The notes under the pieces are model-generated. The model worked only from the letters and a program-made list of their open reading frames with translations. It was not told where the DNA came from and searched no databases. A stretch of DNA of 64,000 nt from assembly GCA_934615235.1 (NCBI GenBank), contig CAKTTL010000002.1, forward strand, positions 6,184 to 70,183. The letters are read 5' to 3'. This document shows positions 1 through 64,000 of this stretch, in pieces. Within the stretch, counting starts at the first letter, position 1. Each line of letters begins with the position of its first letter. The DNA is from an uncultured Clostridia bacterium. Lineage in GTDB: Bacteria > Bacillota > Clostridia > Christensenellales > Aristaeellaceae. The position numbers and the translations under genes were made by a program.

Positions 1-1348
1 AGACGAATTCATAGTCGTGCGTGACGATGAAGAGGATTTTGCCAAGTTCCGAGAGCTTCTGAATCAGCGCCGCCAGCCGCGCCATGCTGTCGAAGTCCAG
101 CCCGCTGGTGGGTTCGTCGATTACCAGCAGTTCCTTGCAGCCGACCATGGCGGAGGCCGCCGCCAGCCGCTGCTTCTGTCCGCCGGAAAGCGTGTTGGGG
201 TGGAGCTGCCGCAAAGGCGCAAGCCCCAGCGCTTCCAGCGTCTGCGCCGCAAGCTTTGTGTCGGGACGCTTAAGCCCGAACGTGCACTCCGCCTCCACGC
301 TTTTGGCGAAGAGCTGATAATTCACATCCTGCATAACCATGCAGGAGCGCTTCATTCGCGCTTTCAATGGCAAAGCTTTGCCATTGAAAAGATACGAACC
401 GGCCGCTTCCTTATGCAGTCCGCAGAGCGCGCGGGAGAAGGTCGTTTTCCCCGCGCCGTTGCGGCCGGCGACGGCGATCACGTCTCCGGGCGCGGCCTGC
501 AGAGAAAGCGCATGGAGAACCGGCCGCTTCTGATAGGACAGGGCCACGTTTTGCAGCGCGAAGACCGGGGAAGCATGGGGCGCGGCAAAATGCGCGGGGC
601 GCTCCTGCGCCAGATCCGTGGCCCGCAGCCCCATTTCCTGCCGCCGCTGCGCCGGGAGAGCCCGGAACTGCTCGGGCGTCCAGTCGCCCGCGATGCTGCC
701 GTTTTCCAGATAAACGATGCGATCCGCCACGTCCATCAGGTAAAAAAGCCGGTGTTCCGCGACGACGACGGTTTTTCCCTGCGCCTTGACGAGCTTCAGA
801 TGCTCCTTCAGCTCGCTGATCGCCGCCATATCCAGATTGGAGGACGGTTCGTCCAGCAGGTAAATTTCCGGATTCATGGCGTAAACGGAGGCAAAGGCGA
901 TTTTCTGCTTTTCGCCGCCGGAGAGGGCGAAAATGTTGCGGTTCAGAAGCGGTTCGATCCGCAGGGCTTTTGCCGTTTCCGCCACGCGGCACTTCATCTG
1001 CGGTTGAGGAACGGCCTCGTTTTCCATGCCGAAGGCGATTTCGCTATCGGTATCCACGTTGAAAAACTGCGTCCGGGGATTTTGAAACACGCTGCCTACC
1101 CTTTCTGCGATGCGGTACATGGGCAGGCCGCAAAGATTCTCTCCGTCCAGCAGCACCCTGCCGCTCAGCTCGCCTGTGAAAAATTGCGGAATCAGGCCGT
1201 TGACGAGCCGCGTCAGCGTGGTTTTGCCGCAGCCGCTTCGCCCGCAGAGCAGGACGCACTGCCCGTCCGGAATCGTCAGGTTGATGTGCTTCAGGCCGCC
1301 GTCCGCGCTGCCCGCATAGGCAAAGGATACATTCTCGAACTCGATCAT
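1..1348 (-). CDS. ECF/ABC transporter ATP-binding protein with two fused ATPase domains (C-terminal end runs off the window start)
   Basis: Reading the minus strand from the ATG at 1348 (ATGA overlap with the upstream gene stop) gives MIEFENVSFAY. Also present: Walker A LLCGRSGCGKTT (~1210-1250), LSGGEKQKIA signature, second Walker A GRNGAGKTT (~440-475) and LSGGQKQR (~170-200). It is absent from the ORF track only because no stop lies inside the window. Confidence 0.85.
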   Translation of the reverse strand, partial: MIEFENVSFAYAGSADGGLKHINLTIPDGQCVLLCGRSGCGKTTLTRLVNGLIPQFFTGELSGRVLLDGENLCGLPMYRIAERVGSVFQNPRTQFFNVDTDSEIAFGMENEAVPQPQMKCRVAETAKALRIEPLLNRNIFALSGGEKQKIAFASVYAMNPEIYLLDEPSSNLDMAAISELKEHLKLVKAQGKTVVVAEHRLFYLMDVADRIVYLENGSIAGDWTPEQFRALPAQRRQEMGLRATDLAQERPAHFAAPHASPVFALQNVALSYQKRPVLHALSLQAAPGDVIAVAGRNGAGKTTFSRALCGLHKEAAGSYLFNGKALPLKARMKRSCMVMQDVNYQLFAKSVEAECTFGLKRPDTKLAAQTLEALGLAPLRQLHPNTLSGGQKQRLAAASAMVGCKELLVIDEPTSGLDFDSMARLAALIQKLSELGKILFIVTHDYEFV

Positions 1349-2049
1349 AAGGCCATACCCTTCCATACAAGCTCTGCAGCCAGAAACGCCGTGAACAGCA
1401 GCATTGCCAGCCAGTCCGCCGCCCGCATCTGAATGGACACAAGGCAGGTGCGGGGCTTCGGGTTTTCAATGCCTCGCGTCATGGAAGCGACGGACAGCTC
1501 GTCCGCCGCCTTGCTGGCCGCTGTCAGCAGCGGCACATAGATGCAGTCGATCGTCATGGCGGGTGCCTTCAGAAAGCCGGGGAGCGTCGGCGATACGTCC
1601 CGCAGACGCATGGCGTCCTTGATAAACCGCCAGTCCTCGCGAATTGTGGGCAAATAGCGGAGCATGACGGCAAGGGGAATGGTCAGCTTTTTTGGAATGC
1701 GCAGCCGCGCCATGGCGGAGAGAAATTCGCCGACTCTGGTGGTGGAAATCACAATCCCCGCCAGCATCCCGCAGGCGTAGACCTTGTGCACCAGCCCGAG
1801 AAAAGCCACGAACATCGTTCGCCATGTGCCGGTGAACGCGCCCATACACCAGCCTGTGAACAGGCAAATCAGCGCATAGACGATCATGCCGCGCAGCGCA
1901 TAGCGCCATTTTCCGCAGAGCGCGGCCAGCAGGCCGATGAGCACGACCAGGGCGAACTGAAAAGACAGGCTCGGCGCGAACATGGCGCTCAGGACGCAAA
2001 GCAGGATGAGAAACAGCTTTGCCCGGGGGTCCAGACGCAGCGGTTTCAT
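1345..2049 (-). CDS. ECF transporter transmembrane (T) component, CbiQ/EcfT family
   Basis: 234-aa polytopic membrane ORF with the LRYLP..RED-type C-terminal region. It overlaps by 4 nt with both the S component upstream and the ATPase downstream. Confidence 0.8.
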   Translation of the reverse strand: MKPLRLDPRAKLFLILLCVLSAMFAPSLSFQFALVVLIGLLAALCGKWRYALRGMIVYALICLFTGWCMGAFTGTWRTMFVAFLGLVHKVYACGMLAGIVISTTRVGEFLSAMARLRIPKKLTIPLAVMLRYLPTIREDWRFIKDAMRLRDVSPTLPGFLKAPAMTIDCIYVPLLTAASKAADELSVASMTRGIENPKPRTCLVSIQMRAADWLAMLLFTAFLAAELVWKGMAL

Positions 2050-2648
2050 TGGGTGATACCGGCTTTTTCAAACTGCCTGTTCAGCATCTTGCAGCCGACG
2101 AACGCGCTGAGCGCGGCGACAAGGACGGTTCCCACCAGCATGACGATCAGAATCCATGCGCTTCCCGCGGAACGCATGGCGTCGATGTAGGATTGCTCCG
2201 TGCCGTTGCCCAGCATGGTTCTGGCCCAGCCGTCCGGGTTGGCAAAAAAGACGAGATAGGAAGCGGTGCCGCCGAGAGAAAGCAGGATATAGGAAAGCGA
2301 ATTGATTTTCCTGCTCTGATAATTTCCGCTTCCGGCTGCGAGATCGGCGATGACGCCCATCACCAGATACCCCAGCGCCATCGCCCAGTGCATACCGGTG
2401 ACGAACCAGACGATGCAGAGAATCGCGCCGAGAATGGCGACCGCCCAGCGCTTTTGCACCTTGGCAAGCATCAGCAGGTACACCGGCCCGCACAACAGCG
2501 CGCTGCCTATGGGCATATAGAACGTCAGCACCGGGTTCGGCGCAAAGAAAATGCCGCCCACAAGGGCGAAAACAAGAAAAAGCGCGGTAAAGATGCCGAC
2601 GGTGACCAGATCTTTCACGGTGAGGCTTTTTTTGCTGATTGTCCGCAT
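2046..2648 (-). CDS. ECF transporter substrate-specific (S) component, MptD/Trep_Strep-like
   Basis: 200-aa protein with 6 predicted TM segments, first gene of the S-T-A operon. The family assignment is by sequence resemblance and is not verified. Confidence 0.6.
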   Translation of the reverse strand: MRTISKKSLTVKDLVTVGIFTALFLVFALVGGIFFAPNPVLTFYMPIGSALLCGPVYLLMLAKVQKRWAVAILGAILCIVWFVTGMHWAMALGYLVMGVIADLAAGSGNYQSRKINSLSYILLSLGGTASYLVFFANPDGWARTMLGNGTEQSYIDAMRSAGSAWILIVMLVGTVLVAALSAFVGCKMLNRQFEKAGITQ

Positions 2649-2815
2649 GATAAAATCTCCTTTGCATTGCCGGACGGTTTGACTTTTGAACCGCCGTCTG
2701 TTATAGTTTGGTTAGAGAACACTGACCGGAATTAAAGGTGTCATACCGCGGCGATTCCATCAAGAGCAGGCGGACGTTTCTGCCTGATCGTTGCAAAGAA
2801 TTGGCTGTTCGTTGT

Positions 2816-2978
2816 AGGGTGTATCTGAAAAATTCCCTGAGGCTCCATCACGGCGTCTTTTCCGCCATTTCAGCGTCGGAAAATCTCGATTTAGGCCCAC
2901 TAAACCTTCGATTTTCCTCCTTGAACTGACGAAAAAATCCGCTCGCGCTGTCGCCTCTTCCTTTTTCAGATACACCCT
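2816..2978 (+). repeat. MITE-like dispersed element, full-length copy 1
   Basis: Starts AGGGTGTATCTGAAAAA and ends TTTTTCAGATACACCCT (perfect 17-bp inverted termini). Near-identical to 17284-17445 and 34986-35147. Confidence 0.85.
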
Positions 2979-2988
2979 AAGGAGAATT

Positions 2989-3966
2989 ATGAAAAGCGAT
3001 ATTTTGACGGACTATTACCGGCCCCTTTTGGAGCGCAACAATTTTCATCCCGTCCCGTGTCCGGAAAAATTCAGCCCGGCGGGGCAGTGCTGGAAGATTG
3101 CGCCTGCGCCTGCGGTTGGCGAAGGCTTTTACTGGGTCTACGCGAAGCAGGATCTGTTCGATATCAAAATCCACGATTTTTATTTCAACGACGATTGCTG
3201 TCTGGATATGGCGATCCCCGAATGTATCAGCATCCAGCGCTACGACTCCATTTCCGGCGAGGAACTGAACCCCTACCGCCGGCTGTCGGCCGGAGATATT
3301 CAGACCATTGTGGGGGGAAAACAGCGCTATCGCGCTTTAATTCATAAGCGCATCCCCATTCATTCCGTCGGCATTGAAATCCTCCCGGCCTATTACGATG
3401 ATTTCCTCAGGCAGCAGTATCCGGATCTTTATTTCGATCTCCCGTCCGCCTTTCAAAGCATAGATCAGGCGGCGGATTTTCCTGCCATGTCCAAGCTGCT
3501 GTTTGAAATTGAAAATTACCGGGGCGACGGGGCGGCGGCCGCGCTTTTTTACGAGGCCAAGGTTACGGAGGCGATTGCTCTGGTCGTGGACGCATGGAAG
3601 CGGCAGAGCCAGAAGCGGGAACGGCCGCTCTCGGCGGAAGACGAGGAAAGCCTGCGAAACGTCGTCAGCTATATCGCCGATCACTATGCCTTCGATATTC
3701 CGCTGGAGCGGCTGGCGAATATCGCCTGCATGAGCGAAAGCAAGCTGAAAAGCTGCTTCAGGCGGCAGTTTGGGTGCAGCGTTACGCAGCATATTCAGGG
3801 CAGGAGAATGAGCCAGGCGGAGCATCTGCTGATCAATACCGATTTTACCATGGGGCAAATCGCTCAGATGATCGGCTACACGACCTCCAGCCGGTTTGCG
3901 GAGCTGTTCAAAAAGAGTACGGGCATTCTGCCGATCGAGTATCGGAAGCTGGCAAGACGGGGATAG
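2989..3966 (+). CDS. AraC-family transcriptional regulator
   Basis: 325 aa with a C-terminal double HTH (..SVTQHIQGRRMSQAEHLLINTDFTMGQIAQMIGYTTSSRFAELFKK..). SD AAGGAG at 2979-2984. Confidence 0.85.
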   Translation: MKSDILTDYYRPLLERNNFHPVPCPEKFSPAGQCWKIAPAPAVGEGFYWVYAKQDLFDIKIHDFYFNDDCCLDMAIPECISIQRYDSISGEELNPYRRLSAGDIQTIVGGKQRYRALIHKRIPIHSVGIEILPAYYDDFLRQQYPDLYFDLPSAFQSIDQAADFPAMSKLLFEIENYRGDGAAAALFYEAKVTEAIALVVDAWKRQSQKRERPLSAEDEESLRNVVSYIADHYAFDIPLERLANIACMSESKLKSCFRRQFGCSVTQHIQGRRMSQAEHLLINTDFTMGQIAQMIGYTTSSRFAELFKKSTGILPIEYRKLARRG

Positions 3967-3993
3967 GCGCGCCGGATGTTTTCGAAAAAACTG

Positions 3994-4022
3994 TTGAAAT
4001 TAGCCGCGGGTTATGGTATAGT
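3994..4022 (+). promoter_or_regulatory. Sigma-70-type promoter for the codBA leader
   Basis: TTGAAA (3994-3999), 17-nt spacer, TATAGT (4017-4022). Confidence 0.55.
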
Positions 4023-4095
4023 ACAACCGCTTCAGATGTCTTTAAGACGGTACAGAGATGCCGATAAGACTGCGAAACGTTGTTTTGCGTATAAT

Positions 4096-4133
4096 CGGCC
4101 TGTACCCTGCTCGAGGGGACAGGCCGTTTTTTT
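4096..4133 (+). terminator. Intrinsic terminator/attenuator in the codB 5' leader
   Basis: Stem CGGCCTGT(ACCC)...(GGGG)ACAGGCCG followed by T7 (4127-4133), 58 nt upstream of the codB ATG. An upstream segment at 4049-4065 can pair with the terminator 5' arm. Confidence 0.7.
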
Positions 4134-4190
4134 CGCTGATGAGACTTCTGAAGAAAATACAATCTGCCAACGCAGAGGAAGGAAGTCGTC

Positions 4191-5456
4191 ATGACAACGA
4201 AAACCAAACCGCCTCAGGATGTGGACTACACCGGCGAGCGCGTGCCCGCTTCGGCGCGCAAGGGCTTCTGGCCCATGTTCTTTATTATGCTGGGCTTCAC
4301 GTTCTTCTCTGCCAGCATGTGGACCGGCGTGGATCTGGCCAACGGCCTGGATTTGCAGGGCTTCGTCTGGACCATTCTGCTGGGCGGCGTGATTCTGGCC
4401 GCCTATACCGGCGCGCTGGGCTATATCGGCTGCAAAACCGGCCTGTCCTTTGATCTGCTGTCCCGCCGCGCGTTCGGGAGCAAAGGCTCCTATCTGCCTT
4501 CCGCGCTGATTGCGCTGACGCAGATCGGCTGGTTCGGCGTAGGGGCGGCGATGTTCGCCATTCCCGCGGCGCAGGTGCTTGCGCCCGAATCCACGATCCT
4601 GCCGTATCTGCTGGTGCTGGCCGTAGGCGTGTGCATGACCACGTCGGCCTACTTTGGCATCAAGGGATTGGAAATCGTATCCTACGTCTCCGTGCCGCTG
4701 ATTGCGATCCTGGGCACTTACGCCATGGTGACCGCCACCGTGCAGGGCGGCGGCCTTGCCGCGATCTTCGCCAAATCCACCGGCAAGCTGACGATCTTCT
4801 CCGGCGTGGGGCTGGTGATCGGTTCATTCGTCAGCGGAGGTACCGCCACTCCGAACTTCACCCGCTTTGCCAGGGGCAACAAGGCGGCGGTCTGGACCAC
4901 GGTCATCGCCTTTTTCATCGGCAATACGCTGATGTTCTGCTTCGGCGGCGTTGCGGGCGCGTTCGTGGGCAGCAACGATATTTTCTGGGTCATGATTGAA
5001 CTGAACCTCGGAATTTTCGCCTTCCTGGTGCTCGGCGCGAATATCTGGACGACCAACGATAACGCGCTTTACACCGGCGCGCTGGGCCTGTCCAACATCA
5101 CCGGGAAAAAGAAAAAGCCCATGGTCATCCTGGCCGGCGTGATCGGAACGCTGGCAGCCATGTGGCTGTATTACAACTTCTGCAACTGGCTGACGCTGCT
5201 CAACGCCACGCTGCCCGCCATCGGCGTGATCCTGATCGCGGATTTCTTCCTGCGCCGGGAGCACTATGAAGGCGAAGAAAAAGCCGCTTCGCCCGTCAAC
5301 TGGGCGGCCATCATCGGCGTGGCGGCGGGCGCGCTGGTGGGCAACCTGACGGGCGGCAACCTGATTCCCGGTTTCTCCTTCGGCATCGCCGCCATCAACA
5401 ACATGCTGGTCGCCCTGGCCTGCTATCTGGCGGGCGGACTGCTGAAGCGCAAATAA
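4191..5456 (+). CDS. codB: Cytosine/purine permease (NCS1 family)
   Basis: 421-aa 12-TM ORF resembling CodB, immediately upstream of a cytosine deaminase. Confidence 0.8.
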
Positions 5457-5472
5457 CGCGGGAGGGAAAATC

Positions 5473-6708
5473 ATGCTGTATCAAAACCTGTATCTGGAAA
5501 ACGCGACGGAAACCTGCGATATTCGCGTGGAAAACGGCGTCTTCACGCAGATTGCTCCGGCGCTTGCGCCGCACCCTGGCGAAGAATGCCGGGATTACGC
5601 CGGAAAGCTGGCGCTTGCGCCGCTGATTGAAAGCCATGTTCATCTGGATACCTGCCTGACCGCGGGCGATCCGGTCTGGAATATGTCCGGCACGCTGTTT
5701 GAGGGCATCGAATGCTGGGCCAGGCGCAAGGAAAAGCTGACAAAGGCGGATGTGCGGGAGCGCGTGCAGCGGGCGGTCAGGCTATATGCCGTCAACGGCA
5801 TACAGCATATCCGAACCCATGTGGACGTGACCGACCCGAAGCTTACCGCCATGGAGGCGCTGCTCGAGCTGCGCGAGGAACTGCGCGATGTGATGGATAT
5901 TCAGATCGTCGCCTTTCCGCAGGAGGGGATTGAAAGCTATCCCAACGGGCGGCAGCTGATAGAAAACGCGGTGCGCATGGGCGCGGACTGCGTGGGCGCG
6001 ATTCCGCATTTCGAATTCACGCGGGAATATAGCGTTTCGTCTCTGAACTTCGCCATGGAACTGGCGCAGAAGTACGATAAGCTGGTGGATGTGCATTGCG
6101 ATGAAATCGACGACGAGGCCTCCCGCGGGCTGGAAACGCTGGCCGCCAGGGCCTATGAGACCGGCCTGACCGACCGCGTAACCGCCAGCCATACCACGGC
6201 GATGCATTCCTATAACAACGCTTATGTGCAGCGGCTGATGCGTCTGCTCAAAATGAGCCGGATCAACTTTGTCGCGAATCCCCTGGTCAACACGCACCTG
6301 CAGGGGCGCGTCGACACCTATCCCAAGCGGCGCGGCGTCACCCGCGTCAGGGAGCTGACCGAAGCGGGCCTGAACGTCTCCTTCGGCCACGACGATATCT
6401 TCGATCCCTGGTATCCCATGGGAACCGGCTCTCTGCGGGATGTGGTCTTCATGGGCCTGCATGTATGCCAGATGATGGGCTACGAGGACATTATGAACGC
6501 CTATCGCTTTATCTCCACCAACGCGGCCAGAACCCTCCATCTGGGCGACAGCTACGGCGTCAAGGTGGGAAACCCGGCCAGCTTTATTGTGCTGGACGCG
6601 AAGAATTATTACGACGCGCTGAATCAAAACGCGACGGTGCTGCTCTCCTGCCGCAAGGGAAAGCCCATTGCCCAGGGGACGCCCGGCAGCCGGGAAACGC
6701 TGTTCTGA
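5473..6708 (+). CDS. codA: Cytosine deaminase (amidohydrolase superfamily)
   Basis: 411 aa with the HVHLDT metal-binding motif, HTTAMHS, and GHDD near the C-terminus. SD GGGAGGG. Confidence 0.85.
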
Positions 6709-6740
6709 CCGGCGGGCGCAAACTGTATTGAACAAAAAAA

Positions 6741-6784
6741 ATGCGGCTATGGTGTGAAAGGAAACTTTCGCACCATAGCCGCAT
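6741..6784. terminator. Bidirectional intrinsic terminator between codA (+) and the M42 operon (-)
   Basis: Perfect 14-bp stem ATGCGGCTATGGTG/CACCATAGCCGCAT, flanked by A8 upstream and TTTTGT downstream. Confidence 0.8.
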
Positions 6785-6800
6785 TTTGTCAGTCGGGCGT

Positions 6801-7793
6801 TTATTCCAGCCCTTCCACGTACGCTTTCAGCAGCGCGACGGATTGCTCCATATCGCGCAGGCTGACGGTTTCAACGGGGGAGTGGACGTAGAGACAGGGG
6901 ATCGAAAGCGTGCCGGAGGGAATGCCGCCGCGCGTGGTGACGATGGCGGAAGCGTCCGTGCCGCCGTAGGGCAGCACTTCGTATTGGAAGGGAACGCCCG
7001 CGCGTCTGGCGGCGGCGATGAGCGCGTCGCGCACAACGGGGGTGGAGATGCTGCCGCTGTCCTTGATTTTGACGGCGGGTCCCTTTCCGACGTAAACCGG
7101 CATGGGCGGATCGGCTTTGGGCGTGCCGCCTGCGACGGTCACGTCGATGGCGATGCCGACGTCCGGCTCGAGGGCGAACGCGGCGGCCTTTGCGCCGCGG
7201 CAGCCGACCTCCTCCTGCGTGGAGAAGACGGCGAAAACGTCGTGCTTCGTCTTACCGAGCGACTGGACGAGCTCGACCAGCACGGCGCAGGCGCTGCGGT
7301 TATCCATATAGGGCGCGCTGACGCGCTCGCCGAGGAACGCGGCCTGCAGCGGGAGCGAGCAAACGCTGCCCACCGGCGCGATTTTGAGCGCTTGTTCTTC
7401 GGTTTCCGCGCCGACGTCGATGAAAAGGCGGCCCATCGTGTATTTGCCGTCCGGCAGCGGCTCGGAAGAAACCACGCCTTCCGCGCCGTTTTCGAAGACG
7501 ACCTTGCGCGCGACCATCTGCGCCGCGCTCACGCCGCCCAGCGGCGTTACGCGCAGGAAGCCCTTTTCGTCCGCGGCGTATACCATCAGGCCGATGGTGT
7601 CCATGTGCGCGCTGAACAGGACGCGCCTGCCTTCGCCCGTGCCGCGCTTGACGGCGATCAGGTTGCCCATCGCGTCGGAGAAAAGCTCGTCCACATACGG
7701 CCGCACCGTTTCCGCGATTTTTTCGCGGATGGCGCGCTCACTGCCGCTGGGGCCGAACGGTTTGAGCATTTCAAGCAGCGTATCCTTCATCAT
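6801..7793 (-). CDS. M42-family metallo-aminopeptidase (FrvX/CelM/TET-like), paralog 3 of 3
   Basis: 330 aa. It has N-terminal GPSGSE, HMD, a D..SACAV-like block and EEVG motifs typical of M42. Confidence 0.8.
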   Translation of the reverse strand: MMKDTLLEMLKPFGPSGSERAIREKIAETVRPYVDELFSDAMGNLIAVKRGTGEGRRVLFSAHMDTIGLMVYAADEKGFLRVTPLGGVSAAQMVARKVVFENGAEGVVSSEPLPDGKYTMGRLFIDVGAETEEQALKIAPVGSVCSLPLQAAFLGERVSAPYMDNRSACAVLVELVQSLGKTKHDVFAVFSTQEEVGCRGAKAAAFALEPDVGIAIDVTVAGGTPKADPPMPVYVGKGPAVKIKDSGSISTPVVRDALIAAARRAGVPFQYEVLPYGGTDASAIVTTRGGIPSGTLSIPCLYVHSPVETVSLRDMEQSVALLKAYVEGLE

Positions 7794-8839
7794 ACCGGCA
7801 GCACCTCGCTCTTTGTAAGATCATTGTAAATTTCGGGAAGCGTATCGAGCAGCGCGTTTACCAGCGCGCTCTGCGCGGCAATATCGCTTCTGCGCAGGAT
7901 GCAGTTGCCGCTGTGCGAGCCGCGGCAGGGGATGGCGATCGACGCGGCGGGCTTGGCCAGCGCGCCGAATTGCAGACCGCCCATATCGCTCGCGGGCTGT
8001 ACGCCGCAAAGCTTCTGCCACGGGATTCCGGCCTTTTCGGCGGTCTGCTCGATGGCCGCGCGAAGCGCGCCGTGGGAAATGCTCGTGCGGCTCATCTGCG
8101 CGACGACCGCGCCGCCGCCGAGCATGCAGATGCGATCCTCGGGCTTTACGTCGCCCAGATCGTTTGCGCGCGCCGTCTCCAGCACAATCGCCAGATCGTT
8201 TTCAAGCCGCCGGCTCAGTACAAGCGCGCCGCGGCAGCCGATTTCCTCCTGCACGGTGAACGCGCAGGTCAGCCGGCCGCGATAGCCGTGCTGCAGCGCC
8301 TGAACCAGATTCATGCAGCTGGCGCGGTTATCGAGCGCGCGCCCGGCGAGGCTGTCCTCGCCGAAGGCGGCGACGGGGCTTTCGAACACGCAGTACGTGC
8401 CCATCGGGCAGAGCGCTTCCGCGCCCGCCTTGTCCTTCGCGCCGACGTCGATGTACATTTCGCTCAAGCGCGGCACGCGCTCGCGGTCGTCGGCCGATTG
8501 CAGGTGAATCGCCTTCGCACCGATAACGCCGGGCGTTTTCTTTTCGCCGCAGGAGACGATTTTCGAAACCGCATTGCGCGGGTCGATTTTGCCGACGGAC
8601 GTGAAGCGCAGCAGGCCGTCGTCGCGCGCGCCGGTGACGATGAACCCGGCCTCGTCCATGTGCGCGGCCAGCAGAATATGCGGGGCGGACGCGTCGCCGC
8701 CGTCTTTTACGCAGATCAGGTTGCCGACGCGATCGACCGTGCATTCTGCGCCCGCCTCCAGGCAGAGCACCCTGAGCAGATCGCGGATTTCTTTTTCATT
8801 TCCCGAAACGCCATGGGCGGCGCAAAGCTTCTCAAGCAT
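7790..8839 (-). CDS. M42-family metallo-aminopeptidase, paralog 2 of 3
   Basis: The ORF-track version starts at 8908. The start is more likely the ATG at 8839 (MLEKLCAAHGVSGNE), which overlaps the upstream paralog stop by 8 nt. HMDE, DNRA and QEEIGCRGA motifs are present. Confidence 0.75.
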   Translation of the reverse strand: MLEKLCAAHGVSGNEKEIRDLLRVLCLEAGAECTVDRVGNLICVKDGGDASAPHILLAAHMDEAGFIVTGARDDGLLRFTSVGKIDPRNAVSKIVSCGEKKTPGVIGAKAIHLQSADDRERVPRLSEMYIDVGAKDKAGAEALCPMGTYCVFESPVAAFGEDSLAGRALDNRASCMNLVQALQHGYRGRLTCAFTVQEEIGCRGALVLSRRLENDLAIVLETARANDLGDVKPEDRICMLGGGAVVAQMSRTSISHGALRAAIEQTAEKAGIPWQKLCGVQPASDMGGLQFGALAKPAASIAIPCRGSHSGNCILRRSDIAAQSALVNALLDTLPEIYNDLTKSEVLPV

Positions 8840-9860
8840 CGAACATCGCCTCCCAATCTTCGCCGAGTTCGGCGAGGAACGCGGCCAGCAGCCGCGCGCC
8901 CTCTTCAATCGTATCCAGCGATACGGTCTCGACGGTTGTATGCATGTATTTCAGCGGCAGCTCGATGAGCACCGTCGGCACGCCCGCGCGCGCCATCATC
9001 AGGTCGTCCGCGTCCGTCCAGGTGCCGTCCGCCGCGACGCTCGTCTGTGCGTCGACGCGCAGTTTTTTGCAGATTTCAAACATCCGCTTGTGCAGCGCGG
9101 GCGTGATGAACGGCCCTTCGGACATGACGATCTTCTCCAGCGGGAAGGTGTCGCCCTCGTCGCAGCCGGGCATGGAGCCGTGCGTTACGTCGATGGCGAC
9201 GCCGATATCCGGATCGATCGCCCAGCAGCCGGTCTGCGCGCCGCGCCCGCCGACCTCCTCCTGCGAGGTGGCCGTGAACAGCGCCTGACAGCGCAGGTCC
9301 GTGTGCTGCAGAAGCTCCGCCGCACGCAGCATCATCGCCACGCAGCCGCGGTCGTCGATCGTCTTGCAGGCGAGGCGGTTGTTTTCCAGCTTCGTCGCCG
9401 GGCCGTACAGCGTAATCGGCGTGCCGGGATGGACGATCGCCTTCACGCGCTCCGCCGCGAGCCCGAGGTCGACGAAAAGCGACTGCATTTTATGATTTTT
9501 CTTTTCATCGCCGCCCTGCGGCGCAAGGATAACGCCCGTCATCGGGCCTTCTTCGGTGTAAACCGTAACGCGGCTGGCGGGCAGAATGCGCGGATCCACG
9601 CCGCCGATGGAGCCGAAACGAATCGCGCCGTCGTCCTCGACCGCCGTCGCCATCAGGCCGATTTCGTCCAGATGCGCGGCGATCATCACGCGCGGGCCGC
9701 GGGAGCCCAGCCGCGCGGTCATGTTCTGCATCGCGTCGACCGTCACTTCATCGCACAGCGGGCGGAAATACTCCGCCAGCCGCTCGGCGACCGGGCCTTC
9801 GTCGCCGGAAAGGCCGCGCACGGCCGTAACGTCGCGCAGGAACGCTTCGATAGAAACCAA
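8832..9860 (-). CDS. M42-family metallo-aminopeptidase, paralog 1 of 3
   Basis: 342 aa with GLSGDE, HLDEIG, DDRG and QEEVGGRGA motifs. Confidence 0.8.
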   Translation of the reverse strand: MVSIEAFLRDVTAVRGLSGDEGPVAERLAEYFRPLCDEVTVDAMQNMTARLGSRGPRVMIAAHLDEIGLMATAVEDDGAIRFGSIGGVDPRILPASRVTVYTEEGPMTGVILAPQGGDEKKNHKMQSLFVDLGLAAERVKAIVHPGTPITLYGPATKLENNRLACKTIDDRGCVAMMLRAAELLQHTDLRCQALFTATSQEEVGGRGAQTGCWAIDPDIGVAIDVTHGSMPGCDEGDTFPLEKIVMSEGPFITPALHKRMFEICKKLRVDAQTSVAADGTWTDADDLMMARAGVPTVLIELPLKYMHTTVETVSLDTIEEGARLLAAFLAELGEDWEAMFDA

Positions 9861-9988
9861 CAGACCACTTCCTTCGCAAGGAAATTTTTGCTATAATAAA
9901 AAGCAATCCACGGCAATTATAGCATGGCGGAAATTACCAGTCAACAAAACCGCCCCGACCGGCGTTAACTATACATCGGGAGGCGATT

Positions 9989-10630
9989 TTGTTGAAGAAA
10001 ATCTGCATCGTGCTTTTGATTCTGTCGCTGTATGCGCTCTCTGCCGGGGTGGCGTATTCGACCGCGCAGGGCGCGGTTGATCAGATCCCGTTCGACGCGG
10101 GGTGTCTCGACGAGGCGCACGAGGACGGCGACTTCTCGCTTGAGACGGAAACGGAGCCGCTCGCCGTGCAGCCCGGGCCGCAGATGCTCGACCCGACGCG
10201 CGTGTTTCCGCTGCCCGCCGGGAGCGGCTACAGTTATGAGGACGGTTTTGGCGACGGACGCGATTTCGGCGGTACGCGCTCGCACGAGGGCGTGGATATT
10301 ATCGTGGACGAGGGCACGCCGGTTCTGAGCGCGTGCAACGGGACGATCACGAAAATGGGCTGGCTGACGCTGGGCGGCTGGCGCATCGGCGTGGAGGACG
10401 CGTTCGGCGTGTATCATTATTACGCGCATCTTTCCGCTTATGCCGAAGGGCTGGAAATTGGCGATACGGTGCGCGCGGGGGACGTGCTGGGGTTCGTGGG
10501 CAGCACCGGCTACGGGCCGGTGGGCACGAGCGACCAGATGATCCCGCATCTGCATTTCGGCGTATATGTAAACGACGTGGCGGTGAACCCGTACCCCTAT
10601 TTGCGGGCATGGGACACGCAGCAGGAATAG
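9989..10630 (+). CDS. M23/LytM-family peptidase, secreted
   Basis: N-terminal signal-like segment, HEGVDI and HLHFGV zinc-ligand motifs. Non-ATG start (TTG at 9989 or 9992) after GGGAGG. Confidence 0.8.
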   Translation: MLKKICIVLLILSLYALSAGVAYSTAQGAVDQIPFDAGCLDEAHEDGDFSLETETEPLAVQPGPQMLDPTRVFPLPAGSGYSYEDGFGDGRDFGGTRSHEGVDIIVDEGTPVLSACNGTITKMGWLTLGGWRIGVEDAFGVYHYYAHLSAYAEGLEIGDTVRAGDVLGFVGSTGYGPVGTSDQMIPHLHFGVYVNDVAVNPYPYLRAWDTQQE

Positions 10631-10633
10631 GAC

Positions 10634-11947
10634 ATGACGGAGATTGCAAAAGAATTCTGGGAAATTTCGCTTTCCAGGCTGCCCGCGGAGGAAATGAACG
10701 CCTTTCGCGCGGCGATGGAAACGGGCGCGCATGCGCGCGGACTGCGCCTGCGGCCCGGCGTGACGATCGAAAACGTGCGGGCCGCGCTGCCGGACGCATA
10801 CGAGCCGATCCCGTGGGCGCGCGGGGCGTATTATATTGCGTCCGAATCGCGCGCCGGGGCGCATCCGCTGCATGCGGCGGGCGCGTATTATTTGCAGGAG
10901 CCGAGCGCGATGGCCGCTGTGGCGGCGCTGGACGTGCGTCCCGGGCAGCGCGTGCTCGATCTGTGCGCCGCGCCGGGAGGAAAGTCTACGCAGATCGCGG
11001 GGCTGCTGGAGGGGTGCGGCGCGCTCGTCTGCAACGAAATCGTGCCTTCGCGCGCGAAAATTCTTTCGCAGAATATCGAGCGGATGGGTGTCGCAAACGC
11101 CGCCGTTACGAACGAAGCGCCGCCGAAGCTTGCCGCGCGCTTTGCGCGCCTGTTCGATCGCGTGCTGGTAGATGCGCCCTGCTCCGGTGAGGGGATGTTC
11201 CGCCGCGAGGAGGCCGCGCGCGCCGAGTGGCGGCCGGACAGCCCTGCGGGCTGCGCGGCGCGGCAGCGAGAGGTGCTTCAGAGCGCGGCGGAGACGGTCG
11301 CTCCCGGCGGACTGCTCGTCTATTCCACCTGCACGTTTAACGAAATGGAAAACGAGCAGAACGTGCGCGCGTTTCTTGCGGCGCACGGCGATTTCGCTGC
11401 CGAGGATTTTACGCTGCCCGGCGTGGGCGCGTCCGAAAACGGCTGCCTGCGGCTCTGGCCGCATCGGCTGCGCGGCGAGGGACATTTTGTGGCGCGTATG
11501 CGCCGCAAAGGGGAACCTGAAACCGAAACGCCGGAAGGAGATTGCGTTTCCGTTTCCGAACTGCTGCCCGGTTTCGACGAGCGAATTCCCGGCCGGCTCG
11601 TTCGTGCGGGCAATATGCTCTGGGCGCGGCCGGAGTGTCTGCCGGAAATGCACGGCGTGCGCGCGCTGCGAGAGGGCCTGTGCCTGGGGGAAATGCGCGG
11701 GAAGCTGTTCTTTCCCGATCATGCGCTGGCGCTGGCGATGCCGGGCGACATCGGCCCCGCCGCCGAGCTGGACGGAGAAGCCGCGAAAGCGTACCTGCGC
11801 GGCGAATCGCTGCCCGCTCCCGCCGGAACCGGCAAGGGCTGGCTGCGCGTGCGATATCTGGATATGCCGCTGGGGTGGGCAAAATGCGCCGACGGCCAGC
11901 TGAAAAATCACCTGCCCAAAGGCTTGCGAAGAAACTACGAGGTATGA
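10634..11947 (+). CDS. RsmB/RsmF-type (NOL1/NOP2/Sun) RNA cytosine-C5 methyltransferase
   Basis: 437 aa with the SAM-binding block DLCAAPGGKSTQ and catalytic regions DAPCSGEG and YSTCT. Confidence 0.85.
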   Translation: MTEIAKEFWEISLSRLPAEEMNAFRAAMETGAHARGLRLRPGVTIENVRAALPDAYEPIPWARGAYYIASESRAGAHPLHAAGAYYLQEPSAMAAVAALDVRPGQRVLDLCAAPGGKSTQIAGLLEGCGALVCNEIVPSRAKILSQNIERMGVANAAVTNEAPPKLAARFARLFDRVLVDAPCSGEGMFRREEAARAEWRPDSPAGCAARQREVLQSAAETVAPGGLLVYSTCTFNEMENEQNVRAFLAAHGDFAAEDFTLPGVGASENGCLRLWPHRLRGEGHFVARMRRKGEPETETPEGDCVSVSELLPGFDERIPGRLVRAGNMLWARPECLPEMHGVRALREGLCLGEMRGKLFFPDHALALAMPGDIGPAAELDGEAAKAYLRGESLPAPAGTGKGWLRVRYLDMPLGWAKCADGQLKNHLPKGLRRNYEV

Positions 11948-12350
11948 CGAGGGGAGACGCTGGGGCGGCCGCCTTTCTGAGAAAGGCGCCTCCCCAGACC
12001 CCGCCCGGAAAGCGCATCGCCGTCCGAAAGGGCGGCGTTTTTTCGGGAAAACGTAACGCGCGCCCGCCGCTTCTGCGGAGAGACGAGAGGGGAGACGCTG
12101 GGGCGGCCGCCTTTCTGAGAAAGGCGCCACCCCAGACCCCACCCGGAAAGCACATCGCCGCCCGAAAGGGCGGCGTTTTTTCGGGAAATGCAACGCGTGC
12201 CCACCGCTTCTGCGGAGAGACGAAGGGGAGACGCTGGGGCGGCCGCCTTTCTGAGAAAGGCGCCTCCCCAGACCCCACCCGGAAAGCACATCGCCGCCCG
12301 AAAGGCGGCGAATTTTCCCGGAAAACGCAACGCGCGCCCGCCGCCCCCTC
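11947..12350 (+). repeat. Tandem array, 3 units of ~136-138 bp, each with a long imperfect hairpin plus a GAAA-tetraloop hairpin followed by a T-run
   Basis: The GGGGAGACGC unit landmark recurs at 11951, 12089 and 12225. Each unit contains CGCCGCCCGAAAGGGCGGCG followed by TTTTTT (weaker in unit 3). Confidence 0.85.
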
Positions 12351-12390
12351 CGGGCGGACGCGTTAAAAAGCGGCTTTCTCGGGGGAGCGC

Positions 12391-12426
12391 GAGGGGGTAC
12401 TCTTTCTCCAGAAAGAGTACCCCCTC
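12391..12426. other. GC-rich 16-bp stem-loop at the convergent rsmF-like/ppx junction (no canonical U-tract on either strand)
   Basis: GAGGGGGTACTCTTTCT-CCA-GAAAGAGTACCCCCTC. Confidence 0.4.
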
Positions 12427-12453
12427 GCAAAGAAAAGAAAAGAAAAACCTCCC

Positions 12454-13353
12454 TTACACCGCCTTCCCTGCTGCCTCCAGTAAAGCTCCGTCAAGATTGG
12501 TGCGCTTGGTTGCTGTTATTGCGGGAAGGTTGAGGGTGCGCATTGCGGCATAGAGGATGACCGCGCCGTGCGCGACGACTTCCGCGCGCGAAGCGGGAAG
12601 GCCGGGCACCTGCGCGCGTTCGGGAACGGTCATGCGGCAGAGCCTGTCCGTCCAGCCGCGGACGGCGTCGAGCGTCAGCTGCCAGCCCTCTGCGCCTTCG
12701 GGGTCGAGTCCGAGCCGCAGCCTGTCCGCCACGGCCAGCCGGTAACCGTTTCCGCCGACGCTCATGAACTTGCGCGGCGTTTCGCGAACGCCCAGGGTTT
12801 CGACGCCTGCGCGGAGAATCGCTTCAGCCTCGTCCAGCGCGCGGAGCGCGTTTTCGACCGTCAAATCCGGAAAGACCTGCAGTAGCCGCGACGAACCGAG
12901 CTGCAGGCTGATCGTTTTCAGATGCCCGCCGTCGAGCAGCGCCAGCTCTGTCGAGCCGCCGCCGATATCGAGCACGCCCGTGCCCGCCGCGCCGCTCGTC
13001 GCGCCCAGGAAGGAGAGCCGCGCTTCTTCCTCGCCGGAAAGAATTTCCAGCGGCGCGCCGCACAGCGCCTCGACGAGCTCGCAGAATTCCGCGCCGTTTT
13101 TCGCGTCGCGCGTTGCGCTGGTGGCGAAAAGGCGCAGGGTTTCGCAGCCTTCGCCGCGCGCGCGTTCGACGAGCGCTGCGGCCGCTGCGGCGGTGTGCAT
13201 CATGCGTTCCGCGCTCAGCGCGCCGTTTTCCAGCCCGGAGAAAAGCCGCGTATCTTCGCGCAGACGCAAAAAAGGCGCGATTTGACCCGCGCCGATTTCT
13301 GCCGCCAGCATCCGCGTTGAGTTTGAACCAATTCCAACCGCCGCTGCGCGCAT
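12454..13353 (-). CDS. Ppx/GppA-family phosphatase (exopolyphosphatase / guanosine pentaphosphate phosphohydrolase)
   Basis: 299 aa with N-terminal AAVGIGSNSTRML and DIGGGSTEL actin-like ATPase-fold motifs. Confidence 0.8.
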   Translation of the reverse strand: MRAAAVGIGSNSTRMLAAEIGAGQIAPFLRLREDTRLFSGLENGALSAERMMHTAAAAAALVERARGEGCETLRLFATSATRDAKNGAEFCELVEALCGAPLEILSGEEEARLSFLGATSGAAGTGVLDIGGGSTELALLDGGHLKTISLQLGSSRLLQVFPDLTVENALRALDEAEAILRAGVETLGVRETPRKFMSVGGNGYRLAVADRLRLGLDPEGAEGWQLTLDAVRGWTDRLCRMTVPERAQVPGLPASRAEVVAHGAVILYAAMRTLNLPAITATKRTNLDGALLEAAGKAV

Positions 13354-13778
13354 CAGTTTGTACCCTCCGTGTTCGTAGGTTCGATCGGCGTTTCCTGCAG
13401 GTCGTCCGTTTCAACGCCGTCGTTCTCGGCGCTGAAATTCGGGACGATGCCTTCGAGCAGCTGCTTGGTGTTGTCGCTGTTTTCGCTGCCGAGGACGAGG
13501 CGAATTTCGTTTTCGCCCAACAGGTTGTAGCGCTTGCGCGCCTCCTGCTCGATGTATTCGTCGGTGTCCATGAATTCCAGCTTGCGCTGAAGCTCTTCGT
13601 TTGCGGCGTAAGCCGCGAGCACCTGTTCCTGCGCGCGGTCGATTTGCTGCTGCATCTCGTCGATGCGCGCGTTCGCCTTGATAATGGCGCAGACGAGCAG
13701 GATCGCCGGGATGGCGAGCAGCAGCAGAAACCGCGGCCGCACCTGCACTTTTTTGTTCAGCCAGTTATCTCCCGCCAT
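13353..13778 (-). CDS. divIC: Septum formation initiator family protein (DivIC/FtsB)
   Basis: 141 aa with a single N-terminal TM and a coiled coil. It follows yabP-yabQ, as in the conserved Firmicute cluster. Confidence 0.75.
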   Translation of the reverse strand: MAGDNWLNKKVQVRPRFLLLLAIPAILLVCAIIKANARIDEMQQQIDRAQEQVLAAYAANEELQRKLEFMDTDEYIEQEARKRYNLLGENEIRLVLGSENSDNTKQLLEGIVPNFSAENDGVETDDLQETPIEPTNTEGTN

Positions 13779-14097
13779 GACAAATCCTTTCCGGGTTGTT
13801 TTTTCGGCGCAGGGCGCCGAACAGAGCGCACGCCGCGCGCCGCACGCCCGCTTCCCAGAACAGGAAGCCGCACAGCACGCCCAACAGCATGTAAAGCCGC
13901 AAACCGGCCACGTCGCCCAGCGCGCAGGCCAGCGAAGTCAGCAACGCCGCGATCGCCCAAAAGAGCAGATCGATCAGGCCGGTGAGCCACGCGCCCGCTT
14001 TCGCTGCGCGCCGCAGCCTGCGCAGCGCGCCATAAACGAGCGCGCAGGCTACGCCCGCCGTCAGCGCGAGCGCGAACGCCCTTGCCTGCGCCGGCAT
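13765..14097 (-). CDS. yabQ: Spore cortex biosynthesis protein YabQ
   Basis: 110-aa small polytopic membrane protein (..LIDLLFWAIAAL..LRLYMLLGVLCG..), directly downstream of yabP. Confidence 0.7.
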   Translation of the reverse strand: MPAQARAFALALTAGVACALVYGALRRLRRAAKAGAWLTGLIDLLFWAIAALLTSLACALGDVAGLRLYMLLGVLCGFLFWEAGVRRAACALFGALRRKNNPERICHGGR

Positions 14098-14394
14098 TTA
14101 GCGGAACATCCTCGAAAGGAGGCCGCCGCGTTTTGCGGAAGGCGCGTCGCCGTATTCAAGCGCCGCGACATGCCCTTCGACGGTCACCTTGCCTTCTTCG
14201 AGATTGAGCTGCGAAATATGCAGCCCTTCGCCTAGAAGCGCAATTTCCCCCGCATCGGAGGTCATTACGATTTCCTGCTCGTTAAAGCTGGCCACGTCGG
14301 TTACGCCCGTCAGTTTCACCGCGCTGCGGTTATCCACCGTCACGCTGTGCGCGCGCTGCGGCAGATGCTTTTCGCCCGTCTGTTCTTTGTTCAT
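14098..14394 (-). CDS. yabP: Sporulation protein YabP
   Basis: 98 aa with the ..VTVDNRSAVKLTGVTDVASFNEQEIVM..GEGLHISQLNLEEG.. pattern typical of YabP. Confidence 0.8.
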   Translation of the reverse strand: MNKEQTGEKHLPQRAHSVTVDNRSAVKLTGVTDVASFNEQEIVMTSDAGEIALLGEGLHISQLNLEEGKVTVEGHVAALEYGDAPSAKRGGLLSRMFR

Positions 14395-14475
14395 TCGCTC
14401 TTCCTCCTTCCGGCCTGTGCGCTATACCATATGCCGGGGAAGGAAGGGTTAGAATAGGCGGCTTTGCCGCCCTGA

Positions 14476-15387
14476 TTACCAGAGCCTGTCGGGGTAGACG
14501 CCCTCGGCTGTTTTCTGCCGGATCGCTTCAACGACGGCGGGCTTATCCTGCCTGTGCGTCACGCCGAACCAGCGCTCGCGGCAGGGAAGCACCTGGGCCG
14601 TCGCGCGGCCCGCGGCAAGCGATTCCGCGACGACTGTGGGCAGATAATACTCCGCCTTGAGCGGATTTTTGGGCGCGGCCTCGCGCAGGAAGCGGACGAA
14701 TCCATCCTCCATCGCCGGGAAAATATCGGGCGTGAAGCCCCAGAGGTTCAGCGAAACGAGCGTATCGTCGGGCAGGCGCTCGTAATGCGCGCCGTCTTCG
14801 GTGAAGAGCGCGCCGTCGCAGGTCGAAATGATGTGCGTGCGCTCCGTTACGGAGAGCAGGCGGTGGGTTTCGTCCACCTCGCAGACGCCGCGCGCTACGC
14901 TACCGTTTTCGGAGAGCGTGTTCAGCAGCTCGTAGCCGACCATGCAGTATTCGCCGGATTGCGCCTGGCTTAAAAAATCGAAAATTTCCTTCATGCCGCC
15001 GGGGCCGTAATAATCGTCCGCATTTACGGCGGCGAACGGCGCGTCGACCATCTCGCGGCAGCTGCGCACGGCGTGAGCGGTGCCCCAGGGCTTGACGCGT
15101 CCCTCCGGTACGGCAAAACCGGCGGGCAGATCGTCCAGCCGCTGCACGGCGCAGCGAATTTCCAGCGCGTTGCCGACGCGGCGGCGGATATCCCGCTCAA
15201 AACCGTCCTCGGCCATCTTCGGGCTGATGATGAATACGGCCTCGTCGAACCCGGCGCGATGCGCGTCGTAAAGGGAATAATCCATCAGCGCCTGGCCGTT
15301 CGAACCGACGGGATCGAGCTGCTTCAGTCCGCCGTAACGGCTTCCCATACCTGCAGCCATCACGACAAGTAACGGTTTTTTAACCAA
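14476..15387 (-). CDS. Sugar-phosphate nucleotidyltransferase-family protein
   Basis: 303 aa with the N-terminal MAAGMGSRYGGLKQL nucleotide-binding signature. Substrate unknown. Confidence 0.65.
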   Translation of the reverse strand: MVKKPLLVVMAAGMGSRYGGLKQLDPVGSNGQALMDYSLYDAHRAGFDEAVFIISPKMAEDGFERDIRRRVGNALEIRCAVQRLDDLPAGFAVPEGRVKPWGTAHAVRSCREMVDAPFAAVNADDYYGPGGMKEIFDFLSQAQSGEYCMVGYELLNTLSENGSVARGVCEVDETHRLLSVTERTHIISTCDGALFTEDGAHYERLPDDTLVSLNLWGFTPDIFPAMEDGFVRFLREAAPKNPLKAEYYLPTVVAESLAAGRATAQVLPCRERWFGVTHRQDKPAVVEAIRQKTAEGVYPDRLW

Positions 15388-15464
15388 ATTTTATCGCCTC
15401 CATCCCGTCTATGATAAAAGGGTTTGCTTTTTTTGTCAAGCCAATGCGCGAAATCTCCGGCCGG

Positions 15465-15917
15465 TTATTCAATTTCTTCGCCGCGCTCCAGCGCGGAAAT
15501 CATATCCACGCGCGTCTGATGGCGGCCGCCTTCGAAGCCCGTCGTGAGGAAAATTTCAAGAATCATCTTCGCGAGTTCGGGGCCGATGACGCGCGCGCCC
15601 AGCGCGAGCATATTCGAATCGTTGTGCAGGCGGGTGTACTTGGCGGTATAGCAGTCGCCGCAGAGCGCGCAGCGGATGCCGCGGATTTTGTTGGCCGCGA
15701 GCGAAACGCCCACGCCCGTGCCGCAGACGACGACGCCGCGATCCGCTTTGCCTTCAGCCACCATTTTCGCCGCGCGCGCGCTGAAGATGGGATAGTGGTT
15801 CGCTTCGCCTTCAAACGCGCCGCAGTCGACGCACTCGTGTCCCAGTTCCGCCGCGTAAGCCATCAGTTCTTTTTTCAGCGCCTGCGCGCAGTTATCGCAA
15901 CCAAATGCCAGTTTCAT
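15465..15917 (-). CDS. rpiB: RpiB/LacA/LacB-family sugar-phosphate isomerase
   Basis: The likely start is the ATG at 15917 (MKLAFGCDN..) behind GGAGG, not the track start at 15986. GVVVCGTGVG motif present. Confidence 0.8.
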   Translation of the reverse strand: MKLAFGCDNCAQALKKELMAYAAELGHECVDCGAFEGEANHYPIFSARAAKMVAEGKADRGVVVCGTGVGVSLAANKIRGIRCALCGDCYTAKYTRLHNDSNMLALGARVIGPELAKMILEIFLTTGFEGGRHQTRVDMISALERGEEIE

Positions 15918-16000
15918 TTTCAAATCCTCCGTCAGGTGATTTGCTCGAAGCGCTCTAATGTTATCACCTGGCGCATGCTTTCGCAAGCGCTTTTGCCTGC

Positions 16001-16082
16001 GTGTATCTGAAAAATTCCCGGAGATTCCATCACGGGAACGGACGAAAAAGCCGCTCGAGCTGCCGCCTCTTCCTTTTTCAGA
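16001..16082 (+). repeat. Internally deleted derivative of the MITE-like element (~82 bp)
   Basis: Retains the 5' ~35 nt (GTGTATCTGAAAAATTCCC..CCATCACGG) and the 3' ~45 nt (GACGAAAAAGCCGCTCGAGCTGCCGCCTCTTCCTTTTTCAGA). The outermost right terminus is lost. Confidence 0.7.
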
Positions 16083-16174
16083 CGCGCTCTGGACGACCGG
16101 GAAGGAAAAACGGGAGATTTGTCGAAATGTTATAAGAATGCGCTTTGCGCAACTGCGAACGGAGGGTAAATTTT

Positions 16175-17269
16175 ATGAAAACGGAAATTAACCGGCAGAC
16201 GATGCTGGGCCTGGCGATGCGGGCGTGCGAGACGATGATGCGTAAGTTCGCGCCGGAGGATCTGCCGCCGAAGGGGCATTTTCATTATCATCAGGGCGTA
16301 TTCCTTTCCGGCATGTACAAAACGTACGAACTTTGCGGAGAAGAAAAATACTTCGCCTATGTCAAGGCGTGGGTCGATTCGATTCTCGATCCGTACGGCG
16401 ATATCACTTCTTTCAACCCCGGTCAGCTGGACGATCTGCAGCCGGGCGTGCTGCTGTTCCCGCTTTTGAAGGCGACGGGGGATACGCGCTATCGCGATGC
16501 GCTGGATACGATTGCGTATTATATTTCCACCTTCCCGCATACGAAGGAAGGCGGCTTCTGGCACAAGGCGTGGTATCACGAGCAGATGTGGCTTGACGGC
16601 CTGTATATGGCGGGCCCGTTCAGCGTGGAATACGGCGCGACGTTCGGCCGCCGCGATCTGATTGAAAGCGCGGTCTTCCAGGCGAAGATGATGCGCGAAA
16701 AGACGCGCGACGCGCGCACGGGGCTGTGGTATCACGCCTGGGACGCGACGCGCCGCCAGCCCTGGGCCGACCCGGCGACCGGGCGTTCGCCCGAATTCTG
16801 GGGCCGTTCGATGGGCTGGGTGCCCGTGGCGCTGCTGGAAGAATACGAGCTGCTGCAGCCGGACGATCCTGCGTGCGAGGCGCTGGCGGAAGTCGCGTGC
16901 GATCTGCTGCGCGCGCTCTGCCCCTGGCAGGACGAGAAGACCGGCCTGTGGTATCAGGTCGTCAATAAGGGCGACAGGCCGGAGAACTGGCATGAGATTT
17001 CCTGCTCGTGCCTGTACGTCGCGGCGCTGTGCCGCGCGGTGCGCCTGGGGCTGATGGACGAGGGCGCGCTCGAGATTGCGCGCAAGGGCTGCGCGGGCGT
17101 CGTTGAGAGCCTGCAGGAAGCGGGCGACGATCTGCTTATCGGCGGCGTGTGCGTCGGTACGGGCGTGGGAGATTACGCGCACTACTGCGCGCGCCCCGTC
17201 AGCGTGAACGACCTGCACGGCGTGGGCGCGTTCCTGCTGATGTGCGCGGAAACGGCGAAGGCGTTCTGA
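16175..17269 (+). CDS. Glycoside hydrolase family 105/88 (unsaturated rhamnogalacturonyl/glucuronyl hydrolase, YteR-like)
   Basis: Start at ATG 16175 after GGAGGG. Contains ..HYHQGVFLSGM.., ..WLDGLYMAGPF.. and ..FWGRSMGWV.. blocks typical of the family. Confidence 0.75.
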   Translation: MKTEINRQTMLGLAMRACETMMRKFAPEDLPPKGHFHYHQGVFLSGMYKTYELCGEEKYFAYVKAWVDSILDPYGDITSFNPGQLDDLQPGVLLFPLLKATGDTRYRDALDTIAYYISTFPHTKEGGFWHKAWYHEQMWLDGLYMAGPFSVEYGATFGRRDLIESAVFQAKMMREKTRDARTGLWYHAWDATRRQPWADPATGRSPEFWGRSMGWVPVALLEEYELLQPDDPACEALAEVACDLLRALCPWQDEKTGLWYQVVNKGDRPENWHEISCSCLYVAALCRAVRLGLMDEGALEIARKGCAGVVESLQEAGDDLLIGGVCVGTGVGDYAHYCARPVSVNDLHGVGAFLLMCAETAKAF

Positions 17270-17280
17270 CCTTTCCCTTA

Positions 17281-17448
17281 CTTAGGGTGTATCTGAAAAA
17301 TTCCCTGAGACTCCATCACGGCGTCTTTTCCGCCACTTCTGCGTCGGAAAACCTCGATTTAGCCCCACTAAACCTTCGGTTTCCCTCCTTGAACTGACGA
17401 AAAATCCGCTCGTGCTGTCGCCTCTTCCTTTTTCAGATACACCCTAAG
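17281..17448 (+). repeat. MITE-like dispersed element, full-length copy 2 (best-preserved termini)
   Basis: CTTAGGGTGTATCTGAAAAA ... TTTTTCAGATACACCCTAAG, a 20-bp perfect inverted repeat. It lies between convergent GH105 and GntR genes. Confidence 0.85.
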
Positions 17449-17576
17449 GCAATCCCGCACAATATCGCGCAAAGGCTGACGGACGCCTTTACGCCGTCTG
17501 CTGTTTGCAGCTTTCTTGACGTACCGCCGGTACGCCTGCGAAATCTGCAATTCGCATTCGGCGCAAATTCATCTCG

Positions 17577-18281
17577 TCATCCTTCGCGCGAATTATACGG
17601 TATTGCCTTAAAAAACGACGCGGGATAGCGCTTCATCAGCGCTTCCCGGTCGACGCGATAACGGCTCAGGTGCGTTTCCATGACGCGCTGGGCCGTTTTC
17701 TCGTCGCCCTGCGCGATGGCTTCGCAGATGGCACGATGATCGCCGACAATTTCCAGATCGGCGACGGATTCGATGGACATGCCGCGCACGCGGTCGAAAT
17801 GCGCGGTCAGGCCGGTCATCAGCCGGTACGTCTGCTCCTTGCCCGCAATGAGAAACAGTTCGCGGTGAAACGCGTTATCGAGCGCGAGGAGGTTTTCCTT
17901 GCGCCCGGCGGCAAGATCGCATTCCTGCTGCAATACGTTTTCGCGCAGCGCGGCCAGCTGCGCGGGGGAGACCTGCGCGCAGGCGAGGCCCACGACGGCG
18001 ATTTCCAGCGTCCTGCGCAGGAAGCTGGACTCTTCCAGCAGATCGTAATCGATGCGCGCGACGGAGCCGGCCCGCTGCGGGGCCAGCTCGACAAGGCGCG
18101 CTTTTTCCAGCTCGAGCAGCGCTTCCCGCACGGGCGTGCGGGAAAGCCCCAGCTGCAGGGCCAGTTCGTTTTCGCTGATGCGGCAGCCGGGCGTCAGCCC
18201 GAGCGAAATAATGTTTTCCTTCAGCGCGCGCAGCGCGAACTCGCGGCCCGTCTCGCGCGGAAGTCTTTCGGGAATAGTCAT
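17577..18281 (-). CDS. GntR-family (FadR/FCD subfamily) transcriptional regulator
   Basis: Likely start is the ATG at 18281 (MTIPERLPRE..). N-terminal wHTH (..ISENELALQLGLSRTPVREAL..) plus a C-terminal FCD-like helical domain. Confidence 0.8.
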   Translation of the reverse strand: MTIPERLPRETGREFALRALKENIISLGLTPGCRISENELALQLGLSRTPVREALLELEKARLVELAPQRAGSVARIDYDLLEESSFLRRTLEIAVVGLACAQVSPAQLAALRENVLQQECDLAAGRKENLLALDNAFHRELFLIAGKEQTYRLMTGLTAHFDRVRGMSIESVADLEIVGDHRAICEAIAQGDEKTAQRVMETHLSRYRVDREALMKRYPASFFKAIPYNSREG

Positions 18282-18292
18282 GGCTTCGCCCC

Positions 18293-19369
18293 TCAGCTGC
18301 GCGAAAGCTTTTCCACGGCTTCCCACAGGCCGTTGATATAAGCCGCGCCAAGCGCGCGGTCATAAAGCCCGTAGCCCGGCCGTCCCTGTTCGTCCCAGAT
18401 CATTCGGCCGTGATCGGGGCGGACGTATACGTCGGGACAGGTATCGTGGATGGCGCGCATGATTTCGAGCATGTCCAGATCGCCGTCGGAGGAAAGATGG
18501 CTCGATTCGCGGAAGACGCGCGGGCCGAAGCGCTTGACGTTGCGCACGTGCATCGCGCCGATACGGTTCATCGCGCCGAAATGGCGGATGATGGCGGGCA
18601 CGTCGTTTTCGGCGTTGGAACCGAGAGAGCCGGTGCAGACGCAGAGTGTGTTGCATGGGCTGTCGTGCAGTGCGACGAGTTTCTCGAGGTCGTCAAAGCA
18701 GTTGGCGATGCGCGGCAGGCCGAAAAGCGGCCAGGCCGGGTCGTCTGTGTGGCAGGCGAGCTTTACGCCGACCTCTTCGCAGGCGGGGATCACGCCGTCG
18801 AGGAAATAGCGGAAATTTTCGCGCAGGCGGTCGGGCGTCATGCCTTCGTAGCGCGCCATGGTTTCGCGCAGAATGCGCATGCGCTCCGGTTCATAGCCGG
18901 CGAGACTGTAACCGTTGGAGCCGGCGGTCAGGCGGCGCACCATCTCGGAAGGCTCCACGCCTTCGAGATCGCGCTCGTCGTAATACATGCTGTAGGAGCC
19001 GTCTTCGGGGATGAGGCGGGAGAGGTCGGTGCGCATCCAGTCGATGACGGGCATGAAGTTGTAGATGATTACCTTCACGCCGTGCCGCGCGAGGTTGCGG
19101 ACGGTCGTGCGGTAATTTTCGATGTATGTATCGCGCGCGCCTGCGCCGAGCTTGATGTCCTCGTGGATATTGACGCTCTCGATTACCTCGCAGGCCAGGC
19201 CGGATTCATGGACGGTTTCCATATAGGCGGCGATTTCGCCGTCCTCCCAGACCTCGCCGGGGTTTTTATCGAGCAGGCCCATCAGGCCGGTCATGCCGGG
19301 AATCTGGCGGATATAGCGCAGGGGGATCGGGTCGGCTTCGGGGCCGTACCAGCGGAAGGTCATTTTCAT
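18293..19369 (-). CDS. uxuA: Mannonate dehydratase
   Basis: 358 aa starting MKMTFRWYGP..DPIPLRYIRQIPGMTG, characteristic of UxuA. Confidence 0.85.
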   Translation of the reverse strand: MKMTFRWYGPEADPIPLRYIRQIPGMTGLMGLLDKNPGEVWEDGEIAAYMETVHESGLACEVIESVNIHEDIKLGAGARDTYIENYRTTVRNLARHGVKVIIYNFMPVIDWMRTDLSRLIPEDGSYSMYYDERDLEGVEPSEMVRRLTAGSNGYSLAGYEPERMRILRETMARYEGMTPDRLRENFRYFLDGVIPACEEVGVKLACHTDDPAWPLFGLPRIANCFDDLEKLVALHDSPCNTLCVCTGSLGSNAENDVPAIIRHFGAMNRIGAMHVRNVKRFGPRVFRESSHLSSDGDLDMLEIMRAIHDTCPDVYVRPDHGRMIWDEQGRPGYGLYDRALGAAYINGLWEAVEKLSRS

Positions 19370-19432
19370 GATAAATCACGCTCCCATGATCATGATGATG
19401 GGATGATTGTAGCACGGAACAGAGCGGTTTGT

Positions 19433-19450
19433 AAACTGGTATACAAGTTT
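19433..19450. promoter_or_regulatory. Candidate GntR/FadR-type operator upstream of uxuA
   Basis: AAACTGGTATACAAGTTT, palindromic at 16 of 18 positions with a central GTATAC, 64 nt upstream of the uxuA start. Confidence 0.5.
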
Positions 19451-19456
19451 GAACGC

Positions 19457-19489
19457 AAAAAAAGAGCGTCGCGATTGTACGCGGCGCTC
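19457..19489 (-). terminator. Intrinsic terminator of the zinc-ribbon gene
   Basis: On the minus strand, stem GAGCGCCGCG/CGCGACGCTC followed by T7. Confidence 0.7.
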
Positions 19490-19500
19490 CGGGATCTGTG

Positions 19501-19989
19501 TCAGTCGTCGTGATCGTTGCGCTCGTCCAAATCGTCGTCGAAAGGATTGTCGACGTCCAGCGCTTCCAGGTCGGCGATGGGCGGCTCGTCGATGACGATA
19601 TCGTCGTCGATATCCTCCTCGTCGTCGTCCTCCTCCTCGTCGTCACTGTCGCCGTTGGCGTCCATATCGGCGCTGTTGTTCCGCTTGCGCTTGACGGATT
19701 CGATTTCGTCCATCTCGCTGATGTGCGGCACGTCTACGCCGCCCGCGTCGACCTCGGGCGATTCTTCTTCTTCGTCCGTGGAGATCAGGTGGATATAGCG
19801 CAGATCGGCCAGGCAGTGACGGCATACGTCCTCGCCCGGCAGCGCGGGTTCTTCGCCGCACACGGAGCACATGACGACGGAATCGTCCCGGCCGCGCGCG
19901 CCGCTGACTTCCTCGCGGCATACGGAGCACAGATCGCCGTCATCCAGAATATAGTTCAATTCGCATCGCGGACATTTACGCAGAGCCAT
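19501..19989 (-). CDS. Hypothetical double zinc-ribbon protein with a long polyacidic C-terminal tail
   Basis: Likely start is the ATG at 19989 (MALRKCPRC..) after GGAGG. Four CxxC pairs (CPRC, CSVC, CSVC, CRHC). 43 of the last 93 residues are D/E (hand count). Confidence 0.7.
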   Translation of the reverse strand: MALRKCPRCELNYILDDGDLCSVCREEVSGARGRDDSVVMCSVCGEEPALPGEDVCRHCLADLRYIHLISTDEEEESPEVDAGGVDVPHISEMDEIESVKRKRNNSADMDANGDSDDEEEDDDEEDIDDDIVIDEPPIADLEALDVDNPFDDDLDERNDHDD

Positions 19990-20022
19990 GAATTGCCTCC
20001 TTGAGCTTCCCTTTATATATTT

Positions 20023-20108
20023 CGAGCGGATTTTTTTCGTCAGTTCAAGGCGGAAAGATCCGTCCGAATGCAGAAGGACGCCACCCACTGGATGGCGCTT
20101 CCTTAAAA
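20023..20108 (-). repeat. Degenerate, truncated relic of the MITE-like element (inverted orientation)
   Basis: CGAGCGGATTTTTTTCGTCAGTTCAAGG matches the reverse complement of the element's 3' part. The rest aligns with gaps, and both termini are missing. Confidence 0.5.
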
Positions 20109-20210
20109 CGCGCTCAACTCTCGGGCTGCAATATAGCACAATACAAGGTATTCGGCAAGCCTTTTTTTCAAATAAATGAATGTTTTTGCGAAAAATAAAG
20201 CCATATTACG

Positions 20211-20242
20211 AAAAAAGGCCGGAAACATAAATGTTTCCGACC
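20211..20242 (-). terminator. Intrinsic terminator downstream of gyrA
   Basis: On the minus strand, GGTCGGAAACAT-TT-ATGTTTCCGGCC followed by TTTTTT. Confidence 0.8.
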
Positions 20243-20255
20243 TTCTGAGCGGTTC

Positions 20256-22751
<2,496 letters not shown>

Positions 22752-22775
22752 TCTGATTCCCTTTCTTGGCTGTTA

Positions 22776-24716
<1,941 letters not shown>

Positions 24717-24820
24717 TTACGAACAGTTGATGAGCGAAACAAAGTTCGCAGAAAAACGCCAAAAAAGTTCTTGTGGCATACAAAAAGAATTATATCATAT
24801 TTTGCGCCAAAAGGGAAGAA

Positions 24821-24848
24821 AAAACCGCCGAAACCGGCGGTTTTTTCT
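24821..24848. terminator. Bidirectional-looking hairpin terminator between the RemB-like gene and the gyrB promoter region
   Basis: AAAAAA-CCGCCG-AAAC-CGGCGG-TTTTTT. Confidence 0.65.
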
Positions 24849-24851
24849 TAT

Positions 24852-25049
24852 TTATATGTCGCGTTCGTCCGGCAGCGGCAGCACCTGCCCGAGCCGTTTG
24901 GCGACGGTACGCGCGAGCACGTTCGTATGCGCGACGGAACCGTCCGCAAAGACGACCGCGGCAACCTCCTTGCCCTCGGCGTTTCGCTCCGGCAGCATGA
25001 TGACAATTTCGCGCTCGTCCGCCGCGCGGCCGTCTCCCAGGTGAATCAT
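24852..25049 (-). CDS. DUF370/RemB(YaaB)-like small protein
   Basis: 65 aa starting MIHLGDG.. It sits directly upstream of gyrB, matching the conserved remB(yaaB)-gyrB position. Sequence resemblance is weak. Confidence 0.45.
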   Translation of the reverse strand: MIHLGDGRAADEREIVIMLPERNAEGKEVAAVVFADGSVAHTNVLARTVAKRLGQVLPLPDERDI

Positions 25050-25717
25050 CCCGGCGCCCCGGCGCGCCTGCGCGCCATCATCGGCTCGGTTACTTTATCG
25101 CGGAAGAGCGAAATCAGCGGCCCCATGCAGAAAGCCGTAATCAGCGTCCCGACGCCCGGCACATAGCCCAGCGCGAGGCCGATGAGCACGCAGACAAGGT
25201 CGGTGCCGATGCGGCAGAAACGGAAAGGCGCGACTTTTTTTGCCGCCAGATGCAGCGCGATGGAATCGTAAACCGATACGCCCAGACTGGCCGTATAGTA
25301 CAGCGCGGCCGCGAAACTGATCATCACGAGCGCCGCGGCGAGCAGCACGACGCGCAGCGCGACGGACGGCGCGGGAAACGCGAGACGCAGCAGCCAGTCG
25401 AACAGATCGACCAGATAACCGATGAGAAACAGGTTGAGCATCGTCGTTACGCCGACATAGCGCGGGTTGAGCAGCAGCGTGATAATCAGAAACACGATGC
25501 ACAAAAGCAGGTACATCGTTCCGTAGGAAAAGGGAACCACACGTTCCAGACCGTTGCACAGGCACTGGAAGGGTTCTACGCCGAAATCGGCGATTCGCAT
25601 AAGCGAAATGCACAGCGCGCACACGAGCACGCCGAGCGCGGCCATGCCGAGCCGGCAGCGCTTGACGCCGGGCCTGAAGTATTCTTTCGTTCCGTTCCAC
25701 AGCGCAGAAGCGTTCAT
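25046..25717 (-). CDS. YczE/YitT-like integral membrane protein
   Basis: 223-aa polytopic membrane ORF with a 4-nt overlap with the downstream small gene. Confidence 0.5.
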   Translation of the reverse strand: MNASALWNGTKEYFRPGVKRCRLGMAALGVLVCALCISLMRIADFGVEPFQCLCNGLERVVPFSYGTMYLLLCIVFLIITLLLNPRYVGVTTMLNLFLIGYLVDLFDWLLRLAFPAPSVALRVVLLAAALVMISFAAALYYTASLGVSVYDSIALHLAAKKVAPFRFCRIGTDLVCVLIGLALGYVPGVGTLITAFCMGPLISLFRDKVTEPMMARRRAGAPG

Positions 25718-25898
25718 TGATGCAGTTCCTCCAAAGCGGTAATAAAGCGGAAATGATTATAGGTTCAGCGGGGCTGCTTGTCAACCTTTGGCGCGCAGGC
25801 GCGCTGAAAAAAGCCGGAAAACCCTCTTTTCTTCGCTCATCGCCGCGTTTTGCCGCTCATAAACCGCGGAAAAAACGCTGAAAGCATCGTTTCCCGCC

Positions 25899-25927
25899 TT
25901 GTCTATAAAGAACAGCTGTTGTATAAT
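25899..25927 (+). promoter_or_regulatory. Sigma-70-type promoter for the xpaC-like gene
   Basis: TTGTCT (25899-25904), 17-nt spacer, TATAAT (25922-25927) with an upstream TGT. Confidence 0.55.
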
Positions 25928-25952
25928 AGCAGCCATGAGAGGAGGGCGCGCG

Positions 25953-26624
25953 TTGAAAAAAGTTGAGGTCAACGAGCAAGGCGTCAGGCAGGAGATTACC
26001 CGAACCGCTTCGGGAATGCCCTATGCGCTGGCGGGCGCCGTGTTTTTTCTGGTTGCGGGAACAAATTCCCTGTGTTCCTTGTCGAGCTATATCTGGCCCG
26101 TCGTCGCGGCGGTGATCGCGTTCAAGATTGGTAAAGGAATCTGGAAAGGGTCGGAGACGGTGACGGAGCTGAAGCCCGATACGGGCGACGCGCAGTGCGA
26201 CGCGCTGCTTGTGGAAGCGCGCGAGACGCTGGCGGCCATCCGCAAGACGGACGAGGGTATCGCCGACGAAGGCGTGTCGCAGTGCATCCGGGAGATCGAT
26301 CAGATCTGCCTGCAGATTCTGGCGAAGCTGGAGGAGCAGCCGGATCTGTACAGCCAGCTGCGGACGTTCCTGCGGTATTATCTGCCGACGACGCGAAAGA
26401 TTCTGGATAACCGCGCGCTGATTGAGCAGCGCGGGATGATGGACGAGGAAAACGCGAAGGCTGTCTGCGAACGCACGGACCGGCTGCTGCCGGAAATCCG
26501 CCGCGCGTTCCAGAAGCAGCTGGACGCGCTCAACGAGCATAGCTACCTGGATGTAGAAGTGGAAATGGACGTGCTGGAAGGCATGATGAAGGGCGACGGC
26601 TATACGGCCACACAGGGCCAGTAA
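25953..26624 (+). CDS. xpaC: XpaC-like (5-bromo-4-chloroindolyl phosphate hydrolysis) protein
   Basis: The track ORF starts at 25899, but the promoter -10 lies inside it. TTG at 25953, 7 nt after GAGAGGAGGG, is the more likely start. It has two N-terminal TM segments plus a helical domain and is adjacent to telA, as in B. subtilis xpaC-yaaN. Confidence 0.6.
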   Translation: MKKVEVNEQGVRQEITRTASGMPYALAGAVFFLVAGTNSLCSLSSYIWPVVAAVIAFKIGKGIWKGSETVTELKPDTGDAQCDALLVEARETLAAIRKTDEGIADEGVSQCIREIDQICLQILAKLEEQPDLYSQLRTFLRYYLPTTRKILDNRALIEQRGMMDEENAKAVCERTDRLLPEIRRAFQKQLDALNEHSYLDVEVEMDVLEGMMKGDGYTATQGQ

Positions 26625-26795
26625 CGCAAACGGAAGCCCCAAGCGGAAGGTGCAGGGAACTCAGTTCCCTGCCAGGGGCGCGGGGACAGCGTCCCCGCCG
26701 TTCCTGTCCCGATGCGCCGCAGGCGCATAATAAGCGCGCAATGCCGCCGCAAAAAGCGGCGCAGCCGCCCAAAATAATGAAGGAGGATCTCTCAC

Positions 26796-27926
26796 ATGGA
26801 AAATAACGCCGTTGAAACCCTGGACGCGCAGAGCACTGCCGTGAAGATGCCTGAAGATATCACCCTGGGTCAGCTGTCTGAAAAGGATCAGCAGGCCGTG
26901 CGCGATTACGCTGAAAAGATCGACGTCTCCAACGCGTCCGAGGTGCTGCAGTACGGCTCCGCTGCGCAGCAGAAGCTGACCGTCTTCGCCGATACCGCCC
27001 TTGCCAACGCGCGCACGAAGGATACCGGCGTCGTCGGAGATACCCTTGCGGGCCTCGTCGCGCAGCTGCAGGGCTTCGCTCCCGCAGAGGAAAAGAAGGG
27101 GTTCCTCGGGCTGTTCAAGCGCACCGGCAACCAGCTCGCCACGATGAAAGCGCGCTATGATAAGGTCAGCGTGTCTGTGGACGAGGTCGCCAATAACCTC
27201 GAAGATCATCGGATCAGCCTGCTGAAGGATATCGCGATGTTCGACCGTCTCTATGAGGAGAACGCTGAATATTACCGCCAGCTGTGCTTCTATATCATCG
27301 CCGGGAAGGAAAAGATTGAAGCTCTGCGCACCAACGATCTGGAAGCCGCCCGCGCAAAGGCTGCCGAAACCGGCGATCCCGCCGACGCGCAGGCCGCCAA
27401 CGACCTTGCCGCCGCGATCGACCGCTTCGAAAAGAAGGTCTACGATCTCGAACTGACCCGCCAGATCAGCATCCAGATGGCTCCGCAGATTCGTCTGCTG
27501 CAGAATAACGACTCGCTGCTGGCCGACAAGATTCATTCCGCGCTCGTCAATACGCTGCCGCTCTGGAAGAGCCAGATGGTTCTCGCGCTCGGCCTTGAAA
27601 ACAGCCGCAGCGCGCTGAAGGCTTCGCAGGCCGTCAGCGATGCGACGAACCAGATGCTCCGCCAGAACGCCGAGCAGCTCAAGCAGGGCACGATCGCCAC
27701 TGCGCGCGAGGCCGAGCGCAGCATCGTCGATATCGAAACCCTCGTGGCGACGAACCAGTCCCTGATCGAAACGCTGACCGAGGTCGAAAACATCCAGACC
27801 GAGGGCCGCGCCAAGCGCGCCGAGGCTGAGAACAAGCTGCAGGAAATGGAGGATCAGCTCAAGGAAAAGCTGCTCTCCGTGCGTCAGACGGCTATTAAAA
27901 ATACTCCCAACAAGCCTGAAGCCTGA
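26796..27926 (+). CDS. telA: TelA/YaaN-family toxic anion resistance protein
   Basis: 376-aa all-helical protein with TelA-like N-terminal and central blocks (..QYGSAAQQKL.., ..YYRQLCFYIIAG..). Confidence 0.75.
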   Translation: MENNAVETLDAQSTAVKMPEDITLGQLSEKDQQAVRDYAEKIDVSNASEVLQYGSAAQQKLTVFADTALANARTKDTGVVGDTLAGLVAQLQGFAPAEEKKGFLGLFKRTGNQLATMKARYDKVSVSVDEVANNLEDHRISLLKDIAMFDRLYEENAEYYRQLCFYIIAGKEKIEALRTNDLEAARAKAAETGDPADAQAANDLAAAIDRFEKKVYDLELTRQISIQMAPQIRLLQNNDSLLADKIHSALVNTLPLWKSQMVLALGLENSRSALKASQAVSDATNQMLRQNAEQLKQGTIATAREAERSIVDIETLVATNQSLIETLTEVENIQTEGRAKRAEAENKLQEMEDQLKEKLLSVRQTAIKNTPNKPEA

Positions 27927-27943
27927 AATCGAGGGGAGAGAGA

Positions 27944-28465
27944 ATGAAAGAAAAGCTGAACAAGCTGCCGCAGGCCGCGGGCGTTGCGATTCTCGTGGTC
28001 TGCATCTTCGGCGGCGTGGCGCTGGGCAACGGCAACGCGCTGCGTTCCGCCACGCGCGAGGCGAATAAGAGCCTGCCCGCCGTCGAACAGATTCTTTCCG
28101 AGCGGACGGGCAAGGCGAGCAACCTCGTCACGCTTTGCGAGCGCTACATCCCGCAGAGCGACGCGACCGCCCAGCTGAAAGACGCGCGCAACGCCGTTTC
28201 CGCCGCGCGCAGCGCGGAAGAAATGTACGACGCGAACCTGCGCCTCTCCGGCGCGGCCGAGGCGGCGCATATCGCGCTGAACCAGGCCGAGATGACCGAC
28301 ACGGACAAAAAGCTTCTCACCGGCGTGCTGGACGAGCTGCTCAGCTCGCAGCTGCAGCTGGAGCGCGAGAGCAGGAACTATAACGAAAAAATTGACAAAG
28401 CCGTCTCGGTTTATCACAAGCTGCCCACGCAGTTCCTCCATGAGGAGCCCAAGGGCTTTGAATAA
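27944..28465 (+). CDS. LemA-like membrane-anchored protein
   Basis: 173 aa with an N-terminal TM, a helical body and a C-terminal ..RNYNEKIDKAVSVYHKLP.. block resembling the LemA end motif. It precedes a TPM-domain gene, the usual LemA-TPM pairing. Confidence 0.45.
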   Translation: MKEKLNKLPQAAGVAILVVCIFGGVALGNGNALRSATREANKSLPAVEQILSERTGKASNLVTLCERYIPQSDATAQLKDARNAVSAARSAEEMYDANLRLSGAAEAAHIALNQAEMTDTDKKLLTGVLDELLSSQLQLERESRNYNEKIDKAVSVYHKLPTQFLHEEPKGFE

Positions 28466-28480
28466 CCGAAAAGGAAAGGA

Positions 28481-29515
28481 ATGAAAATGAAGAAATTATC
28501 GCTGCTGCTTGCCGTTTTGTGCTGCCTGCTGCTGCCGCTGCAGTCGCTGGCCGCCATCCCGGAAGCTCCGGCGGACGGCCAGAGCCTCTACGTGCTCGAC
28601 GCTGCGAACGTCATCGATTCCGCGGATGAAAACGCGATGCTCGCTCTGGGCGCGGCGCTGGACGACGCGTCTACGGCGCAGGTCGTCGCGGTAACGGTTG
28701 AGTTTCTCGACGGGATGAGCGCCGAAGAATACGCCTATCAGCTTTTTAACAGCTGGGGCATCGGCAGCGCAAAGGAAGAAAACGGCGTGCTGCTCCTGCT
28801 GTCGGTTGGAGAGCGCGAATACTGGGTGACGCTCGGCAAAGGCATCGAGAAAAAGCTGACCGTCTCCAAGGCGACGGAAATTGTGGACGACACCGCGCTG
28901 GACTCTTTTGCCGCGGGCGATTATTCCAGCGGCATGCGCGCGGCGTATGAAGGCCTCTGCGAACGCGTAGCCGAGATTTACAGCGTTTCGCTGGATACGG
29001 CCGCATTGGGGGCGCAGAGCGCCCTGAACGAACAGCCGGCGACGGGTTCCCTTGTGAGCGAACCGCAGCAGGCGCCTGTCGCGGCCAGCCCTGCAAAAGG
29101 AGGTGGGTTTGTGGGCCTGATCGTAACGATCATCGTATTGGTGATTCTCTTTAACATTCTGCGCGGCATTTTCCGCGGCGCGACACGTCCGCGCTGGTGG
29201 TGGTTCTTCGGCCCGCGGCCGCATCATCCGCGTCCGCCCCGTCCTCCGCGCCCGCACGGCCCCCGCGGCCCGATGGGCGGCGATCCTTACGGCCCCGGTC
29301 CCGGCCCGCGCCAGCCGCGCGCGCCCCGGCCTCCGATGGGCGGCGCTGCCCGTTCTTCGCGTCCTCCGCGCAGCTCCGGCGGCTTTGGCGGTTTCGGCAG
29401 CTTTGGCGGCGGTTCCAGCCGCGGCGGCGGTGGCGGCGGTCACTTTGGCGGTGGCGGCGGCCGCAGCTTCGGCGGCGGTTCGACTCGCGGCGGCGGCGGT
29501 GGCCGCAAGTTTTAA
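28481..29515 (+). CDS. TPM-domain (YgcG-like) protein with a TM segment and a Pro/Arg/Gly-rich low-complexity tail
   Basis: Signal peptide, TPM block (LYVLDAANVI..VVAVTVEFLDG..GVLLLLSVGEREYWVTLGKG..), TM (FVGLIVTIIVLVILF), then PRPPRPPRP...GGGGGG repeats. Confidence 0.75.
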   Translation: MKMKKLSLLLAVLCCLLLPLQSLAAIPEAPADGQSLYVLDAANVIDSADENAMLALGAALDDASTAQVVAVTVEFLDGMSAEEYAYQLFNSWGIGSAKEENGVLLLLSVGEREYWVTLGKGIEKKLTVSKATEIVDDTALDSFAAGDYSSGMRAAYEGLCERVAEIYSVSLDTAALGAQSALNEQPATGSLVSEPQQAPVAASPAKGGGFVGLIVTIIVLVILFNILRGIFRGATRPRWWWFFGPRPHHPRPPRPPRPHGPRGPMGGDPYGPGPGPRQPRAPRPPMGGAARSSRPPRSSGGFGGFGSFGGGSSRGGGGGGHFGGGGGRSFGGGSTRGGGGGRKF

Positions 29516-29534
29516 GCGAATTGTTGAATTGGCA

Positions 29535-29571
29535 GGGGGATCCCTTTCGAAAGAGAGGATCCCCCTTTTTT
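29535..29571 (+). terminator. Intrinsic terminator after the TPM gene
   Basis: GGGGGATCC-loop-GGATCCCCC followed by TTTTTT. Confidence 0.8.
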
Positions 29572-29621
29572 GCGGGCGGATGCGGACAAACGGACATTTT
29601 TCAAAAAATGTAAAAAAGCTC

Positions 29622-29650
29622 TTGACAGATCAGCAGACTGCGATTATAAT
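29622..29650 (+). promoter_or_regulatory. Consensus sigma-70 promoter of the tRNA cluster
   Basis: TTGACA (29622-29627), 17-nt spacer, TATAAT (29645-29650). Confidence 0.8.
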
Positions 29651-29668
29651 ATACACCGTTGACAGCGC

Positions 29669-29749
29669 GCGGGCGTGGCGGAATGGCAGACGCGCTGGAT
29701 TTAGGTTCCAGTGCCTTACGGCGTGAGAGTTCAAGTCTCTCCGTCCGCA
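29669..29749 (+). tRNA. tRNA-Leu (anticodon UAG), long variable arm, CCA not encoded
   Basis: Acceptor GCGGGCG/CGTCCGC, anticodon arm CTGGA-TTTAGGT-TCCAG, T arm GAGAG-TTCAAGT-CTCTC. Ends may be off by 1-2 nt. Confidence 0.85.
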
Positions 29750-29769
29750 CTGAGTAATCTTTGGAGCAT

Positions 29770-29844
29770 GCGGTAGTAGCTCAGTGGTAGAGTGCCACCT
29801 TGCCAAGGTGGATGTCGCGGGTCCGAATCCCGTCTACCGCTCCA
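29770..29844 (+). tRNA. tRNA-Gly (anticodon GCC), CCA encoded, non-canonical T-loop TCCGAAT
   Basis: Acceptor GCGGTAG/CTACCGC, anticodon arm CCACC-TTGCCAA-GGTGG, T arm GCGGG-TCCGAAT-CCCGT. Confidence 0.85.
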
Positions 29845-29911
29845 TACGAGTTGAAGGGGAGTCGTCCCCTTCAATTTGCTATCAAGGTTCACCGCGATAA
29901 GCGGTTCCTTT

Positions 29912-29982
29912 GCGGGTGTAGCTCAATGGCAGAGTGCCAGCCTTCCAAGCTGGCTACGTGGGTTCGATTCCCATCACCCGCT
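29912..29982 (+). tRNA. tRNA-Gly (anticodon UCC), CCA not encoded
   Basis: Acceptor GCGGGTG/CACCCGC, anticodon arm CCAGC-CTTCCAA-GCTGG, T arm GTGGG-TTCGATT-CCCAT. Confidence 0.85.
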
Positions 29983-29991
29983 CTTGATATG

Positions 29992-30029
29992 ACCCTCCGT
30001 ACGGGCAGCCGTGCGGAGGGTTCTTTTTT
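29992..30029 (+). terminator. Intrinsic terminator after the tRNA cluster
   Basis: ACCCTCCG...CGGAGGGT followed by TCTTTTTT. Confidence 0.8.
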
Positions 30030-30060
30030 GCTCTGAAAAAGGTGGGGGAATGCTGCGCCG

Positions 30061-30091
30061 AAAAAAACGCGGCGTTCGACTTTTGCGCCGC
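30061..30091 (-). terminator. Intrinsic terminator downstream of copA
   Basis: On the minus strand, GCGGCG-CAAAAGTCGAA-CGCCGC followed by GTTTTTTT. Confidence 0.6.
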
Positions 30092-30120
30092 ACGCCGCGT
30101 CTGTTCGACCGCAGTCTGCC

Positions 30121-32637
30121 TTATTTGATTTCAGTTACCGTGTAACCCTTATCTTCGACGGCTTTTTTGAGCGCTGCATCCTCGACGGGCGCGCTGAGGG
30201 TGACAACGGCGGTGCCGTTCTCGTGGCTGACGGCGGCGGCGCTTACGCCTGCAATCGCCTCGAGCGTCTTCTTGACGGTCGCTTCGCAGTGGCCGCACAT
30301 CATACCGGTGATCTTCATCGTCTTTTCCATGGTTGTTTCCTCCTTGAATGTGTTGAGTTCGATGGGTTTTATTTTTTTATCCCGGCTGGCGTCGCGAAGC
30401 TTGAAAAGGTTCAGACGCAGCGCGTTGGATACCACGCAGAAGCTCGACAGGCTCATTGCCGCCGCGCCGAACATCGGGTTCAGCGTAAGGCCGAGCGGAA
30501 TGAATACGCCTGCGGCGAGCGGGATGCCGATGGTGTTGTAGAAGAACGCCCAGAAGAGGTTTTCGTGGATGTTGCGCAGCGTGGCGCGGCTGAGACGGAT
30601 GGCGGCGGGCACGTCGGTGAGGCGGCTCTTCATCAGTACCACGTCCGCCGCGTCGATGGCCACGTCCGTCCCTGCGCCGATGGCGATGCCGATGTCCGCG
30701 CGCGTCAGCGCGGGTGCGTCGTTGATGCCGTCGCCTACCATGGCGACCTTGCCCTGCTCTTTGAGCTTGCGGATGACGATTTCCTTGCCTTCCGGCAGCA
30801 CGCCGGCGATTACCTGATCCACGCCCGCCTGCGCTCCGATGGCTTTCGCCGTGCGCTCGTTGTCGCCGGTGAGCATGACCACGCGCAGCCCCATGTTCCG
30901 CAGCTCGCGCACAGCCTGCGGGCTGTCCTCCTTGATCACGTCGGCCACGGCGATTACGCCCAGCAGCTTGCCGCCTTCGGCGAAGAAGAGCGGCGTTTTG
31001 CCCTGCGCGGCGAGCGCGCCGGCCTGCGCTTTGAGCGCGTCCGGTACGGATGCATGGCCGCTGATGAAAGCGTAATTGCCGCCGCAAAGCGGCCGACCGT
31101 CGAGCGTCGCGGAAAGTCCGTTGCCCGGCAGCGCCTGAAAATCGGCGACTTCATCGGCCTGCAGGTTCTCTTCCTGCGCGCGCTGCAGGATGGCTTTGGC
31201 GAGCGGGTGCTCGCTCTTTTTTTCCAGCGCGAAGGCGCGTCGCAGCAGTTCGGTTCCGCTCGTGCCCTCGCAGGGGAGAATATCCGTCACCTTCGGTTCG
31301 CCCGAGGTGATCGTGCCGGTCTTGTCGAGCGCGACGATCTGGATGCGGCCGGTTTCCTCGAGAGACGCGGCGGTCTTGAAAAGGATGCCGTTTTTCGCGC
31401 CCAGCCCGCTGCCGACCATAATTGCTACCGGCGTGGCAAGCCCCAGCGCGCAGGGGCAGCTGATGACGAGCACGGAGATTCCGCGCGCGAGCGCGTATCC
31501 GATGGGGTGGCCGAGCAGCAGCCAGACGAGAGTTGTTACCGTCGCGATAGCGATAACCGCAGGAACAAACACGCCCGAAACCCTGTCGGCGATTTTTGCG
31601 ATGGGCGCTTTTGTCGCCGCCGCGTCGCTGACCATCTGGATGATCTGCGAGAGCGTCGTGTCCTCGCCGACGCGCGTCGCGCGGCATTTCAAAAAGCCCG
31701 ACTGATTCACCGTTGCCGCGGAAACGGAATCGCCCGCCGCCTTGTCTACCGGAATGCTTTCGCCCGTCAGAGCGGCCTCGTTGACGGCGCTTGCGCCTTC
31801 GAGCACCACGCCGTCCACCGGAATGCTTTCACCCGGGCGGACGACGAACACGTCGTCCTTCTGCACCTGCTCGATGGGGACGAGCGTTTCTTTGCCGTCG
31901 CGCAGGAGCGTCGCCGTTTTCGGCGCGAGCTTCATCAGCCCCTTGAGCGCGTCGGTCGTGCGCCCTTTCGAACGCGCCTCAAGCGTTTTGCCGACGGTGA
32001 TCAGCGTCAAAATCATTGCGGCGGATTCGAAGTAAAAGTCCATCATATAGCCCATGACGGCCTCCGTGTCGCCGCGTACCTGCGCGCCCGTCATGGCGAA
32101 AAGCGCGTACGTGCTGTAAACGAACGCCGCCGTTGCGCCGAGCGCGACGAGGGTATCCATGTTCGGCGCGCGATGCCACAGGCTCTTGAAACCGCTGATG
32201 AAAAATTTCTGATTGATTACCATCACGACGGCCGTGAGCAGCAGCTGCGTCAGCCCCATGGCGACGTGATTGTCCGTGTAAAACGCGGGCAGCGGCCAGC
32301 CCCACATCATGTGGCCCATCGAGAAATACATCAGCACTACCAGAAAACCGAGCGACCAGAAGAGCCGGCGCTTCAGCTTTGGCGTTTCATGGTCTTCCAG
32401 CTGCGCCTCCGCGTCGGATGGATTCATGGCGGCTTTGCCGCCCTTGATGGAGGCGCCGTATCCCGCTTCCTGCACCGCGGCGATGACCGCGTCGTCGGCT
32501 GCCGTGCCTTCGACGCCCATCGAGTTGGTCAACAGGCTGACGGAGCACGCCGTCACGCCGGGCACCTTGGAAACGGCCTTCTCTACGCGCGCGCTGCACG
32601 CTGCGCAGCTCATGCCGGTTACGTTGAATTGCTTCAT
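30121..32637 (-). CDS. copA: Copper-translocating P1B-type ATPase with N-terminal and C-terminal HMA domains
   Basis: Likely start is the ATG at 32637 ([18 protein letters not shown]). CPC ([13 protein letters not shown]), DKTGT and GDGINDAP motifs. An extra C-terminal [17 protein letters not shown] heavy-metal-associated domain lies in the same frame. Confidence 0.92.
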
Positions 32638-32687
32638 TTTTTTCACGCTCCCTGTTGCGCAATATCGGTAGTATGAGTTCCTCTGCG

Positions 32688-32996
32688 TTATTTCATTAGC
32701 TTTTGCAGCGTGACGACGAGTTCGTCGATCACTTCGTCCTTGCCTTCCCGAATATCCTGAGCCACGCACGAACGAATATGGCTGGCAAGCAGCTCCTTAT
32801 TGAAGGCATTGATTGCCGCGTTGACCGCCGCCGACTGAACCAGAATATCGGGGCAGTACGCATCGTTTTCCACCATGCCGCGAATGCCGCGAATCTGTCC
32901 CTCGATGCGATTCAGACGATGGATGAGCTTTTTGTATTCTTCCGGAGAACGCTCTTTTTTTCGCTGCGAACAGTGGCAACACTTTTCCTTATCCAT
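32688..32996 (-). CDS. csoR: CsoR-family copper-sensing transcriptional repressor
   Basis: ..[32 protein letters not shown].. is the typical CsoR/RcnR fold signature. The ATG at 32996 (MDKEK) after GAGGTG is preferred over 33014, which would overlap operator box 1. Confidence 0.85.
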
Positions 32997-33013
32997 AGCG
33001 CACCTCGTTTTCA

Positions 33014-33057
33014 TATACCCTCATGGGGTATATGAAGTATATACCCGGCGGGGGTAT
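33014..33057. promoter_or_regulatory. Two CsoR-type operator boxes upstream of csoR-copA
   Basis: TATACCCTCATGGGGTATA (33014-33032) and ATACCCGGCGGGGGTAT (33041-33057). Both have the TACCC-N4/5-GGGTA architecture known for CsoR sites. Confidence 0.7.
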
Positions 33058-33185
33058 TTGTCAAGCATTTTGGGAAAAGGAAAAAAACGCCAGAATCCCT
33101 TGCGGCATAAAATGGTGCGCGCCTCGTCATACTAGCCTCGCAGAACCGCACAGGTCGATCCAAACAAGAGGAGGCGTTTTGAAAA

Positions 33186-33377
33186 ATGAGAGCAACGGGC
33201 ATTGTCCGCCGCATCGATGAACTGGGCCGCGTGGTGATCCCGAAGGAAATTCGCAGAACTCTGCGAATTCGGGAGGGCGACCCGCTGCTGACAACCGGGA
33301 ACGGAGTGGACGTTCCTGCGATTTTGGGTTTGCTTGCCAGTGTGATTGAAAGCCGCGGGATTCATTCGAGAAAATAG
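33186..33377 (+). CDS. SpoVT/AbrB-type N-terminal fragment fused to unrelated sequence (probably a truncated spoVT-like gene)
   Basis: Residues 1-34, MRATGIVRRIDELGRVVIPKEIRRTLRIREGDPL, are nearly identical to my recollection of the SpoVT N-terminus. Homology stops at codon 35 (nt 33288), where a 110-bp repeat begins. The expected EIF..GEVILKKY strands are missing. Confidence 0.6.
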   Translation: MRATGIVRRIDELGRVVIPKEIRRTLRIREGDPLLTTGNGVDVPAILGLLASVIESRGIHSRK

Positions 33378-33397
33378 GCGGGAAAACCTGCGTGGTG
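33288..33397 (+). repeat. 110-bp imperfect direct repeat, copy A
   Basis: Aligns without gaps to 35165-35274 with 16 mismatches (hand alignment, ~85% identity). Confidence 0.85.
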
Positions 33398-33568
33398 ACG
33401 AAGCATCTGGAAAATGAGAGAGCGGCGAATTGTCCGCAACCTGTGCAAATTTTGCACAAGTTGCGGATAATGGAAAATTTCAATTGTTTATCCCCTGTAG
33501 CCTTCTGACCCCTTGTCAAGTTTCGGATGTGGTCATGAAACATTCTGTGAGGACCAGCTGATCGAGCA

Positions 33569-34624
33569 CTATTCATCCCCATTCCAGACATACGCCGTAT
33601 ATCGTCCGCCGCTGAGCTTTGTGATCTCACCGGATTTCAGCAGGTCTGCCAGCGCTCGCTGGACGGTGATCTGACTGATATCCGGGCATTTGGCCATGAT
33701 TTCACTTTTGGTGATCTTGCCGAGATGATTTTTGATGACCGCTCGCACCCGGTCTGGCTTGGAAAGCCCCTTGGTGGTCAGCAGCTCGATTCGACTTTCA
33801 AAATCACGGTACGCAGCTAGCAGAATCCCCAGCATATAGGTGACAAAGGGCGCATAATCATTCGTTCCCTCGTGCCAGTTGCAAGAGCTGGCCTGCAACG
33901 CCTCATAATAGGTCTCCTTGGTATCGGAGATCAGCTTCTCGATACTGATGTATTTGCCCACGATATAGCCGGAACGGTATAAAAGCAACAATGTAAGAAG
34001 TCTGCTTATGCGGCCGTTGCCATCATTGAAGGGGTGAATGCATAGAAAGTCCAGTATAAAAATGGGAATCAGCAGCAGCGGGTCAAGTTCTGTATCCCGC
34101 ATTGCCTCTTCAAAAGCATTGCACAATGCCGTGATGGCCTCCGGCGTTTCCCATGCTGGGACAGGCTCAAACCGGACGATTCGTTGACCATCCGGTAATT
34201 CTTCGGCAATCACATTGTCTGAATTTTTGAAGCTGCCTCCGATGGACTTATCGCTGAACTTGTACAGATCCCGATGAAGCTGCAAGATGACGGACGGCTT
34301 TGGCGGGATATAGTCATGGCTTTCGTGAATCGTCGTAAGAACATCACGGTATCCGGCAATCTCTTTTTCATTGCGGTTTTGGGGCATGGTCTTCTCGCGG
34401 ACAATCTTTTTCAGGCGGTCGTCCGTCGTAATAATGCCTTCAATCCGGTTAGAGGCTTCGGTACTCTGTATCTTTGCAACCTCCAAGAGGTTGGATAGCG
34501 CGTCCGCTTTGGCTTCGATAAAAAGGTTTTGCCGCCCTTTATATTCGTGAATCTGTGTAAGATATGCCACGACCTCAGGTGTCAGGAGCTGATTGTATTC
34601 TGCTTTGAAGGAAAAGACTCTCAT
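33569..34624 (-). CDS. Fic-family protein (class II, N-terminal auto-inhibitory helix) with a C-terminal wHTH-like domain
   Basis: Canonical HPFNDGNGRISR motif (nt 34001-34036) and the inhibitory S-x-x-x-E-G motif SNRIEG (nt 34436-34453). Confidence 0.9.
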   Translation of the reverse strand: MRVFSFKAEYNQLLTPEVVAYLTQIHEYKGRQNLFIEAKADALSNLLEVAKIQSTEASNRIEGIITTDDRLKKIVREKTMPQNRNEKEIAGYRDVLTTIHESHDYIPPKPSVILQLHRDLYKFSDKSIGGSFKNSDNVIAEELPDGQRIVRFEPVPAWETPEAITALCNAFEEAMRDTELDPLLLIPIFILDFLCIHPFNDGNGRISRLLTLLLLYRSGYIVGKYISIEKLISDTKETYYEALQASSCNWHEGTNDYAPFVTYMLGILLAAYRDFESRIELLTTKGLSKPDRVRAVIKNHLGKITKSEIMAKCPDISQITVQRALADLLKSGEITKLSGGRYTAYVWNGDE

Positions 34625-34985
34625 ATAAGTCCCTCATTTACGTTTTAATTTAATCATTATTGTCTCAAAGATTTAATTATAGTATACCCGGATCGTGACA
34701 TCACGTCAATCGAAATTTTATCTTTTTGCTTAAAATGATAAAATTAAAGAGCTTGATGATGAAACGGTATGTTCTCTAACGCGCCTCCTCATTTCCAGAT
34801 CATTCGCTTTCCTGCTTGCTTTTCTGCAAGATTTCAAGAGGCTTTTCTGTTTTCTTGAACACGAGCCGGATTCCACTGGTTTAAGCCAATTTCTCCGTAT
34901 ATTCAGGTGATAAGGAATATTGAAACTACACTGATCTAATACTCCCCAAAACCACGGGGACGAGATTTTTTGCGTCAATGTTCTT

Positions 34986-35147
34986 AGGGTGTATCTGAAA
35001 AATTCCCTGAGACTCCATCACGGCGTCTTTTCCGCCATTTCTGTGTCGGAAAACCTCGATTTAGCGCCGCTAAACCTTCGGTTTCCCTCCTTGAACTGAC
35101 GAAAAATCCGCTCGAGCTGTCGCCTCTTCCTTTTTCAGATACACCCT
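34986..35147 (+). repeat. MITE-like dispersed element, full-length copy 3
   Basis: Same 17-bp inverted termini and >90% similar interior to copies 1 and 2 by eye. Confidence 0.85.
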
Positions 35148-35164
35148 AGCAATGGCGCATGCTA

Positions 35165-35274
35165 CTGACAACCGGGAACGAAATGGACGTTTCTGCGATT
35201 TTCGGCTTGATTGCAAGTGTAATGGAAAGCCATGGGATTCATTCGAAAAGATAGGCGGGAAAAGCTGTGTCGTG
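35165..35274 (+). repeat. 110-bp imperfect direct repeat, copy B
   Basis: Matches 33288-33397. In the same frame it would encode (M)LLTTGNEMDVSAIFGLIASVMESHGIHSKR. Confidence 0.85.
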
Positions 35275-35297
35275 CCGGCAGAAATGCCGGCTTTTTT
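35274..35297 (+). terminator. Intrinsic terminator immediately after repeat copy B
   Basis: GCCGGC-AGAAAT-GCCGGC followed by TTTTTT. Confidence 0.7.
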
Positions 35298-35385
35298 CGT
35301 TGTCTGGGCGTGTATATCCGCTTGGAAACGTGCTATAATAACGACGAATATTGAATCGAATTCTAAATTGGTCGGAGATGAGACG

Positions 35386-36645
35386 ATGGCATACATCCAT
35401 AGAAGCATCGAAGAGCGCCTGACCAAGGCGGCGGAAACCTACAAAGCGGTGCTGGTCACGGGGCCACGTCAGGTGGGAAAGTCAACCATGCTCAAAAAGG
35501 TCTTTCCGGGGCGGAAGTACGTCTCGCTGGACGATCCATTCCTTGAGGAACAGGCGAATCAGAATGGATTCATGTTCATGATGCTCAATCCGCCGCCCAT
35601 CACCTTCGACGAGGTGCAGCGAGCGCTCGTGCTGTTTCGCTATATCAAGATGAAGTGTGATGAGACGGAGGAGAAGGGGCTGTTTTGTCTGTCCGGATCG
35701 CAGCAGTTCAGGCTGATGCAGAATGTGTCCGAAACGCTGTCCGGGCGGATCAGCATTCTCGAGTTGGCGGGCCTGTCGCTGCGCGAGATTCAGGACGATC
35801 CCTTCAGCAAGCCCTTCCTGCCCACAATGGAGTACATTCTGGAGCGTCAAAAGACGGCCAAAGCGCCCGAGAACATCTGGGCGATCATCCATCGAGGCTC
35901 CTATCCTGCGCTTCAGGACGAAAATCTGGAATGGACGACATTCTACGCTGATTACGTCCGCACCTACATCGAGCGCGACGTGCGCGAGCTCTCCGCAGTG
36001 CGGGATTTGGACGCGTTTCGCCGCTTCATGATCGCCACGGCCGCGCGCACCGGCGAAATGCTCAACTATTCCAACATCGCCGACGAGGTGGGGAAGGATG
36101 TTGCGACCATCAGGAACTGGATATCCATTCTCGAGGCATCGGGCATCATTTACCTGCTGGAGCCCTACACGTCCGCGGTGCTGAAGCGTGCCATCAAAAC
36201 GCCCAAGCTCTACTTCCGAGATACCGGTCTGGCCTGCTATCTGACCCGCTGGCTGACCGCCGACGCGCTGGCCTACGGCGCGATGAATGGCCCCATGTTC
36301 GAGACATTCGTCATTTCAGAGATCCTGAAGTCCTTCTCCAATGCCGGGCTGGATTACCGTTATTTCGTTTCATATTATCGTGGCAAGGACAAGGCCCGAA
36401 CGCAGAAAAATGGCGAAACCGTTGAGACGGAAAATGAAATCGACTTCATCATCGAGCAAAACGGCGTGTTATATCCCGTAGAGATCAAGAAGGCGTCCAG
36501 CGTGCACGCCGATATGACCAGTGCGTTTCAGGTGCTGGACAGAATTTCCGAAAAGAAGCGCGGCATGGGCGCGGTGATCTGCACCTGCCCGCAGCCCGGT
36601 CAGCTGCGCGAAAACGTGCTGCAGATTCCCATGTGGTATATCTGA
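35386..36645 (+). CDS. AAA+ ATPase, AAA_14 + DUF4143 architecture (COG1373-like)
   Basis: Likely start is the ATG at 35386 (MAYIHRSIEERL..) after GGAGA. Walker A is GPRQVGKST. The track ORF start at 35152 is an artefactual read-through of repeat copy B. Confidence 0.8.
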   Translation: MAYIHRSIEERLTKAAETYKAVLVTGPRQVGKSTMLKKVFPGRKYVSLDDPFLEEQANQNGFMFMMLNPPPITFDEVQRALVLFRYIKMKCDETEEKGLFCLSGSQQFRLMQNVSETLSGRISILELAGLSLREIQDDPFSKPFLPTMEYILERQKTAKAPENIWAIIHRGSYPALQDENLEWTTFYADYVRTYIERDVRELSAVRDLDAFRRFMIATAARTGEMLNYSNIADEVGKDVATIRNWISILEASGIIYLLEPYTSAVLKRAIKTPKLYFRDTGLACYLTRWLTADALAYGAMNGPMFETFVISEILKSFSNAGLDYRYFVSYYRGKDKARTQKNGETVETENEIDFIIEQNGVLYPVEIKKASSVHADMTSAFQVLDRISEKKRGMGAVICTCPQPGQLRENVLQIPMWYI

Positions 36646-36772
36646 CGGAATGGAAACAATGGGGAAAGGGGTCTTCATGTCAATTTAGGCTGACTTCGAC
36701 GTTATCAATCGTGGTGGCGAGATGCTGACGGATGCTATGTGCGTAAACGCAACGAGGACAGACTGCCGCCTA

Positions 36773-38126
36773 GATAAGGTACAATAAATTGCGCAAAAAG
36801 GAGAAGGGATAAAAGAAGACATAGTTTGCAGACTCTGGTAGAATGAAGTTGCGAGACAGCATTCTGAAAGGAGACAGCAAACTATGTCCGAGAAAATTGT
36901 ACAGCTAAACGAGGAAGTAATCAAGGGACAGATCAAGGAATTGGTCCGTGACAGCGTGGAAGAAACGCTGAATGAGCTGCTGGAGAAAGAGGCGGAATCG
37001 CTGACGCAGGCGGCCCGCTACGAGCGCAGCGAGGCCCGTTAGGGCTATCGCAGCGGCCACTATGACAGGAACCTTACCACGACCTCCGGTGACGTTACGC
37101 TCCATATGCCGCGGCTCAAGGGCGTTTCCTTCGAGACGGCTATCATCGAGCGGTATCGCCGCCGGGAGAGCAGCGTGGAAGAAGCACTCATTGAGATGTA
37201 CCTGGCAGGTGTTTCCGTGCGCCGTGTGGAGGACATCACCGAGGCTCTGTGGGGCAGCAAAGTCTCGCCTGCCACCATCAGTGAGCTGAACAAGAAAGCC
37301 TACGTCCACATCGAGGACTGGCGGAACCGCCCTTTGCAGGGTGGTCGGTATCCGTATGTCTATGTGGATGGCATTTATCTGCGCCGCAACTGGGGCGGAG
37401 AATACGAAAATGTCGCCATTTTGGTGGCAATCGCCGTGAATGAGGACGGTTTCTGTGAGGTCTTGGGTGCTGCCGAGGGGATGAAAGAGGACAAGGCAAG
37501 TTGGGTCAGCTTCTTTCAGTGGCTTCGCGGGCGCGGCCTGAACGGCGTGAAGCTCATCGTCGGCGACAAGTGCATGGGGATGCTGGAGGCTGTGGGCGAA
37601 GTATTCCCGGATGCCAAATATCAGCGCTGCATCGTGCATTTCTACCGCAATGTTTTCTCCGTTGTACCCAAATCAAAGGTCAAGATCGTGGCGAAGATGC
37701 TCAAGGCAATCCATGCACAGGAGAGCAAGAAAGCCTCCCGCGAGAAGGCAAAGGCTGTTGTTGCCGAGTTAAAAACAATGAAGCTGAAGGAGGCCGCCAA
37801 GAAAGTCGAGGACGGCATTGAAGAAACGCTGACCTATTGTGATTTTCCGAGCGAGCACTGGACGCGCATTCGCACCAACAATGTAATTGAGCGGCTGAAC
37901 CGCGAGGTTCGCCGCAGGACCCGCGTGGTGGGGACGTTCCCGGATGGAAACTCCGCCCTGATGCTGGTCTGTGCCAGGTTTCGCCACGTGGCAGGCACCC
38001 AGTGGGGCAACAAAAAGTACATGAACATGAAGCATTTGGAGGCAGCTCTGGACGACGCCTTCATTGCCGGCTGACTTCATTCTGCCAAGTCTGCAAACAT
38101 TTTTGCGCATAAACCTTGACGGCAAC
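36773..38126 (+). mobile_element. IS256-family insertion sequence (~1354 bp) with an 8-bp target site duplication
   Basis: GCCGCCTA occurs at 36765-36772 and 38127-38134, directly flanking the element. The left end GATAAGGTACAATAAATTGCGCAAAA and the reverse complement of the right end GTTGCCGTCAAGGTTTATGCGCAAAA form imperfect terminal IRs. Subterminal inverted repeats lie at 36824-36848 and 38075-38098. Confidence 0.8.
36884..38074 (+). pseudogene. IS256-family transposase interrupted by one in-frame TAG (codon 53)
   Basis: MSEKIVQLNEE...ARYERSEAR-TAG(37040-37042)-GYRSGHYDRNL... continues in the same frame into the 322-aa track ORF (37106-38074), which carries the DDE-type MULE domain. Confidence 0.8.
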
Positions 38127-38405
38127 GCCGCCTATGGCGGTTGCAACTGCGTCGTCGATAGCTGAAGTGATGTACGTTCTGCATTCGGACATTGCGCCAA
38201 AGGGCGCGCATATTGAGAACGAACTGTTAAAACTTCCAATGCATAGAATGAAAGATTATCGTATGAAATATTCGCTGTTTTCCAACCTCATTCAGGGCAG
38301 AGATCATGTTCGTGAAGTGAGACGGACGCGTAGTTCAAACAATAAGCGCATTGATTTTTTCGTTCAAATGAAGCAGCTTACTGTTGCTGTTCATGGTGCG
38401 ATCTT

Positions 38406-39653
38406 TTATTTTTCTCGAAAATGTTTAGGGGAAAACCCGGTCATCCTTTTTACGAAACGATTGAAAGTTGATCGGCATTCAAAGCCTCCAATTTCGCTGA
38501 TCTCATCTAAGGTTAACTGTGGATTTTTCATTAGCTCTATCAGCGACTTAATTTTGCAATCGGCAATATAGTTGGACAAGTTCATCCCCATATGCTTGAG
38601 AAAAAGACGCGACAGGTATGAAGCGTTGTAGCCAGCCACTTTGGCTAAGGTTTCTAACCGCACATCGCCAAAGAGGTTTTTCTGAATGTATTCAGTTACA
38701 GGCTTTAGAATATATTTCGAGTATGAAGGCGGTGAATCAGATTGCAGTTCATGAACATAGGAAGATTCTACATCTGAGACATTGTAGTGCTTCATTCGTT
38801 CAAGCTGTGCATAAAAGCCTCCATCTTCGCGAATGGATGGTGAAAACAGACAAACTGTCGTATAGCCAGACATTTCAGAGAATTGCTCCACAACGCTGCT
38901 CAACACATCCTGGATGGAATGTATTTCAAATTCCTTTTTCAACTGTAAAATCCCCCAGAAACGTTCCTCTGCCATTGTAAAGCATCGAAAAGCTGAAACG
39001 CTTTTCATATGCCTATCACACAGTTTCTTTAATTGCTTTGATGTTTGCTCACTATAAGTATATTGAGGCGACTGAAGATAAAACAGACAAACCGGATCAT
39101 CAACTTCGGCACACTGCAGGGCTCTCAAGGCATCTCGATAGCTGCGTGGATCTCTGGCATAGCTGCCACGAATCAGATTTCTCATGGTTTCTTGTAGCAG
39201 ACATTCAACCTGCTCGTCTGCTGAATTCTGCGCAGTCAGTAAGTGTTCAATATCCTGCATTTGAGAATCCAGCATGTGCAATGCGCGTAAAATCTCACTT
39301 ATGAGCATTTCATCACTTTCTGATTTTAGCACGTAGGCGAATACGTCTTCCTGAATCGCAGAACGGGCATAGCTAAAATCGGCGTGAGCTGTTAAAATGA
39401 TTGTTTTGCACTCTTGCCAACGCTGACGGACGATGTGGGTGAGCTGCAGACCATCCAATTTTGGCATTTGAATGTCAGTAATTAAAATATCAATTCGCCT
39501 TCTGCGCATTACAGCCAACGCGGCAATAACAGAATTTGCTTGAAAAATTTCCAGTTCATAGGGAATGTGTTCCTCCAGAAGTAGTGGAATGGTTTGAAGA
39601 ACATGGGGCTCGTCATCGACAATCAGAACCTGATATATCTGTTTTTCACTCAT
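38406..39653 (-). CDS. Two-component response regulator, REC + AraC-type HTH (YesN-like), cassette 1
   Basis: VLIVDDEPHVL..DILITDIQMPKLDGL receiver plus a C-terminal AraC HTH (..GYNASYLSRLFLKHMG..). Confidence 0.88.
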   Translation of the reverse strand: MSEKQIYQVLIVDDEPHVLQTIPLLLEEHIPYELEIFQANSVIAALAVMRRRRIDILITDIQMPKLDGLQLTHIVRQRWQECKTIILTAHADFSYARSAIQEDVFAYVLKSESDEMLISEILRALHMLDSQMQDIEHLLTAQNSADEQVECLLQETMRNLIRGSYARDPRSYRDALRALQCAEVDDPVCLFYLQSPQYTYSEQTSKQLKKLCDRHMKSVSAFRCFTMAEERFWGILQLKKEFEIHSIQDVLSSVVEQFSEMSGYTTVCLFSPSIREDGGFYAQLERMKHYNVSDVESSYVHELQSDSPPSYSKYILKPVTEYIQKNLFGDVRLETLAKVAGYNASYLSRLFLKHMGMNLSNYIADCKIKSLIELMKNPQLTLDEISEIGGFECRSTFNRFVKRMTGFSPKHFREK

Positions 39654-41343
39654 TAGTTATTTCTCCTCGATTAGATAGTCTAAGTTCTACGCAAAGTCCG
39701 CCAAGAACGCTTCTGGAAAGTGTCATGCCGGCTGATTGATCATAAAACAGCACCAATCTGCGTCGGATGTTATATAAGGCCGTTATGTTGTCGGTTGTAC
39801 GTTCAGTTGTTGATTTCTGCATTTCCCAGAGTTTTTCATCATCCAACGAAGTTCCGTTATCTTCAATGCGAATAACAAGCTGTTCACCTTCCGTTTCGAA
39901 AGTGGTTCTGATCAATAACCTCTCCTGATCGTGCATTGCATAAGAAATGGCGTTTTCATAGATGGGCTGTATGATCAAACGTGGTACAATAATCCGACTC
40001 CACTTTTCGGGAATAGGTGCTTGCTCTTGAACCAGCTTTGCGCCAAAGCGCATGGCCTGAATGGCCAGATAGTTTTTTGCATGCTCGTATTCATCGTTCA
40101 GTGGAACCTCCATTTCTCCGGTGGAGGACAGGTATTTAAAATAATCTCCTAGATGCTGACTAAGAATCATGGCATGCTCTGTGTCCTCGTAGGCGATCAT
40201 GTGCCGCAGCAGATATAAAGTATTAAAGAGAAAATGCGGATGAATTTGTGCTTGTAGATGCTTCAATTCCAGTTTGCTGGTATATATTTCATACTTATAA
40301 TTACTGTTGATGAGCCTTTCGATTTGTTGCATTGTAAAATTCAAACCGTCAAACAGCTGGTTAAATTCCCTAGCAACGGGTTTAGAGGTGATTCGCTGAG
40401 TCATATCGCCTTTTTGCATTGCTTCCATGGCCTTCACCAGCTTTTTAACAGGGAAAACGATGGTTTTCCGAAGGCTTCTAAAACATAAAATAATAAGCGG
40501 AACGCATAACACTAGAAAAAGCATAAGCGTTAGTAGCTGCTTTCGCTCTTCTGTGAACACTTCATTGGCGATTAGGTATTTATTTAAATCGCTGTTCAGA
40601 ATATCCGAATGAACGGAGACTACTTCGTAGGCCTTACGTTGGACATTTGCCAAATTGCATTGGCGCTGATTGGATAGCAAAACCATTCCGTTACCATAAT
40701 CCATCATAGTAGGTTGATCTGAACACGGTTCCACGGATAACATAGCTGTCAATTCCGCGATATCCAGGTGCGCAATCATCATAATTTGCGGGGCATGCCC
40801 GGGAAAAAGCAGTATTAGAAAAAAATCATTTTTTTCCTGATCATAATTCAAGACTTCGGGAATGGCCTGATTCAAAATGATGTCGTAGTCGCTTGCCGAT
40901 ACGCTGCGTAAACCTGCCTTGGAGGAAATGCTTTTTTCGTGCGTAACATAATAGACCTCCAGGCTTTTTACCATGGAGTTTTGAATACAAAAATTCTGTA
41001 AAGTCGTACTGATGCGTCGTACTGTCAAATAGTATTCACGACGGCTGTAATGGTCGTAATAGCCATAAAAGCTGATTAAATCCGCATTAATGTTGGCGTT
41101 GCTCAATAACTGGCGCAGGTTGAATTGAATGGATGCGATTTCCTTTTCTAGCATTTTTTTTGTAAATTGCATTCCTTGTTCCACAAGTGCGACAGTATTA
41201 CTGTGCAGCTTATTGATAGAAGTGTGAATCGTCATTCCTCCGAAAAAAAGGATTGGAAGAACCACAGCAAAAAATAAAGCGATAATCCTGGACGATACGC
41301 TGGGACGCGTTTGGGTCACTGCAAACACCACACATTTTTTCAT
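39646..41343 (-). CDS. Sensor histidine kinase (YesM-like: 2 TM + extracytoplasmic domain, HAMP, His_kinase/HATPase), cassette 1
   Basis: 565 aa with the LQAQIHPHFLFNTL phosphoacceptor box typical of the LytS/YehU-YesM class. Overlaps the RR gene by 8 nt. Confidence 0.88.
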   Translation of the reverse strand: MKKCVVFAVTQTRPSVSSRIIALFFAVVLPILFFGGMTIHTSINKLHSNTVALVEQGMQFTKKMLEKEIASIQFNLRQLLSNANINADLISFYGYYDHYSRREYYLTVRRISTTLQNFCIQNSMVKSLEVYYVTHEKSISSKAGLRSVSASDYDIILNQAIPEVLNYDQEKNDFFLILLFPGHAPQIMMIAHLDIAELTAMLSVEPCSDQPTMMDYGNGMVLLSNQRQCNLANVQRKAYEVVSVHSDILNSDLNKYLIANEVFTEERKQLLTLMLFLVLCVPLIILCFRSLRKTIVFPVKKLVKAMEAMQKGDMTQRITSKPVAREFNQLFDGLNFTMQQIERLINSNYKYEIYTSKLELKHLQAQIHPHFLFNTLYLLRHMIAYEDTEHAMILSQHLGDYFKYLSSTGEMEVPLNDEYEHAKNYLAIQAMRFGAKLVQEQAPIPEKWSRIIVPRLIIQPIYENAISYAMHDQERLLIRTTFETEGEQLVIRIEDNGTSLDDEKLWEMQKSTTERTTDNITALYNIRRRLVLFYDQSAGMTLSRSVLGGLCVELRLSNRGEITNE

Positions 41344-41604
41344 TTTCTACAGTGTATCATAAGCATTTTGAGAACGCAAACCCAATCCTAAAAGAAGAAT
41401 AAAGCAATAAATGTATATGGGCAAAGGGTTTTCCAGGGCATGGTAAACTTTTGCATTAAAAATGTAAAAATCTGCAAAAAACATGGCGGAAGGTGCCGAG
41501 TATATCAAAAAACGAAAAAAATTCTTGATTTTGCATCATTGAATAGTGACGATAAGTTATTATAATACATAGTACAAGGTAACCAAATAAAGGAGGTCTG
41601 TCTT

Positions 41605-43215
41605 ATGAAGAAACTACTCTCAATTCTTCTAACTGTGGTCATGGTTTTCTCTGTTTCCTCTGCTTTTGCGTATGAACGCGGCGAATACGAAGCAACACCC
41701 GTGCCAGTTACCATCACCAGTGCCAATATGCTGGATGTAACTCGTCAGTTTGACGAGAACAACCCTGACAAACGTAACATTAGCGAAAACCGTTGGGTTA
41801 CGGCCTATAAAGACTATCTGAATGTTGAGCTGCAGTACAAGTGGGTAGCGACTGACAGTGAGACCTCGGCTGCCAAGTGGAGCACGGCCATTGCCAGCAA
41901 TGATCTTCCTGATTTCGCTATGGTTGGGAATAATGAATATCAACTTTTGCTGGAATCTGGGCTGATTGCGGACTGCTCAGAAGCATGGGATAAGTACATT
42001 TGTCCCGAATATAAAGCGTTGCTGGACGATTCATCTATTGCACAGGTAACCTTTAATGGCAAAATGATGGGCTTCCCTTATCCGACGAAAGGATACATGG
42101 GTGCAAAAATGCTCTTCGTCCGTCAGGACTGGCTGGATCAGCTCGGCCTCGAATATCCACATACGCTGGAGGAGGTTATTGCCGTAGCCAAAGCTTTTAA
42201 GGAAGCAAAGCTTGGCGGTGACGATACCATGGCGCTTATGGTGTCGAATGAGGACGATGGGCATATTTCAGGCCTGATGAACGTGATGGGGGCATATTAC
42301 GATTATTGGGTTGAGGATGAAAACGGAAAAGTTGTCTGGAGCAATACTCAGCCTGCCATGCGCGAAGCGCTGCTGAAATTGCAGAACATGTATTCTGAAG
42401 GCCTAATCAATGAAGACTTTGCCGTTGTTACCACTGATTTGGCTAAGGAATATATTGCAGGCGGCAAAGCCGGTATTTTCTATGCCACAAGTTGGGATAC
42501 TACTATGTCTATTCAGGCACTGTACGATAATGATGAAAATGCTCATATTGTAAGCGACTATATTCATGGCATAAACGGCGAGGATGTGAAATTCCAGACC
42601 AATACCCCGATTGTTAGCAAAGTTTTCGTGAACGCCAAGTGCAGCGATGAACAGATCAAGATGATCGCTCAGATGATCAACCTCACTTTTGATCTGACGA
42701 ACTCTTCTGATTTGGAAACTTATCAGAATTATTCTATCGACTCGGATGGTCATATGTGGTTTAAGTATGTCCCCTTTGGTGACAAACCTGTTAGCACCAT
42801 CAACGATATGGCCGCTGCTTATGAGATACAGCTGGCTTATGAAGCAGGTGCTAAGACTTCGGATGACTATGAATGGGAATACACCGATGCAAAGGGCTGG
42901 TATGATTCCTATCTGGACGCGCTCAATGGCGGAAGTACCCCTGACTGGTACTATTTGACCTTTGGCAAGGGCGGCGTTTACACCCAGCTATATGATGCAT
43001 TCTTGCGTGGACTGCATCTTGCAAATGCCTATGTTGGCCTGCCAACTGCTACTCAGCAGATGATGGGAGATGTGCTTGACAGCCAGCTGAAGACGGCTAT
43101 GTTTGAAGTGATCATGGGTGCGGATATCTCTGCCTATGACGATGCCGTAAAAGTTTGGCTTTCCAGTGGTGGCCAGATGATTCTGGATGAGATCAACGAA
43201 GCGTTGGGAAAGTAA
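41605..43215 (+). CDS. Extracellular solute-binding protein, large LplA-like family-1 SBP, cassette 1
   Basis: 536 aa with an N-terminal signal peptide ending SSAFA (no lipobox Cys). Alignable end-to-end with the 536-aa SBP at 56258-57868. Confidence 0.85.
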   Translation: MKKLLSILLTVVMVFSVSSAFAYERGEYEATPVPVTITSANMLDVTRQFDENNPDKRNISENRWVTAYKDYLNVELQYKWVATDSETSAAKWSTAIASNDLPDFAMVGNNEYQLLLESGLIADCSEAWDKYICPEYKALLDDSSIAQVTFNGKMMGFPYPTKGYMGAKMLFVRQDWLDQLGLEYPHTLEEVIAVAKAFKEAKLGGDDTMALMVSNEDDGHISGLMNVMGAYYDYWVEDENGKVVWSNTQPAMREALLKLQNMYSEGLINEDFAVVTTDLAKEYIAGGKAGIFYATSWDTTMSIQALYDNDENAHIVSDYIHGINGEDVKFQTNTPIVSKVFVNAKCSDEQIKMIAQMINLTFDLTNSSDLETYQNYSIDSDGHMWFKYVPFGDKPVSTINDMAAAYEIQLAYEAGAKTSDDYEWEYTDAKGWYDSYLDALNGGSTPDWYYLTFGKGGVYTQLYDAFLRGLHLANAYVGLPTATQQMMGDVLDSQLKTAMFEVIMGADISAYDDAVKVWLSSGGQMILDEINEALGK

Positions 43216-43227
43216 GTATTGGTTTAA

Positions 43228-43266
43228 AGTGGCAGGCACGAATACTGCCTGCCACTTTGTTTTTTT
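43228..43266 (+). terminator. Stem-loop with T-run after SBP gene 1 (intra-operon attenuator/partial terminator)
   Basis: AGTGGCAGGCA...TGCCTGCCACT followed by TTGTTTTTTT. Confidence 0.6.
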
Positions 43267-43275
43267 GAAGAAAGG

Positions 43276-44196
43276 ATGGCGACCATGAAAGCACGATCCA
43301 CTACAAGGGGACAATGGAAACGAAATTTACCCCTACATTTGCTTTTGCTGATGCCGGTTATATTAACCTTTATTTATAAATACATCCCTATGGTAGGCGT
43401 TATCATGGCATTTGAGAACTATAAGCCTGCACAGGGTTTGCTCAAATCTAAGTGGGTCGGTTTGCGCAATTTCCAGTTTCTATTTATGATGCCTGGTTTT
43501 ACAACGGCCGTTTGGAATACGTTTATTATTGCTCTTGGAAAAATTATCTTGGGTATTGTGGTGCCTGTTACCTTTTCACTGATGCTCAACGACCTTAAAA
43601 GTCCTCTTCTCAAGCGGAGCATTCAGACTGTGATCTATATGCCACATTTCATTTCATGGGTTTTGATGGCAGGCATCGTTAACCGGTTACTGGCTCCCAA
43701 CGGGCTGGTGAATCAGTTCATAGTTGCATTGGGTGGAAAATCTAAAGTTTTTTTGGCGGATAAATCAATTTTTCGTCCTCTTCTGTGGATTACTGAAATC
43801 TGGAAAGAATTCGGTTATGGTACAATTGTCTATTTGGCAGCAATCTGCGCAATTGATACAACCTTGTATGAAGCTGCTGTTGTGGATGGTGCCGGCGCAT
43901 GGCAGCAAATGATTCATGTTACACTGCCAGGTCTGATTCCTACAATCATCCTGATGACGGTTTTGTCGTTGGGTAATATTCTGAATGCAGGCTTTGATCA
44001 AGTTTTTAACTTGTATTCTGAAATCGTATACAAGACAGGCGATATTATTGATACTTTTGTTTATCGTCTTGCTTTTAATAATGCACAGTTCAGTATATCT
44101 ACAGCGGCAGGTTTGTTTAAGTCCTGCATTTCGTGCGTAATGATCGTAGTGTCTTATATTATTTCTTACCGTGTCAGCGGATATCGCGTGTTTTAA
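43276..44196 (+). CDS. ABC transporter permease (LplB/CUT1-type), cassette 1
   Basis: 306-aa 6-TM protein with the EAA-loop region (..YEAAVVDGAGAWQQMIHVTLP..). Confidence 0.88.
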   Translation: MATMKARSTTRGQWKRNLPLHLLLLMPVILTFIYKYIPMVGVIMAFENYKPAQGLLKSKWVGLRNFQFLFMMPGFTTAVWNTFIIALGKIILGIVVPVTFSLMLNDLKSPLLKRSIQTVIYMPHFISWVLMAGIVNRLLAPNGLVNQFIVALGGKSKVFLADKSIFRPLLWITEIWKEFGYGTIVYLAAICAIDTTLYEAAVVDGAGAWQQMIHVTLPGLIPTIILMTVLSLGNILNAGFDQVFNLYSEIVYKTGDIIDTFVYRLAFNNAQFSISTAAGLFKSCISCVMIVVSYIISYRVSGYRVF

Positions 44197-44205
44197 GGAG
44201 AATGC

Positions 44206-45093
44206 ATGATGATACGCTATCAAAATAGTCTCTCCAGAAAATCTTTTGTAATTCTAAATCATTTTATGACGATCCTCATCTGCCTCATCTGCCTCTTGCC
44301 ACTTATCTATGTGCTGGCTATCTCGTTAAGCAGCAAAGAATATATTATAGCAGGCAAAGTAACCCTGTTTCCTAAAGGATTTACTTTGTCTAATTATCAA
44401 TATGTGATGAAGGATGCGCAGTTTTATACGTCATTTGGTGTTTCTGTATATCGAACGTTGCTTGCGGTTGTTGTGCAGATGGTAATGACTATTTGCGCAG
44501 CCTATCCACTATCTATCAGCAAGTACAAGTTCAGACAGCGCCCTCTTTATGCGTGGTATTTCATTATTACTATCATTTTCAATGGTGGCATGATTCCCAC
44601 CTATCTGGCTGTGAGTAATACAGGATTGCTTAATACAATTTGGGCTTTGATCATCCCCGAGGCAGTCCCTGTATTCAACATCATTCTATTGTCGAACTAT
44701 ATGAAGACTTTGCCCGATGCGCTAAGCGAATCCGCGTCACTGGATGGTGCAGGACATATTCGTATCATGCTGCAAATCATTTTGCCTCTCTGCATTCCTT
44801 CCCTGGCTACTCTTACCTTGTTTGTGATGGTAGGCGCATGGAATGAATGGTTTGCCGGTATGTTATATATCAACAATCCCAATCTTTTCCCGTTGCAAAC
44901 TTATTTGCGTGCTTTGATTGTGGAAGTTGATATAAATCAAATGAGTGATCTGAATTCTATGGCAAATCTTGTTGCAAGTGTTGGCGCAGACACCGCTAAA
45001 ATTTTCCTTGCAATGATTCCGATTCTGTGCGTATATCCGTTTTTGCAAAAGTATTTTGTGAACGGGTTGGTCGCAGGAAGCGTAAAAGAGTAA
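44206..45093 (+). CDS. ABC transporter permease (LplC/CUT1-type), cassette 1
   Basis: 295 aa with ..SASLDGAGHIRIMLQIILPL.. as the EAA loop. Confidence 0.88.
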   Translation: MMIRYQNSLSRKSFVILNHFMTILICLICLLPLIYVLAISLSSKEYIIAGKVTLFPKGFTLSNYQYVMKDAQFYTSFGVSVYRTLLAVVVQMVMTICAAYPLSISKYKFRQRPLYAWYFIITIIFNGGMIPTYLAVSNTGLLNTIWALIIPEAVPVFNIILLSNYMKTLPDALSESASLDGAGHIRIMLQIILPLCIPSLATLTLFVMVGAWNEWFAGMLYINNPNLFPLQTYLRALIVEVDINQMSDLNSMANLVASVGADTAKIFLAMIPILCVYPFLQKYFVNGLVAGSVKE

Positions 45094-45102
45094 AAAGGAG
45101 AA

Positions 45103-45840
45103 ATGATTATGGAACTGCGTTGCAAAAAAATTATTATTTCAGGCGGCGGAAGTGGTATCGGTCTTGGTATTGCTCGCAAATGCGTATCGCTTGGGGCGCA
45201 AGTGGTGCTTATGGGACGAACTGAGTCTAAATTACGCTGTGCCACAGATGAACTGGGCGAACGAGCCCATTATCATGTGCTGGATGTAAGTGATATTTCT
45301 GCCTTTTCGGCGGCAATCGATGCGGCGTGTACAATTATGGGAGGGGTGGACGGTTTGGTAAACAGTGCTGGCGCATGCGCCTATACCCATGAATGGGGAG
45401 CAGGAATGTTCGAGCAAACAGAGGATGAATGGGATAAAGTGATGGATACCAATGTAAAGGCCCCTTTTTTCCTTTCGCGTGCAGTACTAAGCTATATGAT
45501 GACCCATAAGGTAGCGGGAAACATTCTCAATGTTGTTTCAGAAGCAGCCTTTGTTCCAGCATCTGCCAGCTATGGCGCCAGCAAGCACGCGCTCCGCGCG
45601 CTGACCGCGGGACTTTCACAAGCCGCTATATGTTATGGTGTTGTGGTCAACGGCATTGCGCCCGGTACAACTGCAACGGATTTTGTTGATGTTTCCACAG
45701 AGCTTGCCATGCATCGCCAGGCGAATGGTCGTTTGGGAACAGTAGAAGAGATGGCAGAACTTGCTGCATTTCTTATGAGCCGTGAGGGTGAAAACATTAT
45801 TGGTCAAACGATTCTATCCTGTGGCGGAAGTACATTTTAA
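45103..45840 (+). CDS. Classical short-chain dehydrogenase/reductase (SDR)
   Basis: SGGGSGIGLG cofactor motif, NSAG, and catalytic S...YGASK (YxxxK). There is a 9-nt gap from the permease and a 12-nt gap to GRE1. Confidence 0.88.
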   Translation: MIMELRCKKIIISGGGSGIGLGIARKCVSLGAQVVLMGRTESKLRCATDELGERAHYHVLDVSDISAFSAAIDAACTIMGGVDGLVNSAGACAYTHEWGAGMFEQTEDEWDKVMDTNVKAPFFLSRAVLSYMMTHKVAGNILNVVSEAAFVPASASYGASKHALRALTAGLSQAAICYGVVVNGIAPGTTATDFVDVSTELAMHRQANGRLGTVEEMAELAAFLMSREGENIIGQTILSCGGSTF

Positions 45841-45852
45841 AGCGGAGGTTAT

Positions 45853-47949
45853 ATGATGATTAGATCCGAAGCAAGTCCACGAGTAAAACGTCTGTTTGAG
45901 ATGGTTCAGGAAAATCCAATGGTGCGTGGTGAACTGGATTACTATCATCCTGGACGGCAAAAATATTTGTTTCTGAAAGGCTGGATTGTGAACAATCAAG
46001 TTTTTTCAGTTCGCCTGCATCGGGCCTATGCAGAAGCATATGTGTTGGAACATATGCGACCTGTGATAGCCCACGACGAATTGATTGTTGGAACGCCTGA
46101 ACTGCAGAGCCTGACGTCGGCTGAACAGAAAGAAATGGAAAATCTGCAATGGGTTGAAAAAAGCATGCAGCGTTATAATGGCCGCCGGGGACACATGACG
46201 CTGGACTGGGCTAAACTGCTCAGATTGGGTGTAAATGGAATGCTGGAAGAGTTGCAGACTAAACGCGCAGCGTTAGATATCGAGAAAAACGAAGATCTCT
46301 CCAAGGATGAATTCTATGAGGGATGCATTGTGGAACTTACTGCCTTACTGGGACTCGCAAGACGCTATGCACAGGCAGCGCGAGAAATGGGAAAAGATGA
46401 TGTTGCGGATATTCTTGAACGTGTCCCGGCTCAGCCTGCTAAAACATTTCGCGAAGCACTTCAATCAATTCATTTTTATGTATTCACGCTCTGGGACCTA
46501 TACTTCTTTGGAAGAATAGATCAGTTCCTGATTGACTATTATCGTAAAGATATTGCAGATGGAATTTTAACACACGAGGAAGCGCAGGAACTTGTGGATT
46601 GTCTGATGCTTCTAACCGCGGAATACATCTCAGCAGATTCTGTGCAGGTATGTACCATTGGTGGGCGCGATCCTAAAGGAAATCCTGTAGATAATGAAGT
46701 AACGCATCTGTTTTTGCAGGCCTGTACCCATGCACCCGTTCAGACTGCGCAGATAGCCCTTTTGGTACGAAATGACACGCCACAGGAAACACTGCGTTTT
46801 GCAGTTGAGCAACTGGCACAAGGGTGTTCTCAACCGCAGTTGTATAATGATGATGTCATTACTCGTTCTATGCGAAGGTGGGGATTCCCAGAAGAGCAGT
46901 GTCATGATTATGGGAATTGTGGGTGTGTGGAAATTGTTCCCTGCAACTGTTCGGGCATTTTTACTGTAAGCCCCTATCATAATCTTGTTGCCATGCTGTT
47001 GGAAGCGCTTCATACAGAACCTGAGGATTATGAGACACTAAAAAAGCGTTTTGCAGAAATTGTTAACCGCGAAGTGCGAAAGGAGAACATTCGCGAACGC
47101 CGTGACCAAATGGAGCGAACCCGAAACGGAAATGAATGCCTGCGCGTATCCTGCCTGGTAAATGACTGCATTGCGCGTGGAATGTCCATTGATGAAGGCG
47201 GTGCACGTTATAATCATATACAGCCTAACTTTTTGGGTATGGCAAATGTGGTGGATGGACTGGTAGCAGTTAACCGGTTGGTGTATGAAAGCAAAGAGTA
47301 TACGCTTTCACAACTACTGGACATTCTGGATAGCAACTTTGAAAAAGATCCTTTGTTACGCATGCGTATTATACATAAACTTCCACACTTTGGCACCAAT
47401 GAACCGGAAACGGATGCATTAATGCATTGGCTTGGCGAAATACTTCTAGCCAGTTGTAAGGGGTTGACATCCTATCGGAATGAAGATCCTTGCGTACCGG
47501 GTGCTTTTTCCTACAAGGAGCATAGCCGTCATGGAAGTCGGACAGGCGCATCACCGGATGGGCGACTTGCAGGAATGGCTTTGGCAGCAGGTTCGAGTGC
47601 CGTTCAGGGAATGGAAACCGCTGGACCTACTGCTGCATTATGTTCAAACCTGGCTTGGGAACAGGAAGCTTTTCTTGGTGGCATTGCTAACAATTTGATG
47701 TTTTCTAAGAAGCAAATGAGTGGTGAGTCGCTTGAAAAAATGGTTGAATTGGTTAGACACTTTTTCGCACAAGGTGGCATGCAGCTTCAAATTAATATTA
47801 CTGATAGAGAAACGCTTCTGAAAGCACAGATTGAACCGGAAAAGTATCGCGACTTATTGGTTCGAATTGGTGGATTCAATGCTCGTTTTGTAGCCTGCGA
47901 ACCAGAACTTCAGCAAGAGATTATCGAACGTAATGAACATGTTATCTGA
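45853..47949 (+). CDS. Glycyl radical enzyme, PFL2/dehydratase-like class, unusually short (698 aa), substrate unknown (GRE1)
   Basis: C-terminal glycyl radical motif VRIGGFNARF (Gly674, nt 47872-47874). Thiyl loop G-C-V-E (Cys358, nt 46924-46926, and Glu360). GGARYN and SPDGR blocks present. Confidence 0.9.
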   Translation: MMIRSEASPRVKRLFEMVQENPMVRGELDYYHPGRQKYLFLKGWIVNNQVFSVRLHRAYAEAYVLEHMRPVIAHDELIVGTPELQSLTSAEQKEMENLQWVEKSMQRYNGRRGHMTLDWAKLLRLGVNGMLEELQTKRAALDIEKNEDLSKDEFYEGCIVELTALLGLARRYAQAAREMGKDDVADILERVPAQPAKTFREALQSIHFYVFTLWDLYFFGRIDQFLIDYYRKDIADGILTHEEAQELVDCLMLLTAEYISADSVQVCTIGGRDPKGNPVDNEVTHLFLQACTHAPVQTAQIALLVRNDTPQETLRFAVEQLAQGCSQPQLYNDDVITRSMRRWGFPEEQCHDYGNCGCVEIVPCNCSGIFTVSPYHNLVAMLLEALHTEPEDYETLKKRFAEIVNREVRKENIRERRDQMERTRNGNECLRVSCLVNDCIARGMSIDEGGARYNHIQPNFLGMANVVDGLVAVNRLVYESKEYTLSQLLDILDSNFEKDPLLRMRIIHKLPHFGTNEPETDALMHWLGEILLASCKGLTSYRNEDPCVPGAFSYKEHSRHGSRTGASPDGRLAGMALAAGSSAVQGMETAGPTAALCSNLAWEQEAFLGGIANNLMFSKKQMSGESLEKMVELVRHFFAQGGMQLQINITDRETLLKAQIEPEKYRDLLVRIGGFNARFVACEPELQQEIIERNEHVI

Positions 47950-48853
47950 TAAAAAAAGTGTATCGGGGTTGGTTTCAAACATCCAACGATTCTCGCTGAA
48001 CGATGGCCCAGGGATTCGTACAGTTGTTTTTCTGAAAGGATGCCCACTAAAATGCCCATGGTGTCATAACCCTGAATCTCGTCGGTTCTATCCTGAAATT
48101 ATGCTTGACGAGAAAAAATGTGTTGGCTGTGGCCAGTGCACAAAAACGTGTACCTTACATCACTTTGTCGATGGACAGCATTTTATCGATAGAGAAAGAT
48201 GCAAACATTGCGGTCTTTGCGCACAGATATGTCCTACTAACGCACTGACACTAGTTGGAAAGTGCATGACGGTTGAGGAAATCTACCAGGAGGCAATGCA
48301 AGACTATGGATTTTGGGGAGAATCAGGTGGTATTACGTTATCAGGCGGAGAGCCATTAGCGCAGCCTGAATTTTCTATGGCAATTCTGCGGCAGTTTCAT
48401 GAAAAAGGGATTCATTGTGCAATTGAAACCAGTGGATATGCGCCATGGGAAGTATTACAACGGTTTATTCAGCAGACTGACTTGTTTCTATTCGATATTA
48501 AGGAAACGAATAGCGAACTTCATCAGGCGTATACAGGTGTAGCAAAGGAGCAAATTATTCAAAATTTAGATTATCTGAACCAGTCGAATGCGAAAGTTAG
48601 GCTCCGTTGTCCCATTATTCCAGGATACAATGACAGGGAAGGACATTTGTTGGAGGTTGCCAAGCTTGCTAATCGTTTTTCTTGCGTAGAACGAATAGAA
48701 ATAGAACCTTACCACCCCTTAGGACGCTCAAAGGCAAGGCAATTGGGAGAAGCTTATGTGTTGAATGATCAGGGTTTTCCGGATGCAGAAAGCGTAGCTC
48801 ATTGGTTAGAAATTCTTGGTTCTGCAACATTGAAACCTGTTGTGCGTTCATGA
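47933..48853 (+). CDS. Glycyl-radical-enzyme activating protein (radical SAM) with two auxiliary ferredoxin-type clusters (AE1)
   Basis: CPLKCPWCHNPE (CX3CX2C), then CVGCGQCTKTC and CKHCGLCAQICP. Overlaps the GRE1 stop by 17 nt. Confidence 0.9.
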   Translation: MNMLSDKKSVSGLVSNIQRFSLNDGPGIRTVVFLKGCPLKCPWCHNPESRRFYPEIMLDEKKCVGCGQCTKTCTLHHFVDGQHFIDRERCKHCGLCAQICPTNALTLVGKCMTVEEIYQEAMQDYGFWGESGGITLSGGEPLAQPEFSMAILRQFHEKGIHCAIETSGYAPWEVLQRFIQQTDLFLFDIKETNSELHQAYTGVAKEQIIQNLDYLNQSNAKVRLRCPIIPGYNDREGHLLEVAKLANRFSCVERIEIEPYHPLGRSKARQLGEAYVLNDQGFPDAESVAHWLEILGSATLKPVVRS

Positions 48854-48866
48854 TGCTAAAACAAAG

Positions 48867-48894
48867 CGCCATGTTTTCAGAGACATGGCGTTTT
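48867..48894 (+). terminator. Intrinsic terminator ending the cassette-1 operon
   Basis: CGCCATGT-loop-ACATGGCG followed by TTTT. Confidence 0.7.
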
Positions 48895-49074
48895 GTAATT
48901 TGTTGCTCTGATAATTGGCGAAAATAAGGAAAGCCATATTCATGCTTGCTTGAAAGTGATAAAAAACAACACGGTAAAACGTAGCAAGTAATGTTGTGAG
49001 ATCAACAAACTACTTTTGACGAAAAATCGACTCGTTATCCTTTGAGGTGGATTCAACTTTGCTTTGTTTTGATA

Positions 49075-49869
49075 TTACCTGTCATCATTCAAAAGGCTGT
49101 ACGCCTTTGGCGAAACGCCCATCTCGCGCTTGAAAACTCGAATAAAGTAACTGGCGCTGGTAAAGCCGGTCAGATCTGCGACGGCGGCAATGCTCATTTT
49201 TTCTTGCTGCAGCAGTTTTGCGGCTGCTGTTATGCGACATTCTGTTAAACACCGGCCAGGGGTTTGGTGGTAGCGTGTTTGGAACAATTCGCCGAAGCGC
49301 CTTTGACTGAGACCGGCGCAATGCGCCGCATCTGCAATGGAAAGCGTGTTGTCTGCGTAGTTGCGCATCAGATAATCTCTGGCTGAGGCTAATTTGTCGT
49401 CGCTGTGCATCGTGGCTGGATCCGCCAATAAAAACAGATGGGATAAAATCTCGTAAAAACAGGAATAACAGGCATAAGCATCTGCCGAGTGGCCGGATGC
49501 CAGGTATTGATTCCAGGAATCCAACAATTTGAAAAAGGCGCTTTTAATTTGCGGCTGATTGCCGCAATTGTATACGGCCAGATGCAGGTCGAAAGGTTTG
49601 ATCGTTGTGAAATGGACGGCAATACAGCCGCCTTTTATTCCATCCATTTCCATTTCGTGACGCAGTACGCGATAATGATCCGTGCTGTTGGCTACCATGA
49701 GCATATCCTTTCCGAATGGCAAAAGAGTCCCTCCGCTTTCGTGCATGGAAAGGCCATGCAGCTTATAGGCCAGAAAATGGGAGGTGTCATTCATATCGCG
49801 TTCCCAACTTCTGGCGTGAACACCGAATCGATATACTTTGATGATTTTATCGAGAATAATCCTGTGCAT
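49075..49869 (-). CDS. AraC-family transcriptional regulator, divergent from GRE2
   Basis: Likely start is the ATG at 49869 (MHRIILDK..) after GGAGGGG. Cupin-like N-terminus plus a C-terminal HTH (..GLSQRRFGELFQTRYHQTPG..). Confidence 0.85.
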   Translation of the reverse strand: MHRIILDKIIKVYRFGVHARSWERDMNDTSHFLAYKLHGLSMHESGGTLLPFGKDMLMVANSTDHYRVLRHEMEMDGIKGGCIAVHFTTIKPFDLHLAVYNCGNQPQIKSAFFKLLDSWNQYLASGHSADAYACYSCFYEILSHLFLLADPATMHSDDKLASARDYLMRNYADNTLSIADAAHCAGLSQRRFGELFQTRYHQTPGRCLTECRITAAAKLLQQEKMSIAAVADLTGFTSASYFIRVFKREMGVSPKAYSLLNDDR

Positions 49870-50032
49870 TCGTTTCCCCTCCAGCGAATAACAGTATAGC
49901 ATATTTTGAAATAGTATGATAGAAAATTTCCGTATAATGCTATTTTTCTTTATCTTGCGATTTACACTGTGACGCGCCGCTCATACAATTAAAACACCGG
50001 ATACACATGAGCTGATCGAAGGAGGAGAGCGT

Positions 50033-52282
50033 ATGAATTTTCAGGCGTTTCAGAAAGAACTGACCCGGTATTATTGGAATGAGGTTGACGATCTGTCGGA
50101 GGCGTTTCGCAAGGCTGCATATGCGTCGCTTGATGAACATTGCATGCCGGAGATGAACGGTTATCAGCGCAAAGCGCTGCAATATAAAACCATCACCGAG
50201 ATGTGCGAACCCAAGCTGTTTCATACTTCGCCTTTCTACTATGAGCTTGGCACCATGAGCGCGCATTGCGACGGTGCGGGAGAGTTCCGTGGGCACGTAC
50301 ACGCGGGGAACTGGAACTATGAACGGTCAGAACACATGTTTGCCGATCAGGATCCCGAGCTGTTTTCTGTCCGCAATGCGCAGGCAGGTAATTTGCTTTA
50401 CCTCATCTGCGGGCCTTACAGTGACACAAGGCAGCATTTTATTTTCAATTGCAAGCCGCTTTTTAAGGGCGGGCTTAAAATGTTGTATGATAACGCGCAA
50501 GAACAGCTTTGCCATGCAAAAACGGAGGAAGAACACGACTTTCTGAATGCGGCGATTGATGGCCTGCTGTGCATGAAGAAAATTTCTGAGAAATTTGCAG
50601 AAGCGGCAAAAGAGAGAGCGAGAACTGCTTCCAGTCCGGATGAAATTTTCAATCTGGAACGAATTGCTGAAGCGGCAGCCTACACGCCGTGGAACGCACC
50701 GCGTACATTTTATGAAGCGCTGAACCTGCTGGCTTTCTGCCGGACGGTTCCGGGCGCATTGGAGGGCGTTGGATATAACACCTTTGGGCGACCGGATGTT
50801 GAATTGCTTCCCTTCTATGAAGGCGATCTTGCTGCCGGGAGACTGACAAAGGAAGAGGCGTATGAGCTCATTCAGGCTTTCCTGCTTACATGGGATTGTC
50901 ATTATGATCATGATATGAAAATGGTCGGATATGCCGATCATGAACTGGAAAACACGTATACGCTCGGCGGCTGTGACGCGGCAGGAAAGCCGGTCTGGAA
51001 TGAACTGACCGCAATGTTCCTGAGGGCGACCAGTCAGCATAAAATTATTTTCCCGAAAATCAAAGTGCGTTTTTCCAGCCAGTCGCCGCGTGAGTTCCTG
51101 GATGCGGCGGATCTGGATGTGATTCACAGCACGTCTTCCATTCTTTATCAGAATGACGAGGCAACGATTGCCGCACTGGTGCGCGGAGGGGCTTCGCTGG
51201 AAGATGCGAGGGATTATCTGATTACCGGTTGCTGGGGCTTGCTGACGAACGGGAACAGAATGGACGATCAGGGCAATTATGTAAATATACTCAAGGCATT
51301 TGAGATGTCCGTTCACAATCGCCAGGATAAAATGCGGGAGTGCAGTCTGTTCTTCCTGCCGTTAGACGGCGCGAAAAGTTTTGAAGACGTATATCGTATT
51401 ACGGTGGAAAACTGTCGGATTCTTTTCCGTGAGCGCAACAGAATGACGTTGAAGGGAAAGGGAATCTGGCCGCAGGTGGATCCGCTTCCGCTGACTTCTT
51501 CTTCAATGGACGGCTGCCTGCAGAGCCGTTTGGATTTGACGAACGGCGGGTGCAAATATCATAACGAGAACTATATGCTGGTTGGCTTCCCGAATATCAT
51601 TGACGCGCTGCTGGCAATCAAGACGCTTTGCTTCGATGAGAAAAGGTACGCGCTGGATGAATTTTTAAGCGCGGTGCGCTGCAATTGGGCGGGGCATGAG
51701 GAAATGCGTCGCGCAGCGACCCGCTGTCCCTGCTGGGGAGATGCAAGCGAGGAATCCAATAAACTGGCTGCACGATTCAATCATGATCTGCTTGAACTTG
51801 CAGGAGAATTGAAAACGCTGTGGCCCGGAGGCCGGTGCGACATCGGGCATTGCACGTATACGGAAATTCGCTTCTGGGCAGAAAAAACGCTCGCGACGCC
51901 TGACGGCAGGCGCAACGGTGATTATTTCTCGCAGGGGCTTACGCCTTCCCGCTTACACAGAATTGAAAGCGTAACGGATGTAATAAACAGCCTTGCCGCG
52001 CTGGATGGCAGCGAGATGGGAGGCAATTCGGTTGTTAACATTATTCTGCCTTCTACCGGAATGACGCTGGATCATTGCGCAGCATTCCTGTATGCATGCG
52101 CGCAGAGCGCGATGGGCTCGCTGCAACTGAACTGCGTTACGAAAGAACAGCTTCTGGACGCGCAGATTCATCCGGAAAAACACCGCGATTTGATCGTTCG
52201 CGTATGCGGCTTTTCCGCACGCTTTACGAGCCTGTCTCCTGAATGGCAGCAGGAGGTGCTTAGTCGCAATTTCTATGATTAA
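50033..52282 (+). CDS. Glycyl radical enzyme with an atypical thiyl loop (749 aa), substrate unknown (GRE2)
   Basis: Glycyl radical motif VRVCGFSARF (Gly726, nt 52208-52210). The Cys loop is I-T-G-C-W-G (Cys400, nt 51230-51232), which has neither the PFL Cys-Cys pair nor the Cys-x-Glu pattern. TPDGRR block present. Confidence 0.88.
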   Translation: MNFQAFQKELTRYYWNEVDDLSEAFRKAAYASLDEHCMPEMNGYQRKALQYKTITEMCEPKLFHTSPFYYELGTMSAHCDGAGEFRGHVHAGNWNYERSEHMFADQDPELFSVRNAQAGNLLYLICGPYSDTRQHFIFNCKPLFKGGLKMLYDNAQEQLCHAKTEEEHDFLNAAIDGLLCMKKISEKFAEAAKERARTASSPDEIFNLERIAEAAAYTPWNAPRTFYEALNLLAFCRTVPGALEGVGYNTFGRPDVELLPFYEGDLAAGRLTKEEAYELIQAFLLTWDCHYDHDMKMVGYADHELENTYTLGGCDAAGKPVWNELTAMFLRATSQHKIIFPKIKVRFSSQSPREFLDAADLDVIHSTSSILYQNDEATIAALVRGGASLEDARDYLITGCWGLLTNGNRMDDQGNYVNILKAFEMSVHNRQDKMRECSLFFLPLDGAKSFEDVYRITVENCRILFRERNRMTLKGKGIWPQVDPLPLTSSSMDGCLQSRLDLTNGGCKYHNENYMLVGFPNIIDALLAIKTLCFDEKRYALDEFLSAVRCNWAGHEEMRRAATRCPCWGDASEESNKLAARFNHDLLELAGELKTLWPGGRCDIGHCTYTEIRFWAEKTLATPDGRRNGDYFSQGLTPSRLHRIESVTDVINSLAALDGSEMGGNSVVNIILPSTGMTLDHCAAFLYACAQSAMGSLQLNCVTKEQLLDAQIHPEKHRDLIVRVCGFSARFTSLSPEWQQEVLSRNFYD

Positions 52283-52290
52283 GGAGATAT

Positions 52291-53130
52291 ATGCAGATGA
52301 AAGGCATGCTCTTCGATATTCAGCGCGCTTCCACTGTGGATGGTCCGGGATTTCGTACTACGGTTTTCTTTAAGGGATGTAACCTCCGCTGTGCATGGTG
52401 CCATAATCCGGAAAGTCAGTCTGCTGTGCCGCAGCTGCTGTTTTATCAGGAGCGCTGCACGCATTGTGGACTTTGCGAACGGGTTTGCCCTTACGGGCTT
52501 AGAAAGTGTGATTTGTGCGGAAAATGTGCGGATGCATGTCCGCAGGAGGCGCGCAGCCTGTGTGGGATGGAATATACAGTAGAGGATGCAATGAAGAAGA
52601 TTCTGCCGGATCGTCTGTTCTATCAGACGTCCGGCGGAGGGGCCACTTTCTCGGGCGGCGAGTGTATGCTGCAATTGGGTTTTCTAAAAGAATTGCTTGA
52701 TTCTTGCAAAAAAGAAAAAATTCACACTGCAGTGGATACGGCAGGCGCTGTGCCGTGGAGGTCTTTCGAAGAAATTCTGCCGTATACGGATATGTTTCTC
52801 TATGATGTAAAGAGCATGAATTCTCAGCGTCATAAGGAATATACGGGTGTTGGCAACGAACAGATATTAGAAAACCTGTCGCGCTTGCTGCAGATGCAAA
52901 AACGTGTCTGGGTGCGTGTGCCGATTATTCCGGGGGTAAACGATACGCTGGAGGAGATGCGCGCGCTGCGCGCTTTCCTCCTTGCAAATGGCTATCCGAA
53001 AAAAGTGGAGCTTTTGCCATATCATCGCATGGGCGAAATGAAATGGAAAGCGCTCGGTCAAAAGGCGACGCTTTTCAATCCGCCTTCTGCTGAACAGGTG
53101 GATACGCTGCGCAATGCAGTAAAACCGTAA
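52291..53130 (+). CDS. Glycyl-radical-enzyme activating protein (radical SAM) with two auxiliary cluster motifs (AE2)
   Basis: CNLRCAWCHNPE, then CTHCGLCERVCP and CDLCGKCADACP. Confidence 0.9.
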   Translation: MQMKGMLFDIQRASTVDGPGFRTTVFFKGCNLRCAWCHNPESQSAVPQLLFYQERCTHCGLCERVCPYGLRKCDLCGKCADACPQEARSLCGMEYTVEDAMKKILPDRLFYQTSGGGATFSGGECMLQLGFLKELLDSCKKEKIHTAVDTAGAVPWRSFEEILPYTDMFLYDVKSMNSQRHKEYTGVGNEQILENLSRLLQMQKRVWVRVPIIPGVNDTLEEMRALRAFLLANGYPKKVELLPYHRMGEMKWKALGQKATLFNPPSAEQVDTLRNAVKP

Positions 53131-53133
53131 CAA

Positions 53134-54354
53134 CTAAAGCACGTCAACGGGGGGCGAAACGTAACTGGCCTTGCCTTCGTGAATTTGCTGCGGCGTGTGG
53201 CCGGTCATGCGTTTCACGTAGCGGTTAAAGTATGAGCGATTGTTGAAGCCCATTGCACAGGCTACATCGCTGCAGGACATGCTTTGAAGCAATCGGCAGA
53301 TCTGCTGTGTTTTGCGGCAGGCGATATAGTAGCTGATTTGTAATCCGGTTCGCTTTTGAAACAGCCGGGAGAGATGTCCGGTACTGTAACCGCTGATTAG
53401 GGAAAGCGTGCTGATTGATAAATCCATGTTCAGGTGCTGGTCGATATAACGTAGAACCGTGTCGACAGGATCCGCAAACGTCGTTTCTTCCTTGCCGGTG
53501 AGTATGCGAATAAAGCCCTCGCCGGTTTCTTCTTCAATTTTGCCGCGCATCCGCGCGGAAAGTGTACCGACGCTTGTCTGAGCGGGAGAGAAATAAGCGA
53601 CGATCAGTGGCGTACGCGAAAGAAGATCGCTGTTTTCCTGCGCCAGTTCCAATGCACCCAGCATTGAGGCTGCGGAGGACAGAGGCAAAGCGAGACACCA
53701 GAATATGTTGCCGGCAACACAGGAGCCGAGCACATGGGCATGCGGACTCAGCTGTGCCTGCACAGAGAGAGCGAGCTTTTCATTTTCTGCAGGATCTGTT
53801 CCTGCACGTCCAGCAATGAGCCAGATTTCCGCTGAGGATTCAGACACGCCCATCAGCGCCAACAGCTTTTTCTCGCGTTGCGGATCCTTGTCCAGCGAAA
53901 TCAACGTCAGAAGAAGCTCGGCGTTGATTTCATGCTGCATTATTCGGTCGGGCAAATCCAACCTGTTTTTCTGTGCGTCGATGAGGTGGACAGCCTTTTC
54001 AACAGCCTCTAAAAGCTTCTCATCATTTTCTGTTTTCAGGACGAAACCGGCTACGTTCAAATCGAGCGCGCGATAAGCGTATTCGAAACTGTCGTATGCC
54101 GTCAGCATAATCACCTGACATTGCGGCCAGAGCACGCGAATGCGCGTCACAAGCTCGAGACCGTCCATGCCGCCCATGCGGATGTCAGAAATCAGCAGGT
54201 CGATACGATCGTTTTGCGCAAGCGCCAGGGCTTCCTCGCCGGAAAAAGCGCGGCAAACATCCATATTCCAACGGGATTGGCATTGAAGAAGCGCAGCAAC
54301 GGAATTTGCGATAAACGTTTCATCATCTACGACAAGGGCGCGATATAAATGCAT
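53134..54354 (-). CDS. Two-component response regulator, REC + AraC-type HTH (YesN-like), cassette 2
   Basis: ALVVDDETFI..DLLISDIRMGGMDGL receiver plus a C-terminal AraC HTH. Confidence 0.88.
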   Translation of the reverse strand: MHLYRALVVDDETFIANSVAALLQCQSRWNMDVCRAFSGEEALALAQNDRIDLLISDIRMGGMDGLELVTRIRVLWPQCQVIMLTAYDSFEYAYRALDLNVAGFVLKTENDEKLLEAVEKAVHLIDAQKNRLDLPDRIMQHEINAELLLTLISLDKDPQREKKLLALMGVSESSAEIWLIAGRAGTDPAENEKLALSVQAQLSPHAHVLGSCVAGNIFWCLALPLSSAASMLGALELAQENSDLLSRTPLIVAYFSPAQTSVGTLSARMRGKIEEETGEGFIRILTGKEETTFADPVDTVLRYIDQHLNMDLSISTLSLISGYSTGHLSRLFQKRTGLQISYYIACRKTQQICRLLQSMSCSDVACAMGFNNRSYFNRYVKRMTGHTPQQIHEGKASYVSPPVDVL

Positions 54355-54365
54355 GTTCTTTCCTC

Positions 54366-56039
54366 CTAACGCGGCAGAAGCATCAGTACGCAGAGCCCGC
54401 CGAGGTCGCTTGGAAGCAGTTTCAGGCCGAAGGGACTTCCGTATTTCAAACGGATTCGCCGGTGAATATTTTTCAGCCCGGTGGTTTCTTCGTCAGGGGT
54501 TACGTCCAGATTCGTTGCCAGCACATCTGCGGGAGACTGTACGGCGCTGTTTTCAAACTTGAGCAGAATTGTATCTTCATTGAGCTGCGTGCTGAAACGG
54601 ATGCGCATTCCATCCGACATCCCCTGAAAACCGTGCGTAAACGCATTTTCGACGATCGGTTGAAAAATCAGCCTTGGAACGCGCATGCACAGCGCTTCTT
54701 GCGGCCAGGGCGCGATATCGAGCTCCAATCGCTCTTCCCAGCGCAGCTTTTGCAGGTTCAGATAATTGAGCATGTGCTCATATTCCGAAGAAACGGGAAC
54801 AGTTTCCTGGCCGGAGCGGGTGATATACCGGAAGTAACCTCCCAGGTATTGACACACTTCCGCAGCGGCGTCCGTTTCTTCATCCTGTACAAGCCGCTCC
54901 AGCATGTAAAAGGTGTTGTATAGAAAATGCGGATTGATCTGCGATTGCAGCTGCTTGAATTCAATTTGCTGAGCGCGGTTTTGCTGTTCAACAAGACGCT
55001 GAGTGGTTTCATCCAGGTGCTCGGTCAATTCCTGGAAACCGCGAATCAGCCGGCTCATCTCTTCAGGCCCCTGCTGTGCAAGCTCGGGGCGCACATTGCC
55101 GCTGCGAACCTGTTCGAATGCATCCAGCAATGCCTTTACCGGGCGCTGAACCTGACCGCGCGCGAGCGCGGCATATCCAATAAAGAATGGAATGCAGAGG
55201 AGAAAATACAGAATCAGCAGACGGGAAAAATTCCGTACATCCGTCAGCAAGATGCTGTTGGGGACAAAGTTGACAAAGCCTAATCCGTTCGGGTTGCCGG
55301 CGTAAAAGACATGATACTTTATGTTTTCCAACGTCGCCCGATTATCGCTGTTTTCCCGAAGCCACTGCGCGCCCGGCTGCCAGCCGCCGATGCATTGCCC
55401 TCGATATGTCAGCACGCATTCGCCTGCGAAAACTCTTTGACTGATGGACGCGCAAAGCGCGTTGAGGGAAAGCGTCGCTTCACAATATGCCAGAGGCTCC
55501 TTTTCGCCGGGGAGAATGTTTGGATAGCCGAGTATCAGCGTCAGTTTGCCGTCGCGCATTCCGAGCAGGTTGCCGTGCCTGGAGCTCCAGCTGGCGCGCA
55601 GATCTTCCCAAAAGGCTTCGCTGAGCTTATCGGTATACGTGTTTTCAGAAATTAAGACGTTCAGAGAAGGGTGGAACAGGCAAATCTGGGCGACTGAGTC
55701 GCAACCCAGCCGTGCCCATTGCAGTTCTTTCATAATTGCGCGTGCGGAAATCCAATAGGAGTAATCATTAGGGGTATGCGTGCCCAACAGGGCGGTTGCT
55801 TTCGTATTGTCGCTGTATAACAGGGAGTGCAGCGTCTGCAGCGTAAGGTCGTATTGCTCGGAAAGGTAAACCGCTGCGCTTTGCGCAGTCTGTTCGGCTT
55901 TGGAAAGCACGGCGCGATTCGTGTGCGCAGCCCCGCGCAGCAGAATGAAGCCGCCGAAAGCCTGTACCGGGACCATTACAGCAAAGAAGATGATCAACAT
56001 CTGTCGGTAGAGGCTGCCCTGACGGCGAAAGCGTTTCAT
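54366..56039 (-). CDS. Sensor histidine kinase (YesM-like), cassette 2
   Basis: 557 aa with 2 TM + sensor domain + HAMP, the LQSQINPHFLYNTF box, and HATPase. Confidence 0.88.
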   Translation of the reverse strand: MKRFRRQGSLYRQMLIIFFAVMVPVQAFGGFILLRGAAHTNRAVLSKAEQTAQSAAVYLSEQYDLTLQTLHSLLYSDNTKATALLGTHTPNDYSYWISARAIMKELQWARLGCDSVAQICLFHPSLNVLISENTYTDKLSEAFWEDLRASWSSRHGNLLGMRDGKLTLILGYPNILPGEKEPLAYCEATLSLNALCASISQRVFAGECVLTYRGQCIGGWQPGAQWLRENSDNRATLENIKYHVFYAGNPNGLGFVNFVPNSILLTDVRNFSRLLILYFLLCIPFFIGYAALARGQVQRPVKALLDAFEQVRSGNVRPELAQQGPEEMSRLIRGFQELTEHLDETTQRLVEQQNRAQQIEFKQLQSQINPHFLYNTFYMLERLVQDEETDAAAEVCQYLGGYFRYITRSGQETVPVSSEYEHMLNYLNLQKLRWEERLELDIAPWPQEALCMRVPRLIFQPIVENAFTHGFQGMSDGMRIRFSTQLNEDTILLKFENSAVQSPADVLATNLDVTPDEETTGLKNIHRRIRLKYGSPFGLKLLPSDLGGLCVLMLLPR

Positions 56040-56139
56040 TGCGACAATCCCTTCGTTTCATCGTATTGCAGGATTTTTACATGAGTTAGTATAACAGACT
56101 AAAAAAGCAGCCGCAAGGCGCGGAGATGGCAAAACGCCA

Positions 56140-56208
56140 AAATGCTTGAAAAGTGAAACGCAAATGCTGGAAAAGTGCAATGGCGAATCCTGTAAACTTT
56201 GATACAAT
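56140..56208 (+). promoter_or_regulatory. Activator-type promoter of the cassette-2 ABC operon: two 16-nt direct repeats plus an extended -10
   Basis: AAATGCTTGAAAAGTG (56140-56155) and AAATGCTGGAAAAGTG (56162-56177), 22 nt apart start to start. TGATACAAT with the -10 at 56203-56208 and no good -35. Confidence 0.5.
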
Positions 56209-56257
56209 GGCATAAAGGCCGCAAGCGGCTAAACAAAAACAAGGGAGGAACCTTACC

Positions 56258-57868
56258 ATGAAGAAACTTTTGGCTTTGGTATTGTCCCTGCTGATGGTGC
56301 TCACCGCGGCGAGCGCCATGGCGAAAACGGACATTCCCGACCTGTCCGGGCTGGAGGGCATTGCCCGCTTTGAGGAGCCGGTGCAGATTTCTTTTGCCCG
56401 TGTAATGGATTCAGCAGCTCAGTTCGATGATACAGATCAGGAGAAGAAATCCTATACCGAGAACCGCTGGATTAATACGTTCAAGGACGTGTTAAACGTT
56501 GAAGTGACATTTGACTGGGTTACTTCGCCTGATGATGATACCGCCAAATGGGGCGCGGCGATTGCCAGCGGCAACCTGCCGGACGCCGGTATGGTCAGCG
56601 ACGAAGTGTATAAGCAGCTGGTGGAAGCCGGTCTGGTCTACGACTGTACGGAGCTGTATGCGAATGAAATTTGCGAAAAGTATAAAAGCTTCTGTAATGA
56701 AGATCTGGTTGCAAACATGACTTTTGACGGCAAGCTGTACGGCCTGCCGATTCCCGGTAACTACTATATCGGCAATGCGCAGCTGTTCGTCCGCGGGGAT
56801 TGGCTCAAGCAGCTCAACCTTGAAGTGCCGACTACGATCGATGAAGCGATTGCGGTTGCACGCGCTTTCAAGGAAGCCAAGCTTGGCGGCGAGGATACGA
56901 TCGGCATGATGTTTGCCGATGGCTCCGGTGTGAACGACGGTCACCTGAAAGGATTCATGAATGGGTTTAACGCCTATCGCGATATGTGGGTCGATGTGGA
57001 CGGTAAGCTGGCGTTCAGCAACACGCTGCCTGAAATGCGCGAAGCGCTGCTGAAGCTGCAGGAAATGTATGCGGAGGGCCTGATTAATAAGGACTTCTCC
57101 GTTACCAACGGCACCGTCGCGCAGGAATATGTCGCCAGCGGCAAGTGCGGCATTTTCTACAGCACCGATTATGCCACGACCATGTCCATGCAGGCGCTGC
57201 ATGATCTGAATCCGGAAGCGGAAATTATTTGTGTCGGCGTCCCCGGCCTGACGGCGGATGCGGAGACGAAAGTTCAGACGTTTGCCGTCCTTGCTAGAAA
57301 ATTGTTTATCAATAAGGACTGCAAGCATCCTGAGGCGGTTGCACGCATGTTGAACTTGCATGTTGGAGCTTCTACGGGCAACGCGGAAATGGCTTCGGCT
57401 CTAGAAGTTGATGTGGATGATTCCTATCTGTGGTATAAACTGCTGCCCTGGAATGGTATACACATTCAGCCGGTAACCAATGACATCTGGGTTGCCGACG
57501 ACGTGCGCGTCTGGCAGGAAACCGGCGTTGAAAATTATCGCGGCGCGAACAGCCAGTCGATTATCGAAGCCTGCAAAGATCCGGCCTCCCCGTGGTGGTA
57601 TCTTGCCACATTCGGAAAGGATGCATCCTATACGTACGACTATGACATGTACATGGCCGGCCGGCAGTTGCCCAACGCGTTCAGCACCGTTCCGACTGAA
57701 ACCATGGCCATGCTCGGCGACGTTGTGAACGACGCGCTGAATACCGCGATGCTCGAAGTTATTATGGGCGCGGATATTTCTACGTACGATAAGGCTGTGG
57801 AGAACTGGTTCACCAGCGGCGGCCAGCAGATCACCGATGAAGTGAACGAGTGGTACGCTTCCAAGTAA
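56258..57868 (+). CDS. Extracellular solute-binding protein, large LplA-like family-1 SBP, cassette 2
   Basis: 536 aa with a signal peptide ending ASAMA (no lipobox Cys). Shares blocks with SBP1 (AKW..AIAS..LPD, REALLKLQ.MY.EGLIN, EVIMGADIS.YD.AV..W..SGGQ). Confidence 0.85.
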   Translation: MKKLLALVLSLLMVLTAASAMAKTDIPDLSGLEGIARFEEPVQISFARVMDSAAQFDDTDQEKKSYTENRWINTFKDVLNVEVTFDWVTSPDDDTAKWGAAIASGNLPDAGMVSDEVYKQLVEAGLVYDCTELYANEICEKYKSFCNEDLVANMTFDGKLYGLPIPGNYYIGNAQLFVRGDWLKQLNLEVPTTIDEAIAVARAFKEAKLGGEDTIGMMFADGSGVNDGHLKGFMNGFNAYRDMWVDVDGKLAFSNTLPEMREALLKLQEMYAEGLINKDFSVTNGTVAQEYVASGKCGIFYSTDYATTMSMQALHDLNPEAEIICVGVPGLTADAETKVQTFAVLARKLFINKDCKHPEAVARMLNLHVGASTGNAEMASALEVDVDDSYLWYKLLPWNGIHIQPVTNDIWVADDVRVWQETGVENYRGANSQSIIEACKDPASPWWYLATFGKDASYTYDYDMYMAGRQLPNAFSTVPTETMAMLGDVVNDALNTAMLEVIMGADISTYDKAVENWFTSGGQQITDEVNEWYASK

Positions 57869-57883
57869 ACACTTTCCCAATTC

Positions 57884-57931
57884 GCGCCCCGCATGCCCGC
57901 CGATGCGCAGCAGGCGGGGCGCACGTTTTTA
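57884..57931 (+). terminator. Stem-loop with T-run after SBP gene 2 (intra-operon attenuator/partial terminator)
   Basis: GCGCCCCGC...GCGGGGCGC followed by ACGTTTTT. Confidence 0.55.
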
Positions 57932-57954
57932 TTCCGCAAGCAAGGAGAAAACGC

Positions 57955-58878
57955 ATGCAAAAAACAAATGCCGCAAAAAGAAGAGCGATCGCGCGCTCAA
58001 ACCAAAACTGGCAGCTTCATGTGATGCTTATTCTGCCGCTTCTGGCGTTGCTGGTTTATAATTACCTGCCGATGGCAGGCATTGTAATGGCGTTTCAGAA
58101 TTATAAGCCTGCGCTGGGTTTTGCAGGCTCAAAATGGGTAGGGCTTAAAAATTTCCAGCTGCTGTATAACCTGCAGGGTTTTCGCTATGCGGTTCGCAAC
58201 AGCTTTGTGATTGCCTTGGGCAAAATTGTGCTCAACCTGATCGTGCCGGTAACGTTTGCGCTGATGTTGAATGAAATGCGCAATGCGCATGTAAAAAAGG
58301 TCGTGCAGACGGTCGTTTATATGCCGCATTTTATCTCCTGGGTATTGCTTGCCAGTATTGTTATCCGTTTGCTTTCCGTAAACGGATTGGTGAATAAAGG
58401 AATTGTGGCGCTCGGCGGCAGCGCGCAGACGTTCCTTGCGAGCAAAAAAGCTTTTCAGCCCATTATTCTGATAACCGACGTCTGGAAGGAGTTTGGATAC
58501 GGAACCATCATCTATCTTGCCGCGATGGCAGGGGTGGATGCGAGCCTGTACGAAGCGGCGGCTATTGACGGCGCAGGCTATTGGAAGCGAATGATTCATG
58601 TGACGCTGCCCGCTATCGCGCCGACAATCGTGTTGATGGGAACCATGGCGCTTGGGCGCGTGCTGGACGCGGGCTTTGATCAGATTTTCAATTTGTATTC
58701 TCCCGCCGTATACGAGACGGCAGATATTATAGATACGTTTGTTTATCGCATGGCCTTTAACAATATGCAGTACAGCGTTTCCACCGCCGCAGGACTTTTC
58801 AAGAATGTAATTTCCTGTGTTCTTATCCTTGTGTCTTACCGGCTGGCTTATAAGTTTACCGGGTATCGTACGTTCTGA
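57955..58878 (+). CDS. ABC transporter permease (LplB/CUT1-type), cassette 2
   Basis: Likely start is the ATG at 57955 (MQKTNAAKRR..) after AAGGAG. Strongly similar to 43276-44196. Confidence 0.88.
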   Translation: MQKTNAAKRRAIARSNQNWQLHVMLILPLLALLVYNYLPMAGIVMAFQNYKPALGFAGSKWVGLKNFQLLYNLQGFRYAVRNSFVIALGKIVLNLIVPVTFALMLNEMRNAHVKKVVQTVVYMPHFISWVLLASIVIRLLSVNGLVNKGIVALGGSAQTFLASKKAFQPIILITDVWKEFGYGTIIYLAAMAGVDASLYEAAAIDGAGYWKRMIHVTLPAIAPTIVLMGTMALGRVLDAGFDQIFNLYSPAVYETADIIDTFVYRMAFNNMQYSVSTAAGLFKNVISCVLILVSYRLAYKFTGYRTF

Positions 58879-58898
58879 AAGAGGGGGGGCAGAAAGAA

Positions 58899-59780
58899 AT
58901 GGAATTGGGCGCTTCGAGAAGCCGCAAGGCGTTTGTGGTTTTCAATTATATTTTTTGCGTGCTCGTCGGTTTTCTGTGCCTCGCACCGGTAATTCATGTG
59001 CTAGCGCTGTCGCTCAGCGCGAAGGAACAGGTGATCGCAGGCAATGTGACGCTTTGGCCTAAAGGCCTTACGCTGGATAATTATCGCTATGTGGCAAGGG
59101 ATTATCAGTTTTACAGCGCGTTCTTTGTCTCAATCAAGCGGACGGCGCTGGCGCTTGTGGTGGTAATGGCAATGACGATTCTTGCGGCATATCCGCTATC
59201 CATGACGCGCCAGCAGTTCAAGCCGCGTCGTGTATACATCTGGCTGTTTGTGATTCCGATGATTTTCAGCGGCGGCTTAATTCCGACGTATCTCGCCGTG
59301 ACGAAAACCGGCCTGATCAACAGCATTTGGGCGCTGATTCTGCCGGTCGCCGTTCCGGTTTATAACGTGATTTTGCTGCAAAACTTCATGAAGGCGCTTC
59401 CGGATGCGATTACGGAAGCTGCGCATATTGACGGTGCGGATCATTTCACAACGTTGGGCAAGGTGATTCTGCCGCTGTGCCTGCCGTCGCTGGCAACGTT
59501 GTCGTTGTTTGTGGCCGTCGGCCATTGGAATGCGTGGTACGATGGGATGCTCTATATCAACGATAACCTGAAGTTCCCGCTGCAGACGTACCTGCGCACC
59601 GTAGTAGTGCAAGTCAATCTTGATCAGATTAACGATTTAAACACGCTCAGCAACCGCGTTGCGACGGTGGCGGCGGACTCTGCAAAGGTCTTCCTTGCGC
59701 TGGTTCCCATGTTGATCGTCTATCCGTTTGCACAGAAGTATTTTATTCACGGCATTGTGCAGGGAAGCGTGAAGGAATAG
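58899..59780 (+). CDS. ABC transporter permease (LplC/CUT1-type), cassette 2
   Basis: 293 aa, similar to 44206-45093 (..AAHIDGADHFTTLGKVILPL..). Confidence 0.88.
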   Translation: MELGASRSRKAFVVFNYIFCVLVGFLCLAPVIHVLALSLSAKEQVIAGNVTLWPKGLTLDNYRYVARDYQFYSAFFVSIKRTALALVVVMAMTILAAYPLSMTRQQFKPRRVYIWLFVIPMIFSGGLIPTYLAVTKTGLINSIWALILPVAVPVYNVILLQNFMKALPDAITEAAHIDGADHFTTLGKVILPLCLPSLATLSLFVAVGHWNAWYDGMLYINDNLKFPLQTYLRTVVVQVNLDQINDLNTLSNRVATVAADSAKVFLALVPMLIVYPFAQKYFIHGIVQGSVKE

Positions 59781-59807
59781 TCGCCTGTCGCTGGTACAAA
59801 ATGAATT

Positions 59808-59836
59808 AAGCAAGCCGAGGTTCGGCTTGCTTTTTT
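59808..59836 (+). terminator. Intrinsic terminator ending the cassette-2 ABC operon
   Basis: AAGCAAGCCG-loop-CGGCTTGCTT followed by TTTT. Confidence 0.8.
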
Positions 59837-60090
59837 GCAGGCGCTGGAAGCAAAATGAACTATAAGAATTATTTGCGCTAAATTGAAATATAATGCTCAT
59901 ACTTGCGGCGTCGGCGGCGTTTTTGCCGTCATGTTAGCGGCAGCGGCTGCGCAGGAGCGTTCGTCAACGGCGGGTACCGCCGCGGTCGTGCTGTCGTTGA
60001 TTGTGTCGCTGAGCGTGAACATCGCTGCCGGAGCAAGGGCGAGGCACCGTCCTTCCTCCGGCGCTTGCGCCGGAATTCTGCCGGATATCC

Positions 60091-62721
60091 TCAACTTTCC
60101 AGACTCAGCTCGTAGGTGCACAGATAGAACAGGAACGAGGTCATCTGATAGCGGCTGATGCGGGTGTCGGCAGCGTCCAGCAGCTCTGGCAGGTCGCTGT
60201 CTCGCGTAGTGATGTCTTCCTGATTGCACCAGAGCATGGCGCGGATGGTTTCGATGCTGAGCTGCGGTTCGGCCTGAATCGTTTCCAGAAGCAGTGCCCG
60301 GTCTACGGCCGTGTCGACGCCGGCCATGGCCGCATAGCGATAGATCAGCACGCATGCGGTTTGGTAGTCCACTTTATCCGTGCAATCCGTACATGGATCG
60401 TCCTGCTGGAGCAGCCCTGTCTGCCAGGCCCAGCATATGGCGCTGTAATAGGAGCTGGCGGCGTTAAAGTCCTCGTTTTCAGAATCGGGCGGCAGGGCGA
60501 AGTCGTTCGTTTCAGGGCGTCCGGCGATCCGGTAGAGTACATCCGCAAATTCACCCAACTTCGCCGTGGCCTTTCCGCCGAAGGTATCCGGAGCCTCCGG
60601 GTCCACATACCCGTTGCGGTACATATACAGGACGCTGGCCTGATTGAAGATGCTCTTGATGTCTGTAAATACTATGGTGTCCTCCAGACTTCCGCCGCTT
60701 GGCTGCTTGTCGAAGACGTGGGCATAGTAATCGCTGTTGACAATATTTTGGGAGAGCTGGAATTTGTTTTCCACATAGAGCCGGTACGTATCGATCGTTT
60801 CATCGGAGACGATGACGTCCGCGCGCGCGGGGATGACGGTTTCTGTTCCGGCGTCATAACGGAAGTTTTTTGTCAGAAAAGATTTGTCCGACAGCACCGC
60901 CATATGGATGCCGCTGGATAATATGTCGGTGCCTGCCAGCAGGCGCGAGTCATAGTCTACGCCGAACAGGTTCAGAAGCGTCGGCAAAATGTCGGCTGTT
61001 GAGCAGTATTCATCTACCACAATATTCTCCGGAAGCCCGGGAACGTAGCAGATGAAGCTGTTGAGGTATTTTTCAAAGGTGGCGTCCAGCGTTTGACCGG
61101 CCAGTTCGTTGTATTCCGCTTCTGTCAGGCCGTAGGGATAATGATCGTTGGTCAGAACGATGCAGGTTTTTTCGGCGATTCCCGCCGCTTCCAGCCGCTG
61201 CGTCAGGTATTCCAGCGCGTACTCCAGCTCCAGATTGCAGGCGATATACGCCTTGACTGGCTCGGAAGCAGGCAGATTCTTCACCGCATCTTTGTTCTTG
61301 GCGCTCATGGCGTTATGCCAGTTGTACTGGTAATGGCCGCTGAAGGTCATGTAATAGGCGTGAAAGGGCGTTTCGCTTTCGATATAGTCGTCTACGGAGG
61401 CCTGCATCATCTCCAGATCGGACGAAGGCCAGTCGATTTTCATATCCAGACCGGAATCCGCTGCTTGAAAGGTGTAGCCCATATTGGCGTGCGTGATGTT
61501 CCGGTTGTAAAAATCCCCGATGTAATCGTGATAGGCCCAGGTTTGATATCCCATGTCCCTGAGCGCGTTGCCCAGGCAGAACGGGAGATAATTGGCGCCC
61601 GCCACGTTGAAGCTGGAATCGGTTTTGGTACGGGACATATCCGGATACAGCCCCATGCACAGGGTGTACTCGCCGTTGGTGGTGACAGACTGGAAGGTGC
61701 CGTAGTAATTTTCGAAGAGGATGCCCGTACGCGTCATCTTGTAGAGCGTAGGCGTCAGCTCTTCGCTGATGAACCAGGGGCAGAAACTTTCAGCGCAGAT
61801 CGTGATCAGATTATAGCCCTCCAAAAGAGCGGTGTAGTTATTTTTGCGGGTAGGGATCACGTTTGCCAGATACTGATCCGTGTTTTTCAGGATTTCGCTG
61901 TCGGTGCTGTCCGCCAAATCGGTAAAGGAAATGTCTTCAATCACATTATAGGAATTGCTGCTGTAGGTTCTCGGACTGCCGCTTGTACCCAGAGACGACG
62001 GAGTAATGATGGTGCTGTTCCGGCTGCCGAAAAGCATATAGCGAAGCTCCTGCACCGTGGTAGCCAGCATGCCGACCTTTTTATAGCTGCTGTCGGTGGA
62101 GGTATTCACGTTGAGAAAGGTGTGGTACACGGAAAGGGGCGTGTTCCGGCCGGAAAGAATGAGCCCCGCAGTCAGGGCCAGCAGGGTCAGCAAAGCGGCA
62201 AGGGATGCAATTGCCTGCTTCCAATGGAGCCGGATTTTCAGCGCGCCTGCCCTGCGCAGCTTAAGGCAGACGATCATCACGGGCAGCGGCGCCAACAGCA
62301 GAAGGATTGACGGCAGGTTCCTGACGACGCTGTAGAGGAGCTGAGAAGCAAAATTGACGATAACATTTCCGCCCATGCTGATCTGATTGATGGGCATGAA
62401 GTTTCCGAATATAGCCTGATAGACCAGCTGCACCTCGGCAAACAGAACCTGCGCCGCCACCAGAAGGAATCCTGCGAACTGACGCAGGATTCTGGGCAGA
62501 CACGAGACAAGCAGCGAACTGAGCGCGCCGCCCAGCAGGCCAAACAGGAGCAGGTAGACCGCATAACGATCCAGCGAGCGGTATACGCAAAGGTGAAGAC
62601 AAAGCTCCACGTAGACGCCGGCGGAGCAGAAAAGAAGCAGGTTGTCGCGCCATGTTTTCCAAAGGCAGCGGGGCGACGTCGTATTCAAGGCGGAAGCATC
62701 GCCGGAGTTGACTTTGAACAT
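60091..62721 (-). CDS. LTA-synthase (LtaS)/sulfatase-family membrane protein with a ~200-aa C-terminal extension containing SLH-like repeats
   Basis: 876 aa with N-terminal multi-TM segments, an alkaline-phosphatase-superfamily core (..LITICAESF..TTNGEY..) and C-terminal FTDI...GYV...FGG...EFADVLYRI-type SLH-like segments. Confidence 0.7.
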   Translation of the reverse strand: MFKVNSGDASALNTTSPRCLWKTWRDNLLLFCSAGVYVELCLHLCVYRSLDRYAVYLLLFGLLGGALSSLLVSCLPRILRQFAGFLLVAAQVLFAEVQLVYQAIFGNFMPINQISMGGNVIVNFASQLLYSVVRNLPSILLLLAPLPVMIVCLKLRRAGALKIRLHWKQAIASLAALLTLLALTAGLILSGRNTPLSVYHTFLNVNTSTDSSYKKVGMLATTVQELRYMLFGSRNSTIITPSSLGTSGSPRTYSSNSYNVIEDISFTDLADSTDSEILKNTDQYLANVIPTRKNNYTALLEGYNLITICAESFCPWFISEELTPTLYKMTRTGILFENYYGTFQSVTTNGEYTLCMGLYPDMSRTKTDSSFNVAGANYLPFCLGNALRDMGYQTWAYHDYIGDFYNRNITHANMGYTFQAADSGLDMKIDWPSSDLEMMQASVDDYIESETPFHAYYMTFSGHYQYNWHNAMSAKNKDAVKNLPASEPVKAYIACNLELEYALEYLTQRLEAAGIAEKTCIVLTNDHYPYGLTEAEYNELAGQTLDATFEKYLNSFICYVPGLPENIVVDEYCSTADILPTLLNLFGVDYDSRLLAGTDILSSGIHMAVLSDKSFLTKNFRYDAGTETVIPARADVIVSDETIDTYRLYVENKFQLSQNIVNSDYYAHVFDKQPSGGSLEDTIVFTDIKSIFNQASVLYMYRNGYVDPEAPDTFGGKATAKLGEFADVLYRIAGRPETNDFALPPDSENEDFNAASSYYSAICWAWQTGLLQQDDPCTDCTDKVDYQTACVLIYRYAAMAGVDTAVDRALLLETIQAEPQLSIETIRAMLWCNQEDITTRDSDLPELLDAADTRISRYQMTSFLFYLCTYELSLES

Positions 62722-63160
62722 ATCGTTTTCTCCAAATCAAGATTATTGCAAAGAAAAACAGACTCGTATAATTGTCTGTATATTTGCAGAAGCATATCAT
62801 AGAGAAAATATCGGCAACAGTCAACGCCTCTGAGAAAAATTTTTTGAAAAAATTTATGGGCGATGTACGTGAAAAGGATCGAAAACAGTGCGTTTGTGCG
62901 TTCTGCTGTCCTTCTGAGAAGCGATTCTATCGCGATGAAAAGTGCTGGCGTCGTATCGGCGGAATGGTTATGATCCTATTTGGGAATCTGTTCATGACGC
63001 AGTGCTGGATCGCCGGTCGATATCAGTTCCGCTGTGTATGAGGTGGCGCAGAAGCGCCCAGAGATTTCCACGCGGGAAGCCAGCGCTTCGGGCTGGTGAC
63101 GGTCGCGTCCCTGACTGCCATCACCAGCAGCCTGCTGCTAACAAGAAAAAAGAAATAAAT

Positions 63161-63202
63161 AAATCCGCCACTCAATTCCACTTGGGAAAGAAGGGCGGAT
63201 TT
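63161..63202 (-). terminator. Intrinsic terminator of the DUF1003 gene
   Basis: On the minus strand, AAATCCGCC...GGCGGATTT followed by a T-rich run (ATTTATTTCTTTTTT). Confidence 0.6.
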
Positions 63203-63217
63203 TCGCATTCTGTTGTT

Positions 63218-63754
63218 TCAGCTCTTTTTCGGTTCATTCGATGCAGCGTCTGCGGCAGCTTCGCTGTTCTGCTGATTCCACTGCTTTTCCAGCGCCGACT
63301 GTTTGGCGAGGATCGCGTTGACCTTGTCGTAGAGATCTTCGATCATGATCTCGGTTTTCAGGTTGACCTTGTAGTCGTTTTCGGCGCGGCGGCGATCCTT
63401 TTCCTCCTGCCGGTTCTGGCTCATCATGATCAGCGGCGCTTGAATGGCCGCGATGCAGGACAGCACCAGGTTCAGCAGGATGAACGGATACGGGTCGAAC
63501 GCCCGGGCGGCTAACGCCGTATTTATGACCATCCACAGCACCAGCCCGCCGGTGAACGAGAAAATGAACGCCCAGCTGCCGGCAAACTTGGCGATCGCGT
63601 CCGCTGCCCGCTGGCCAAAGTTATATTTTTCCTTTTCTTCGGCTGGATTGACGGACACCCGACTGTCTGCCAGCAGCGCCAGCACCTCTTCGTCCGTCAT
63701 ATCCTTCTGAATATCCCGAAGCACTTCCTTGAGCAGCTTTCGATTTTCCTTCAT
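63218..63754 (-). CDS. DUF1003-domain membrane protein
   Basis: 178 aa with ..FGQRAADAIAKFAGSW.F...F.. and DPYPFILLNLVLS..AAIQAPLIMMSQNRQ, characteristic of DUF1003. Confidence 0.75.
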   Translation of the reverse strand: MKENRKLLKEVLRDIQKDMTDEEVLALLADSRVSVNPAEEKEKYNFGQRAADAIAKFAGSWAFIFSFTGGLVLWMVINTALAARAFDPYPFILLNLVLSCIAAIQAPLIMMSQNRQEEKDRRRAENDYKVNLKTEIMIEDLYDKVNAILAKQSALEKQWNQQNSEAAADAASNEPKKS

Positions 63755-63792
63755 GGTTTTCTCCGTCCTTTACAGTTTAGCAGGTTTCCTGC

Positions 63793-63972
63793 TTATTTGG
63801 CAGCATCGTTCTCATTCCTGCGGAACACCAGAATCGCTTTGGCGGAGAGCGTAACGGAAAAGGTTACCAGCTCCCAGCCCACGCGCGCCATTTCGTTCGC
63901 CTTTTCTTCAATCGCCGCCGCCATTTTCGCCGCCCTGGGTTGATAGGGCAGTACGATCGTTTTGTAGATCAT
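63793..63972 (-). CDS. DUF4177-like small protein
   Basis: Likely start is the ATG at 63972 (MIYKTIVLPY..) after GAGGT. The ..GWELV.. core is typical of DUF4177. Confidence 0.5.
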   Translation of the reverse strand: MIYKTIVLPYQPRAAKMAAAIEEKANEMARVGWELVTFSVTLSAKAILVFRRNENDAAK

Positions 63973-64000
63973 AAAAATACCTCGCTTCAAAGAATATTTC

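Follow-up and report, generated by a model that had tools for sequence, protein, structure and literature searches.

In Bacillus and Paenibacillus, YesMN two-component (TC) systems accompany LplABC/YtcQP-type importers for aldouronate or rhamnogalacturonan, and in the canonical loci intracellular glycoside hydrolases (GHs) are encoded after the permeases. Importers of this CUT1/LplABC class use shared ATPases of the MsmX type (PMC5730181), and therefore, an absent ATPase gene is normal for them. Among the glycyl radical enzymes (GREs), the YbiW/PflD anhydro-sugar-phosphate isomerases of “anhydroglycolysis” are the sole characterised members acting on carbohydrates, and they use a CXE motif to cleave a C-O bond beside a carbinol (PMC13450708). 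The CXE Glu is the base in all characterised eliminase and isomerase GREs; phenylacetate decarboxylase (PAD) carries Gln484 at the Cys+2 position, and thus, non-eliminase chemistry accompanies loss of the CXE Glu (PMC13450708).

The window, i.e., the whole stretch of 64,000 nucleotides analysed, stems from an uncultured gut Clostridia bacterium related to Candidatus Aphodomonas. It contains two neighbouring cassettes, each composed of an importer, a sensor and its own GRE. ORF calls and Pfam domain searches recovered all the genes of the preliminary description (16/16), with only minor changes of start codons:

36657-49030: strain-variable segment, IS256 remnant plus the entire cassette 1 (blastn vs L175/L177)
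37106-38074, plus strand: truncated transposase of the IS256/Mutator family, left edge of cassette 1 (PF00872, E = 6e-89)
38406-39653, minus strand: RR1, YesN-type response regulator (Pfam REC and AraC-type HTH)
39646-41343, minus strand: HK1, YesM-type histidine kinase (Pfam HAMP and PF06580)
41605-43215, plus strand: SBP1, divergent LplA/AlgQ-type solute-binding protein, 536 aa
43225-43259, plus strand: terminator-like or attenuating hairpin in the SBP1/permease gap (13-bp perfect stem and T7)
43276-44196, plus strand: permease A1, LplB-type (BPD_transp_1)
44206-45093, plus strand: permease B1, LplC-type (BPD_transp_1)
45103-45840, plus strand: SDR, classical oxidoreductase (adh_short, E = 4e-44)
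45853-47949, plus strand: GRE1, 698 aa (Pfam PFL-like and Gly_radical)
47933-48853, plus strand: AE1, radical SAM GRE activase (TIGR02494, 335 bits, cut-off 174)
48861-48896, both strands: bidirectional terminator-like hairpin at the end of the cassette-1 operon (16-bp stem)
49075-49869, minus strand: AraC regulator, divergent from GRE2 (Pfam; alternative upstream start 49902)
50033-52282, plus strand: GRE2, 749 aa (Pfam)
52291-53130, plus strand: AE2, GRE activase (TIGR02494, 338 bits)
53134-54354, minus strand: RR2, YesN-type response regulator (Pfam)
54366-56039, minus strand: HK2, YesM-type histidine kinase (Pfam; TM helices)
56258-57868, plus strand: SBP2, SBP1 paralog, 536 aa
~57884-57922, plus strand: GC-rich hairpin with U-tract after SBP2 (-37.8 kcal/mol, z = -3.0)
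57955-58878, plus strand: permease A2, revised start, 307 aa (BPD_transp_1)
58899-59780, plus strand: permease B2 (BPD_transp_1)

The operon SBP1-permease-permease-SDR-GRE1-AE1 is spaced as previously described, with a 60-nt gap after SBP1, which holds a stem-loop (-23.7 kcal/mol, z = -3.4), followed by gaps of 9, 9 and 12 nt and a 17-nt overlap. The hairpin after SBP2 is its cassette-2 counterpart and is new relative to the preliminary description. For permease A2, the most likely start is ATG 57955, which is preceded by the ribosome-binding site AAGGAG, lies 3' of this hairpin and gives the 307 aa found in sister strains (L175); it supersedes a start at GTG 57850 overlapping SBP2. The AraC regulator next to GRE2 is called with 264 aa in sister strains. 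Domain and motif searches of both cassettes yielded neither shell proteins nor an ABC ATPase or aldehyde dehydrogenase, in line with the original reading, and among the cassette genes there is likewise no kinase or aldolase for carbon or energy recovery.

The two cassettes are related but not alike. SBP1 and SBP2, both exactly 536 aa, align end to end (44% identity, E = 2e-144), and the proposed paralogy of permeases (A1/A2 60%, B1/B2 60%), kinases (26%) and response regulators (27%) is borne out; the activases share 39% and the GREs only 25% identity. A recent tandem duplication was considered as their origin and rejected, because base composition differs (GC ~43% in cassette 1, ~52% in cassette 2, ~60% in the rest of the window). 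Cassette 1 should not be regarded as the sister of cassette 2: it is a strain-variable replacement that was acquired horizontally and recently. Its segment 36657-49030 (GC 41-49% vs ~60% in the window core) includes the IS256 remnant, which covers PF00872 profile positions 81-371 of 379. In blastn comparisons with L175/L177 the flanks 35147-36656 (90%) and 49031-59875 (96%) are syntenic but the interior is not, and the sister strains instead carry a 4.4-kb AraC-GRE module, the GRE of which (744 aa) is a GRE2 paralog.

Both GREs look catalytically intact, as judged by glycine loop, thiyl Cys and cognate activases, and the earlier motif assignment appears correct. His114, Cys358, Glu360 and Gly674 of GRE1 do not change across 37 family members and align with H164, C433, E435 and the radical Gly of glycerol dehydratase (GD) 1R8W; with its CXE plus His triad (His114/Cys358/Glu360), GRE1 is predicted to be a compact eliminase-type enzyme. 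The Cys loop of GRE2 is non-canonical (G399-C400-W401-G402). According to column counts, the GCW loop is invariant in its family, the form being GCW[G/D] with an invariant Trp, and Gly402 occupies the position of the CXE Glu; among the motifs reviewed, neither CXE nor two-Cys nor the PAD Cys-x-Gln matches this loop (PMC13450708). C400 and G726 align with catalytic residues of IseG, CutC and GD, His135 corresponds to GRE1 His114 in profile-profile alignment, and D302, H303, E304 and E306 are invariant in a family-specific insertion. The two enzymes would thus be mechanistically different, one eliminase-type and the other without the CXE Glu. Since GRE2 lacks the Cys-loop Glu, it probably catalyses a different radical reaction, or its acid/base is relocated, with E304, E306 and H303 as candidates.

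Neither GRE falls within a characterised clade according to PDB, NCBIfam and structure comparison and a review (PMC13450708). Identity to solved GREs amounts to 18-30%, and NCBIfam equivalog scores are under every cut-off (about 3-5 times below), such that no characterised class is matched and both enzymes are uncharacterised, as initially thought. The AF2 model of GRE2 (pLDDT 89) superimposes with a TM score of ~0.8 on all PFL2-type GREs. With intact motifs and no characterised clade, neither of the two findings named beforehand as speaking against the preliminary description, dead enzymes or membership of a known clade, was made. AE1 and AE2 exceed the TIGR02494 cut-off and harbour CX3CX2C plus two ferredoxin-type cluster motifs, and the SDR carries SGGGSGIG, NSAG and YGASK. 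An SDR gene adjoins the GRE1-type gene in 8/8 relatives at >=43% GRE1 identity, even though SDRs of distant loci are merely ~30% identical to the one in the window; the GRE1 family thus travels as a conserved SDR-GRE-AE trio. The core of the GRE2 family is AraC/GRE2/AE, with a divergent AraC gene in 10/11 well-flanked loci.

The assignment of the importer to the oligosaccharide-type CUT1/LplABC class is supported, as is YesMN-type sensing. Pfam SBP models do not match SBP1 or SBP2 even at E <= 1, and therefore, their identity was established via homologs, a PDB profile search and a structure model. The homologs carry SBP_bac_1/8 and the KEGG-style name aldouronate SBP, the family profile hits the PDB at E = 4e-32, and the SBP1 AF2 model (pLDDT 93.6) has 5GX8, AlgQ2 and FusA as best Foldseek matches. 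SBP1 and SBP2 are hence real SBPs, divergent members of the AlgQ/Smon0123/LplA type that are predicted to bind oligosaccharides; the nearest solved proteins all bind oligosaccharides. Both lack a lipobox Cys, and SBP1 has a signal peptide. In HK1, hydropathy indicates two TM helices flanking an extracytoplasmic domain of ~230 aa, followed by HAMP and PF06580.

With slightly better than even confidence, we read the locus as two separately regulated, inducible modules for import and radical catabolism of polyhydroxylated substrates. A YesM-type kinase would sense an extracellular compound and a YesN-type regulator would turn on the importer, comprising an AlgQ/Smon0123-class SBP, two permeases and an ATPase provided in trans. 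In the cytoplasm, the compound would be attacked by the GRE, activated by its own radical-SAM activase. Thiyl Cys358 of GRE1 would abstract hydrogen from a carbinol carbon of a polyhydroxylated, sugar-derived molecule, and with Glu360 as base and His114 as acid the substituent on the adjacent carbon would be expelled, most likely by dehydration or another C-O cleavage. The carbonyl product may be reduced by the co-conserved SDR; alternatively, the SDR may ready the substrate for GRE1. In module 2, import would be controlled by the TC system and GRE2-AE2 by the dedicated AraC regulator, which presumably senses the imported compound. Module 1 was gained horizontally, displacing another AraC-GRE module at a locus that serves as a hotspot for GRE modules. 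Counting against this reading are the missing enzymes for carbon or energy recovery, the loss in GRE1 of the glycerol-binding residues of GD, the low identity of the SDRs in distant loci and the hydrolase genes beside related GRE modules.

Gene neighbourhoods bear on whether importers and GREs share a pathway at all. Among well-flanked loci, an ABC transporter is present <=8 kb away in 1/6 GRE1 and 2/11 GRE2 relatives, and most GRE cores occur in genomes without adjacent ABC or TC genes; therefore, GRE modules can function without such an importer. Mobile SDR-GRE1-AE1 and AraC-GRE2-AE2 modules might simply have landed beside an ordinary importer and TC system in a plastic region; the transporters would then supply a conventional glycan catabolism with genes at other loci, and the GREs would act on unrelated small molecules. 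We consider this unlikely, even if the locus is a swap hotspot between strains, GRE2 has its own regulator, loci with GRE2 at 70-71% identity (L090-L092) lack an ABC transporter and the same SBP clade occurs without a GRE in L168 and L172. The ABC/TC coupling is not a trait of either GRE family; yet it is not accidental. Past the hairpin, cassette 1 is one tight operon, and the proposed survey for its gene order retrieved it whole, including the TC system, from L008 (GRE 79%) and L166/L167 (GRE 60%, SBP 53%, SDR 59% identity). The transporter-GRE link is hence real for cassette 1 down to 60% GRE identity. GRE2 and an SBP2-type ABC operon are neighbours in the window, in L175-178 and, after rearrangement, in L089 (GRE2 74%; convergent PermB 76%, PermA 72%, SBP 58%), i.e., only in close relatives and L089. 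The SBP clade is small (79 matches at E <= 1e-10), and its members are found next to SDRs (L171, L172) and next to GREs of three different types, the third of them with AE and SDR in another arrangement in L169. The architecture-matched coupling thus stands for the cassette-1 operon but not for the families at large, and the adjacency could be partly opportunistic, chiefly for GRE2 with its own AraC regulator.

The absence of any GH in or beside the SBP-clade operons examined weighs against glycan catabolism elsewhere as well as against an ordinary sugar pathway here. “Oligosaccharide” is therefore a label of the transporter family and not necessarily the substrate, and from the proposal of an imported carbohydrate-derived substrate the importer type remains, but the cargo need not be an oligosaccharide. 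A “sugar-type” transporter recruited for amino-acid, peptide or ester conjugates, or for cyclitol/quinate-like acids, seems rather improbable. M20 peptidase, beta-lactamase-fold and GDSL genes near related GRE modules and PGA_cap plus M20 in L169 hint at such non-carbohydrate or conjugated substrates, as do L172, where a type I dehydroquinase and two SDRs are encoded upstream of the SBP and the permeases are followed by an MBL-fold hydrolase, and L174 with a glyoxalase/VOC protein. Several characterised GREs indeed use amino-acid derivatives, e.g., Hyp or N-methyl-Hyp (PMC13450708). Yet, most of these hydrolase genes are part of GRE modules nearby and not of those of GRE1 or GRE2 themselves, the permeases are CUT1-like, and the solved relatives and names of the SBPs point to sugars. 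Far less probable still is that GRE1 represents a divergent dehydratase for glycerol or 1,2-propanediol, with the SDR as aldehyde reductase in a redox sink resembling 1,3-propanediol or propanol formation. GD is the top PDB match of GRE1, followed by diol dehydratases, the Cys/Glu/His triad is kept and the operon includes an oxidoreductase; but identity is only ~25-30%, the TIGR01774 score of 321 bits falls short of the cut-off (678), and of the glycerol-binding residues H281 and S282 lie in a deleted loop and D447 is replaced by Val372. Moreover, a microcompartment, an aldehyde dehydrogenase and an iron alcohol dehydrogenase of the 1,3-PDO type are all missing from the cassettes, and a 536-aa oligosaccharide-class SBP would be an unlikely importer component for glycerol or propanediol.

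Since the GREs are uncharacterised, one of them lacks an otherwise-kept residue and ordinary sugar-cleaving enzymes are absent, the locus, interpreted as two import-and-catabolism modules, is a promising starting point for finding new anaerobic chemistry and not a known pathway. With the YesMN and LplABC/YtcQP loci it shares the divergent kinase (PF06580) and regulator (REC-AraC) and an ATPase-less operon for a large LplA/AlgQ-class SBP and two permeases, but in cassette 1 the permeases are followed by SDR-GRE-AE and in cassette 2 by no further gene of the operon, and the SBPs lie beyond Pfam models and lack the lipobox Cys. Fold domains, radical Gly, thiyl Cys and CXE Glu are common to GRE1 and the glycerol and 1,2-propanediol dehydratases (1R8W, 5I2A, 9RCO), as are the His acting as general acid (His164 in GD) and an adjoining dedicated activase with two auxiliary clusters; GRE1 differs in being ~90 residues shorter, in its substrate-binding residues and in its place within an ABC-importer operon with an SDR. 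GRE2 resembles PAD and the X-succinate synthases in lacking Glu at Cys+2; yet, these enzymes gave the poorest matches to it in sequence and structure (BSS 1e-28, HPAD 8e-22), accessory small subunits are missing at GRE2, and its gene is surrounded by AraC, reductase and importer genes, not by genes for the breakdown of aromatics or hydrocarbons. In sequence, YbiW/PflD (E = 1e-59 to 5e-55) are not nearer to GRE1 than other GREs are, GRE2 (TM ~0.8, 20-21% identity to them) is devoid of CXE, and the cassettes lack the kinase and aldolase; in concept, however, no characterised enzyme comes closer to a sugar-directed GRE1 than these isomerases.

The two cassettes are arranged as the preliminary description had proposed, and all the open reading frames (ORFs) that it listed lie where it had placed them and carry the domains it had named (Pfam, NCBIfam). 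Each cassette combines a solute-binding protein (SBP), two permeases and a YesMN-type histidine kinase (HK) and response regulator (RR) with a glycyl radical enzyme (GRE) and its activase (AE), while an oxidoreductase (SDR) is specific to cassette 1 and a separate AraC-type regulator to cassette 2:

38406-48853, cassette 1: RR1-HK1 on the minus strand, divergent from SBP1-perm-perm-SDR-GRE1-AE1
43225-43259, hairpin after SBP1: 13-bp perfect stem, then T7, inside the 60-nt gap
49075-59780, cassette 2: AraC (minus strand) divergent from GRE2-AE2, and RR2-HK2 (minus strand) divergent from SBP2-perm-perm
60091-62721, minus strand: sulfatase/LtaS-like membrane protein of 876 aa, directly downstream of cassette 2

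The tight spacing of cassette 1 and the stem-loop following SBP1 were likewise recovered. SBP2 is also trailed by a hairpin, which had gone unreported, and this feature likely shifts the start of permease A2 to the ATG at 57955; the resulting protein of 307 aa matches the gene calls of sister strains. No riboswitch or other known RNA was found in the leaders at E <= 0.1. As had been claimed, microcompartment shell proteins and an aldehyde dehydrogenase are absent beside the GREs: none of the genes at 38406-62721 encodes such a domain, and the locus does not belong to the GRE-associated microcompartments (GRM). The membrane protein downstream of cassette 2 scores 95 bits against NF053595 (cut-off 970) and far exceeds the typical length of LtaS.

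Both radical enzymes belong to the PFL-like superfamily (IPR004184), which is defined by a PFL-like catalytic domain and a C-terminal glycyl radical domain. These domains are found in GRE1 (698 aa; PF02901 2e-98, PF01228 7e-23) as well as in GRE2 (749 aa; PF02901 6e-85, PF01228 1e-15). The GRE fingerprint, RVxG[FWY]x6-8[FL]x4Qx2[IV]x2R (PMC13450708), is matched exactly by GRE2 (RVCGF-SARFTS-L-SPEW-Q-QE-V-LS-R), and GRE1 (RIGGF-NARFVA-C-EPEL-Q-QE-I-IE-R) departs from it twice, with I in place of V and C in place of L; the consensus of the GRE1 family agrees with the RVxG fingerprint, and we count GRE1 as conforming to it. C358 of GRE1 and C400 of GRE2 align to the catalytic Cys of glycerol dehydratase (GD; PDB 1R8W), CutC and IseG. 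AE1 and AE2 score above the TIGR02494 cut-off and contain the radical-SAM motif CX3CX2C, and thus each GRE has the catalytic Cys and an adjacent activase.

Uncharacterised GRE clades are numerous, and the reactions of GREs, which are among the most consequential of the anaerobic gut microbiome, include the formation of TMA, H2S, p-cresol and skatole. Compared with the NCBIfam equivalogs HypD, CutC, HpsG, HpfG, IAD, HPAD, PFL and PflD, GRE1 and GRE2 score 3-5 times under every cut-off, and they also fall below that of the PFL2 subfamily. The best equivalog scores are 268 bits for GRE1 and 217 bits for GRE2 (cut-offs 1000-1150), and the scores against subfamily TIGR01774 are 321 and 257, respectively (cut-off 678). 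Membership of either enzyme in a characterised clade was ruled out by phmmer against the PDB, the NCBIfam cut-offs and Foldseek. Given these scores and the catalytic residues in place, the enzymes neither sit inside a characterised clade nor appear dead through misassigned motifs, the two outcomes that would have overturned the preliminary description. A superfamily review of June 2026 covers all characterised GREs, sorts their reactions into seven classes, notes that whole clades still lack validation, covers only YbiW and PflD as carbohydrate-acting members and makes no mention of transporter-linked or AraC-linked GREs (PMC13450708). Searches of open-access papers that link GREs to ABC transporters, to sugars, anhydroglucitol or glycosides, or to SSN clusters likewise yielded no description of the GRE1 and GRE2 families.

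GRE1 carries the catalytic residues of an eliminase. Its residues H114, C358, E360 and G674 align to H164, C433, E435 and the radical Gly of GD, and all four are invariant among 37 family members, including the CXE motif (C358-V-E360; 37/37), which consists of the thiyl Cys and a Glu two residues on. The residues H281, S282 and D447 of GD, which we take to bind glycerol, have no counterpart in GRE1: the H281/S282 loop is deleted, D447 is replaced by Val372, and GRE1 is thereby set apart from GD itself. On this alignment, GRE1 appears to combine eliminase-like machinery with a pocket unlike that of GD. The review assigns roles in GD to C433, E435 and H164 only, and describes the CXE Glu as hydrogen-bonding or deprotonating a substrate hydroxyl in eliminases and isomerases (PMC13450708).

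GRE2 differs at precisely this position. In alignments with IseG, CutC and GD, C400 and G726 coincide with catalytic residues, and His135 aligns to GRE1 His114, yet the loop reads C400-W401-G402, with Gly402 where those three enzymes have the essential Glu. Among 36 members of the GRE2 family, the Trp of the G-C-W-x loop is invariant, and x is mostly Gly (25) or Asp (9), once each Gln and Ala, and never Glu. CXE is kept by all eliminases and isomerases, and phenylacetate decarboxylase (PAD) is a non-eliminase with Gln at Cys+2 (PMC13450708). In lacking the CXE Glu, the GRE2 family breaks the rule of the known eliminases and isomerases, and GRE2 itself probably catalyses another kind of reaction or has its catalytic base elsewhere. 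A 9-residue insertion holds the invariant residues D302, H303, E304 and E306. The AlphaFold2 model of GRE2 is good overall (pLDDT 89, pTM 0.91) and poor exactly at 298-304 and 609-635; these sole low-confidence stretches fall on the D302/H303/E304 insertion and the TPDGR loop, two segments that rank among the best conserved. Foldseek searches with the model favoured none of the PFL2-type GREs, all of which were retrieved with TM ~0.8 and an identity of 18-21%.

The proteins that surround the two enzymes are of familiar types. SBP1 and SBP2 were unmatched by the Pfam SBP models even at E <= 1, yet the view that they are not SBPs was ruled out by homologs, family profile and structure model: SBP_bac_1 or SBP_bac_8 domains occur in relatives, which are annotated as aldouronate SBP or LipO, the family profile matches Smon0123, AlgQ1/2 and FusA at 1e-32 to 1e-24, and the same set is nearest to the AlphaFold2 SBP model (pLDDT 93.6), at an identity of 14-19% that is too low for ligand inference. 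Together with two BPD_transp_1 permeases, such SBPs constitute a CUT1/LplABC-type importer. The kinases possess two transmembrane helices, HAMP and PF06580, and the regulators consist of REC and an AraC-type HTH, as is characteristic of YesMN systems. The cassettes contain no gene for an ATPase (NBD), and a cognate ABC ATPase elsewhere in the window was discounted, since the sole ABC-ATPase-like ORF (~0.5-1.2 kb) is unrelated to the cassettes. A missing ATPase gene is normal for importers of the LplABC class; in Bacillus subtilis, MsmX serves AraNPQ, GanPQ, YtcQP-YteP and YesOPQ (PMC5730181).

No glycoside hydrolase is encoded in either cassette, nor within the SBP operons of five loci from other genomes or metagenome contigs (L166, L169, L171, L172 and L174); L168 has GH36 and GH42 genes on the opposite strand only. 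The importer and two-component system are ordinary members of the LplABC/YesMN class, and the radical enzyme occupies the slot of the glycoside hydrolase. Gram-positive SBPs are normally lipoproteins, and it is unusual that the signal peptides of SBP1 (41605-41680, SSAFA/YE) and SBP2 (56258-56335, ASAMA/KT) are without a lipobox cysteine.

The coupling of importer and sensor to the radical enzymes, which the preliminary description had put forward, was upheld by a gene-neighbourhood survey as far as the cassette-1 operon recurs, but most relatives of the GREs lack a transporter. The whole operon, including the two-component system, was found in two more lineages, L008 (GRE 79%, SBP 78% identical) and L166/L167 (GRE 60%, SBP 53%, SDR 59%). 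The SBP clade is small (79 matches at E <= 1e-10), and its members keep varied company: SBP-perm-perm lies beside a third GRE type in L169 (GCNE loop, 29% identical to GRE1), along with AE, SDR, AraC, M20 and PGA_cap genes; L171 reads SBP-perm-perm-SDR; an MBL-fold hydrolase occurs in L168 and L172, the latter adding two SDRs and a type I dehydroquinase; and L174 has a glyoxalase/VOC protein. In L089 (GRE2 74% identical) the PermB-PermA-SBP genes are convergent, and the adjacency of the SBP2-type importer thus outlasts rearrangement. This importer is absent from L090-L092 (GRE2 70-71%), and a further SBP2 relative (63%) is found on the short contig L179. The importer link is not accidental, and the ABC coupling is lineage-restricted.

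Homologs of GRE1 and GRE2 are plentiful, almost all from uncultured anaerobes and labelled “hypothetical” or “PFL family”. According to the gene content of their loci, determined by tblastn and homology-guided ORF selection, the GRE gene is directly preceded by an SDR and followed by an AE in 8/8 of the GRE1 relatives at >=43% identity. Most are without a transporter, e.g., L001, situated between uvrB and ftsW, or L003, beside GH31/dockerin genes. GRE2 relatives at well-flanked loci are accompanied by a divergent AraC (10/11) and an AE (9/11), in some cases by an aldo-keto reductase (AKR), and often form part of an array of such AraC-GRE-AE modules. Only one of six well-flanked GRE1 loci and two of eleven GRE2 loci have an ABC permease within 8 kb.

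Six metagenome contigs (L096, L098, L100, L103, L105, L129) bear arrays of at least three AraC-GRE-AE modules, in which the GREs are mutually distant (25-57% identity) and interspersed with beta-lactamase-fold, M20, GDSL and AKR genes; this module type has evidently expanded greatly in some uncultured Clostridia. On 9 further metagenome contigs (L152-L158, L163, L164; e.g., L156 ~9995-10450), a 152-aa ORF comprises the C-terminal glycyl-radical domain of the GRE2 family alone. It shares 67% identity with residues 599-748 of GRE2, with an intact Gly motif and TPDGR changed to TPNER, and is followed by an aldo-keto reductase and an activase; the GRE body is missing upstream. Either the ORF supplies the GRE2 family with a spare radical domain, in the manner of GrcA/YfiD, or it is a conserved deletion remnant. 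In L008, the closest relative of cassette 1, the activase is missing after the GRE, and upstream of the RR, an AE2-like activase (53% identical) is encoded on the opposite strand (~1650-2500, minus). The position of the activase is therefore not fixed.

The paralogy between the cassettes is real but uneven, ranging from 25 to 60% identity depending on the protein pair: 60% for the permeases, 44% for the SBPs (each 536 aa), 39% for the AEs, 26-27% for the HKs and RRs and just 25% for GRE1 and GRE2. These identities, GC/GC3 differences and the comparison of strains rule out a recent tandem duplication as the origin of both cassettes. The window is chromosomal (gyrB, gyrA at 20-25 kb), and its GyrA falls in a >=90%-identity cluster with “Candidatus Aphodomonas sp.”. 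The GC content of ~60% drops to 41-49% in cassette 1 and 50-54% in cassette 2, and a DUF4143 ATPase and a truncated IS256-family transposase lie left of cassette 1. In sister strains, a 4.4-kb AraC-GRE module replaces window positions 36657-49030 between flanks that are 90-96% identical. Its GRE of 744 aa, a GRE2 paralog without its own AE, shares 55% identity with GRE2 and has a GCWG loop and a GC content of 39%. The 90%-identity clusters of GRE1 and SBP1 comprise 5 and 8 members, compared to 33 and 30 for GRE2 and SBP2. Considering the module replacement and the cluster sizes, the locus is thus a hotspot for the exchange of GRE modules.

The sister strains (L175-L178; e.g., L175 5675-8843) carry tandem GRE2-family paralogs of 744 and 749 aa, each with an AraC regulator; the single activase suggests that AE2 serves both. 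A dispersed repeat of ~170 bp (2815-2985, 17279-17446, 34984-35149), 91-94% identical to L177 1116-1289, may be a MITE-like element; one of its copies directly adjoins the gene for the DUF4143 ATPase, on the left border of the variable region. Between 29669 and 38074, GC declines along a series that opens with a tRNA-Leu/Gly/Gly cluster and continues with genes for a heavy-metal P-type ATPase, a Fic protein and the DUF4143 ATPase and with the IS256 remnant; a larger island, which takes in the cassettes, may begin here. ARAGORN also places a putative tRNA-Arg(ACG) at 10479-10559, within long ORFs on both strands (9965-12430).

Regarding function, we infer that an extracellular compound is sensed by the YesM-type kinases, which would induce the importers, and that the imported compound would be processed by a GRE activated by its own AE. 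Most likely, GRE1 would attack a polyhydroxylated compound at a carbinol carbon and bring about a 1,2-elimination, by dehydration or C-O cleavage; the co-conserved SDR would then reduce the carbonyl product or, alternatively, act first. The segment VVLMGRTESK after the glycine-rich motif suggests that the SDR uses NADP(H). AraC would exert a second, presumably intracellular, check on GRE2.

A more far-reaching reading, which we consider improbable, holds that the GREs stand in for glycoside hydrolases by attacking an imported glycoside or oligosaccharide-like compound, and that GRE2 represents a new mechanistic class. The thiyl radical may then take hydrogen from a sugar carbinol carbon, e.g., C2, and the ketyl radical may expel a substituent of the neighbouring carbon (the anomeric C1-O or another ether or ester C-O); the keto- or anhydro-sugar formed may be reduced by the SDR, or by the AKR of some GRE2 loci. 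If true, this would amount to an anaerobic “radical glycoside/ether lyase” route, and the Glu-less GCW loop with the D302/H303/E304/E306 insertion would place GRE2 outside the seven classes of the review. 

The cassettes bring to light two abundant uncharacterised GRE families, present in Clostridia of the gut and rumen as well as in other anaerobes, with defined partners, an SDR for one and AraC for the other. The physical tie of these GREs to binding proteins and sensors makes ligand screening a practical route to their substrates, and if the latter are glycan-derived, carbohydrate breakdown in anaerobes could proceed independently of hydrolases.

Compared with known systems, the cassettes depart from a canonical LplABC/YesMN glycan-utilisation locus, in which one or several intracellular glycoside hydrolases are encoded with the importer. 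GRE2 is unlike the decarboxylases and X-succinate synthases, both in sequence and in context. GRE1, as judged by equivalog scores or binding residues, falls outside the GD/PD-type dehydratases and outside YbiW/PflD; its likeness to the former lies in mechanism, and its likeness to the sugar isomerases YbiW and PflD is conceptual.

Follow-up and report, generated by a model that had tools for sequence, protein, structure and literature searches.

A compact glycyl radical enzyme, predicted to cleave C-O bonds, in an SDR-containing carbohydrate importer operon of an uncultured Clostridia bacterium

The operon and its surroundings

The window analysed here is a 64,000-nt stretch of contig CAKTTL010000002.1 from an uncultured Clostridia bacterium. 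It carries the gene of a compact, oxygen-sensitive glycyl radical enzyme (GRE) of 698 amino acids, GRE1 (45853-47949, plus strand), which is the fifth of six genes in a unit encoding a solute-binding protein, two ABC permeases, an SDR, GRE1 and the activase AE1. The solute-binding protein SBP1 (41605-43215, plus strand; 536 aa) is of the extracellular lipoprotein type. Among proteins of solved structure it most closely resembles the oligosaccharide-binding proteins AlgQ2 and AlgQ1 (E 3e-15 to 1e-12), and next the ABC-transporter binding protein 4g68 and solute-binding proteins of family 1. SBP1 has no Pfam match at E<=0.001; its orthologue in locus L086 matches SBP_bac_1. SBP1 is predicted to be the binding component of a carbohydrate ABC importer, together with the two permeases (43276-44196 and 44206-45093, plus strand), both of which match BPD_transp_1 and have 81 % identical orthologues in locus L006. 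The operon contains no PTS, kinase or aldolase gene.

Upstream of the SBP1 gene lies a promoter-like site (41539-41566, plus strand; TTGAAT-16-TATAAT), which rests on consensus matching only (10/12 positions) and belongs to a class of sites no more numerous in this region than in shuffled sequence. An attenuator-like hairpin within the operon, a 14-bp stem followed by TTTTTTT, is found 3' of the SBP1 gene (43225-43259, plus strand), and a terminator-like hairpin with a 16-bp stem closes the unit directly after the AE1 stop codon (48861-48896, plus strand; also scored on the minus strand). Divergent from the operon, a YesN-like response regulator with AraC-type output (38406-39653, minus strand; Response_reg and HTH_18) is encoded next to a YesM-like membrane sensor histidine kinase of PF06580 (39646-41343, minus strand; Pfam His_kinase on the identical ENA gene). 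In both L006 (56 % identity) and L086 the regulator accompanies the operon, and the kinase has orthologues at the same position there. The left edge of the low-GC island that holds the operon is marked by a fragment of a Mutator-family (IS256-like) transposase (37106-38074, plus strand; Transposase_mut E 6e-89, profile positions 81-371 only), at which the GC content falls from about 0.60 to 0.43. An independent ENA contig terminates at about position 37971 of the window.

The SDR (45103-45840, plus strand; adh_short E 4e-44) is of the classical type, with the motifs GGGSGIG, Ser146 and Tyr157-x3-Lys161, and reaches the cut-off of no NCBIfam model. Gly-Arg39 follows strand beta2, and the sequence rule predicts NADP(H) as cofactor. 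The second ATG (45109) is the more probable translation start, because both the ribosome-binding site spacing and the ENA gene call favour it. The SDR stop codon TAA (45838-45840) is in frame with GRE1, 12 nt 5' of its ATG (45853), so GRE1 cannot start further upstream, as the sequence-only reading had also stated. The same reading proposed that the three genes are translationally coupled. For GRE1 and AE1 this is borne out by the overlap: the AE1 ATG (47933) lies 17 nt inside GRE1, the stop codon of which is TGA (47947-47949), and the 17-nt overlap recurs in orthologues of 48-50 % identity (L002, L088). It is not for the SDR and GRE1, which are closely spaced but where GRE1 has its own ribosome-binding site, GGAGG, 5 nt upstream of the ATG.

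AE1 (47933-48853, plus strand) is a radical-SAM GRE activase (TIGR02494, 335 bits versus a cut-off of 174). Pfam finds Radical_SAM and two ferredoxin motifs, and the protein has CPLKCPWC at residue 37 and CxxCxxC motifs at residues 63 and 90. Its best equivalog match, the HypD activase model, scores 305 bits, below the cut-off of 425. By its domains and gene overlap, AE1 is the predicted dedicated activase of GRE1, translationally coupled to it.

GRE1 belongs to a compact and separate clade

Pfam recognizes both PFL-like (E 2e-98) and Gly_radical (E 7e-23) in GRE1. The glycyl radical motif VRIGGFNARF begins at residue 670, with Gly674 encoded by GGA at 47872-47874, and the thiyl loop YGNCGCVEIVPC begins at residue 353, with Cys358 (TGT, 46924-46926) and Glu360 (46930-46932); all three residues had been placed at these positions beforehand. 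The AlphaFold (AF2) model (pLDDT 93.5, pTM 0.92) predicts a complete 10-stranded GRE barrel. In Foldseek comparisons it matches the 1,2-propanediol (PD) dehydratases 9rco and 5i2g and the glycerol dehydratase (GDH) 1r8w with a TMq of 0.92, and CutC, HypD, YbiW and PflD with 0.88-0.92, while sequence identity to every solved GRE is 20-26 %.

No full-length PFL-like GRE of solved structure is as short as GRE1 (the smallest are PFL, 759 aa, and PflD, 765 aa), and the GRE1 gene lies at a GC break adjoining a transposase fragment, as might be expected of a truncated or frameshifted canonical enzyme, a decaying gene or a misassembly. Such an origin is hardly conceivable. The top 120 homologues from the database range from 631 to 733 aa, more than 100 of them lying within 677-733 aa. 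The small size is therefore genuine, and the catalytic residues do not vary among these homologues. Moreover, an identical protein is present on an independent ENA contig, the metagenome-assembled genome CAKUFI01 has a 79 % identical orthologue within the same operon, and no segment of the confident and complete model falls below pLDDT 50. For practical purposes the homologue lengths, the second contig and the model rule out an artefact.

The trimming of the scaffold proposed from the sequence was mapped by aligning GRE1 to YbiW and PflD. GRE1 lacks about 55 residues between ELIVG (76-80) and His114, ahead of the first barrel strand; its equivalent of the Ser282 loop of GDH is 5 residues shorter, and peripheral segments have lost about 12, 22 and 5 residues. 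The trimming is common to the whole compact family, a sizeable clade mostly from uncultured gut Clostridia. In a neighbour-joining tree the compact GREs separate from those of at least 790 aa and from YbiW and PflD. GRE1 reaches the cut-off of no NCBIfam GRE model: the equivalog models give 183-268 bits against cut-offs of 1000-1150, and the generic PFL2/glycerol-dehydratase model TIGR01774 gives 321 against 678. Judged from these comparisons, GRE1 represents a deep-branching clade of compact enzymes (about 680-730 aa) that has yet to be characterised; our literature search found no paper on it.

Catalytic residues favour C-O cleavage

In a phmmer search against the PDB, GCVE of GRE1 aligns with Cys433/Glu435 of GDH and VRIGG with its Gly763 loop, so that the assignment of Cys358 and Glu360 holds. 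His114 (46192-46194) aligns with His164 of GDH, His165 of YbiW and His156 of PflD. Among 121 sequences, His114, Met115, Asp118, Gly220, Arg221, Asp223, Cys358, Glu360 and Gly674 are invariant or nearly so; the same nine are invariant in a set of 53 sequences, Arg221 nearly so. These observations are best explained if GRE1 is, as predicted from sequence and model, a functional PFL-like GRE of the Cys-x-Glu eliminase/isomerase type, the class originally proposed, on which motif, fold and alignments to GDH, PD dehydratases, CutC and HpsG agree.

Which bond such an enzyme would break had been left as C-O, C-N or C-S. In GDH, His164 donates a proton to the leaving hydroxyl, and an Arg183/Gln187/Arg672 triad (HpsG numbering) is common to all three known C-S lyases (PMC13450708). 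Alignment with HpsG places Asn109, His114 and Ala551 of GRE1 at the three sulfonate-binding positions, and the triad is thus absent. Because His114 matches the histidine of GDH, YbiW and PflD and the triad is replaced, the range narrows towards C-O, with C-S and C-N less favoured. A C-S or C-N lyase that frees sulfite or an amine from a sulfo-sugar or amino-sugar derivative, such as reduced sulfoquinovose or an amino-polyol, is accordingly very improbable. It would share the Cys-x-Glu loop of IslA, IseG, HpsG and CutC (PMC13450708), and HpsG is the top NCBIfam equivalog model of GRE1; the score of 268 bits is nevertheless far under the cut-off of 1000, and the operon encodes neither a sulfite reductase or exporter nor amine-handling functions.

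The best sequence and fold matches, GDH 1r8w (E 5e-76) and the 1,2-propanediol dehydratases 9rco and 5i2g, together with the conserved His, Cys and Glu, could mean that GRE1 is a dehydratase for 1,2-propanediol, glycerol or a comparable small diol and that the SDR is a propanol or 1,3-propanediol dehydrogenase. The minimal SDR-GRE-AE modules of L002 and L088 indeed resemble a dehydratase-plus-reductase electron sink. However, in Foldseek these matches barely outscore CutC, HypD and YbiW, and GRE1 has not retained the residues with which GDH binds glycerol: Ser282 lies in the deleted stretch of its loop, and Tyr339, Asp447 and Tyr640 correspond to Val264, Val372 and Phe552. With these polar residues absent, the GRE1 pocket cannot be modelled on a known enzyme. 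Since, in addition, no microcompartment shell genes occur in the loci examined, and freely diffusing small diols would scarcely need an oligosaccharide-type binding-protein importer and a dedicated two-component sensor, we regard this function as unlikely.

Homologous loci and the SDR partnership

In 14 of about 19-20 GRE1-subclade loci (the window, L006, L086, L007, L088, L008, L009, L010, L004, L091, L093, L094, L097 and L103), an SDR of predicted NADP(H) type is encoded no more than three genes away from the GRE; five or six (L087, L096, L099, L100, L101, L098) have no adjacent SDR. The association spans Clostridia and Verrucomicrobia and takes the orders SDR-GRE-AE, AE-GRE-SDR and GRE-AE-SDR. 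All GRE-linked SDRs compared have Ser...Tyr-x3-Lys; after strand beta2 they carry Gly-Arg in Clostridia and Ser-Lys in Verrucomicrobia (L004, L010). The window SDR is only about 30-42 % identical to those of other subgroups, which is ordinary for classical SDRs, and the different subgroups may have made analogous recruitments rather than inherited orthologues. The recurrence, the varied orders and the two phyla strongly support the alcohol/carbonyl step suggested earlier beside GRE1, although the conversion itself is one that we infer.

The neighbours in other loci include sugar transporters, GH31, GH43, GH2, GH123 and GH127-like enzymes, a sulfatase, GFO/IDH/MocA and MDR oxidoreductases, PfkB and FGGY kinases, and regulators of the LacI, AraC, IclR and RpiR types. 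A class-III aminotransferase, GH123 and a GNAT-like gene near some family members might speak for an amino-sugar or sulfo-sugar substrate, as might the two GH31 genes near the L088 trio, since GH31 also includes sulfoquinovosidases.

The same neighbours bear on the order of the two enzymes. Possibly, though with clearly less than even probability, the SDR acts first and reduces with NADPH an imported keto-sugar, for example 1,5-anhydro-D-fructose or another ulose, and GRE1 then isomerizes the alcohol, which carries no phosphate, by C-O cleavage or ring opening. In effect, this would be the YbiW/PflD reaction minus the phosphate. YbiW and PflD, which have the same Cys-x-Glu and His set, remove H from C2 of anhydro-hexitol phosphates and cleave the bond between C1 and O5. 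The logic would also parallel sulfoacetaldehyde reductase followed by IslA, a precedent for an SDR feeding a GRE being IsfD (a sulfoacetaldehyde reductase mentioned in PMC6616044). Several features of the loci fit. The operon has an ABC importer and lacks a PTS or kinase, and the substrate would therefore be unphosphorylated on entry. GH31 includes alpha-glucan lyases, which make 1,5-anhydrofructose, and the GFO/IDH/MocA family, present in the Verrucomicrobial loci, includes a 1,5-anhydrofructose reductase. On the other hand, GRE1 scores 219 bits with the PflD model PRK09983 (cut-off 1109) and at 22-24 % identity is no closer to YbiW and PflD than to the dehydratases. The GH31 neighbours, separated from the trio by other genes, match best, and weakly, alpha-xylosidase and alpha-glucosidase models, and the missing aldolase and kinase would be expected for a 1-deoxy-ketose product.

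A proposed pathway

We favour, at somewhat better than even probability, a C-O-cleaving eliminase or isomerase that acts on an imported carbohydrate-derived alcohol and is coupled to a carbonyl reductase in a dehydrate-then-reduce scheme. The two-component system would sense an extracellular carbohydrate-derived compound, which the ABC importer would bring in unphosphorylated. AE1 would place the glycyl radical on Gly674, from where it would be relayed to Cys358, and the thiyl radical would take H from a hydroxyl-bearing carbon. Glu360 would serve as general base to deprotonate the hydroxyl on that carbon, while His114 would protonate the oxygen leaving group on the adjacent carbon, for which OH or an ether, ring or glycosidic oxygen are candidates. 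The alpha-keto radical would then regain H, and the resulting carbonyl product would be reduced by the NADP(H)-type SDR. The order of GRE1 and SDR is the least certain step of this scheme. Against it stand the cost of an ATP-driven importer, should the pathway serve solely as an electron sink, and the loci of the subclade that have no adjacent SDR.

Comparison with known systems

IslA, IseG and HpsG share the Cys-x-Glu loop with GRE1, and their upstream sulfoaldehyde reductases show that a reductase can supply a GRE with its alcohol substrate; GRE1 differs in lacking the sulfonate triad and in scoring far under the family cut-offs. CutC and HypD resemble it in fold (TMq 0.90-0.91), loop and activase type, but GRE1 obtains only 220 bits with TIGR04394 (cut-off 1050) and 251 with NF043068 (cut-off 1100), and the loci of its family offer no choline or hydroxyproline context.

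YbiW and PflD are C-O-cleaving GRE isomerases of sugar-derived cyclic polyols, 1,5-anhydroglucitol-6-P and 1,5-anhydromannitol-6-P. Like GRE1 they combine the Cys-x-Glu loop with the aligned His; their C-O cleavage proceeds through H abstraction at the adjacent carbinol carbon. The E. coli enzymes are longer (810 and 765 aa) and their settings differ: a sugar phosphatase and the aldolase fsaA at ybiW and PTS components at pflD, as opposed to an ABC importer and SDR at GRE1.

The closest matches are the B12-independent GDH of C. butyricum and the PD dehydratases. They have in common with GRE1 the 10-stranded barrel, the Cys-x-Glu loop, the His at the His164 position, the Gly loop, an adjoining gene for an activase with ferredoxin domain and a dehydratase-then-reductase logic, and the scheme favoured here parallels glycerol dehydratase followed by 1,3-propanediol dehydrogenase. 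Yet identity is only 24-25 %, GRE1 is about 90-120 residues shorter, and the GDH pocket differs in the shortened Ser282 loop and the Val, Val and Phe replacements. GRE1 is also encoded in an operon for carbohydrate ABC import, with a two-component sensor, rather than in a dha or microcompartment locus, and its partner is an NADP(H)-type SDR in place of an iron alcohol dehydrogenase.

Gene boundaries and radical motifs

The SDR, GRE1 and AE1 genes occupy positions 45103-48853 of the forward strand and encode proteins of 245, 698 and 306 aa, respectively, GRE1 (45853-47949) being a glycyl radical enzyme (GRE) and AE1 (47933-48853) its radical-SAM activase. The motifs named in the sequence-only reading were recovered by script: the radical glycine motif VRIGGFNARF covers residues 670-679, with Gly674 encoded by GGA at nt 47872-47874, and the thiyl loop YGNCGCVEIVPC covers residues 353-364, with Cys358 encoded by TGT at nt 46924-46926 and Glu360 present. 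By the same means, an in-frame SDR stop was located 12 nt upstream of the GRE1 start codon, which confirms that the reading frame cannot be extended upstream, and the proposed overlap of AE1 with GRE1 indeed amounts to 17 nt. A GGAGG ribosome-binding site accompanies the GRE1 ATG. The SDR gene itself stands as described, but its start is probably not at 45103. The second of two in-frame ATGs, at 45109, is the better candidate, since an AGGAG box lies at a suitable distance from it but only 2-3 nt from the first, which is too close, and since the ENA gene caller picks it as well. The ENA annotation cuts AE1 to 195 aa, having missed its overlapping start.

In phmmer alignments against the PDB, the GCVE of GRE1 pairs with Cys433/Glu435 of the B12-independent glycerol dehydratase (GDH), so that the assignment of Cys358 and Glu360 is kept, and the Gly loop pairs with the Gly763 loop of the same enzyme. 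GCVE also matches the Cys-x-Glu loops of YbiW and PflD, the C-O-cleaving GRE isomerases of E. coli, and Cys-x-Glu is invariant in 53 members of the compact clade described below. By this loop, GRE1 resembles the Cys-x-Glu eliminases and isomerases, the eliminase type having been claimed before.

Class membership

Sequence and predicted structure place GRE1 in the PFL-like branch of the GRE superfamily. It matches the Pfam families PF02901 (PFL-like, E 2e-98) and PF01228 (Gly_radical, E 7e-23), while AE1 matches Radical_SAM and ferredoxin motifs, contains the CX3CX2C motif and exceeds the GRE-activase cut-off (TIGR02494, 335 bits vs 174). The SDR matches adh_short and carries GGGSGIG, Ser146, Tyr157, Lys161 and a Gly-Arg39 after strand beta2; by sequence rule it is predicted to be a classical SDR that prefers NADP(H). 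Its substrate could not be read from profile models, as only generic FabG, glucose-dehydrogenase and gluconate-5-dehydrogenase models match, all below cut-off.

Membership in the characterised GRE families was judged by the curated NCBIfam cut-offs. GRE1 falls below all of them and is thus not a member of any GRE family modelled there. Against the equivalog models for HpsG, HpfG, HypD, CutC, PflD, IAD and HPAD it scores 183-268 bits, the cut-offs being 1000-1150: 268 bits for HpsG (NF048011, cut-off 1000), 220 for the choline TMA-lyase CutC (TIGR04394, 1050), 251 for the trans-4-hydroxy-L-proline dehydratase HypD (NF043068, 1100), 219 for PflD (PRK09983, 1109), and 183 and 230 for the arylacetate decarboxylases HPAD and IAD (NF033715 and NF033718, 1150 and 1100). 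The generic PFL2/GDH model TIGR01774 gives 321.5 bits, below its cut-off of 678.2. Between the tightly packed genes of the GRE1 operon there is no room for the small-subunit ORF of arylacetate decarboxylases.

A compact clade

With 698 aa, GRE1 could be suspected of being an artefact, which is the less likely reading: a frameshifted or truncated GRE is ruled out by family-wide lengths, an identical copy of the protein on an independent ENA contig, and a complete, confident structural model. The short length is therefore genuine. The best 120 matches to GRE1 in a collection of 5.8 billion proteins measure 631-733 aa, are 41-100% identical to it and all contain both Pfam domains; their names, if any, are automatic ones such as "hypothetical" or "pyruvate formate lyase family". 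At E <= 1e-30, a scan of a library of 50%-identity representatives takes in the whole PFL-like superfamily, with 1582 matching clusters; the first ~35 of these (> ~290 bits) are almost all 684-741 aa long. The P0003 cluster, 79% identical to GRE1, comprises 70 sequences. A neighbour-joining tree unites the compact GREs (about 695-750 aa) in one clade, apart from the GREs of at least 790 aa in the same scan, from YbiW and PflD and from GRE2, the other GRE of the window. The clade is widespread in gut MAGs from ruminants, chickens and humans, with Hadza and Nepali samples among the human ones, and is also found in Verrucomicrobia, Chloroflexota and Armatimonadota.

We regard GRE1 as the representative of a GRE subfamily that is compact and deep-branching, has a conserved reductase partner, occurs in a carbohydrate context and matches no characterised family. 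A literature search on a compact GRE clade or a GRE-SDR pairing returned nothing relevant, the AARE paper included, and a 2026 review of GREs (PMC13450708) describes no enzyme of this size or with an SDR partner. The same review notes that entire GRE clades are without an assigned function (PMC13450708).

Fold and trimmed segments

An AlphaFold2 model of GRE1, built on a 53-sequence alignment, has a pLDDT of 93.5, a pTM of 0.92 and no disordered segments, and predicts a ten-stranded GRE barrel with Cys and Gly loops. A Foldseek search of the PDB returned all solved PFL-like GREs with probability 1.00 and, among the 50 chains listed, query TM-scores of 0.82-0.92. The best matches are 1,2-propanediol dehydratases and GDH (query TM-score 0.92, target TM-score about 0.81); identity to any solved GRE is only 20-26%.

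The missing segments were located by aligning GRE1 with E. coli K-12 YbiW (810 aa) and PflD (765 aa), and the trimmed scaffold proposed earlier turns out to be a trait of the whole compact family. GRE1 is without five residues of the "ESNGHS" loop, where Ser282 of GDH is located; further gaps are ~12 residues at 257-265, ~22 downstream of residue 391 and 5 around residue 545. The largest loss, of ~55 residues, is found between ELIVG (76-80), which is conserved, and His114, just before the first barrel strand, and falls in the region of the conserved GRE dimer interface, which is formed by the helices preceding the barrel (PMC13450708). The trimmed scaffold marks dispensable parts of the GRE fold and may be of use in engineering.

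Operon and regulation

Upstream of the SDR, on the same strand, are genes for two ABC permeases (43276-45093) and, before them, for SBP1 (41605-43215), a solute-binding protein of lipoprotein type with 536 aa. A PF06580 histidine kinase and a response regulator with AraC output are encoded divergently (38406-41343). The SBP1 gene is preceded by a promoter-like site and followed by a hairpin with a T-run, and a 16-bp hairpin directly after AE1 marks the end of the unit. This arrangement of two-component system, ABC importer and SDR-GRE(-AE) is shared by L006, a locus in an uncultured Clostridia MAG from the human gut whose GRE1 orthologue is 79% identical, and by L086 (60%).

The best solved relatives of SBP1 are the oligosaccharide binders AlgQ2 and AlgQ1, which are weak matches and unspecific for substrate; the ligand of SBP1 and of the sensor should be the pathway substrate. 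Since the unit contains no kinase, PTS, aldolase or glycoside hydrolase gene, the SDR/GRE pair probably acts directly on the compound as imported, in unphosphorylated form.

The SDR partnership across loci

When loci with a GRE at least 42% identical to GRE1 are counted, an SDR is encoded within three genes of it in 14 of about 19-20 distinct loci. Apart from the importer-linked arrangement, a minimal SDR-GRE-AE unit with overlapping stops occurs in L002/L007, L008 and L088, and GRE-AE-SDR in L103. Other loci add carbohydrate genes, as in AE-GRE-SDR-GH43 (L091) or LacI/SDR-GRE-AE with GH127-like genes and a sulfatase (L093). The order AraC, epimerase-like, SDR, cupin, GRE, GFO-IDH-MocA or AE is found in Verrucomicrobia and environmental contigs (L004, L010, L097). 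A URO-D-family protein, seen once, is encoded between the cupin and epimerase-like genes upstream of the L097 GRE (L097:5956-7113). The URO-D family includes corrinoid-dependent methyltransferases, and this protein could hint at methylated substrates.

No adjacent SDR is present in L087, L096, L099, L100, L101 and perhaps in L098, which has short flanks; near these GREs are genes for an AraC regulator, a sodium:solute symporter, GFO/IDH/MocA, GH2, or a PfkB kinase with IclR. More distant compact GREs (33-41% identical to GRE1) mostly have a simple AraC-GRE-AE arrangement, with an SDR downstream in a minority. All GRE-linked SDRs compared possess the Ser...Tyr-x3-Lys triad and a basic residue after strand beta2, in the form of Gly-Arg in Clostridia and Ser-Lys in Verrucomicrobia, a signature of the NADP(H) type. 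As their subgroups share only 30-42% identity, they may not all be orthologues.

The neighbourhoods of about 170 related loci have a steady carbohydrate and redox theme in which no single pathway recurs. A uronate pathway of the KduD/KduI type was considered, the Verrucomicrobial SDR being KduD-like (220 bits) and L101 containing the PfkB and IclR genes; it was not adopted, as the SDR of the window is not KduD-like (110 bits) and no role for a radical enzyme in such a pathway is apparent.

Possible horizontal transfer and a second GRE module

The GRE1 operon stretch has 43% GC and the rest of the window about 60%. GC3 is 0.36-0.51 in the GRE1 operon genes, 0.53-0.66 in the GRE2 locus and 0.78 in a nearby P-type ATPase gene (30121-32769). 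An N-terminally truncated Mutator-family transposase (37106-38074) lies where GC falls from ~0.60 to 0.43, near 38000. The independent ENA contig ends there, and the break may mark a chimeric assembly join. Two family members, 45-50% identical to GRE1, are found on mobile DNA: the L087 GRE (P0009 locus) beside MobL, TraG/T4SS-coupling and Toprim genes in an ICE-like element, and the L094 GRE (P0113 locus), paired with an SDR, in an island with two integrases, an IS transposase, AbiEii and a ParE/Phd toxin-antitoxin pair. Low GC and GC3, the transposase fragment at the edge and these two elements argue for horizontal spread, and from its composition the GRE1 operon looks horizontally acquired. 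To the left of the transposase, in DNA of intermediate GC, are genes for a Fic/DOC-family protein (33569-34624, reverse strand) and an AAA_14 + DUF4143 ATPase (35152-36645), proteins typical of mobile or defence-associated DNA.

A second system, paralogous to the first, directly follows the GRE1 operon. GRE2 (749 aa, 50033-52282, forward strand) is preceded by a divergent gene for an AraC regulator (49075-49902) and followed by its activase AE2 (52291-53130). The Cys loop of GRE2, GCWG, with Cys400 at nt 51230-51232, contains neither the Glu of the eliminases nor the second Cys of PFL. GRE2 is only 25% identical to GRE1, clusters with other GREs of 737-765 aa, and probably differs from GRE1 in its chemistry. 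Another two-component system of YesN/YesM type (53134-54354 and 54366-56039, reverse strand) and another solute-binding protein with two permeases (56258-57868, 57850-58878 and 58899-59780) accompany it. Identity to the GRE1 set is 44% for the binding protein, 60% for the permeases and 26-27% for kinase and regulator. The compounds that the two modules import are apparently related but not the same. After the second transporter set, an 876-aa protein (60091-62721, reverse strand) combines a multi-span N-terminus with a Sulfatase-family domain (PF00884), which we take to resemble an LTA-synthase or phosphoglycerol-transferase.

In L009, a region of the human-gut Ruminococcaceae MAG MGYG-HGUT-04159 (6000-17235), some 14 kb encode three GREs (747, 727 and 765 aa), as many activases, two MDR-type oxidoreductases, an SDR and an AraC regulator. 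It seems to be common for such organisms to have compact GRE modules in several copies.

Proposed reaction and comparison with known systems

Sequence, fold and gene neighbourhoods show that the GRE1 locus has a complete radical relay and, coupled to it, the activase, that importer and sensor belong to the unit, and that a reductase of the NADP(H) type recurs. Within the compact family His114, Met115, Asp118, Gly220, Arg221, Asp223, Cys358, Glu360, Ser367, Pro374, Asn377 and Gly674 are invariant or nearly so. His114 pairs with His164 of GDH, His165 of YbiW and His156 of PflD, and the histidine at the GDH position is the proton donor to the leaving oxygen (PMC13450708). In the reading that we prefer, GRE1 would dehydrate its substrate before the SDR acts. 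The Cys thiyl radical would take the hydrogen from a carbinol carbon, Glu360 would deprotonate the hydroxyl, and His114 would protonate the oxygen leaving group on the adjacent carbon. The resulting alpha-keto radical would regain the hydrogen to give a carbonyl, which the SDR would then reduce.

It is conceivable, if on the doubtful side, that the compact clade cleaves C-O bonds of unphosphorylated sugars, cyclitols or glycosides by a radical route, a GRE reaction type as yet undescribed. Candidate reactions are glycosidic or methyl-ether cleavage, or a stepwise reductive dehydroxylation in which the NADPH-dependent SDR closes each cycle. If so, uncultured fibre-degrading gut Clostridia could use carbohydrates beyond the reach of ordinary hydrolases and isomerases by a route that needs no oxygen, and each of the paralogous modules, two in the window and three in the L009 MAG, would have its own substrate or step. 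Hidden anaerobic pathways of gut microbes have repeatedly come to light through new GRE functions, as for choline, hydroxyproline, isethionate and anhydroglucitol. Since the clade is widespread, a defined function would annotate many "hypothetical" genes, and the GRE1 locus is a tractable entry to it, with a compact enzyme, an adjoining activase, a conserved reductase, and a dedicated binding protein and sensor.

The sequence-only reading had left C-O, C-N and C-S cleavage side by side. His114 supports the first. A C-S or C-N lyase is less likely, despite the shared Cys-x-Glu loop: HpsG and CutC scores are under cut-off, and GRE1 is rejected as a sulfonate lyase of the IslA/IseG/HpsG type because it lacks the Arg/Gln/Arg triad. 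In HpsG the sulfonate anchors, common to all three known C-S lyases, are Arg183, Gln187 and Arg672 (PMC13450708). These correspond to Asn109, His114 and Ala551 of GRE1, Gln187 thus occupying the position of His114.

A small-diol dehydratase would agree with the closest folds and is likewise less likely. From the literature on 1R9D we take the glycerol-binding residues of GDH to be Ser282, Tyr339, Asp447 and Tyr640. This set is not kept: Ser282 is in the loop deleted from GRE1, and the others are replaced by Val264, Val372 and Phe552. Since the His, Cys and Glu of GRE1 match those of C-O enzymes and the other GDH residues do not, GRE1 keeps the catalytic set in a substrate pocket of its own.

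In the reverse order, the most likely of the alternatives though well behind the preferred one, the SDR would first make an alcohol from a keto-sugar and GRE1 would then isomerise it as YbiW and PflD do. The matching Cys-x-Glu loops and catalytic histidines are in keeping with this order; the genetic setting is not that of the E. coli isomerases. The YbiW and PflD loci include PTS components, or a phosphatase and fsaA, whereas the GRE1 operon offers an ABC importer and an SDR only.

Follow-up and report, generated by a model that had tools for sequence, protein, structure and literature searches.

The window (the whole stretch of DNA analysed, 64,000 nucleotides) derives from an uncultured Clostridia bacterium and harbors a PFL-like glycyl radical enzyme (GRE), GRE2, together with its radical-SAM activase, AE2, and a divergent AraC-family regulator (Table 1). 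The AraC–GRE2 intergenic region spans 130 bp and houses the promoter-like site, and a GGAGGAG ribosome-binding site is positioned 6 nt before the ATG (50033) of GRE2. The hairpin after AE1 is predicted to split the GRE1 operon from the AraC/GRE2 unit. Hairpin, promoter-like site, and ribosome-binding site together point to a separate transcription unit, in agreement with the initial annotation, which had described the locus as having its own divergent regulator and as not co-transcribed with a transporter. The regulator carries a C-terminal HTH_18/HTH_AraC domain (residues 193–268; Pfam, NCBIfam), while its N-terminal ~160 residues, which matched no known domain in Pfam or NCBIfam, are presumed to form a putative ligand sensor.

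Table 1. Coordinates of the features at the GRE2 locus, numbered from the first letter of the window.
Feature	Position (nt)	Strand	Remarks
Hairpin, 16-pair stem	48861-48896	+	directly 3′ of AE1; terminator-like, both strands
AraC-family regulator	49075-49902	-	275 aa, divergent from GRE2
Promoter-like site TTTACA-17-TACAAT	49961-49989	+	10/12 match, consensus match only
GRE2, PFL-like glycyl radical enzyme	50033-52282	+	749 aa
Gln134-His135	50432-50437	+	both invariant in the family
Acidic/His-rich loop D288-N307 (DCHYDHDMKMVGYADHELEN)	50894-50953	+	from alignment and conservation
Cys loop G399-C400-W401-G402	51227-51238	+	loop DYLITGCWGLL; Cys400 = nt 51230-51232
Tyr609-Thr610-Glu611	51857-51865	+	alignment only
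Gly loop R723-V-C-G726-F727, predicted glycyl radical site	52199-52213	+	motif VRVCGFSARF; Gly726 = nt 52208-52210
AE2, radical-SAM activase	52291-53130	+	279 aa; start 9 nt past GRE2

Membership of the PFL-like GREs was judged, among other features, by matches to both PF02901 and PF01228 (IPR004184) above their gathering thresholds. GRE2 matches PF02901 (PFL-like) with E=5.5e-85 (286.8 bits, cut-off 24.3) and PF01228 (Gly_radical) with E=1.2e-15 (58.4 bits, cut-off 22.2). The published glycyl radical fingerprint, RVxG[FWY]x6-8[FL]x4Qx2[IV]x2R (PMC13450708), is matched in full, as a regular expression, by residues 723–745, and the conserved blocks TPDGRR and NGGCKY occupy residues 622–627 and 504–509, respectively. 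Its sequence marks AE2 as a bona fide GRE activase: it harbors a CX3CX2C motif (CNLRCAWC, residues 30–37, nt 52378–52401) and two ferredoxin-like CX2CX2CX3C motifs (residues 56 and 73). Its score on the NCBIfam activase subfamily TIGR02494 is 337.8 bits (cut-off 174.35), as opposed to 215 on TIGR04003 (cut-off 496). The RVxGF motif, both conserved blocks, the Cys loop, the activase motifs, and the divergent regulator all lie where the initial annotation had placed them.

The AlphaFold model of GRE2 (pLDDT 94.5, pTM 0.93) places residues 725–726 between strands 721–724 and 727–730, and the model together with its Foldseek matches displays the ten-stranded β/α barrel of the superfamily. All of the top 50 Foldseek matches are GRE structures (E ~1e-41 to 1e-30, TM 0.76–0.86), with TM values of 0.81–0.86 to CutC, PD, GDH (glycerol dehydratase), HypD, HplG, and PflD. 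Gly726 and Cys400 are invariant in 113 homologues of 55–98% identity. GRE2 is intact and has all the structural parts expected of an active enzyme of the PFL-like type. Aminoacyl radical enzymes (AAREs) are defined by an Ala, Ser, or Thr that replaces the radical Gly; an AARE identity was rejected, Gly726 being present and invariant.

GRE2 belongs to a large and conserved family without a characterised member. The family comprises more than 120 clusters at 90% identity, nearly all of them 744–760 aa long (intact length ~748 aa), and its genome matches are all gut or rumen Clostridia MAGs. Besides Gly726, Cys400, Trp401, and His135, ~95 further columns are invariant. No function has been assigned to the family, or to homologues carrying its Cys loop, in the PDB, NCBIfam, a 2026 GRE review, or the literature searched. 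Relatives at 38–42% identity read GCWE at the Cys loop, i.e., CXE with X = Trp, from which a descent of GRE2 from CXE-type enzymes follows.

Cys400, the predicted thiyl radical site, falls on the catalytic Cys when GRE2 is aligned with IseG, CutC, glycerol dehydratase, and HypD. In the AlphaFold model, G399-C400-W401 forms the turn between strands 395–398 and 402–405, with the Cys at the hairpin tip. The earlier placement of the catalytic residue was correct. The CXE Glu is kept by all characterised GRE eliminases and isomerases, while a Cys-Cys pair is found only in PFL/TdcE (PMC13450708). GRE2 has neither; it reads C400-W401-G402 in place of the CXE motif of 1,2-eliminases and isomerases, with Gly402 aligned to the CXE Glu of the same four enzymes. 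This departure, first noted for GRE2 itself, extends across the family: G399, C400, and W401 are invariant in 113/113 sequences, whereas position 402 is free (G76, D25, L3, S3, E2, Q2). An Asp stands at 402 in 25 of the 113 sequences and in the majority of sister clusters; as it could still serve as a shorter base, relocation of the base may be partial.

His135, invariant in the 113 sequences, corresponds in the alignment to His164 of glycerol dehydratase, which is proposed to act as general acid and to protonate the hydroxyl that leaves (PMC13450708). Tyr609 and Glu611 are likewise invariant and lie just past barrel strand 602–606, in a segment aligned with that of GDH Tyr640. The acidic/His-rich loop contains the invariant residues D288, Y300, H303, E304, E306, and N307, with E304 and E306 each found in 113/113 sequences. 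Tyr300 aligns with CutC Phe389. Glu306 lies six residues ahead of the strand GG (G312-G313), the position of CutC Phe395, HypD Phe340, and GDH Tyr339. In CutC (Phe395), HypD (Phe340), and IslA (Trp374), an aromatic residue packs on the substrate (PMC8473560); GRE2 has the invariant Glu306 instead. Glu306 is proposed to be a relocated base or a substrate-binding carboxylate. Its placement in the pocket comes from sequence alignment to solved structures; pLDDT falls to 77–83 within the D288–N307 loop, of which residues 289–307 are the least confident part of the model core.

The occupancies of positions 402 and 306 are nearly exclusive. In 27 representative Cys-Trp clusters, 15 have only Glu402, 11 only Glu306, one both, and none neither (Fisher p ~9e-7, uncorrected for phylogeny, the covariation being phylogenetically structured). 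An alignment-free check agreed with this pattern, and Glu306 is invariant in each clade that lacks Glu402. In a neighbor-joining tree, itself not robust, the two states are interspersed, which suggests that the switch took place more than once.

By profile as by fold, the closest matches of GRE2 are without exception eliminases or isomerases. The best profile matches are CutC, GDH, HypD, PD, and HpyG (280–310 bits), compared with 96 bits for PFL. GRE2 scores 257 bits on TIGR01774 (cut-off 678) and falls below the NCBIfam cut-offs of CutC (208/1050), HypD (203/1100), HpsG (217/1000), and HpfG (202/1000). Assignment as an HPAD/IAD decarboxylase was rejected (NF033715, 122 vs 1150; NF033718, 145 vs 1100); an HPAD would in addition carry a small Fe-S subunit. 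X-succinate synthases were defined by a hydrophobic pocket, by β and γ accessory subunits, and by an activase of the BssD type. In GRE2 the alignable pocket positions are polar, and BSS and MASS rank with the weaker of its PDB matches. This identity was also rejected, AE2 lying below the TIGR04003 cut-off and no HPAD- or BSS-type small or accessory subunit recurring among the conserved neighbors of GRE2 loci.

The gene neighborhood was compared across 77 loci, i.e., 76 homologue loci and the window. Of the 74 loci with a gene upstream, 58 have a homologous divergent AraC gene at position −1, and an activase adjoins the GRE2 homologue in 28 of 69; these two genes, the activase less often, are the only conserved neighbors. 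Given these frequencies, the promoter-like site, and the upstream terminator, AraC–GRE2–AE2 is best explained as a self-contained module that would be substrate-inducible. GRE2 had previously been suggested to process the product of GRE1, or a related substrate, owing to its location between two import cassettes. That link is not conserved: ABC permeases occur in 8 of the 77 loci, and apart from the window a single locus combines a GRE1-like enzyme with an SDR. GRE1 (45853–47949) resembles GRE2 in being a short, uncharacterised PFL-like GRE that comes with an activase of its own. However, the two share 25% identity, the GRE1 loop is a canonical C-V-E, its operon (solute-binding protein, permeases, SDR) stands under a two-component system, and its G+C content is 0.45 compared with 0.51 for GRE2.

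Scattered neighbors of GRE2 homologues include glycoside-hydrolase, esterase, aldo-keto reductase (AKR), and SDR genes. GH20, GlcNAc 2-epimerase, a BNR protein, and a ceramidase-like amidase are occasional neighbors. The carbohydrate-related neighbors are variable and non-conserved, and occur in genomes rich in such genes.

The leading interpretation, held tentatively and at just short of an even chance, is that GRE2 works as an eliminase or isomerase initiated by a thiyl radical, with its base moved off the Cys loop and with a polar substrate that probably derives from a glycan. In the proposed mechanism, AE2 would place a radical on Gly726, which would generate the thiyl radical on Cys400. 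The thiyl would then abstract hydrogen from a small polar substrate, either at a hydroxylated carbon or at the carbon beside it. A carboxylate would deprotonate the substrate hydroxyl to yield a ketyl-type radical, and His135 would protonate the β leaving group (the group eliminated or, in an isomerase, a heteroatom of the ring). The product radical would regain its hydrogen from Cys400. The base would most likely be Glu306, possibly aided by Glu304, rather than a Glu at Cys+2; Glu306 would take the place of the substrate-packing aromatic, on the loop that leads into the strand with G312-G313 at its end. A sugar or sugar derivative from a glycan is the suggested substrate, in view of a pocket rich in acids and hydroxyls and of the scattered neighbors of glycoside-hydrolase, esterase, AKR, and SDR type.

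A reaction outside the current GRE classes, e.g., PAD-type decarboxylation, C–C lyase or ligase chemistry, or epimerisation, would need no Cys-loop base and would make Trp401 and the acidic loop a new active-site logic. It is the less favored reading and appears unlikely. The restriction of CXE and Cys-Cys to the characterised classes speaks for it, as does PAD (CXQ), a functional GRE in which the Glu is missing. GRE2 is also far under every NCBIfam equivalog cut-off (TIGR01774 being the example above), and a stand-alone regulator–enzyme–activase module without a conserved downstream enzyme would suit a dead-end product. However, near relatives keep CXE as GCWE, so that Trp401 is independent of whether the Glu is lost; the general-acid His does not vary, and loss of Glu402 is matched by Glu306. 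GRE2 is moreover less similar to decarboxylases and X-succinate synthases than to eliminases, and their small subunits are not recurrent among its conserved neighbors. The GCWE relatives, His135, the eliminase/isomerase matches, and the gain of Glu306 thus argue for a re-wired eliminase or isomerase and not a different class. The initial annotation, which expected chemistry unlike that of the main classes, was right about the loop but went too far in extending the difference to the class; GRE2 probably represents a known type of enzyme in variant form and not a new type.

The conserved acidic/His cluster (D288, H293, D294, D302, H303, E304, E306, D412, E611) could instead bind a cationic group, such as an amine or amino sugar, or a divalent metal holding a vicinal diol, and not supply a base; as the full account this is improbable, about on a par with an out-of-class reaction. 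At least six invariant or near-invariant acidic or His residues fall within 20 positions. Asp216 and Phe395 serve choline in CutC, which offers an analogy for the cationic group. The equivalent loop gives substrate-contacting residues in CutC and HypD (PMC8473560). The occasional GH20, GlcNAc 2-epimerase, BNR, and amidase neighbors would fit an amino sugar, but they are sporadic, and a binding role is compatible with a relocated base and not exclusive of it. No characterised GRE is known to use an active-site metal, which counts against the metal variant.

A bolder proposal, also doubtful, is that the GCW/H-E-x-E clade constitutes an eighth functional GRE type. Its substrate, a diet- or host-glycan-derived compound, would be held by the D288…H303-E304-x-E306 loop, possibly via a divalent metal or cationic group, not by a Cys-loop Glu, and the reaction would fall outside the formate-lyase, decarboxylase, eliminase, isomerase, and hydroalkylase types.

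A degenerate, non-catalytic paralogue (a decaying duplicate or radical-storage protein), in which the missing Glu marks lost function, is very improbable. The lack of the canonical base would fit, as would the roughly one half of homologues without an activase next to them, but the number of clusters, their intact length, the invariance of Gly726, Cys400, Trp401, His135, and the ~95 further columns, the conserved dedicated regulator, and the closely coupled activase in the window (9-nt gap) all oppose decay. A pyruvate or 2-ketoacid formate-lyase, as implied by the Pfam PFL-like domain and the database names “pyruvate formate lyase family protein” and “formate C-acetyltransferase”, is hardly credible, as Gly399 precedes Cys400 in place of a Cys-Cys pair, TIGR01255 gives 66 bits against a cut-off of 994, and E. 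coli PFL aligns only over the C-terminal glycyl domain.

Among known systems, phenylacetate decarboxylase (PAD/PhdB) is, like GRE2, a GRE without the CXE Glu (Cys482-x-Gln484), although it belongs to a different clade, with an aromatic, hydrophobic substrate and a pocket of the same character. The models of the related arylacetate decarboxylases give GRE2 no more than 122–145 bits (cut-offs 1100–1150). The GRE isomerases YbiW, PflD, and HplG are similar in fold (TM 0.82–0.86) and size (765–810 aa), and their substrates, sugar-derived or hydroxylated cyclic compounds, agree with the loosely carbohydrate-related surroundings of GRE2. In contrast to GRE2, they keep CXE; their profile scores are 225–262 bits, they belong to phosphotransferase/aldolase pathways, and their sugar-phosphate binding residues are not evident in GRE2.

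The GRE 1,2-eliminases (B12-independent glycerol dehydratase, propanediol dehydratase, CutC, HypD, and IseG/IslA) are comparable in fold (TM 0.81–0.86) and give the highest profile scores. They share with GRE2 a single catalytic Cys on the Cys loop, the His at the GDH His164 position, and an activase of the two-ferredoxin-motif type. However, identity is ~20–23%, and GRE2 lacks the CXE Glu, has Trp at Cys+1 and Glu306 for the aromatic, is 40–100 residues shorter, and has an N-terminal ~130 aa outside the standard profiles; its locus has no microcompartment or pathway genes. The GCWE-type short GREs (e.g., P0122, P0123, P0127, and P0128) are its nearest relatives (38–42% identity) and likewise functionally uncharacterised. 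They differ from GRE2 in having a Glu at Cys+2 and a small residue (A/N/G) at 306, without the H-E-x-E motif, yet share its length, its N-terminal domain, the Trp after the Cys, His135, Tyr609/Glu611, and the VRVCGFS Gly loop.

GRE2, a PFL-like glycyl radical enzyme (GRE), is intact, is encoded with its cognate activase, AE2, and belongs to a conserved family. The motifs listed for it in the initial annotation are each found at the codon assigned, i.e., Gly726 at nt 52208–52210 and Cys400 at nt 51230–51232, together with both the TPDGRR and NGGCKY blocks. Residues 723–745 match in full the published glycyl radical fingerprint, taken from a superfamily review (PMC13450708). AE2 harbors a CX3CX2C motif (residues 30–37) as well as two CX2CX2CX3C motifs. 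The hairpin, promoter-like site, and ribosome-binding site, and the gap of only 9 nt between GRE2 and the AE2 start, give GRE2–AE2 the look of a separate transcription unit, divergent from its own AraC regulator, as had been proposed.

Features of the GRE2 locus and of the surrounding window
Feature	Position (nt)	Strand	Remarks
DUF4143 ATPase gene	35152–36645		At G+C transition
Mutator-family transposase	37106–38074		At G+C transition
Second system	38406–48853		536-aa binding protein, two permeases, SDR, GRE1 (698 aa, CGCVE loop), AE1
YesN/YesM-like response regulator and histidine kinase	within 38406–48853	-	Divergent from cassette 1
Putative solute-binding lipoprotein, 536 aa	41605–43215		44% identical to the second copy
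Hairpin	48861–48896		16-pair stem; 3′ of the upstream activase
AraC-type regulator, 275 aa	49075–49902	-	ORF call; C-terminal AraC-type HTH domain (Pfam)
Promoter-like site	49961–49989		TTTACA-17-TACAAT; consensus match; 5′ of GRE2
Ribosome-binding site			GGAGGAG; 5′ of GRE2
GRE2, 749 aa	50033–52282	+	Pfam PFL-like E = 5.5e-85, Gly_radical E = 1.2e-15
AE2, 279 aa	52291–53130	+	TIGR02494, 337.8 bits vs curated NCBIfam activase threshold of 174.35
Putative solute-binding lipoprotein, 536 aa	56258–57868		44% identical to the first copy
Sulfatase-fold domain protein, 876 aa	60091–62721	-	Convergent with cassette 2

In HMMER alignments to solved structures, Cys400 aligns with the catalytic cysteine of IseG, CutC, glycerol dehydratase (GDH), and HypD, and Gly402 falls on the glutamate of their CXE motif. 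An AlphaFold2 model computed from 113 homologues (pLDDT 94.5, pTM 0.93) places G399-C400-W401 in the turn joining strands 395–398 and 402–405, and residues 725–726 in the turn joining strands 721–724 and 727–730; together, the turns form the GRE's paired finger loops. Both the alignments and the modeled hairpin uphold Cys400 as the catalytic cysteine. Foldseek comparison of the model with all eliminase and isomerase structures affords TM scores of 0.81–0.86, with no single closest neighbor among them; because all match about equally, the comparison does not discriminate. Residue 725 (nt 52205–52207), which precedes the radical glycine, is split across the 113 family sequences between Cys (77) and Thr (36), giving RV[C/T]GF, and the eliminases aligned here carry Ala at the matching position.

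According to the same June 2026 review (PMC13450708), CXE is kept by all characterized eliminases (C–O, C–N, C–S) and isomerases, a Cys-Cys loop occurs only in PFL and TdcE, and PAD carries Gln484 two residues past Cys482. The C-W-G loop of GRE2 therefore lies outside the reported patterns of formate lyases, decarboxylases, eliminases, and isomerases, the four classes compared. This departure, noted initially for one protein, holds for the whole family.

The family comprises at least 120 clusters at 55–98% identity in a search of 5.8 billion proteins, and almost all members are 744–760 aa long. In a 113-sequence alignment, G399, C400, and W401 are invariant, but position 402 varies (G76, D25, L3, S3, E2, Q2), such that of the GCWG loop only GCW is conserved. 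Also invariant are K47, Q134, H135, E244, R253, D255, D288, Y300, H303, E304, E306, N307, Y416, N418, E424, Y609, E611, R626, and G726. In each of two loci (L032 and L045), two family paralogues are encoded at a distance of three genes, and a GCWA loop is present in one member of the pair.

A genome scan yields 149 loci, the best 80 of which are all metagenome-assembled genomes (MAGs) of uncultured Clostridia (Oscillospiraceae, Acutalibacteraceae, Christensenellaceae, and “Eubacteriales”) from human (Hadza), goat, buffalo, horse, and deer gut and from rumen; no cultured representative is found among these 80. The few names on cluster members are limited to “hypothetical protein” or “pyruvate formate lyase family protein”, none of them informative. 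GRE2 scores far under every NCBIfam equivalog or subfamily cut-off (e.g., 257 bits vs 678 for TIGR01774), and membership tests reject its assignment as a PFL, decarboxylase, X-succinate synthase, or AARE. The claim that no homologue with this loop has an assigned function stands across PDB sequence and profile searches, NCBIfam, Pfam, and cluster-member names, as well as the 2026 GRE review and full-text literature searches (including “GCWE” with “glycyl radical”), none of which returned one.

Gene neighborhoods were compared over 77 loci, i.e., the window and the 76 fetched loci with a GRE2 homologue among their called ORFs. Of the 74 loci having an upstream gene, 58 have a divergent homologue of the AraC gene in that place (median intergenic gap 127 bp); this may be an underestimate, since cluster 16, a candidate upstream partner, is probably a wrong-strand ORF called crudely in high-GC DNA. 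An activase gene directly follows that of the GRE2 homologue in 28 of 69 loci, and one is present at most five genes away in 36 of 77. Neighbor clustering over the 77 loci, by which the substrate was sought, reveals no conserved partner besides these two. SDRs (9 loci), beta-lactamase-fold hydrolases (9), and ABC permeases (8) are not conserved, and 37 likely co-transcribed extra genes fall into almost as many separate clusters. Occasional co-directional neighbors include an HpcH-type aldolase with a BNR protein, a TRAP transporter, and AKRs, which directly adjoin the GRE2 homologue in two lineages; the carbohydrate-active GH127, GH20, GH2, and CE2 among them lend weak support to a glycan-derived substrate.

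About a dozen loci harbor tandem AraC–GRE modules with other short, uncharacterized GRE families. In L026, L035, L042, L047, L049, and L070, such divergent arrays surround the GRE2 homologue, which lies at roughly 10–12 kb in each locus; their GREs are of short families (683–764 aa) with Gly loops RVTG[YF]SDYF or RVCGWN, and an SDR plus a beta-lactamase-fold hydrolase are frequent companions. Islands of several radical enzymes without known function appear to be present in these uncultured Clostridia. A defense-like run downstream of the GRE2 homologue in L003 (12322–22247), encoding a CAP12/PCTIR TIR-domain protein, an AAA_11/AAA_12 helicase, and a protein kinase, appears unrelated to the GRE.

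In the window, GRE2 sits between two paralogous ABC import cassettes, each with a YesM/YesN-like two-component system; neither 536-aa binding protein has a Pfam or NCBIfam match. This arrangement is not conserved across loci, and a GRE1-like enzyme and SDR beside GRE2 occur only in the window and L070. A functional link of GRE2 with GRE1 and the transporters, as proposed initially, including processing of the GRE1 product by GRE2, therefore finds no support in conservation. The two enzymes are only 25% identical, and GRE1 has a canonical C-V-E loop. GRE1 is far under every NCBIfam equivalog cut-off, with GDH as its best PDB match (260 bits), and is therefore a second uncharacterized short GRE, of the CXE type.

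The G+C content of the window breaks sharply, from ~0.60 over roughly the first 32 kb to 0.41–0.55 beyond. Within 38406–62721, cassette 1 genes are at 0.40–0.49, while GRE2, AE2, cassette 2, and the gene for the 876-aa protein, whose similarity to lipoteichoic acid synthase is weak (94.6 bits vs a cut-off of 970), are at 0.50–0.55; the AraC gene is intermediate (0.48). GRE2 thus shares its composition with cassette 2 and not with the GRE1 cassette, which suggests different histories for the two halves of the low-GC part. L001, an independent metagenome contig with matching gene order, stops close to the transposase. Either the GRE region may have been acquired as an island, or misassembly may have produced the join.

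When 1.84 billion cluster representatives are searched exhaustively with phmmer, 4926 match. Full-length alignments, which take in the atypical N-terminal ~130 residues, are obtained for roughly 70 clusters (50% identity); ordinary GREs come next, with alignments that begin only near residue 135. Three tiers emerge: GCW[G/D/S] with (H/Y)-E-x-E at 303–306 in the GRE2 clade and its sisters; GCWE, a CXE motif whose X is Trp, with residue 306 small, in clusters at 38–42% identity; and GGCQE or GGCHE in a large, more distant group. Among 27 Cys-Trp representatives of the aligned clusters, 15 have Glu402 without Glu306 and 11 have Glu306 without Glu402; a single one combines the two, and no representative lacks both (Fisher p ~9e-7, ignoring shared ancestry). 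An alignment-free check of the residue six before the strand GG gives the same picture. The two states are interleaved in a neighbor-joining tree, which is not robust, hinting at possibly more than one switch between them.

The pocket residues are assigned from sequence alignment, with the CutC Phe389 and Tyr506 and GDH Ser282, Tyr339, and Tyr640 numbers counted along the aligned sequences. His135 aligns with GDH His164, described as the acid that protonates the departing hydroxyl (PMC13450708). Glu306, six residues ahead of the G312-G313 pair, occupies the position of Phe395 in CutC (FINLTVGG), Phe340 in HypD (FANINTGG), and Tyr339 in GDH (YQNLIVGG); the aromatic residue packs on the substrate in CutC and HypD (PMC8473560), and Phe395 is essential in CutC. 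Tyr300 corresponds to CutC Phe389, Asn249 to GDH Ser282, and Tyr416 to CutC Tyr506, and Tyr609 and Glu611 lie within the segment aligned to that bearing GDH Tyr640. Such a polar, acidic set of predicted pocket positions speaks against hydrocarbons and arylacetates as substrates.

The chemistry of GRE2 had been proposed to differ from that of the main classes. The loop does break the known patterns, but the GCWE relatives, the retained general-acid histidine, and a Glu306 that compensates speak for re-wiring of an eliminase or isomerase and not for wholly different chemistry. The mechanism tentatively put forward, with close to an even chance of being right, is thiyl-initiated. The Gly726 radical would generate a thiyl at Cys400, which would take hydrogen from a hydroxylated substrate. 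Glu306 and/or Glu304, replacing the Cys-loop glutamate, would deprotonate the hydroxyl, His135 would help a beta leaving group depart or a ring open, and Cys400 would hand the hydrogen back. It is unlikely that the acidic/His loop instead binds a cationic group or a metal, a role partly compatible with this mechanism, and a reaction class needing no such base is given the same low probability, set against the near-exclusive exchange of Glu402 and Glu306. A degenerate protein or one of the PFL type is highly improbable: the radical glycine and the cysteine are invariant, and the PFL label carried by some members meets a loop lacking Cys-Cys.

GREs account for several of the anaerobic gut reactions of greatest consequence, among them production of TMA, H2S precursors, p-cresol, and skatole and degradation of hydroxyproline. 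Whole GRE clades still have no function (2026 review, PMC13450708). Unannotated clades are expected; that of GRE2 stands out as large, gut-associated, and MAG-only, and can be annotated by the signature GCW plus (H/Y)-E-x-E-x5-GG. The AraC–GRE–activase module is compact enough for direct reconstitution, and its AraC regulator could lead to the inducer and, through it, to the substrate. That Cys+2 and position 306 covary affords a hypothesis testable by mutagenesis, namely that a catalytic base can change its place inside the GRE barrel. The clade is abundant in gut MAGs from humans (Hadza) and herbivores and departs from the CXE rule of every characterized eliminase and isomerase.
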